This document shows, one piece after another, positions 1 to 28,274 of a DNA stretch of 28,274 bases (within the stretch, counting starts at the first letter, position 1; each line of letters starts with the position of its first letter). The notes under the pieces were generated by a model. It was given only the letters and a program-made list of their open reading frames with translations. It did no database searches and was not told the DNA's origin. Origin of the DNA: a virus (taxonomy: Duplodnaviria; Caudoviricetes); the IMG/VR virus record IMGVR_UViG_3300030372_004093, positions 1-28,274 of that record. The stretch is one strand, 5' to 3'. The translations under genes were made by a program, and so were the position numbers.

Positions 1-141
1 GAGTTAAGACAAACCACGAAGGACATTCAGGAAGACATGGAATTATTAAAGGGTAAGTTGGAGCAAGCCATGACTGAGCTAGAAGAAAAGATAGATAAAA
101 GAATAAAAACTGCATTAGAAAATCCTCTATCACAAATGTAA
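1..141 (+). CDS. C-terminal end of a coiled-coil phage protein (5' truncated)
   Basis: Open frame from base 1 (ELRQTTKDIQEDMELLKGKLEQAMTELEEKIDKRIKTALENPLSQM) to TAA 139-141; heptad-like pattern; next ATG 2 nt later. Confidence 0.75.
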   Translation, partial: ELRQTTKDIQEDMELLKGKLEQAMTELEEKIDKRIKTALENPLSQM

Positions 142-143
142 GT

Positions 144-275
144 ATGGCTAAACCACCAAGCAACGAATACTTTACACCTGTCAAAAAAAGGACTAGTATA
201 GGGCGTTCTCCACGCAGTAGGCCAAAGAACAAGAATAAAAGACGTCAATACGTTAAATATAGAGGTCAAGGATGA
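144..275 (+). CDS. Small basic protein, 43 aa (not in ORF track)
   Basis: MAKPPSNEYFTPVKKRTSIGRSPRSRPKNKNKRRQYVKYRGQG; tightly packed, ATGA overlap with the next gene. Confidence 0.75.
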   Translation: MAKPPSNEYFTPVKKRTSIGRSPRSRPKNKNKRRQYVKYRGQG

Positions 276-403
276 GAAAAGGTTTATATGCTAATATTCA
301 TGCTAAAAGAAAACGTGGTGGAAAAATGCGTAAGAAAGGTGCAAAGGGTGCACCTACTGCAGCTAATTTTGCGAGAGCAAAACAAACAGTGAGGAAGAAA
401 TGA
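272..403 (+). CDS. Small basic protein, 43 aa (not in ORF track)
   Basis: MRKGLYANIHAKRKRGGKMRKKGAKGAPTAANFARAKQTVRKK; GAGG upstream; ATGA overlaps at both ends; no acidic residues. Confidence 0.8.
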   Translation: MRKGLYANIHAKRKRGGKMRKKGAKGAPTAANFARAKQTVRKK

Positions 404-702
404 CAAAATTATGTCCTAGGGGTAAAGCAGCAGCTAAGCGTAAATTTAAAGTTTATCCTAGTGCATATGCAAATGCATACGCTTCTAAAATATGTGCTGG
501 AAAGATTAAAGATCCTAGCGGTGTAAAAAGAAAAGATTTTAAAGGACCAAAACCAGCAGGTAAAGCAAAAGGTGGAGAGATAATTAATTTTAATAAATTA
601 TCACAAGATAGAAAAAAAATATCACAATTTAATAAAGGTGGTATCGCAAGAGCTTGTGGTGCAATAAAAGAGAATAAAAGAAAAGTTACTAGAATAACAT
701 GA
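400..702 (+). CDS. Basic phage protein, 100 aa
   Basis: Lys-rich ORF coupled by ATGA overlaps; contains YPSAYANAYA, KAKGG and FNKGG. Confidence 0.85.
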   Translation: MTKLCPRGKAAAKRKFKVYPSAYANAYASKICAGKIKDPSGVKRKDFKGPKPAGKAKGGEIINFNKLSQDRKKISQFNKGGIARACGAIKENKRKVTRIT

Positions 703-1019
703 GCTTAAAAAAATGGTTTGAGCAAGATTGGGTTGATATAGGAGCCAAGAAAAAAGGCGGTGGATTTGCTAAATGTGGTAGATCCAAACTTAAAGCTGAT
801 AGAAAAAGAAAATACCCAAAGTGTGTACCAGCTGCTAAAGCTGCTAGAATGACAGAGAGCCAAAGAAGATCAGCAGTAAAAAGAAAAAGAAGTAAAGCCC
901 AGGGCGTTGGAGGTAAACCTACCAATGTTAAAACATTTGCAGCTCAAGGTGGATTAATAACAAATCAAAGAAGAGCTGGTGTAGCACAGAGAGGATTTGG
1001 TTTTAGAGGTGTCTTCTAA
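699..1019 (+). CDS. Basic phage protein, 106 aa (possibly DUF5872-like)
   Basis: SLKKWFEQDWVDI...KYPKCVP pattern recalled from conserved phage hypothetical proteins; ATGA coupling; contains AAQGG. Confidence 0.8.
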   Translation: MSLKKWFEQDWVDIGAKKKGGGFAKCGRSKLKADRKRKYPKCVPAAKAARMTESQRRSAVKRKRSKAQGVGGKPTNVKTFAAQGGLITNQRRAGVAQRGFGFRGVF

Positions 1020-1305
1020 AAAAGATCCAATAGTAGGAACAGGAAAGAAACCAAAAGGCAGTGGAAGACGTCTCTATACTGACGAAAATCCACGTGACAC
1101 TGTGGGCATTAAGTTTGCTACTCCTACTGATGCCAGAAAAACTGTCGCAAAAGTTAAAAAAATTAATAAACCTTTTGCTAGAAAAATTCAGATCCTAACA
1201 GTAGGAGAACAAAGAGCAAAGGTTATGGGTAAAACGCAAGTAGCAAATATATTTAAGAAAGGTAAAGATGCCATTAGAAGAGGACGTAAAACAAGACGTA
1301 CGTAA
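1009..1305 (+). CDS. Basic phage protein (probable GTG start at 1009; track start 997)
   Basis: KKDPIVGTGKKPKGSGRRLYTDENP; Lys/Arg-rich; GAGGA upstream; start uncertain. Confidence 0.75.
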   Translation: MSSKKDPIVGTGKKPKGSGRRLYTDENPRDTVGIKFATPTDARKTVAKVKKINKPFARKIQILTVGEQRAKVMGKTQVANIFKKGKDAIRRGRKTRRT

Positions 1306-1846
1306 GTGGTCCGAGCATTTTTTAGAAATACCTAATAAACATTTAGGTGGTTTTCCAGCTTGCCCTTTTGCTAAGAAAACATGGAAAGATAACAAAGTTG
1401 TTGTTGAAGTAAAAAGAAAACAAAAATGGTATAAATCTGAACTTAATGCTCATTTAAAGCAATTAGATTTTTCTATTCATGAGATATTGATATTTTGCGA
1501 TCCGTACTTTAATTATTCACTTGAAGATTTTCAGGATATAATAGATGCGTACAATAAGTGGTATAATAAAAAGGATATATTTTTTATGGGTTTTCATCCC
1601 AGCAATCCAGCCAATGAGGAGGAGCAAGAATTCCTTGTCACTCCAAATGGGGACACCCCTGTTATAGAAAGTGACCTGGAGTATAGCATGATGCTGGCAC
1701 AAAAGTTCTCGCTATTACAAGAAGCTTCTGATAAACTGCACAAATCTGGTTACTATAAGTTGTGGCCAGAGGGGTACTATCAAGACGTTGTGGTATCTAG
1801 AGCAAAAACCTATAAACGAATATTCGGAGGTCGACATGATGGGTAA
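1268..1846 (+). CDS. Conserved phage protein with CPFA motif (DUF1415-like)
   Basis: 192 aa with FPACPFAK and MGFHP motifs reminiscent of DUF1415; family call from memory. Confidence 0.65.
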   Translation: MPLEEDVKQDVRKWSEHFLEIPNKHLGGFPACPFAKKTWKDNKVVVEVKRKQKWYKSELNAHLKQLDFSIHEILIFCDPYFNYSLEDFQDIIDAYNKWYNKKDIFFMGFHPSNPANEEEQEFLVTPNGDTPVIESDLEYSMMLAQKFSLLQEASDKLHKSGYYKLWPEGYYQDVVVSRAKTYKRIFGGRHDG

Positions 1847-2078
1847 AAAGAAAATGGCTGGCGGAGGTATGGCTGGCAAGAAAAAACAAGCAATGAAACG
1901 TGGTGGCAAAGTTGTAAGCAGAGCAATGGGCGGCCCTATGAAAGCTAAAAAGAAAATGGCAGGTGGAGGCATGATGAATGTTTCACCTAGAAAAGCAATG
2001 GCTATGGGCATGAAAAATGGCGGCAAAGTCATGAAGGGTAAAAAGAAAAAAGTAAAAAAAGCTAAGAAGAGAGGCTAA
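1836..2078 (+). CDS. Lys/Met/Gly-rich protamine/histone-H1-like protein, 80 aa
   Basis: SD GGAGGT at 1826-1831 supports ATG 1836 (or 1839) rather than 1788; 24 K, 4 R, 14 M, no D/E; five xxxGG motifs. Confidence 0.85.
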   Translation: MMGKKKMAGGGMAGKKKQAMKRGGKVVSRAMGGPMKAKKKMAGGGMMNVSPRKAMAMGMKNGGKVMKGKKKKVKKAKKRG

Positions 2079-2776
2079 TGCCAACTTACGCTTCAACAGC
2101 TAGTTTTGACCTCAGCATAGATGATATAGCTGAGGAGGCATATGAACGTTGTGGTTTGCAAGTTCGTAGTGGATACGATCTGCAAACTGCAAGACGTTCG
2201 TTAAATCTTTTATTAGCTGAGTGGGCTAATAGAGGATTAAATCTTTGGACGATACAATTACAAGAAAAAACTATAGCTGCTAATACAACTAGTCTTACTG
2301 GAACAAGTTTGTTTGGGTCTAACGCAGATGATAGTCAACAAATTGTAGATATTACTGATGTAGCAATTAGAGACTCTAGTAATAATGATTTTTCTGCAAC
2401 ATCAATTAGCAGGTCTACATATTTAAATATTGCTGTCAAAACAACCAGCGGAAGACCAACTCAATACTATTTTGAACGTACGATAAACCCAACAATATTT
2501 CTATATCCTGCAGCTGATACAACTTACACTCTACGGTACTATGCTCTTGTTCGTATGTTTGATGCGGGCGATTACACCAATAACGCTCAGATTCCTTTTC
2601 GATTTCTTCCATGTATGACTGCTGGATTAGCTTATTACATAGCTATGAAAAAATCGCCAGATAGAATTACTTTATTAAAACAAATTTATGAAGATGAGTT
2701 TCAAAGAGCAGCGGATCAAGATGGTGAAAGAACAAGTTTATTTTTAACACCTAAAACTTATTTACCAGGAGTTTAA
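2078..2776 (+). CDS. Putative head-tail adaptor/connector protein
   Basis: 232 aa; AEEAYERCG...ARRSLNLLLAEWANRGLNLW and GRPTQYY...LYPAAD typical of podophage adaptor-like proteins; TAATG coupling. Confidence 0.65.
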   Translation: MPTYASTASFDLSIDDIAEEAYERCGLQVRSGYDLQTARRSLNLLLAEWANRGLNLWTIQLQEKTIAANTTSLTGTSLFGSNADDSQQIVDITDVAIRDSSNNDFSATSISRSTYLNIAVKTTSGRPTQYYFERTINPTIFLYPAADTTYTLRYYALVRMFDAGDYTNNAQIPFRFLPCMTAGLAYYIAMKKSPDRITLLKQIYEDEFQRAADQDGERTSLFLTPKTYLPGV

Positions 2777-3112
2777 ATGGGCAAGTATGCGTCAGGTAAG
2801 TTTGCAAAAAGAATATCAGATAGATCTGGTATGGCTTTTCCTTACAATGAAATGGTTAAGGAATGGAATGGATCTACTGTTCATATTTCAGAATTTGAAG
2901 CTAAACATCCACAATTAGAACCGTTACCAATAGTAACTGATCCTCAATCATTAAAAAATGCTAGAGGACAGATAGCAGTATCAAGAGTTTTTGTTGGTCT
3001 TATAGGTGTAAACACTAATACATTTTCTAGTGTTGGCATGCAGCCAAAAACAAATGCTAAAGAAACAAGATTGCAGAGCTTTACTGGAAATGTTACAGTG
3101 AGCACATCATGA
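2777..3112 (+). CDS. Conserved phage virion-module protein, 111 aa
   Basis: ISDRSG...EWNG...EFEAKHPQL; abuts both neighbours. Confidence 0.75.
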   Translation: MGKYASGKFAKRISDRSGMAFPYNEMVKEWNGSTVHISEFEAKHPQLEPLPIVTDPQSLKNARGQIAVSRVFVGLIGVNTNTFSSVGMQPKTNAKETRLQSFTGNVTVSTS

Positions 3113-3771
3113 CAGATTATTCTGATTTATTAGATAATGTAAGAAATTATACTGAGACAACATCAGATGTTTTAACAGATGCTGTCATAAATCAATTTAT
3201 TCAATCAACTGAAGATAAATTAAGAAGGACTGTCGATCTTACTTATTACAGAAGATATGATACTGCCACACTTACTGTAAATAATAGTTTTTTACCGCTT
3301 CCTGCTGACTGGGAGGCAACCAGATATATTCAGTTAATAGATGGCTCTGATAACAGAACATTCTTGATACAAAAAGATATTTCGTTTATGAATGAATTTG
3401 CGCCAAATAGGACATCAACAGGGGCAGGCACTCCCAAGTATTATGCTGTTTATGATGATGATACCCATATGTTGGCACCAACCCCGAACGCTGCATTAAC
3501 TGTAGAGCTCGCATACACGTACAAGCCACCTGTCTTGTCCAGTACGACAACATCGAATTGGGTAAGTCAGAACGCTCCAAACGTGCTTTTATATGGTTGT
3601 GTTTTAGAGGCACTTGGATACTTGAAAGGTCCAGCTGATATGATACAATACTACGATAATATGTATAACAAGTCTGTATCGGATCTAGCCACATATGAGA
3701 TGGGGCGTGACCGTAGAGACGAATTTCGAGATGGCGTTATTCGTATCCCTCTCGAGTCTAGGAACCCATAG
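3109..3771 (+). CDS. Putative adaptor / tail tubular protein A-like
   Basis: 220 aa; LPADW, GTPKYYA, LAPTPN, LLYGCVLEA motifs typical of the adaptor family; ATGA overlap. Confidence 0.65.
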   Translation: MTDYSDLLDNVRNYTETTSDVLTDAVINQFIQSTEDKLRRTVDLTYYRRYDTATLTVNNSFLPLPADWEATRYIQLIDGSDNRTFLIQKDISFMNEFAPNRTSTGAGTPKYYAVYDDDTHMLAPTPNAALTVELAYTYKPPVLSSTTTSNWVSQNAPNVLLYGCVLEALGYLKGPADMIQYYDNMYNKSVSDLATYEMGRDRRDEFRDGVIRIPLESRNP

Positions 3772-3780
3772 GAGATTATT

Positions 3781-4227
3781 ATGGCAATTACACAAGCTGT
3801 AGCTAACAGTTTCAAAGTGGAGATCCTGAAAGGCCTACACAATTTTACGGCTACGACGGGGAATACTTTTAAACTAGCGCTATATGACAACGAAGCAACT
3901 TTAAGTAAATCAACAACTGCTTTCACACAAACTGATGAGGTAGCAAACTCAGGAACTTATTCTGAGGGTGGCGGATCATTAACTTCCGTTACTCCAGCTT
4001 TATCAGGTGACACAGCTGTTTGTGATTTTGCTGATATTTCATTTACGAGTGCAACAATTTCTGCACAAGCTGCTGTTATTTATAACAGCTCTACCGTGTC
4101 TGGATTAACAACAAACGCAGCTGTTTGTGTTCTTGATTTTGGTGCTGTTAAATCCTCAACTTCAGGTACGTTTACTATTACGTTTCCTGCAGCTGAAGCT
4201 ACCGCAGCAATTTTAAGGATCGCATAA
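3781..4227 (+). CDS. Virion structural (tail-associated) protein, 148 aa
   Basis: AGGAG RBS; FKLALY...GTFTITFP pattern; Thr/Ala/Ser-rich beta protein. Confidence 0.75.
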   Translation: MAITQAVANSFKVEILKGLHNFTATTGNTFKLALYDNEATLSKSTTAFTQTDEVANSGTYSEGGGSLTSVTPALSGDTAVCDFADISFTSATISAQAAVIYNSSTVSGLTTNAAVCVLDFGAVKSSTSGTFTITFPAAEATAAILRIA

Positions 4228-4238
4228 GGAGATAAGAT

Positions 4239-5369
4239 ATGACTACCCCACTTGCTGGCTGGGGGCGGTCAACCTGGAACAATGGTGCTTGGAACCAAAG
4301 TGGTACTGTTGACGCCACAGGTGTTAGCCTCACATCCAGTGTTAATGACGTAGGTTTAGTATTAGATATTAATGTAACTCTGACTGGAGTTACAGCTACT
4401 GCATCTACAGAATTACAAATTAGAGAAGGATGGAACCGAGGACTTAACGTCGGTGATTCAATAGCATCCAGCTTTGGTTGGAGCAACGGTGCATGGGGTA
4501 ATGGAGATAACAGTGTTTCTGTTACAGGTATTGCATTAACTTCATCACAAGGTGAAGAAACAGTCACTGGCACTGCGTCAATAACTTTACCAAGTGTATC
4601 ACTAACAGCCACAGCAGGAGATGCTGTGGCAACTGGTGCTGTAGATGCAGTTCCAAGTGGAATTGCACTTACGAGTTCTTTTGGTTCTTTAACTATAGCT
4701 ACAGATCAAAACATATCTGTAACAGGTATTGGTATGACCTCATCGTTAGGAGATGAGTCGGTAGCCGTTACAAAAGCTACAGGTTGGAACCGTGATACTG
4801 ACATTAATACAGGGAGTTCTATTGGCTGGGGTGATCAACAATGGGGCGCAGTTGGACTTTCACAAGCTGTAACAGGTCAAGCTTTAACCGCATCTTTAGG
4901 TGATGAGTCACTTTCAACAGATCAAAACATTTCAGTTACAGGATTAGGAACAACATCTTCCATAGGTACTTTCTCTATATCTGGTGATGGACAAACAACT
5001 GTTGTGGCTGGCTCTGAAACAGCGATGCAATCGTCTGTTGGCACAGCCGAGGCAGATCCAGAATTTGTTGTATTCCCAAGCGGTAATGCTTTAACTTCAT
5101 CCGTAGGAACTGTAGAAACGTCTGTATTTGTTACAGGTGTAGGTTTAACTTCTAGCCTAGGCGATGAAACTCAAGAAACAATATATGAGGCACCATCAGT
5201 TTCTGCTGAAAGTAGAACAGGAGATGTATCTGTAATCGTAAGTGTAGACTTTACACCGACTGGACTTTCTGTTACAAGTAGCACTGGTACTCTACAAGGA
5301 ACCTTCTGGAACCAAGTAGATGACTCAAACAGCGCAATAAGTTGGACTGAAGTTCATAAAGCTGCATAA
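4239..5369 (+). CDS. Repetitive Thr/Ser/Gly-rich tail/fibre-associated protein, 376 aa
   Basis: AGGAG RBS; many VTGxxLTSSLG-like repeats and three Trp-Gly clusters. Confidence 0.75.
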   Translation: MTTPLAGWGRSTWNNGAWNQSGTVDATGVSLTSSVNDVGLVLDINVTLTGVTATASTELQIREGWNRGLNVGDSIASSFGWSNGAWGNGDNSVSVTGIALTSSQGEETVTGTASITLPSVSLTATAGDAVATGAVDAVPSGIALTSSFGSLTIATDQNISVTGIGMTSSLGDESVAVTKATGWNRDTDINTGSSIGWGDQQWGAVGLSQAVTGQALTASLGDESLSTDQNISVTGLGTTSSIGTFSISGDGQTTVVAGSETAMQSSVGTAEADPEFVVFPSGNALTSSVGTVETSVFVTGVGLTSSLGDETQETIYEAPSVSAESRTGDVSVIVSVDFTPTGLSVTSSTGTLQGTFWNQVDDSNSAISWTEVHKAA

Positions 5370-5370
5370 A

Positions 5371-5410
5371 AAAGTTTTGACAAACTTTGATTTTTAACTT
5401 TATATAGGAG
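5371..5410 (+). promoter_or_regulatory. Possible sigma70-type promoter or operator palindrome, plus RBS, before the tail fibre
   Basis: Perfect TTGACA 5377-5382 inside inverted repeat AAAGTTT-TGAC-AAACTTT; weak -10 (TATATA 5401-5406); AGGAG 5406-5410. Confidence 0.35.
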
Positions 5411-5415
5411 ATATT

Positions 5416-6726
5416 ATGAGTTCGACATATTCGACAAGTTTGAGAATAGAATTACAGGCTACTGGTGCAAATTCAGGAACTTGGGGTACTATTACAAACA
5501 ACAACTTTTCTCAATCTTTAGAGTTTGCTATCGCTGGTGTTGTCAATGTAGCTTGTGGTGACGCTGCAGTCACGACTCTTACCAATGCAGATGGACCACA
5601 ATCTCAGGCGAACAACCAAGCAAGAAATGCACACATAAGATTAACAGGGGCACATGGTGCAGTAAGAATTGCACAGTTCCCAGCTACACAAAAAATTTAT
5701 TTAATTACTAACGCAACAACAGATTCTGGGTCATCTGGACCTTATGCTATGACAGTCAGACTAGGGGCTTCTGGAAATACTTTATCTATTGCAAATGGTG
5801 CAACTAGATTAGTAGCTACAGATGGCACAAATTGGTATGATGTTTTTGCAGCAGGAGGTCAGTTTGGCGGATCTTTTTTAGCCGACGGTACAGTTGATGT
5901 AAACGGTAAAGAATTAATATTAGATGCTGATGCTGATACAAGTTTAACAGCAGATTCAGACGATCAAATAGATGTTAAAATGGCAAACATAGATGTTGCT
6001 AATTTAACTACTCAAAACTCTGGTGATTTAGTTATAACCACAGCTGTTCAAGACAAAGATTTTGTTATCAAAGGAGATGACGGTGGATCAGGTATAACTG
6101 CTTTAACATTAGATATGTCAGATGCAGGTAAAGCTACATTTAATGGTGTTGTAGATGCTGATGCTGGTGTCACAATAGATAACATAACAATAGATGGAAC
6201 AGAGATTGATTTATCAAGTGGTGATTTAACACTAGACGTTGAAGGTGATATTATTTTAGACGCCAATGGCGGTGATGTAATATTTCAAGATGATGGCACA
6301 GTTATTGGTCACATTACTAATAGTTCTAGTGATTTGGTTATAGAGTCAAAAGTATCTGATAAAGACATTATATTTAAAGGTAATGATGGAGGCTCTGGTA
6401 TCACAGCACTAACTTTAGATATGTCTGGTGCAGGTGCTGCAACATTTAATAATGATGTTACTGCATTTTCAGATGAAAGATTAAAGACTGATATAAATAC
6501 TATTGAAAACGCTCTGGATAAAGTTTCTAAAATGAGAGGTGTTACTTTTAAAAGAGATGGTGTTGCTGGCACTGGTGTCATCGCACAAGAAGTACAGCCT
6601 CATCTTCCAGAAGTTATTCATGATAAACAAGAATATTTATCTGTTGCTTATGGTAACATGGTTGGAGTTTTGATAGAAGCAATCAAGGATCTAAAACAAC
6701 AGGTTGATGAATTAAAAGGAGAGTAA
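5416..6726 (+). CDS. Tail fibre with C-terminal peptidase S74 intramolecular chaperone
   Basis: FSDERLKTDI...GVIAQEVQ...VAYGNMVGVLIEAIKDLK is a canonical S74 domain; N-terminal STSLRIELQATGANSGTWG anchor region. Confidence 0.85.
   Translation: MSSTYSTSLRIELQATGANSGTWGTITNNNFSQSLEFAIAGVVNVACGDAAVTTLTNADGPQSQANNQARNAHIRLTGAHGAVRIAQFPATQKIYLITNATTDSGSSGPYAMTVRLGASGNTLSIANGATRLVATDGTNWYDVFAAGGQFGGSFLADGTVDVNGKELILDADADTSLTADSDDQIDVKMANIDVANLTTQNSGDLVITTAVQDKDFVIKGDDGGSGITALTLDMSDAGKATFNGVVDADAGVTIDNITIDGTEIDLSSGDLTLDVEGDIILDANGGDVIFQDDGTVIGHITNSSSDLVIESKVSDKDIIFKGNDGGSGITALTLDMSGAGAATFNNDVTAFSDERLKTDINTIENALDKVSKMRGVTFKRDGVAGTGVIAQEVQPHLPEVIHDKQEYLSVAYGNMVGVLIEAIKDLKQQVDELKGE
6019..6450 (+). repeat. 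Internal 42-codon duplication in tail fibre (6019-6144 and 6325-6450)
   Basis: SGDLVITTAVQDKDFVIKGDDGGSGITALTLDMSDAGKATFN versus SSDLVIESKVSDKDIIFKGNDGGSGITALTLDMSGAGAATFN. Confidence 0.9.
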
Positions 6727-6727
6727 T

Positions 6728-7762
6728 ATGACATTACCTACGGGTACTATTTCGCTTTCACAAGTTAACACTGAATTAGAGGTTTCACCTTCAAGCACTA
6801 CAATTAATATGGGTTCTAGTCCTGTAAGGGGATTAGCTGATGTTCCAAGTGGAGCTATCGGTATGTCTGATTTGCAAGGTAAAAGTAATGCGCAATATAT
6901 TCAAGCAACTGGTGGAACAATTTCTACAGTTGGAGACTACAAAGTTCACACATTCACATCATCTGGCACATTTACTGTTCAAGCAGTAGGTAATCCTGCT
7001 GGTTCCGATTCTGTTGATTATTTTGTAATAGCAGGTGGCGGAGGCGGAGGTGCTGGTGGTAACCTTCGTGGAGCTGGAGGAGGAGCAGGTGGTTATAGAG
7101 AATCTAATCCATCTCCAGGATCCGATTGGACAGGATCTCCTATATCAAATCCAGGTGGTGCTTTACCTGTTTCAGCACAAGGCTATCCCATAACAGTAGG
7201 TGGTGGCGGTGGTGGTAACGCTGGCGCAAATTCAGGTACAGGTTCTAATAGTAGCGGAAGTGCATCAAGTTTTTCAACAATACCATCCGCAGGTGGTGGC
7301 CGAGCTGGAGCTGTAAGTCCTTTTAACGGAGCACCAGGTGGATCTGGTGGCGGAGGCTGTGCTGGTGGTAGACCTGGTGGAAGTGGTAATGATCCTTCAG
7401 TTTCTCCACCTCAAGGTAATAATGGAGCTACTGGCAACCCCGATATAGGTTCATTTGGTGGTGGTGGCGGAGGAGCTCAAAGTTCTGGAACCAATGGAGG
7501 TGCTGGAGGTAATGGAGCTACAAGTTCTTTTAACGGATCACCAACTACAAGAGGTGGTGGTGGCGGAGGCTCTGATGCTGGTGGCAGCGGAGGTTCTCCT
7601 GGACCAGGAGGTGGTGGCCGAGGTGGTAGTAACAACCAAACTTCAGGGTTAGCTGGCACAGCAAACACTGGCGGTGGTGGTGGCGGTCAAGAACATACTA
7701 GAACCTCTGGTTCTGGTGGATCAGGCATTGTAATGGTTAGATACAAGTTTCAGAGTAGTTAA
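6728..7762 (+). CDS. Glycine-rich tail-associated protein, 344 aa
   Basis: YKVHTFTSSGTF...VDYFVIAGGGGGG...ANTGGGGGG...GGSGIVMVRY, a common phage glycine-rich domain layout. Confidence 0.8.
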   Translation: MTLPTGTISLSQVNTELEVSPSSTTINMGSSPVRGLADVPSGAIGMSDLQGKSNAQYIQATGGTISTVGDYKVHTFTSSGTFTVQAVGNPAGSDSVDYFVIAGGGGGGAGGNLRGAGGGAGGYRESNPSPGSDWTGSPISNPGGALPVSAQGYPITVGGGGGGNAGANSGTGSNSSGSASSFSTIPSAGGGRAGAVSPFNGAPGGSGGGGCAGGRPGGSGNDPSVSPPQGNNGATGNPDIGSFGGGGGGAQSSGTNGGAGGNGATSSFNGSPTTRGGGGGGSDAGGSGGSPGPGGGGRGGSNNQTSGLAGTANTGGGGGGQEHTRTSGSGGSGIVMVRYKFQSS

Positions 7763-7763
7763 T

Positions 7764-8273
7764 ATGGCACATTACGCAAAAATCAGTGACGCTAATTTAG
7801 TTTTATCTGTAGTTGTTTTAGATGATCAAGATGAACTAAAAGATGGGTCTGTTGATGAAGCAACAGCGGTTACTAAATTAAAAGAAATTTTTGGTTGGGA
7901 TAATTGGAAAAAATGTTCATACAATACTCATAAGGGTAAACATTACGTAGATTACGCATCAAATCAATTATCTTCTGATCAAAGCAAAGCTTTGAGAGGT
8001 AATTACCCTGGTATAGGTTTTGTATGGAATGAAACTAAAAATGCTTTTTATGAGCCACAACCATATTCAACATGGACTTTAAACGAAACAACTTTTATTT
8101 GGGAACCACCTGTAGCATTTCCTAGCAGTTTAACTTATGAAAAAGATGGTGTTACTAAAGATTACGTCATAGAGTATGATGATACAAACACAAAATGGAT
8201 AGCATCCGATTTAGAAACACCAACGGGTAATTTTCGTTGGGATCCAAGCTCATCATCTTGGGTTTCAATTTAA
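7764..8273 (+). CDS. Conserved phage protein (tail-fibre-associated), 169 aa
   Basis: MAHYAKI...WKKCSYN...LRGNYPGIG...PQPYSTWTLNE...WEPP; recalled as a family that follows Gly-rich genes. Confidence 0.75.
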   Translation: MAHYAKISDANLVLSVVVLDDQDELKDGSVDEATAVTKLKEIFGWDNWKKCSYNTHKGKHYVDYASNQLSSDQSKALRGNYPGIGFVWNETKNAFYEPQPYSTWTLNETTFIWEPPVAFPSSLTYEKDGVTKDYVIEYDDTNTKWIASDLETPTGNFRWDPSSSSWVSI

Positions 8274-8276
8274 TTA

Positions 8277-8882
8277 ATGAAGCCTGTAAGACACGTTTCT
8301 AAGTACGCAGCTAGTAATTACAAAAGAATTTTTGATAATGAACTAACTATACAACGTAAAATATTATCAACAAAAATATCAAAAACATTACCTGTAAATT
8401 ATGATGCAGTGGCATTAAATGTCATGTCAAATTATTTTTACAATAATGTACAAAACAAAGATCAGTTCAGTTATTTTCAAGATTATTATTTTGTTGATGA
8501 CGATAAATATATTACGTGGATACATGAATACATTAGAGATCATTATCAACTAGAATATGATGAAACACCTCAAATTAATGGTACATCAGGTATAATTATA
8601 AAACAAGGTGAGCAGATAAATTATCATAATCATATTGATGATTATGACCTAAAAAATTCTTCTGACATTTCAGCTATTGTAACATGTAAAACAGGTGATA
8701 TTCCAACATACATACAATTTGAGTTTGATGATGGCAGACGAAAAATGATGAAATACAAAGTGCCAATGGAGCGAGGTAAACTTATTATGTGGAGTTCTGA
8801 TTTACGTCATTGTTTTCTAAAAAACCCTAATCATGAGCCAACAATTAGTTTGTCATATCGATTTAAATTGATTAGAAGATAA
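8277..8882 (+). CDS. Putative 2OG-Fe(II) oxygenase-like protein (HxH type)
   Basis: YHNH...LIMWSSDLRH...ISLSY double-stranded beta-helix pattern; divergent. Confidence 0.55.
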   Translation: MKPVRHVSKYAASNYKRIFDNELTIQRKILSTKISKTLPVNYDAVALNVMSNYFYNNVQNKDQFSYFQDYYFVDDDKYITWIHEYIRDHYQLEYDETPQINGTSGIIIKQGEQINYHNHIDDYDLKNSSDISAIVTCKTGDIPTYIQFEFDDGRRKMMKYKVPMERGKLIMWSSDLRHCFLKNPNHEPTISLSYRFKLIRR

Positions 8883-8903
8883 TTATAATTTTAAAAAAGA
8901 AAG

Positions 8904-9530
8904 ATGAATTTAGATACAATATTTTACGTATTCGACCAAGCATTGCCTTCAAGGTTATGTGATGACTTAGTTCAATATGGATTAGAAAAAAATCATAATA
9001 TAGCGCTTACAGGTGATGTTCATGGTAAAAAACAAGAAGAATTATCAGAAGAAGATTTAGCTAAACTTCATAAATATAGAAATTCTAATGTAGTATGGAT
9101 GGACGAGCCATGGATATACAATGCAATACAACCTTTTGTAACCCAGGCTAATATAAATGCAGGTTGGAATTTTCAATGGCAAGGATCAGAAGTTTGTCAA
9201 TGGACTAAATATGGTAAAGAACAATACTATCATTGGCATCAAGACTCACATCACAAATCTTATGGTGAAGGAGCAGGTTGGCAACAAGGATTAATAAGAA
9301 AATTGTCTGTAACTGTGTCTTTAGTTGATGGAAACACTTATAAAGGTGGAGATTTAGAATTGTTTTATCAAAGAAGTTGGAAGGATAATAAATCAATTGT
9401 TTCAGATCAAGCCAGAAACAAAGGATCAATAATAGTTTTTCCATCTTTTGTTTGGCACCGTGTGTCGCCAGTGACAGAAGGTACAAGATATTCATTAGTG
9501 GTATGGAATTTAGGAAAGGAATTTGTATGA
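8904..9530 (+). CDS. 2OG-Fe(II) oxygenase (prolyl 4-hydroxylase/PKHD-type)
   Basis: YHWHQD, RKLSVTV, GGDLE, IVFPSFVWHRVSPVTEGTRYSLVVW. Confidence 0.9.
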   Translation: MNLDTIFYVFDQALPSRLCDDLVQYGLEKNHNIALTGDVHGKKQEELSEEDLAKLHKYRNSNVVWMDEPWIYNAIQPFVTQANINAGWNFQWQGSEVCQWTKYGKEQYYHWHQDSHHKSYGEGAGWQQGLIRKLSVTVSLVDGNTYKGGDLELFYQRSWKDNKSIVSDQARNKGSIIVFPSFVWHRVSPVTEGTRYSLVVWNLGKEFV

Positions 9531-10201
9531 GAGAAGATCAAGTGTTTATTAATTTTGATCAAACAATTTTGGAAGATCACGAGTTTTTTGTTAAAAATAA
9601 TTATGTAATAATTAGAAATGTCATATCTGAAGATTTAGTAAATTTTATTTATACGTATTTTCAAAATAAAAGAGCAATTGCATCTCAATTAAAAGAGTCT
9701 AAGTTTCTATCACCATTTGATGATACTTGGGGAACATGGACAGATGCACAAATACCTAACACCTATTCACATTATGCAGATGTTGCTATGGAAACATTAA
9801 TGGTAAGAACTTTGCCAATCATGAAAAAGGTTACGAAGTTAAATTTAATACCTTGTTACACATACGCAAGAATTTATAAATTTGGTGATGAATTAATAAG
9901 ACACAAAGATAGACCATCATGCGAAATATCAACTACAATGAATTTAGGTGGAGATAACTGGCCAATTTTTTTAGAGCCTAGTGGGCAAGAAAATAAAAAA
10001 GGAGTTCGTGTTGATTTAGGCGCAGGAGACATGTTAATTTATAAAGGTTGTGAATTAGAGCACTGGAGAGAGCCTTTTCAAGGATATGATTGCGGTCAAG
10101 TATTTATGCATTATAATGATGAAAATGGACCTTTTGCAGACAAAAATAAATGGGATGGTAGACCTATGTTAGGATTGCCTGCTTGGTTTAAACCTAAATG
10201 A
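9527..10201 (+). CDS. 2OG-Fe(II) oxygenase-like protein, 224 aa
   Basis: Start at ATG 9527 (ATGA overlap, AAGGA RBS) rather than 9452; YARIY...RHKDRPSCEIS...GDMLIYKGCELEHWRE. Confidence 0.8.
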   Translation: MREDQVFINFDQTILEDHEFFVKNNYVIIRNVISEDLVNFIYTYFQNKRAIASQLKESKFLSPFDDTWGTWTDAQIPNTYSHYADVAMETLMVRTLPIMKKVTKLNLIPCYTYARIYKFGDELIRHKDRPSCEISTTMNLGGDNWPIFLEPSGQENKKGVRVDLGAGDMLIYKGCELEHWREPFQGYDCGQVFMHYNDENGPFADKNKWDGRPMLGLPAWFKPK

Positions 10202-10536
10202 CACCTTACGACATTCTACAAGTTTGGAAGAAAAAACCATATCAAAAAACAAACTACGAAAATGTTCATGCTTGTTATGAAAACGACAAGCACTATAGAA
10301 TAAAACCTAAAACACAAATAACTTTAACACCAGGTTTTGTTCATTTTGTAATAAAAAAACCAAAAGAGTGGGTGCAACAAAACTTTAAACTGGAGGAGGA
10401 CGTAACTGTTGTTAATGAAACTTTACAAATAATATATTTTTATGTGATTGATTCTTTGTTATCAAGCGCAGAGGTTGAATTAAAATTATATGTAAAAACA
10501 GGTGTTTCAAGTGAGGAAGAAGAATGGAAATTATAG
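10198..10536 (+). CDS. Hypothetical protein, 112 aa
   Basis: ATGA-coupled ORF filling the gap; no recognised motif. Confidence 0.65.
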   Translation: MTPYDILQVWKKKPYQKTNYENVHACYENDKHYRIKPKTQITLTPGFVHFVIKKPKEWVQQNFKLEEDVTVVNETLQIIYFYVIDSLLSSAEVELKLYVKTGVSSEEEEWKL

Positions 10537-11006
10537 AAAATTATCTATCAGACCGAGTATTTAATCACCTTAAAGATTTAATATTAAGCACAAAATTTTC
10601 ATGGTATTTTATGAGTAAGGTAGCTTACCTTCATGAGGATAAAGATGATTTTTATTTTAATCATAAATTTTATGAAGATAAAGAACAGTGTAGCGAGTTA
10701 TTTCAAGACATTGTTCACCCTATTATAGGTAGTTTAAATTTTAATTATTTAATAAGAGCAAGAGCAAATTTGTATACTAGAAAAGAAGAAACAATACAAA
10801 ATAGTTTTCATATTGATCAAGCTGGCACACATAAGGTCGCATTATTTTCTGTAAATACATGTAACGGATACACATTATTTAAGGACGGCACGAAGTATCA
10901 TTCCAAAGAAAATTCAATATGTATTTTTGATGGACAGTTGGAACACGCAAGTGTGTCGCAAACAGACACAAAACGACGTGTCAATATTAATATTAATTAT
11001 ATATAA
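10524..11006 (+). CDS. 2OG-Fe(II) oxygenase-like protein, 160 aa
   Basis: GAGG RBS; FHID...NGYT...FDGQLEHAS...RVNININY. Confidence 0.75.
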   Translation: MEIIENYLSDRVFNHLKDLILSTKFSWYFMSKVAYLHEDKDDFYFNHKFYEDKEQCSELFQDIVHPIIGSLNFNYLIRARANLYTRKEETIQNSFHIDQAGTHKVALFSVNTCNGYTLFKDGTKYHSKENSICIFDGQLEHASVSQTDTKRRVNININYI

Positions 11007-11017
11007 AAATAATTCTG

Positions 11018-11045
11018 TTGCAGATTAAAAAAATATGCTTACATT
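11018..11045 (+). promoter_or_regulatory. Possible sigma70-type promoter of the 50-aa gene
   Basis: TTGCAG-N16-TACATT in an AT-rich intergenic gap. Confidence 0.35.
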
Positions 11046-11081
11046 AGGTTCTCACCAAAATTAACAATCACAGGAGATATT

Positions 11082-11234
11082 ATGAGCGAACAAGACTATT
11101 TAAAAGCTATTGCTGTCCTTGCTGACAAGGTGAGCAGATACCATGAAAGATTATTAGCAGTTGAAAGAGACATGGAAAGACATCAACAAGATGCTGAAAA
11201 ACACTGTTGTGATGACTGTAGTTGCAAATCCTAA
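11082..11234 (+). CDS. Small coiled-coil protein with Cys-rich tail, 50 aa (not in ORF track)
   Basis: AGGAG RBS 11072-11076; MSEQDYLKAIAVLADKVSRYHERLLAVERDMERHQQDAEKHCCDDCSCKS. Confidence 0.8.
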   Translation: MSEQDYLKAIAVLADKVSRYHERLLAVERDMERHQQDAEKHCCDDCSCKS

Positions 11235-11485
11235 GATTTAGGAGTTTGACCCAACATATCTTTTAATGATGGAGCAAATACTTTTACATCTCGCTTTATT
11301 TTTTCTGCAGTTGTAGAAGTGTTTGGATCATCTATGTCAGCTTGCATAGCCTCTTCAGTTTCATATTCTTGACCAGTATCAATGTTTGTTAATGTAGTTT
11401 CTGTTTTTACATTATATTTAGGTATTACTCTACCATCCTCTAATGTAACTGTTCCTATTTGTTCTGCATCTTTTACTATTGGCAT
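11231..11485 (-). CDS. Hypothetical phage protein, 84 aa
   Basis: Start MPIVKD at 11485 (TAATG overlap, GGAG RBS) preferred to track start 11500. Confidence 0.8.
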   Translation of the reverse strand: MPIVKDAEQIGTVTLEDGRVIPKYNVKTETTLTNIDTGQEYETEEAMQADIDDPNTSTTAEKIKRDVKVFAPSLKDMLGQTPKS

Positions 11486-12066
11486 TATTCTTGTCTCCAA
11501 TTTATGTTAAAACTTAAAACAACCCTATCTTCTTTAGAGTTGTTGTATTTTACCTCATGTTGTAACCATGATGGGAAAAAAATCAATGAATTTTGTTTGG
11601 GCTCCCAAGTAACACTGTGAGCTAAGTGTATAGAGGCGCCTTTTTTCTTTGGAGGTGATAACACCTCTGCTTGTGGTTTTGGCTCTAGAAACACTAAATT
11701 ACCGCTATTTTGAGGTACTTGTAAATAGTATACTCCTGATAAATAATTGTAAGGATGCGTATGCACGTTATTTCTAGATCCTGGTGGGTTAATCATGCCC
11801 CACAATCCTGTCATTTCAGGAACATAATCTTCTTGCACGTCTAAATGATTAAAGCATTCTTTAGATTTATATAATATATCACCCACGGTGCTTTTAAATT
11901 CTTCGTCTTTATATAGCTCGTCGTGACTATGCCAACCTCCTATATTAGATCTAGGCATACCTTTTTCATCTTTAGATTTTATTTCATATAGTCGATCTAT
12001 TAAGTGACCATGCCCTTTTATTTCTGTCATCATAACAGGGGTAATAAATAATGATTGCAAATCCAT
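11485..12066 (-). CDS. TIGR02466-like putative 2OG-Fe(II) oxygenase
   Basis: RSNIGGWHS, NNVHTHP, LSGVYY, FFPSWLQHEV, RVVLSFN. Confidence 0.85.
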   Translation of the reverse strand: MDLQSLFITPVMMTEIKGHGHLIDRLYEIKSKDEKGMPRSNIGGWHSHDELYKDEEFKSTVGDILYKSKECFNHLDVQEDYVPEMTGLWGMINPPGSRNNVHTHPYNYLSGVYYLQVPQNSGNLVFLEPKPQAEVLSPPKKKGASIHLAHSVTWEPKQNSLIFFPSWLQHEVKYNNSKEDRVVLSFNINWRQE

Positions 12067-12067
12067 T

Positions 12068-12166
12068 TTAGTCCTTTCTTATTTTTGTTATAGAATTCTT
12101 TCTTACTTTTGGGTGCATGCCATATTTAATATACAACCAAACTAACTTAAGAATTAGTTGTTTCAT
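12068..12166 (-). CDS. Mini-protein, 32 aa (not in ORF track)
   Basis: AGAAAGGA RBS; MKQLILKLVWLYIKYGMHPKVRKNSITKIRKD; fills the intergenic gap and carries the next gene's RBS. Confidence 0.55.
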   Translation of the reverse strand: MKQLILKLVWLYIKYGMHPKVRKNSITKIRKD

Positions 12167-12176
12167 TTTATCCTTT

Positions 12177-12539
12177 CTATAGTTGACCTTTTGTAACCTC
12201 CATAAAACTTACTATTATATGAACTTGGTTAGCAGCATTAGCCTGTGCTTTTAATACATCAGATTCTTGTAAAACAAGAGGCTGAGATAATAATTCTGTT
12301 GTAGTGTTGGTTGCTACACTTTTTGCTTTAAATAATTCAAATGTAGCTGATGATCTTAAGACTTCTAAATCGACTAATGTAGTGCTACCAGAATCATTAC
12401 AAATCAAAATTGATTTTACAATATCTGTTGTTGGTGGGACTGGAGGTGATGCACCTGGATTAGCAGTAGGCACTGTTATTATGGTTGTTAGATTAGTTGT
12501 TGTCATATCAACCATTGCGCTTTTAAAGGTATTAGCCAA
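12177..12539 (-). CDS. Virion structural protein, 120 aa
   Basis: TTG start with AGGAG RBS; ANTFKS...IVKSILICN...PLVLQESDVLK beta-rich pattern. Confidence 0.75.
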   Translation of the reverse strand: MANTFKSAMVDMTTTNLTTIITVPTANPGASPPVPPTTDIVKSILICNDSGSTTLVDLEVLRSSATFELFKAKSVATNTTTELLSQPLVLQESDVLKAQANAANQVHIIVSFMEVTKGQL

Positions 12540-12699
12540 GGAAAAAAGTCTCCTGTTCTTGTTCTTCTTTTATATCTTGTTGAAAGTTCGTGTTTAATAA
12601 AAAAACTATTTGCTCTAATAATCTAATCATTTGATCAAACTGACCTGGGTCATATTCTTGTGTAGCATTTGGTAATCTTGTTATATTTATCTTAGCCAT
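12532..12699 (-). CDS. Small virion-module protein, 55 aa
   Basis: Start MAKINITRLPNATQEYD via TAATG overlap with the upstream gene, rather than 12750. Confidence 0.75.
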   Translation of the reverse strand: MAKINITRLPNATQEYDPGQFDQMIRLLEQIVFLLNTNFQQDIKEEQEQETFFLG

Positions 12700-14543
12700 T
12701 ATCTTCTTCCATCTGGTCTTATCTGCAGTTTTTGTGAACCAAGTCTCCAAGGTGTATCATTAACTGTATTAGTTGTGTACCGTATTTTTACAGCTCTACC
12801 TCTGCCTCTAATACTTATTTTTTCTGTTGAACTAGTTATAGATCCACTTGTTTGAATATTAGCTGTAGATTGTGGATACTGTTCTAAAGTTAGTTGTGCT
12901 GTCATTGTATTAGCCAAATTATCAAAATCAGGAACAAGTTTACTGACTGACATTAATTGATCGCCATCAGCTATTTCTACAGAACCTGTTTCTAAAAATG
13001 CAGTAATGGCTGTGCCATCTGCTTGATTATTACCAACTTCATGTTCAAAAATTGAAGATGCTCCAGCAGTCAATCCAAGTATTGTTGAAACATTTGCTGT
13101 GGCAGATGCGTTATACTCAGTAGCTATAGGATTTTCATAAACATAAGCTCCCAACCAAGTCGTTCTAGCTAAATTTATTGTGTACCATGTGCCCTCTAAA
13201 TAATTGTAGGCTACCGCTCTATCTATTTGTGTAGCATTAGAGGAAGGATAATACCAAATAATTTCATTAAATGCCGTGTTTAGTCCAACCGCTATGTCTG
13301 CTTTGTTAGTGTAACTCATATCGTCAAATACATAGTCTTGTACGGAACAAGGCATTTTTTTGACTACACCATCAAATAAATAAAAGGCATCATCAGACAT
13401 CCAATATGCAACGCCATTAACCTCAATAGCAGCATGCTGTGCTATTAAACCAGCGTTAGCACCTAATTGTCTAAGACCAAATGTAAAAGGTGTACCAACA
13501 AATTGAAGTCCATGTAAAGAGGTGTCAGTCCAGACTAATACCTGACCAGCTGATTTTACAGCACCTATTATTCTTGAACCATCGGATATTCTTAATGAAC
13601 CAGCTTCATTAGTTGATACTGGTGTGTAATCAGTTGCATCCTCTCTATCTGAAAATCTTAATAATAAATCATCTTGTGTAGTTGTATCTCCAATTGTGGT
13701 TTCAGTTCCAAATATAAGCAAATGTCTTGTGTCAGTAGAAACAAGGCTGAATCTAGATGCTGTAGGAGCGTTGGATAATGCTGTAGCTCTTGACCCCAAA
13801 CCACCAGATGTGTCCCAGATAAACGTGCCACCATTTAGTGCAGTGGCAATTAAATCCTCACCAAAATTATCTAATGACCAATTTCTGGCAGAAACAACAA
13901 CATCAGAAGATGATCGAGCAGTATCCCAAGTGCTCTCACTCCACGTTAATGTGCCCCAACCATATCCAAATGTAGAGGTAGATGGACCTGTTGTTATTTG
14001 ATATTTAGCATTACCAGATCCCCCTCCTCCTGAAGTTGATCCCGATGCTGTGCTAGTATGTGTAACTGTATAATTACTTGCATCAGTAACAGAAGTTATC
14101 TCAAATTCCTGATTCATGTCTAAACCATCAATTGTAGAAAACGAGTCAAAGGTTACAAAATCTCCTACAGCTGCTCCATGAGCAGCGTCATTGACACTAA
14201 CAGTCGTACTGCCGTTTGTTGTAAAAGGGTTTGTTAAAGATTCTGTCTGTCTTAAAGGTGTAATGTCGGACAAAGCTCCACCTTGATAAATGTATAGTTT
14301 TCTGTCAGTTCCTAAAGCTAAATATCTTGTTCCGTCTAAACCTACCCAAGAGTGTGTATCTCTGACCACACCCACAATAGTTTTGTTAGGATTAGGTAAA
14401 TTCTGCCAACCTCCCCATCTTTCTGGTTTACCATAGTGAAATCTTACAAAATCAGAATCAACGTATTTTCTCTCATCTCCTGCAGAATAAGCAGTATCTT
14501 GCTTATCTACGCCAGGGCGAAATTTAAGGTCTACTAATTGCAT
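12699..14543 (-). CDS. Tail protein, P22 gp10 / T7 gp12-like (DNA stabilization / nozzle), 614 aa
   Basis: FRPGVDKQ...VRFHYGKPERWGGW...WSLDNFGEDL...FNEIIWYYPS...QIRPDGRR; beta-propeller-like; size and context fit. Confidence 0.7.
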   Translation of the reverse strand: MQLVDLKFRPGVDKQDTAYSAGDERKYVDSDFVRFHYGKPERWGGWQNLPNPNKTIVGVVRDTHSWVGLDGTRYLALGTDRKLYIYQGGALSDITPLRQTESLTNPFTTNGSTTVSVNDAAHGAAVGDFVTFDSFSTIDGLDMNQEFEITSVTDASNYTVTHTSTASGSTSGGGGSGNAKYQITTGPSTSTFGYGWGTLTWSESTWDTARSSSDVVVSARNWSLDNFGEDLIATALNGGTFIWDTSGGLGSRATALSNAPTASRFSLVSTDTRHLLIFGTETTIGDTTTQDDLLLRFSDREDATDYTPVSTNEAGSLRISDGSRIIGAVKSAGQVLVWTDTSLHGLQFVGTPFTFGLRQLGANAGLIAQHAAIEVNGVAYWMSDDAFYLFDGVVKKMPCSVQDYVFDDMSYTNKADIAVGLNTAFNEIIWYYPSSNATQIDRAVAYNYLEGTWYTINLARTTWLGAYVYENPIATEYNASATANVSTILGLTAGASSIFEHEVGNNQADGTAITAFLETGSVEIADGDQLMSVSKLVPDFDNLANTMTAQLTLEQYPQSTANIQTSGSITSSTEKISIRGRGRAVKIRYTTNTVNDTPWRLGSQKLQIRPDGRR

Positions 14544-14557
14544 AATTTTATAATAAA

Positions 14558-15340
14558 TTACTTATTGTTTTGAGGCAAGAATTGAGTTCCAACATTGCCT
14601 TTAAAAGCATAATTACCGTAATGTGTCATACCAGATAGAATATCAGCGTATATTTTACCACCCATATTTTGCCATAAACGACAAAAAGCATAATCTTCTG
14701 ACAAATATCGTCGTGTTTTAGGCTCAATCATGGTGTCAAAAAAAGCATAATTCCAATCAGATGTTTTATGATATTCAAAGTCTTTTTCATGCGATTGATT
14801 AATATGTTGATCTGGCTTAAATTTTAAATCTGGGTAAACCCTAGCCATCCTTTCAAATACTTGTCTTTTAATCATCATAAAACCAGTAGGACCGTCCAAA
14901 ACTTCTATAAAACCTTTTTCTAATAATATGTTGTTAGGATCTTTTACATTTAAATTATATTGCAGTGAAGCAGCTAATAACTCGTCTTCGGAAATATCTG
15001 GTTTATCTTTTAATCTTTTTTTAACTTTTATCCAATCTATGGTTTTTCTTGGATAAATACCAGTGACAACATCTTTATTATATTCTAACATTCTAACCAC
15101 TGAATCTGGATTAAAAGCTAAATCAGCGTCTACAAATAAAAGATGTGAGTAGTCGCCATCCATAAATAATTGTACCAAAGTATTTCTGGCTCTAGTTATT
15201 AATGATTCATTACCAATAGTCCCGAACTGTAATTCTATTTTGTTAGTGGCTGCAAGAGCCACAAGTTGCATGCAACTTTTAAAATACTCTGTTGTGATCA
15301 ATCCACCATAACAAGGGGTACCTACAAATATCTTATTCAT
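14558..15340 (-). CDS. Glycosyltransferase-like protein (GT-A fold)
   Basis: IFVGTPCYGG, ESLITRARN, LLFVDAD (DxD), TGFMMIKR, YLSEDYAFC. Confidence 0.75.
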   Translation of the reverse strand: MNKIFVGTPCYGGLITTEYFKSCMQLVALAATNKIELQFGTIGNESLITRARNTLVQLFMDGDYSHLLFVDADLAFNPDSVVRMLEYNKDVVTGIYPRKTIDWIKVKKRLKDKPDISEDELLAASLQYNLNVKDPNNILLEKGFIEVLDGPTGFMMIKRQVFERMARVYPDLKFKPDQHINQSHEKDFEYHKTSDWNYAFFDTMIEPKTRRYLSEDYAFCRLWQNMGGKIYADILSGMTHYGNYAFKGNVGTQFLPQNNK

Positions 15341-15965
15341 TTTTGTTAGCCATGTTTAAATTTATAACTATTCTTGTTTCATTATGTATGGGATTGCAAC
15401 TTGTATGATAATAATCACCATCAAATAAAACAAATCTATTTTTTCTTGGTGTTATTCTTTTTTTAACTGTAAGATTATTTGTATCAAACTTGCTATCACA
15501 TTTTTCATTAAAAATAATGGTGTCACCATCTGAGTCATTGACATAATATATACCAGAGTAACTGTTTTCAAAAAGATTATCAACGTGCGGTGTATTATAT
15601 TTTTTATAATTTGATTTTGTATTGTTTAACAAAAAATTAATTTTTGCACGTATAATAACGGGATCAAATGTATTATTGGTAGCCCTACTGAGAGCTTGTT
15701 TCATTAAAATTAAAACTTTACCGTGTATACTAGATCTAATCTGAGGATCTTCATTATGATAATATACTCCATGGATTAATTGAGTTGTTGTAAAAGAATA
15801 TTTATTACCAAAAGCACTAATTTTATTTATATCATAATCTGTATCTATTTTAGTATCTCTGTTTACATACCAAGGAAATGTATCACTAAAACATTCTTTG
15901 CTAAAGTAGTCAGCAATATCTTTATCAACAGCATCATCTAAAACTATTATATCATGAATTTTCAT
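15333..15965 (-). CDS. 2OG-Fe(II) oxygenase-like protein, 210 aa
   Basis: TPHVD, YYVNDSDGDT, FDGDYYHTS, RIVINLN. Confidence 0.8.
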   Translation of the reverse strand: MKIHDIIVLDDAVDKDIADYFSKECFSDTFPWYVNRDTKIDTDYDINKISAFGNKYSFTTTQLIHGVYYHNEDPQIRSSIHGKVLILMKQALSRATNNTFDPVIIRAKINFLLNNTKSNYKKYNTPHVDNLFENSYSGIYYVNDSDGDTIIFNEKCDSKFDTNNLTVKKRITPRKNRFVLFDGDYYHTSCNPIHNETRIVINLNMANKNE

Positions 15966-16714
15966 TTATAGTTTTTCCTAACCCACGCATTATTTTTATA
16001 CATATCGACCATATAAGTAGCAAAATTAAATAACCATTTACTGCGCATTTTGTGGTTTTTATCTGTATCATTAGAAACTTTCATATGCCAATCATTTCTC
16101 GCAAAAGGAAATACTAAAGCTATGGGATATCCTTTTGGAATTATTTTTTGTGGACTAAGTTTTTCATCCCAATCTTTAAGAAAAAATGGAAAATTAACAT
16201 ATGTTTCATATCTATCAGTATCCACAACACCAGTCACTATCCTAATATCTCTTTCTTCAGTGTTAAAAGGAGAAGTAAAAAGACAACTATATCCTGGCGG
16301 TGTTTTAATTATCCATGGGTTTCCAAATTTAAAAGCTATAGGTATCTCATTTTTATAAACCATTTTCTTTGCAAACTCATAAGAGGAGTGCGCACTTACA
16401 TGATAATTTATTTCTTGAGGTATATTTTTTAACATGTCTAAATGTTCAAACTCATTTAATCTACCTGACTGAACCTTTACATCAACGGTTTGATTGTCAT
16501 TAATAGTTTTTGTAAACATTATATCTATAGACGACAATAGAGCATAACCCATTGTAACACTGTCAAGCACGGGCACGCAATTTTTCACTGTACCTAAATT
16601 TAAATCTTTGTTAATATATTTTTCCATGTCTTTGTACCACCTAGGAACAACCTTTTTCATTGGAACTGGATGTACCAAATATTCTGCATGTTTACTTATA
16701 AATTTAATTTTCAA
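15962..16714 (-). CDS. Conserved phage protein (possibly DUF6065-like), 250 aa
   Basis: TTG start; PRWYK, TVKNCVPVLD, NPWIIKTPPGYSCLF, GVVDTD; paralogue of the neighbouring gene. Confidence 0.75.
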   Translation of the reverse strand: MKIKFISKHAEYLVHPVPMKKVVPRWYKDMEKYINKDLNLGTVKNCVPVLDSVTMGYALLSSIDIMFTKTINDNQTVDVKVQSGRLNEFEHLDMLKNIPQEINYHVSAHSSYEFAKKMVYKNEIPIAFKFGNPWIIKTPPGYSCLFTSPFNTEERDIRIVTGVVDTDRYETYVNFPFFLKDWDEKLSPQKIIPKGYPIALVFPFARNDWHMKVSNDTDKNHKMRSKWLFNFATYMVDMYKNNAWVRKNYK

Positions 16715-17402
16715 ATTTTTTCCATTGTAAAATTTTAATTAAATTTTTAAATCTATCTTTAAATTTTGAATTAATTATATTGTTTTGAGTATTGATTTTT
16801 TTACCTAATTTGTAATCATCTGTCATTATTAAATCAAAATTCTCTCTCTTGTAAGGAACATACATTGCTAAAGGCGTGCCTTTTTTTATTAAGAACTCAC
16901 CCTCTTTAAAAATGCACATTTGTTGATTTATTGTGTGATATACATCCGTATGCAAAACGCCAGGTAAGACTTCAAAATCCTCACTGTAATTGTAATACAT
17001 CGGTAATTGCAAAACACTATAGCCTTTTGGTGTAATTATCTTCCAAGGACAATCAGGTTTAAGAATAATTTTTGTTTTTTCAGCTACGTGTTTTGGAACA
17101 TGATATAAATATTGTTCATGGTTATGTATTGTGAATGTATATTGCTTGTCAGGTGTGTTCCATTCATAATACATTTCATCATTTTTAATCTTTAAATTAA
17201 TTTTTAAATCACACCAGAGAGATACTACATAACCCTGTTTAAAATAATCCACAAAGCCTGGACAAGTTTTAATGGTAGCAGCTGATAATTCATCATTACT
17301 TATGTTTACGCTTTTAAACCATGTTGGTATATGCGCAACTGATTTTGTAATAGGGTTAGAAATTTTTAATCCATCTATGTTATTATAGAAAAATATTTTC
17401 AA
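16704..17402 (-). CDS. Conserved phage protein (possibly DUF6065-like), 232 aa
   Basis: TTG start with AGAGG RBS; PTWFK, TIKTCPGFVD, PWKIITPKGYSVL, GVLHTD, KGTPLA. Confidence 0.75.
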   Translation of the reverse strand: MKIFFYNNIDGLKISNPITKSVAHIPTWFKSVNISNDELSAATIKTCPGFVDYFKQGYVVSLWCDLKINLKIKNDEMYYEWNTPDKQYTFTIHNHEQYLYHVPKHVAEKTKIILKPDCPWKIITPKGYSVLQLPMYYNYSEDFEVLPGVLHTDVYHTINQQMCIFKEGEFLIKKGTPLAMYVPYKRENFDLIMTDDYKLGKKINTQNNIINSKFKDRFKNLIKILQWKKFEN

Positions 17403-17411
17403 TCTGCCTCT

Positions 17412-17957
17412 TTATCTCTTTAATATTATATTTGAGGATATTATGATTCTTTCACCCTCAACAGGATTCTCTGCTGAGTGCAATAGATTACTTGGAAAAA
17501 ATATTAATTTTCCTACCTCTGATGCTATAGTAGTTTGATTTTGTATACATGTTGGATTTGGATTGTGAAACAATGTTTCACCCATGTTAGTTAAATATAA
17601 AACACTAGAATAATTTGCATCCTCGCCTTTTACAAAATTTGTGTGAACATGTTTATCGTGCAAACCTTTTAAATTATATATAGCAGTCCAATAATTTTTC
17701 ATAGAAAAAGGAACGTTATTACTATGAAAATAATTTGCTATGGATAACATTAATTTTTCATATTCAAATAATTTAATAGGATCACTAAAATCTGTGTAGT
17801 AATCACCAGAGCCACCATTATTGCTGTAGATAGAATTTGTTTTTTTTATTTCATTTTTTTTACTTGTTACTTCATTTATTAAAGGCCTTATCTCATCAAC
17901 GTTAAATTTAAACGTAAGTATTTCTGTTGGAAATAATAGTATGTTACCGTGTTGCAT
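17412..17957 (-). CDS. Putative 2OG-Fe(II) oxygenase (TIGR02466-like), 181 aa
   Basis: HDKHVH, SSVLYL, FFPSNLLHSA, RIIISSN. Confidence 0.75.
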   Translation of the reverse strand: MQHGNILLFPTEILTFKFNVDEIRPLINEVTSKKNEIKKTNSIYSNNGGSGDYYTDFSDPIKLFEYEKLMLSIANYFHSNNVPFSMKNYWTAIYNLKGLHDKHVHTNFVKGEDANYSSVLYLTNMGETLFHNPNPTCIQNQTTIASEVGKLIFFPSNLLHSAENPVEGERIIISSNIILKR

Positions 17958-18222
17958 ATTCTACCTTTAAATATTCTATCTTTCTTACCCAACCCCTTGG
18001 TATAGCAATAGCGCCACCACCGTGATTATCGTCTTTATCTATACACCAAGACCGCATAATTACAATCTTATCGTCATTGTTTACAACCATGTATCCTACT
18101 TCTTGGCACACGGCTAACGGAGCATCAAATATGTCTTTTACGTGGATCCACCCAGTTTCTGTATCCTTAGCGTCTAGCCAAGTGATACGAACCATTGGTA
18201 CTTTTTCAATATCAAATCGCAT
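17944..18222 (-). CDS. Conserved small phage protein, 92 aa
   Basis: VRITWLDA...GW...VGYMV...IPRGWV small beta-barrel-like pattern. Confidence 0.75.
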   Translation of the reverse strand: MRFDIEKVPMVRITWLDAKDTETGWIHVKDIFDAPLAVCQEVGYMVVNNDDKIVIMRSWCIDKDDNHGGGAIAIPRGWVRKIEYLKVEYATR

Positions 18223-18223
18223 C

Positions 18224-18925
18224 TCATCTTTGAATGTTTCTCGGTTTCTCTAACTCGGCTGCGTTCATGTATTTTTTTTGAATAATATCAATATTGAAAG
18301 ATACAGACCTTCTTTCTTCATTTGGTGTTCTAAAAGGATAAACAGTGTGTGACAACCAAGATGGAAAAACGTAAATGTCGCCTACTTTAGGAGTTGCTTG
18401 AAAATTGTGTGCGCTAAATTTAGCAGCTTGACCAACCATAAATTGTATATCGCCTACACAAGGATGATGATCTTCTTTAGCATACTCTTCTTTTAAACTT
18501 GGTGGTACTCTTGTGTAAATCACACCAGATAAATCTCCATCATGTACATGTACAGGGTTAAAGTCTCCAGCCCACTGACTAACGCACCACATGCTAGTTA
18601 TTCGCATTGATTCAACATTATCAGCATGAATTGTGTCCATAGCAGGTGGAAAATTTAAATACTGTTCAGTAATAATTTTTAAAGCCAAAAGCATTGGTTT
18701 AAAATTATCGGACTCTAGAAATTGTGGTGGATATCTTATTTCTTTTTGGACATTACCTGCTAAATTCATTGAGTGATCCCATTCTTCAGACAATTCATTT
18801 GATTTTAATATTTCATCAGCTTTATCATCTAAAAGTTTTATTAAATTTGTTGGTAAATGGCCCTTAAATATTGTGGGGCCAAACGGTCTAATTGCTTCAA
18901 AATTTTGTTTTTGATCGTCTTCCAT
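18224..18925 (-). CDS. Putative 2OG-Fe(II) oxygenase, 233 aa
   Basis: FNPVHVH, LSGVIY, VFPSWLSHTVYPF, RRSVSFN. Confidence 0.8.
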   Translation of the reverse strand: MEDDQKQNFEAIRPFGPTIFKGHLPTNLIKLLDDKADEILKSNELSEEWDHSMNLAGNVQKEIRYPPQFLESDNFKPMLLALKIITEQYLNFPPAMDTIHADNVESMRITSMWCVSQWAGDFNPVHVHDGDLSGVIYTRVPPSLKEEYAKEDHHPCVGDIQFMVGQAAKFSAHNFQATPKVGDIYVFPSWLSHTVYPFRTPNEERRSVSFNIDIIQKKYMNAAELEKPRNIQR

Positions 18926-19059
18926 AATCTACTTTCTTTTTTTATATTGTAATATAGCAATATTTTGCCTATAAATATAGAAATAAATTGGTAATTTCTT
19001 CAAGTCCATCCAAGCTTGCTTTCCAACAAACATAAAGTTGCTAACTAAAAGGATTATGC
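18926..19059. promoter_or_regulatory. Divergent promoter region
   Basis: + strand TTGTAA(18947-18952)-N17-TATAAA(18970-18975); - strand extended -10 TG-C-TATATT and TACAAT overlap it; genes diverge from here. Confidence 0.55.
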
Positions 19060-20121
19060 ATGATTGATGAACAATTTTTACAGACTATTCCCCAATACGG
19101 TATTGGTGGTTTTGTCGGTAAAGTATTTAAAAAAGTAAAGGATACCGTAAAAAAAGTGGCGCCCATCGTAGGTGGTGGTATTGGCTTTTTATTAGGTGGA
19201 TCTGCTGGCGCTGGTATTGGTGCAGGTATCGGTGGATTAATTGCAGGACAAAAACCTGGAGAGGCTCTTGGCACTGCAGCACTTGGTTATGGTATCGGAT
19301 CATTAGCGGGTAGTTTTGCTCCTATTGGTCGTTATGCGGGAAGAGGTATACCAGGAACAGACATAGGTGGTTTGTTAGGCACGGCATCAGATAGAGCATT
19401 AACAACTGCTACTGATGATCCAGCAAATATTATACAAAGATTAATTGGTGGTGGTGGAACACCAAAAGTATCAACTTCTGAACAAAAAATAATAAACATT
19501 CAAAACGCAATAGATGCTGGCGAAGTAGATGCAGCAATAGGAAAAGATTTAATAGATTTAGAAAAATTAAAAATTTTAACAGGACAAAATAAAAAACCAA
19601 TACTTGGAGGCAACTTAGGTAATGTATTGACAGCAGGAGCCGCTATATCACCTATAGCAACTTACATGGCTGCACAAGCTGAGCAAGAAGGATTTGTTCC
19701 AGAAGATCCTAACGCATTAAATCCATTTTATTACATGAACCCAGAAGAATTTCAAATTGCAAACCTTGGGACAAACCCTTACTACTATGACACTTTACAA
19801 GATGATTTTGGTGTTCCTCGAGAAGATTTACCAACTGATTTTGTTAGACCAACAACAGCAGCTCAAGGCGGTATTATGAGATTAGCAAATGGAGGTACTC
19901 AAGAGTTTCCAAGAAAAACAGGTGAGATTAATGGACCAGGCACTGGCACGTCTGATGACATACCAGCAATGTTGAGTGATGGTGAATTTGTATTTACTGC
20001 ACGGGCTGTTCGTAATGCAGGTGGTGGTAGTAGAAGAGAGGGCGCTAAGAGAATGTATCAAATGATGAAAAATTTAGAAAAAGGTGGTACACTGTCTGAA
20101 CAATCAAGAGGAGTAGCATAA
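19060..20121 (+). CDS. Putative internal virion/ejection protein with Gly-zipper N-terminus and tape-measure-like C-terminal motif, 353 aa
   Basis: AAGGA RBS; GxxxG-rich hydrophobic N-terminus; C-terminal GPGTGTSDDIPAMLSDGEFVFTARAV. Confidence 0.7.
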   Translation: MIDEQFLQTIPQYGIGGFVGKVFKKVKDTVKKVAPIVGGGIGFLLGGSAGAGIGAGIGGLIAGQKPGEALGTAALGYGIGSLAGSFAPIGRYAGRGIPGTDIGGLLGTASDRALTTATDDPANIIQRLIGGGGTPKVSTSEQKIINIQNAIDAGEVDAAIGKDLIDLEKLKILTGQNKKPILGGNLGNVLTAGAAISPIATYMAAQAEQEGFVPEDPNALNPFYYMNPEEFQIANLGTNPYYYDTLQDDFGVPREDLPTDFVRPTTAAQGGIMRLANGGTQEFPRKTGEINGPGTGTSDDIPAMLSDGEFVFTARAVRNAGGGSRREGAKRMYQMMKNLEKGGTLSEQSRGVA

Positions 20122-21044
20122 TGGTAACGCAAACACAAATATCTAGAGAAGCACCAGATATAGAAGCTCGTCGTTTGGGTTTAATTGACAGTGCAAAAGC
20201 ACTTGCAGAAAAACCTATTACTTTACCAGATTATACTCTTGCAGGATTTCAGGCTCCTGAAACACAGGCATTTAATTTAGCTGGCCTTGGTATTGGTGCG
20301 TATGAGCCATTATTAAATCAAGCTCAACAAGCAATATTAGCAGGACAAGGAACAACTGCGGGCACGATACCTTTACTTACATCCTTAGCACAAACCCCAA
20401 CTGCTGCAAGCTTTGCACCGTTTCAAAGTAATTTTCAGCAAGCTGTTATTGATCAAACTTTAAAACAATTAGACGAACAAGCTGCCCAACAACAAACACA
20501 ATTAGGTGATTTAGCTCAATCACGAGGTGCTTTTGGTGGATCAAGGCAAGCTGTACAAGAAGCTTTGCTGGGTGAAGGTTTACAAGATGCTAAAGCAAGA
20601 GCAATAGCAGGGTTGAATCAACAATCGTTTGAAAACGCTCAAGCTGCTTTTGCAAGAAATCAAGAATTACAGAGATTGGCGGCACTGGGTATTGGTGGAT
20701 TAGGCGCACAACAAGCAGGTTTTGGATCTGCTTTACAAAACTTGGCCGCACAAGAACAAGGTATGAGAGGTGCAGATATTAGTCAACTACTTGGGGTAGG
20801 TGGTCTACAAAGACAGCAAGCTCAAGCAGGATTAGACATCGGTAGACAAAATGTTTTACAAAATATTTTTGAACCATATCAAAGAATTGGTTTTTATGGA
20901 GACGTTCTTGCTCAAGCTCCATCATCACAACAAACTTTAGTCCCATCAGTTAGTCCAGGTGTTTCTCCATTACAGCAAGCAATAGGAGTAGGTATTGGAG
21001 CACTTTCTGGCATAGCAGGATTAAGAAGATCAGGAGTAGTGTAA
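20121..21044 (+). CDS. Putative DNA transfer/ejection protein, 307 aa
   Basis: Gln/Ala-rich helical protein with GAFGGSRQ and hydrophobic Gly-rich C-terminus; TAATG coupling. Confidence 0.65.
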   Translation: MVTQTQISREAPDIEARRLGLIDSAKALAEKPITLPDYTLAGFQAPETQAFNLAGLGIGAYEPLLNQAQQAILAGQGTTAGTIPLLTSLAQTPTAASFAPFQSNFQQAVIDQTLKQLDEQAAQQQTQLGDLAQSRGAFGGSRQAVQEALLGEGLQDAKARAIAGLNQQSFENAQAAFARNQELQRLAALGIGGLGAQQAGFGSALQNLAAQEQGMRGADISQLLGVGGLQRQQAQAGLDIGRQNVLQNIFEPYQRIGFYGDVLAQAPSSQQTLVPSVSPGVSPLQQAIGVGIGALSGIAGLRRSGVV

Positions 21045-23506
21045 TGAGTGTTTTAAATAGAGCAATGTTTAACCAAACAGTTAATAGACAAGAAGGATCA
21101 CCTCCATCAGGTGAAGAAAATTTTTTTGAAAGATTTGCTAGTCTTCTTAGAGGACAAAAATCAGATCCAATACGAACAGAAGAAGGTTTTACAGTTAATG
21201 AAATAGAAAATATTTTAAATACACCTGCCTCATCCTCCTTACCTGTTAGTGATGATTCAACAGTGTATAATTTTGGAGAATATGGTGGCACTTATGATTT
21301 AAAAGAAGAGGGCTTTCAAAGAGTGCTCCGTAATTATTTACCCGAGGGCGCAGATTTATTTGTTGGTAATCCACGAGACTACATTTTATCACCAGAAGGT
21401 ATGGATGCGATAGAATTATTTAAAGCTGACATACTTAAAACACAAGAAGCTAACAGAGCTATGGGATCACCCATAACAGGTGAGGGTATAAATGGTCTTA
21501 AAAAATTAGATGATATGAGATTTAGACAAATGGGATCTCCAATGCAAGGTGAGATGGCTCAACCAACACAGGCGATGCCACAACAAAATCCAGAGAACGT
21601 TGGAATCATGCAAGGTTTTGAAGACGATGCAAAAACAATTGTTGATGCAGGATCTGAGAAAAAAGAAGAGTTTGATAAAGCTGAAGATTATGAACAGTTA
21701 ATGAATACCATAAGAGGAGACAATAAATCTGAAGATCAAAGAAGAGATGAGCTAGCAGAAATCGTAGGCGAAAAAGATGCTGATGATACACCAGAAAGTG
21801 TTTTAGCATTAGTTCAACCAGTCATTCAAATGTTAGATACTCCAGAGGTTAGACAAGAAGGTATTGGAGCTACACCACAAGCGTTTGCTATGGGCGGACC
21901 AGTTTACAGAGATGATGGTACAGGTAAAGAAGGTGAAACATCAAATAATGATGATGCATTAAATAATTTATTTATACAAATGTTATTATCTGGGAACACA
22001 TCGGGTGCAAACATACCGTCTTTAGCCACAGGTTTTCAAAAGAACCTACCCGTTATGCAAAATATTTTAGGAAGAGATCCAGATAGAACAGCCGCTGATA
22101 CATTTTTTAATATTGCTAGAAGTGGTTTTGGATTAGCCGCTGGCATGACACCACAAGAAGCACTTTTATTAGGTTTACAAGGCCAACAAAAAATTGGAGC
22201 AAAAGAAGAAGCAAGAGATTTAGCTATTAAACAAGCAGCACTTGGTGAAGCTTCTAAAGATAAATCATTTGCTCAACAACTTGATTTAGCAATAAAAAAA
22301 GAACAAGCTAAAAAGAAAGATACTAAAGGATCTACATTTGTTGTAGGATCTGGTGTAGAGGTGCCAAAGGCTGTATCATCACTTTTAAGTAGTGATCAAA
22401 TAAGCGCTTACCCAGACGGAACAAATATATTTGTTGATGAAAAAAATAAATTATCGATAAACATTCCTGCTCAAGCAGATCAAGAAGCTTATTACGATAC
22501 AGAAAATCAAAAAATCGTATTTCTAACAGATAGAGAATATGAAGACTTACAAGATAAAACTAACATAACAACTGTAAGTGCAGGTTTGTCATTTACTAAA
22601 TTAGCAAAACTAGAAGACGGCAAAGTTGTTGAAGGGACAATTAAAGATATTAGAAATACACAACAAGACACGATAAACGACTTACTTGAAGAAGGTTATG
22701 TTATTATATCAAATAGTTTTGAGGTTAATAAAGATCGTGAGGGCGGGTCATTATTTGCAGATGGTGGTATAGTAAAAAGATCAGATGGATCTCCAGAAGA
22801 TGGTGAAAACGCTCCAGGTAGTGATTATGAAGCAATATTAGCTGATGCAGAAACTGCTTTAAAAGATGCTGGTGTTGTGTTTCCTGCTTTAACAGACACA
22901 GACAAATCATTCTTTAATTCACTGTATGCATCAACCTTAGAATCACTAAATGATTTGAAAAGAGTAAAAGAATTGATGGCAGCTGATCCAAGTTTAACAG
23001 GTTACACTGGTCTAGCACAGGAAACTTTAACTAATTTTGCTACTTTAATTAATGATATGGATAATTATATGGGTGACAAAATATTCCCAGATGATGCTAA
23101 GGGTCAACCAAAATTTTTACAGTATTTTACAAAACCTGAAATTAGAGAATTAAAATTTAAGGTAGCTGAACTTTCTGATGCGGTAGCAGACATCCTATCA
23201 TTAAGAGGTAAGAGAGGCACAACAGCAGATGTTAGAGGCCAAGCTTTAAAAAGAACTGACCTAACAGGTTTTTATGGAAGTGATGTTGCATTTGAAAAAA
23301 TAGACAGCTTAACTGATTATTTAACAGACAGGGTTAAGGTCTTTGGCATGTTATCTGGTAACTTTGAACCAGGTGAAAAGTACGACAAATTTGTTTCAAA
23401 TATTACAACTTTAAACAATGCTATTAAAAATATAAATCCTCAAAACTATGAAGGTAAGAAAACAACATTTACACTAGAAGATCTTGAATCTATTGTAGGA
23501 GAATAA
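21044..23506 (+). CDS. Putative internal virion protein, 820 aa
   Basis: Long acidic ORF in the ejection-protein position; AGGAG RBS; repeated RxxGSPxxGE and FAxGG motifs. Confidence 0.7.
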   Translation: MSVLNRAMFNQTVNRQEGSPPSGEENFFERFASLLRGQKSDPIRTEEGFTVNEIENILNTPASSSLPVSDDSTVYNFGEYGGTYDLKEEGFQRVLRNYLPEGADLFVGNPRDYILSPEGMDAIELFKADILKTQEANRAMGSPITGEGINGLKKLDDMRFRQMGSPMQGEMAQPTQAMPQQNPENVGIMQGFEDDAKTIVDAGSEKKEEFDKAEDYEQLMNTIRGDNKSEDQRRDELAEIVGEKDADDTPESVLALVQPVIQMLDTPEVRQEGIGATPQAFAMGGPVYRDDGTGKEGETSNNDDALNNLFIQMLLSGNTSGANIPSLATGFQKNLPVMQNILGRDPDRTAADTFFNIARSGFGLAAGMTPQEALLLGLQGQQKIGAKEEARDLAIKQAALGEASKDKSFAQQLDLAIKKEQAKKKDTKGSTFVVGSGVEVPKAVSSLLSSDQISAYPDGTNIFVDEKNKLSINIPAQADQEAYYDTENQKIVFLTDREYEDLQDKTNITTVSAGLSFTKLAKLEDGKVVEGTIKDIRNTQQDTINDLLEEGYVIISNSFEVNKDREGGSLFADGGIVKRSDGSPEDGENAPGSDYEAILADAETALKDAGVVFPALTDTDKSFFNSLYASTLESLNDLKRVKELMAADPSLTGYTGLAQETLTNFATLINDMDNYMGDKIFPDDAKGQPKFLQYFTKPEIRELKFKVAELSDAVADILSLRGKRGTTADVRGQALKRTDLTGFYGSDVAFEKIDSLTDYLTDRVKVFGMLSGNFEPGEKYDKFVSNITTLNNAIKNINPQNYEGKKTTFTLEDLESIVGE

Positions 23507-23507
23507 T

Positions 23508-26159
23508 ATGGGTGAAATATTTATTGAAGGATTGCCCTTTAGTATAGACATCGAAGGAGATACGCCCACAAAAGATGAAGCTCAACGAATAATGAAAGTT
23601 GTCGACAGGCTAAATGAAATACAACAAGGTCCTGGACAAGATACTATCAAAATGTTGGAAGATGGTCCATTAAGTGGATTATACAGCGATGAAAAATTAG
23701 AAGAACTTGGTGATAAATTAAACATTGATTTAGAGCAAAAAAGAAATTCTATAAACATATTAAATGATTTAGGTTTTATAGATAAAAAAGAATTATTACC
23801 TTTAGAACAATTTGGTATAAGTAGAACAGATGCTGCCATAGCAGGATCAATGGCTGGTAGTGCTCAGGGTTTTAGAGAATTGTTTGATTTAAAAAATCAA
23901 GACAATTTAAGAAAACTTTATAAAAATGTACAATTATTTGATCCTAAAAAACTTGCAATTGCTGGCGGTAAAGCGTTGTTTGGAGGTATTTTTGGTGATG
24001 TAAGTGGTAGAGTTGCTTTTGATGTAGCAAATTTTATTTTATCTGGAGATAAAGATGCACTGCAATTTGTAAACACTTTAGATGCAGATACAAAAGAAGC
24101 AATTTTTTATGAGTCTTTAGGTTTAATATTTCCAGAAGCTTTAGCTTCTATTTATAGAAATGTTCTAACTGGTGTTGGAAAAATAAAACCAGATGCAATA
24201 ACTAGAAAAGCACTTGAATCAGCGCAAAGACTTGGCATCGATTTAAACTTTGGACAAATTATAAGATTTGCTCCTATGGCTAGAGCTTTATCTCCTTTAC
24301 CTTTCATTGGTAGTGGAGTAAGAAAAACTTTATCGACTCAAGCTGGAAAAATAAATGAGGCTTTTCAAAAATTCACAGAACTATATGCGCCAATTTCTAC
24401 TTTCAGCAAAAACGGTGTCGATATATTTCAAAAAGTTTCTAGAAGATTTGAAGCAAACAAAAGGGTATTAAACAACCTTTGGTCAAAAGCGTACGATTCT
24501 CATGCGATGTTAAAAGATAAAAATGTTTTTCGTGCTGATGATTTAAATAAATTTTTTACAAATTTATTAGAGGGAAATGTAATAACTAAATTTAAAAATT
24601 TACCGACAAACAAAGATGGTATTATTGAAACTTATGAAACAATACAAAAATCTGGTTTTTTTGAAAACGCAGGTTTAGCAAGAATTCAAGGCGAGGGTCT
24701 TAAAGATTTGATAGACACAATGCGTCGCTATCAAATTGAGGTTAATAAAAATGGCGGAAAAGTTAGTTATGAAACTATACGTAATTTTAATGATGAAATT
24801 AGCACTTTGTTTAAAGATCTTACTGAGGGAGATAAAGTTTTTAAGGGTCAATTTGCAAGAATATTAACACAATTTAGAGTTGCAAATGATCAGTTACTAG
24901 AAAATTTAGATAAGAATTTAATTAAAGAATTGATACCAGAAGAGATGTTACCTAACATTTTAACGAGTCACAAAAATGCAAATGAATTTACAAAAAGAAT
25001 ATTAGATTTATATGATGGCCCAGCTGGCAATATTTTTGGAACTTACGTAAAAAATCTTTTTCAACCAGGATATATCAAAGATAAAAAAGCAAGAGATCAA
25101 ATATTAAATACTTTAATGAATGTTAGATCACCAGATATGCTGAAAGATTTACAACTAATCATGGGACCTAATAATTTTAAAGCATATGCAAATGAGTGGA
25201 TGTCAAATGCGTTTGCAAAAGCAGCTGTTACGGAAGGTGATGCTGTAGCAACAAGATTAGATTTTGATCCACAAAAATTAAACCAAGCTTTTGGTTTTGA
25301 TATTAGATCTAAAACTGATTTTACAGAACAGCTATTTAAAATATTAGGTGTTAACAATCAGACATTGAAAGATTTAATTACATCAGGTGCCTTTTTACAA
25401 AATGTAAAAATAGGAAATCCATCTTCATTCTTACAAAGAAGATTTCAATTAACTGGTATGAACAATATTTTAGGCACTGCATTAGCTGGAGGTGCTGCTT
25501 ATGGCGGTAGTAATGCGTTAATCGGTGATGAGGATGATGGAATATTTGCTAAAGGTATAAAAGGTTTAACTGGTCTTTTCATTATGAGATATGGTGTTAG
25601 TAAAGTTTTTGCTAACCCAAAATTAGCTAAAAAAATAGTAGATGTTTATGATCCAAGTAGAGCATTAAACTTTAATATTAAATTAGATTTGTTTAGGGGA
25701 TTATTTGATTTACATCATCAAGAAGATCCAGAATCAATATCTGAGTCTGTAAACATAATGAATCAAGCCAGAGAAACTTTAGTCGATACGGTTTCAGATA
25801 AAGAGTTAGATGCATTTGATGCATTATTAAATACTTTAAAGTCACAAGCAGACATATTTCAAAAGGGGCAAACATTAGACGAAGAAGAAGAAGAAATGGA
25901 AAAATTAAGAGAGGATCCAGAAGAGGTAATAGAAGAAGATATTATAATACCAGAAGAAAAACCAGATCAAGATGACGTAAGCTTTAATATTCCTAGCCCT
26001 AATATCAATATGAACATGGCTAATGTTGTACCACCAATTTCAAGTGCTCAATTAGATCCTGCACTAGTTCAAAGACTATCAAGTGTTGGTTTACCATTTT
26101 TTGCTAATGAGGGTGGTATAGCTACTCTAATGAATAAACCAAAACAAATGGTGGCGTAA
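23508..26159 (+). CDS. Putative large internal virion protein, 883 aa
   Basis: AGGAG RBS; helical; acidic C-terminal linker ending FANEGGIATL. Confidence 0.7.
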   Translation: MGEIFIEGLPFSIDIEGDTPTKDEAQRIMKVVDRLNEIQQGPGQDTIKMLEDGPLSGLYSDEKLEELGDKLNIDLEQKRNSINILNDLGFIDKKELLPLEQFGISRTDAAIAGSMAGSAQGFRELFDLKNQDNLRKLYKNVQLFDPKKLAIAGGKALFGGIFGDVSGRVAFDVANFILSGDKDALQFVNTLDADTKEAIFYESLGLIFPEALASIYRNVLTGVGKIKPDAITRKALESAQRLGIDLNFGQIIRFAPMARALSPLPFIGSGVRKTLSTQAGKINEAFQKFTELYAPISTFSKNGVDIFQKVSRRFEANKRVLNNLWSKAYDSHAMLKDKNVFRADDLNKFFTNLLEGNVITKFKNLPTNKDGIIETYETIQKSGFFENAGLARIQGEGLKDLIDTMRRYQIEVNKNGGKVSYETIRNFNDEISTLFKDLTEGDKVFKGQFARILTQFRVANDQLLENLDKNLIKELIPEEMLPNILTSHKNANEFTKRILDLYDGPAGNIFGTYVKNLFQPGYIKDKKARDQILNTLMNVRSPDMLKDLQLIMGPNNFKAYANEWMSNAFAKAAVTEGDAVATRLDFDPQKLNQAFGFDIRSKTDFTEQLFKILGVNNQTLKDLITSGAFLQNVKIGNPSSFLQRRFQLTGMNNILGTALAGGAAYGGSNALIGDEDDGIFAKGIKGLTGLFIMRYGVSKVFANPKLAKKIVDVYDPSRALNFNIKLDLFRGLFDLHHQEDPESISESVNIMNQARETLVDTVSDKELDAFDALLNTLKSQADIFQKGQTLDEEEEEMEKLREDPEEVIEEDIIIPEEKPDQDDVSFNIPSPNINMNMANVVPPISSAQLDPALVQRLSSVGLPFFANEGGIATLMNKPKQMVA

Positions 26160-27649
26160 TGTCCACTATTAAAATAGGTGATAGAGTTGTTCAAACCACT
26201 GATCGTAGTGGTAGAATACGTGGTGGTATAGATAGTGGATCACGTTTAGACCAAAACCCTCGAAGAACGAAAAGTGATACACAAATAGTACAAGATCAAA
26301 TTAAAAAAATCAAAGACATAGAACAACAATTCAAAGGCGTAGATGATAATAGATCTAAGTTTTTAGCACTCTCTACTCCTAAAGCAATATTTGAAGATGC
26401 TCAAAATAGAAGAATACAAAATAGAAGAAGAGCCCAAATTTTAGATGATTTAAAAACTGGGAAGAACGTAAATAGATCTGAATTTACAGGAAGAGAACCT
26501 AAACCAGGCACTAAAAATTCAATATTAACTGCGTTTGGTATAGGCACAGTGCCAACTGGCAGATCAAAATTAAGAGAGGGCCTAACTTCTTCAGAGTATG
26601 CAGATTTTATGCGACAAGCTTATCAAGCAAATCCAGGAATGATGGAGAGTTTATTTCCTTTTGCAAGTGGAAAAATGATACGTAATGTCAGCAGACTTGC
26701 ACCAGGCATAGGTACTTTGCAAAATCTTGCGTCTGCCGCAAAAGAAAAGACTGGCGGTTTTTTAAATAGATTCTTTCCTGGTCTTTTACCAAGCTCTGGT
26801 ATTGCAACAACAAAGCAAGCTCAACCTACATTAGCAGAGTTAGCTGAAAATGCTTTTCGTTTTGCTTCCTTTAGAACTGCACCAACCAATATTAAAGACA
26901 TAAAGGCTGATAATTATTTTGATAAAAGAATGAACCAACTGCAAGCAATTAAATTATTTAGTGGTTTTCCTGCAACTGTACAAAGTCAAGGATTATTTAC
27001 AAATTTTGAAGGCACACCAATGATTTCGAGCGACCCAAACGTTACGTCACTGTTTGATCCAGGGGCAGTGCGTTTTAAAAGTGATACAGATGCAATTGAT
27101 CAAATAATAAAACAAAGTAAAACACCACCAGACATAGATGTATTTCCAGGTTTAAGAAACTTTACGCCAAGTGAACAAATGGATGCAGTTAGAGGTTTTA
27201 AATCTCTTCGAGGTATAGATACAATACCATTTCCAACATTAGATCAATTTCAACAAATAAGAGAACAAAGTAAAACACCACCAGACATAGATGTATCAAT
27301 GGAAGGTATTGCACCTGTTAAAAGCAAAACCTTTTATTTTAATACACCTAATAATTTAAATCAAACAGGATCCACGCTCACTGGATTACCAGGTAATGCA
27401 AGTATAGCTCAACAAAAAGAATTTTTTGAAAGAGCAATAAGAGGTAATGCTCCAGGTGTCCCAGATAGAATTGGTGAAATTTATCAAAACTTATTAGATA
27501 GCGGTGTTCTATCTTCTTCTGAAGCATTACAATATGGATCATTTGTTAGGAACCTACCACCACCTAGTAATACTTATGGTTTGAATCCAAATATAAAACC
27601 AGGTATTGAAGCAATTGATTTGCAAGGTAATTTTCCAGGAGTATTATAA
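26159..27649 (+). CDS. Hypothetical (possibly internal virion) protein, 496 aa
   Basis: TAATG-coupled long ORF; basic N-terminus, Pro-rich C-terminal half. Confidence 0.7.
   Translation: MSTIKIGDRVVQTTDRSGRIRGGIDSGSRLDQNPRRTKSDTQIVQDQIKKIKDIEQQFKGVDDNRSKFLALSTPKAIFEDAQNRRIQNRRRAQILDDLKTGKNVNRSEFTGREPKPGTKNSILTAFGIGTVPTGRSKLREGLTSSEYADFMRQAYQANPGMMESLFPFASGKMIRNVSRLAPGIGTLQNLASAAKEKTGGFLNRFFPGLLPSSGIATTKQAQPTLAELAENAFRFASFRTAPTNIKDIKADNYFDKRMNQLQAIKLFSGFPATVQSQGLFTNFEGTPMISSDPNVTSLFDPGAVRFKSDTDAIDQIIKQSKTPPDIDVFPGLRNFTPSEQMDAVRGFKSLRGIDTIPFPTLDQFQQIREQSKTPPDIDVSMEGIAPVKSKTFYFNTPNNLNQTGSTLTGLPGNASIAQQKEFFERAIRGNAPGVPDRIGEIYQNLLDSGVLSSSEALQYGSFVRNLPPPSNTYGLNPNIKPGIEAIDLQGNFPGVL
27111..27296 (+). 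repeat. 33-bp exact direct repeat (27111-27143 and 27264-27296)
   Basis: aacaaagtaaaacaccaccagacatagatgtat twice, 153 nt apart, in frame (QSKTPPDIDV). Confidence 0.9.
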
Positions 27650-27870
27650 TGGATAAAGATTTTAATTTAAGAAACGTAGTTTGGATCAGTATGATTTTAA
27701 TTTCTGCTGGATCGGTATATGGTATGATGTCACAAAAAGTGTCAGCTCTTGAAACAAAGATGGATCGCCTTGAACAAATCTTGTTTCAAGACATACCAGA
27801 AATAAAGGAGCAGTTGGTACGTCTTGATGCCAAGATATCCTACCTCGTTGAAGACAAAGAGGCGAATTAG
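27649..27870 (+). CDS. Small membrane-anchored coiled-coil protein, 73 aa (possible lysis accessory)
   Basis: Hydrophobic VVWISMILISAGSVYGMM followed by heptad repeats; AGGAG RBS. Confidence 0.7.
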   Translation: MDKDFNLRNVVWISMILISAGSVYGMMSQKVSALETKMDRLEQILFQDIPEIKEQLVRLDAKISYLVEDKEAN

Positions 27871-28274
27871 ATTCTCCAATACCTGCCTTTAACAACTATT
27901 GGTTTAGTTTTATATTTTTTATCAATCTCTATTACTTTTAATTTTAATTGATTATTAATAAAACGACAAATTTGTGATGAGCTTAACTTAGGAAACTGCT
28001 CTCTAAATTTTGCTATCAACGGTTTTTTCTTTAAACCAGTGCCAACAAGTGTAGCTAAAAAATCCATGAGCTGTTTATCTCTATCTTTTTTAGATTCCTT
28101 AGCAACATCACCTGATTTTACTGGCCACCAAAAACCACCCTTGCTGAGTTCTAAGAGACTACCATCTATATCTGAGATCCTAGTCTGGCGCTCCTTAACA
28201 GAGCGCTGTGGTTTTTCTTTTTTATCTCTCTCTGCTAACTTTTTTAACAGAGGCGGTATTTCTAAAAGATCTTT
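27867..28274 (-). CDS. Hypothetical protein, 5' truncated (possible C-terminal winged helix)
   Basis: Frame is open from the window edge (KDLLEIPPLLKK...) through track ORF 27867-28067. Confidence 0.7.
   Translation of the reverse strand, partial: KDLLEIPPLLKKLAERDKKEKPQRSVKERQTRISDIDGSLLELSKGGFWWPVKSGDVAKESKKDRDKQLMDFLATLVGTGLKKKPLIAKFREQFPKLSSSQICRFINNQLKLKVIEIDKKYKTKPIVVKGRYWRI
28187..28223 (+). terminator. Possible intrinsic terminator for the + strand transcript
   Basis: GGCGCTC-cttaaca-GAGCGCT hairpin followed by gtggtttttctttttt; lies inside the opposite-strand CDS. Confidence 0.3.

Follow-up and report, generated by a model that had tools for sequence, protein, structure and literature searches.

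A conserved di-glycine motif common to small basic and ejection-cluster proteins of an HTVC023P-type podophage, a possible mark for docking and cleavage during head assembly

T4 pairs a capsid targeting sequence with gp21, and the adenovirus protease and ASFV pS273R are clan CE proteases that cut after GG in basic core-like proteins. In SPN3US, head and ejection proteins are cleaved at A-X-E by gp245 (PMC10052503). The T5 tail ruler pb2 is cut after R1127 during maturation, as mapped by mass spectrometry (PMC10038345); its sequence record reads FVPR|AEGGMM at the cut and leaves 92 residues downstream, which matches the length of the cleaved piece (PMC12617516). Lambda gpH matures to gpH* and gpHC of ~78 and ~14 kDa, by a cut whose site and enzyme are stated to be unknown (PMC12617516, from 2025). 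The mature N-terminus of the P22 ejection protein gp7 is Lys-Gly-Gly-Lys-Gly, cut by host OpdA, and its first 20 residues can be removed with little functional effect (PMC8402733). The resolved portal-bound piece of crAss001 gp45 (cargo protein C1) comprises residues 425-552; its authors interpret gp45 as an intact protein in which 179 residues form a bridge, and cleavage is not mentioned (PMC10172136).

We analyzed a window of 28,274 nucleotides, ~45% of the genome of a marine, short-tailed phage of the HTVC023P type (Table 1). The layout is that of a podophage, with the 353-aa gene adjoining the phrog_4287 ejection gene; a PDB sequence search with the 307-aa protein identified no solved relative. 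Two marine metatranscriptomes had a share of 0.05 and contribute no evidence. A preliminary description had listed GG peptides that recur in a left cluster of basic proteins and in a right cluster of ejection proteins, and we found every one of them where it had been placed. The motif has the form x-[A/K/N]-x-G-G-x-hydrophobic, often extended to G-G-I-A-S-L, and lies at N-terminal, internal and C-terminal positions of its carriers in the window. Since the glycine codons differ both within the window and among orthologues, it is a protein-level motif and not a DNA repeat. It is a real, conserved signal common to the small basic and the ejection-cluster proteins. The AAQGG said to be identical in two distant proteins is indeed present in both, but this is partly luck, as most orthologues of the 353-aa protein read AEGG. 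The suggestion that everything packed inside is tagged was too wide, as the 307-aa and 496-aa ejection-cluster proteins had no profile match; the basic mini-proteins encoded at 144-275 and 1012-1305 had none either.

Table 1. Coordinates of the principal features of the window and of the motif sites within them
Feature	Position	Strand	Remarks
43-aa basic protein	272..403	+	phrog_16028; RKRGG at 308-328, a doubtful motif member
100-aa basic protein	400..702	+	N-terminal conserved domain phrog_27331, then KAKGGEI 562-582 and FNKGGIA 628-648
106-aa basic protein	699..1019	+	conserved domain phrog_23735, then AAQGGLI 939-959
80-aa Lys/Met/Gly protein	1836..2078	+	nearly all motif repeats; five sites, 1854, 1893, 1920, 1956, 2010
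353-aa protein, ejection cluster gene 1	19060..20121	+	YGIGGFV 19096, AAQGGIM 19858, LANGGTQ 19882, LEKGGTL 20074
~58-aa module (353-aa residues ~283-340)	19906..20079	+	common to tape measure proteins including lambda gpH
307-aa DNA ejection protein	20121..21044	+	phrog_4287; no motif match
820-aa predicted ejection protein	21044..23506	+	FAMGGPV 21884, FADGGIV 22754; variant R-x-x-G-S-P at 21086, 21455, 21524, 22778
883-aa predicted ejection protein	23508..26159	+	ANEGGIA, motif 26103-26123, 14 residues from C-terminus

A motif profile was trained on orthologues of the mini-proteins and scored per GG site in four independent complete genomes (HTVC023P, HTVC027P, DSL-LC04 and HTVC103P). It matched 25 of 154 GG sites in small basic, pre-portal and ejection proteins and one of 482 in external structural proteins; these groups were set by position and homology after the GG lists were known and were thus not blind, and that the motif carriers are internal is predicted from homology and from where their genes lie. 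At threshold 3, the large pre-portal and ejection proteins matched at 14 of 119 sites and the remaining ('other') proteins at 5 of 138; Fisher tests of the large cargo gave p 9e-10 relative to the external proteins and p 0.016 relative to the other proteins, the latter comparison losing significance at threshold 2 (p 0.13). Composition-matched and GG-conditioned nulls were exceeded in these independent genomes. Enrichment in the ejection-cluster proteins of the window by themselves was marginal (2/30 GG sites in five proteins, p 0.066, and p 0.024-0.026 at the other two thresholds). The pattern proposed in the preliminary description occurred 11 times in the six small basic proteins of the window where composition-preserving shuffles gave 2.8, a comparison that is circular because the pattern was derived from those same proteins. 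As a plain regex, the pattern was not enriched in the ejection proteins of any of five relatives (p 0.13-0.96) and was enriched in Gly-rich tail proteins of three; the groups were separated by the weighted profile only. The motif is largely confined to predicted internal proteins. Present on unrelated proteins that are predicted to be internal and rare on outer ones, it resembles the signals of T4 and SPN3US, where one short motif on unrelated internal proteins is tied to loading and maturation. Those phages are myoviruses with a recognizable prohead protease and mostly N-terminal propeptides, whereas the motif here is a different one, is placed at either terminus or inside, and comes with no recognizable protease.

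The motif was conserved among orthologues. It was present in 54/63, 60/68 and 67/74 of the complete blast-hit ORFs for the 100-aa, 106-aa and 80-aa proteins, respectively, with the repeat copy number of the last varying between orthologues. RKRGG of the 43-aa protein was not conserved, and because only one of three distinct orthologue types retained it, its membership of the motif is doubtful. Two families, phrog_11180 and phrog_28131, matched both the 43-aa protein and gp43 of HTVC023P, and the basic domains that stand alone in the window are parts of longer proteins elsewhere. At the C-terminal site of the 883-aa protein, which averages 39% identity, GG was invariant in all 11 aligned C-termini within a conserved G-G-I-A-[ST]-L. 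The large ejection protein of another clade has RAGIGGLV or RSGIMALT as its final residues; a cut there would release little, which speaks against cleavage. Also counting against cleavage, seven of 21 orthologues of the 820-aa protein had no match to the pattern, while an eighth had one. In this protein several motifs sit at swap points between orthologues, and local alignments often begin or end at motifs (e.g. 161-265 in L049 and 572-820 in L056).

The new N-terminus of T5 pb2, A-E-G-G-M-M, fits the motif, and R-A-x-G-G was kept at the cut position in all three distant T5-like tape measure proteins fetched. Like the predicted carriers here, pb2 is ejected, in its case through the tail; it is a siphophage tail-lumen protein with one known site, whereas the motif here occurs on at least six separate proteins. 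P22 gp7 offers a podophage ejection protein processed beside GG; there, however, one protein is cut by a host enzyme one residue before GG, in another register. In crAss001 gp45, an internal cargo protein is punctuated by A-x-G-G and its portal-bound domain starts at one such site, residue 425 being the A of N|AFGG, with the next motif at 560. The modelled start at 425 can simply be a domain edge.

In the 353-aa protein, motifs at residues 270, 278 and 342 bracket a module of roughly 60 aa for which a Pfam search found no family. Of 29 orthologues, only about half retain the GG at its C-flank. Profile comparison showed the module to be homologous to lambda gpH towards its C-terminus, at ~729-790 (hhalign probability 91%, E 1.1e-6; with a trimmed set 87%, E 3.7e-6; whole-genome search E 0.006), and gpH has ATGG on both sides of it, with residues 734 and 779 as the sites. 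If gpH were cut before 734, the computed pieces would be 79.8 and 12.5 kDa, close to the reported ~78 and ~14 kDa. We predict that gpH is cut before A734, or alternatively before A779, with the adjacent module as the element pointed to. Here, in contrast to gpH, the module ends a podophage ejection-cluster protein and not a long-tail tape measure protein, and free copies of the motif lie on other genes. Five giant tape measure proteins contained 21 module copies, all with GG at the N-flank and 18 with a second motif within 50 residues, and in the shortest form of the module the motif is fused straight onto its start. Four module-bearing relatives had 20 motif matches where 4.5 were expected, compared to 5 where 4.5 were expected in four module-lacking podophages; with n = 4 versus 4, the genomes are related and two of the controls were covered in part, while the module was absent from the whole CRP-901 record. 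Cargo proteins without the module matched at 8 of 83 GG sites, with 1.6 expected.

More than 11,000 sequence clusters contain the module. Its small size and the lack of a catalytic His or Cys count against the cleavage reading, and the invariance of its Asp/Glu positions owes something to the search pattern, which fixed part of them. Among PDB sequences, searches located it only in 8zdo and 8rk3, both tape measure proteins; the corresponding papers model no more than the final 42 and 33 residues, respectively. Two AlphaFold2 models (pLDDT 61.6 and 72.8, with a poorly resolved N-terminal half) gave no Foldseek match and no VIA match above Z 3.0, an outcome that carries no information on the fold. 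The module in the 353-aa protein is a candidate motif reader or processing module.

Profile comparison of the module with the T5 pb2C segment gave hhalign E values of 0.19-0.2 (1- and 4-sequence templates), and a homology link by this route failed. The named Atlas cluster nearest to the module was crAss001 gp45 (0.77, a lead only); the reciprocal Atlas search from gp45 returned nothing, hhalign gave E 0.24 and 0.067, and PF25725 (crAss_CARG1) matched none of 94 module sequences at E 1 and nothing in the window at E 10, and the profile link to gp45 failed as well. The likeness to pb2 and gp45 rests on the short motif. A second profile, trained on 48 tape-measure N-flank sites and used at threshold 8, reflected an A two residues before GG in 34/48 sites and V/I two after in 47/48. 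It scored the T5 site at 4.9, second in pb2 but below threshold, and left the gp45 425 site outside its top 8. It was also about fourfold enriched in the 'other' proteins (20 vs 4.9), indicating that a generic turn pattern contributes to the signal; GG-x-V/I was mildly enriched in unrelated proteins.

The observed basis for an explanation is the presence and conservation of the motif, its concentration in predicted internal proteins, its placement at module junctions and its co-occurrence with the module. As it matches the spot at which the T5 tail ruler is cut, we suggest, with a probability of about 45%, that it marks sites of docking followed by cleavage, X|A-x-G-G, in the assembling head. 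The carriers would be internal virion proteins whose motif binds a partner in the procapsid, and the docked motif would then be cut two residues before the glycines, as in T5 pb2. Such a cut would release the ejection domains, short basic peptides would stay with the DNA, and the module in the 353-aa protein would act as reader or catalyst. The earlier proposal of a cleavage or sorting signal thus remains plausible, given the conservation of the motif and its distribution largely in predicted internal proteins, although the adenovirus-type scheme attached to it found no support.

The motif could instead be a docking tag that is never cut and that loads cargo by binding scaffold, portal or module through a short strand or helix. 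We regard this as the main alternative, possible but at odds below even. It would account for sites at extreme termini, such as the one 14 residues short of the 883-aa C-terminus or the RAGIGGLV at the very end elsewhere, for the multivalent repeats of the 80-aa protein, and for the shortest module, in which the motif is fused to the start, the place expected of a first structural element. None of the proteases identified in the proteins scanned follows the motif, and recruitment through scaffold is described for the P22 ejection proteins (PMC8402733). On the other hand, cleavage does occur in T5 pb2, the only comparable sequence whose terminus has been mapped, and also in lambda gpH, in the region of its homologous module. 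Neither the enrichment nor the co-occurrence discriminates between a docking tag and a cleavage site.

A more specific possibility, which we consider unlikely, is that the module itself is the processing unit, self-cleaving or motif-reading. It would make the X|A-x-G-G cut in cis in siphophage tape measure proteins, and in HTVC023P-type podophages and crassviruses would work from the portal and in trans, acting on all cargo proteins that have a free motif. Less probable again is a passive hinge or shuffling junction, a flexible GG linker with no specific partner that aids protein unfolding on the way through the portal and offers short homology at which modules can be exchanged. The motifs at swap points, the lone basic domains that are parts of longer proteins elsewhere and the mild enrichment of GG-x-V/I in unrelated proteins are what such a linker would leave. 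However, the residues flanking GG are constrained (A in 34/48, V/I in 47/48) while the glycine codons vary freely, terminal copies join nothing, and Gly-rich external proteins go without the motif (1/482).

The preliminary description had favored an adenovirus- or ASFV-like core maturation, with cleavage after GG by a dedicated cysteine protease of the phage. The likeness lies in the di-glycine on basic core-like proteins; that system is set apart by its upstream consensus, its cut after GG and its clan CE protease, which was not found in the proteins scanned here. None of the protein groups in six genomes was enriched in the consensus (M/L/I)xGG, taken as the preliminary description states it (p 0.057 at the lowest). 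As that description had noted, no protease is visible in the window: there was no clan-CE-like match among 40 ORFs searched against PHROGs and 22 against Pfam. Since the window is ~45% of the genome, the gene could lie outside it, and a distant enzyme could escape such searches; a search of HTVC023P (28 proteins with Pfam and 20 with PHROGs, out of 86) also gave no clan-CE-like match, nor did the annotations of relatives that we examined, and no prohead protease was recognized among the HTVC023P head genes scanned. HTVC023P encodes a Peptidase M15, which we take to be a cell-wall enzyme. An HslV-like peptidase of DSL-LC04 was rejected as the cutter as it does not track the motif; it also occurs in the motif-free phiM5 and is absent from HTVC023P, HTVC027P and the examined part of HTVC103P. 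The only mapped cut on a motif-matching sequence, that of T5 pb2, falls two residues before GG and not after it. Given the lack of (M/L/I)xGG enrichment and of any such protease among the proteins scanned, the adenovirus model fails, and we consider it very improbable. That the motif is a chance or low-complexity product of Gly/Lys-rich proteins is scarcely credible and largely refuted, since GG is invariant at the 883-aa site and the nulls were exceeded in the four genomes. The points in its favor are the marginal enrichment in the window's own ejection proteins (p 0.02-0.07), the 17% Gly content of the 353-aa protein and the lack of conservation of RKRGG.

A literature search confined to open-access papers found no description of the motif and no report of a cut in any HTVC023P-type virion, and the parts used of PMC12002296, PMC10713586, PMC5512222 and PMC9599517 contain no description of it. 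For a podophage ejection protein, P22 gp7, a cut beside GG has already been published (PMC8402733). Phages of the HTVC023P type rank with the most abundant viruses of the sea (PMC9599517). Little is known about how podophages choose and mature their internal proteins, and a shared signal would allow cargo to be predicted from sequence and perhaps foreign proteins to be loaded. The old question of lambda gpH cleavage becomes directly testable through the prediction of A734 and A779, and if the module is a processing unit, this would identify both where lambda gpH is cut and what cuts it.

We confirmed each of the peptides listed in the preliminary description at its position, and the glycine codons of the motif sites were found to vary. 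In a circular test on the six small basic proteins of the window, the original pattern occurred 11 times against 2.8 expected. The motif was retained, with changing flanks, in 54 of 63, 60 of 68 and 67 of 74 complete ORFs among the BLAST hits of the 100-, 106- and 80-aa proteins, respectively, and the C-terminal GG of the 883-aa protein was present in all 11 aligned ends, mean column identity across the protein being 39%. Conservation was poor for the 43-aa protein, whose RKRGG was kept in one of three distinct orthologue types, and for site 574 of the 820-aa protein, where the glycines scored 0.33 and 0.21 among 24 orthologues and which is therefore lineage-specific; at site 284 the values were 0.46 and 0.96. 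The 820-aa protein also carried four copies of a variant, R-x-x-G-[S/T]-P, mostly with G-E three or four positions further on. This variant often comes directly after a GG motif and is retained by close and mid-distance orthologues. In loci L035-L055 of the comparison, a G-I-x-x-L element (GIASL, GIGGLV, GIMAL, GGITSGL) was seen at the ends of large ejection proteins and the starts of 353-aa and 820-aa orthologues. The clade bearing it has few copies of the A-x-G-G form, and the element may be a second signal overlapping the motif. The 43-aa protein matched segments of far longer phage proteins (phrog_11180, 22379, 28131 and 11470), indicating that elsewhere such basic domains form part of larger fusion proteins.

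Orthologues of three mini-proteins supplied 129 distinct GG contexts as the training set for a weight matrix, which was applied to the relatives HTVC023P, HTVC027P, DSL-LC04 and HTVC103P (the last from base 4104 only). At threshold 3, against a null with GG fixed and flanks redrawn, it matched 11 of 35 GG sites in basic late proteins (p 0.0007), a group that depends on the training set, and, in the large cargo groups independent of training, 8 of 30 in pre-portal (p 0.0003) and 6 of 89 in ejection proteins (p 0.007), compared with 1 of 482 in external structural (p 0.93) and 5 of 138 in remaining proteins (p 0.06), the groups having been assigned, not blind, after the GG lists were seen. At threshold 2 the remaining group was enriched too (p 0.004). 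The window's own ejection proteins gave 2 of 30 sites (p 0.066), and by the plain regular expression ejection proteins were unenriched in all five relatives. We consider it most likely, with a probability of roughly 0.45, that the motif serves for docking and cleavage, being read in the procapsid and cut at X↓A-x-G-G. The data establish that the motif is present, conserved, unevenly distributed, placed at junctions and found together with the module described below; that its carriers are internal, that it binds and is cut, and what the module does are inferences. A docking tag that stays uncut would explain these statistics as well and fits the terminal motif copies; we regard it as a somewhat less probable reading. 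A passive hinge fits more poorly than either and is improbable. The adenovirus-like core maturation first proposed is a poorer fit as well, its consensus (M/L/I)xGG being enriched in no protein group examined, and we think it very unlikely. Chance also fits less well than docking with or without cleavage and is hardly credible.

The C-terminal ~70 residues of the 353-aa protein matched tape measure proteins. This module had 11,187 cluster representatives by phmmer at E 0.001, and no Pfam family covered its sequences. In prophage tape measure proteins the motif opens the module at a fixed position (48 distinct sites, with A two before GG in 34 and V/I two after in 47), and a second copy usually closes it; in some 353-aa orthologues the module is joined directly to the motif, and lambda gpH has a module homologue. 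Five giant proteins of 2,334-3,816 aa (P0361, P0363, P0364, P0367 and P0459) together hold 21 copies. They are tape-measure-like by module context, with 4-5 motif-bracketed modules each alternating with other segments in a polyprotein-like manner. The module was found in 4/4 motif-rich relatives and was absent from CRP-901, phiM5, DB virus 2 and MinM2 (40 of 65 kb covered); motif matches numbered 20 (4.5 expected) in the phages with the module and 5 (4.5 expected) in those without it. HTVC103P had just 2 matches, both within its module-bearing protein, with the portal gene adjoining. HTVC103P, of a different pelagiphage group, encodes the 431-aa gp79, which has five GG motifs and the module at its end, between the portal gene and the gene preceding the capsid gene. 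The small module contains no His or Cys and gave predicted structures of low confidence, so any catalytic role is hypothetical.

In T5 pb2, cleavage follows R1127 (PMC10038345); the protein record reads FVPR↓AEGGMM at this point, with 92 residues remaining, in agreement with the length in the text of PMC12617516; R-A-x-G-G is retained there in Stubb, Pylo and D124. Lambda gpH loses ~14 kDa, the site and catalyst being described as unknown (PMC12617516), and a hypothetical cut before its first ATGG would give 79.8 + 12.5 kDa. The portal-bound piece of the crAss001 cargo protein gp45 is resolved from residue 425 (PMC10172136), the A of AFGG, and PF25725 begins at 424. None of the motif sites 207, 261, 330, 371 and 425 falls within the four MS-covered regions named in that text (79-101, 181-190, 275-300, 307-320), which is weakly compatible with cutting; its authors regard gp45 as continuous. 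Profile comparison and an Atlas search did not establish module homology to pb2C, the C-terminal piece of pb2, or gp45, and a tape-measure-trained profile scored low at both sites, so these links rest on the short motif.

No recognisable protease was found in the window, or in HTVC023P among 28 and 20 of 86 proteins in two scans. An HslV-family peptidase occurs in DSL-LC04 and in phiM5, there between terminase and portal, and was absent from HTVC023P, HTVC027P, the covered part of HTVC103P and 133 window-related loci. It was rejected as the motif cutter, being present in motif-free phiM5 and missing from motif-bearing HTVC023P and HTVC027P.

The window is the entire 28,274-base record (completeness estimate 45%), and its gene set fits an HTVC023P-type podophage late region: for the 614-aa nozzle-like protein the best hits are from DSL-LC04, HTVC023P and HTVC027P (40-45% identity), and two SU10-type adaptor genes and one phrog_4287 ejection gene are present. 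Genes for terminase, portal, scaffold and capsid lie beyond it. In HTVC023P and in loci such as L015 and L021, the nozzle-like gene runs in the same direction as the ejection genes, so the minus-strand block is probably an inversion. Eight genes matching oxygenase-like families (phrog_81, 61, 2954, 274) and two tandem genes matching phrog_7084 form a modification cluster of unusual size. The tail fibre C-terminus resembles, by eye, an intramolecular chaperone auto-processing domain; it has no relation to the GG motif.

Coordinates of features in the window and in compared loci
Feature	Location	Coordinates	Remark
43-aa basic protein	window	272-403	
SU10-type adaptor gene (PF24175)	window	2078-2776	
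SU10-type adaptor gene (PF24175), paralogue	window	3109-3771	one gene between the two
Tail fibre	window	5416-6726	
Oxygenase-like and phrog_7084 genes	window	8277-11006 and 11485-18925	
Block with nozzle-like gene	window	11485-18925	minus strand
Glycosyltransferase-like gene	window	14558-15340	judged by eye
R-x-x-G-[S/T]-P, 820-aa protein	window	21086, 21455, 21524, 22778	
gp79 gene	HTVC103P (L064)	42570-43865	
HslV-family peptidase	DSL-LC04 (L003)	21530-21982	
HslV-family peptidase	phiM5 (L273)	2090-2611	

Neither the GG motif nor its link to the tape measure module was found in searches of open-access papers. In T4, a motif directs how internal proteins are loaded and matured. SPN3US is a second known case (PMC10052503); for P22 gp7, a host enzyme cuts beside a GG (PMC8402733). 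The module is the sole component found that tracks the motif. As a docking-and-cleavage site, the motif would be docked and read inside the procapsid, and its presumably internal carriers would then be cut before A-x-G-G.
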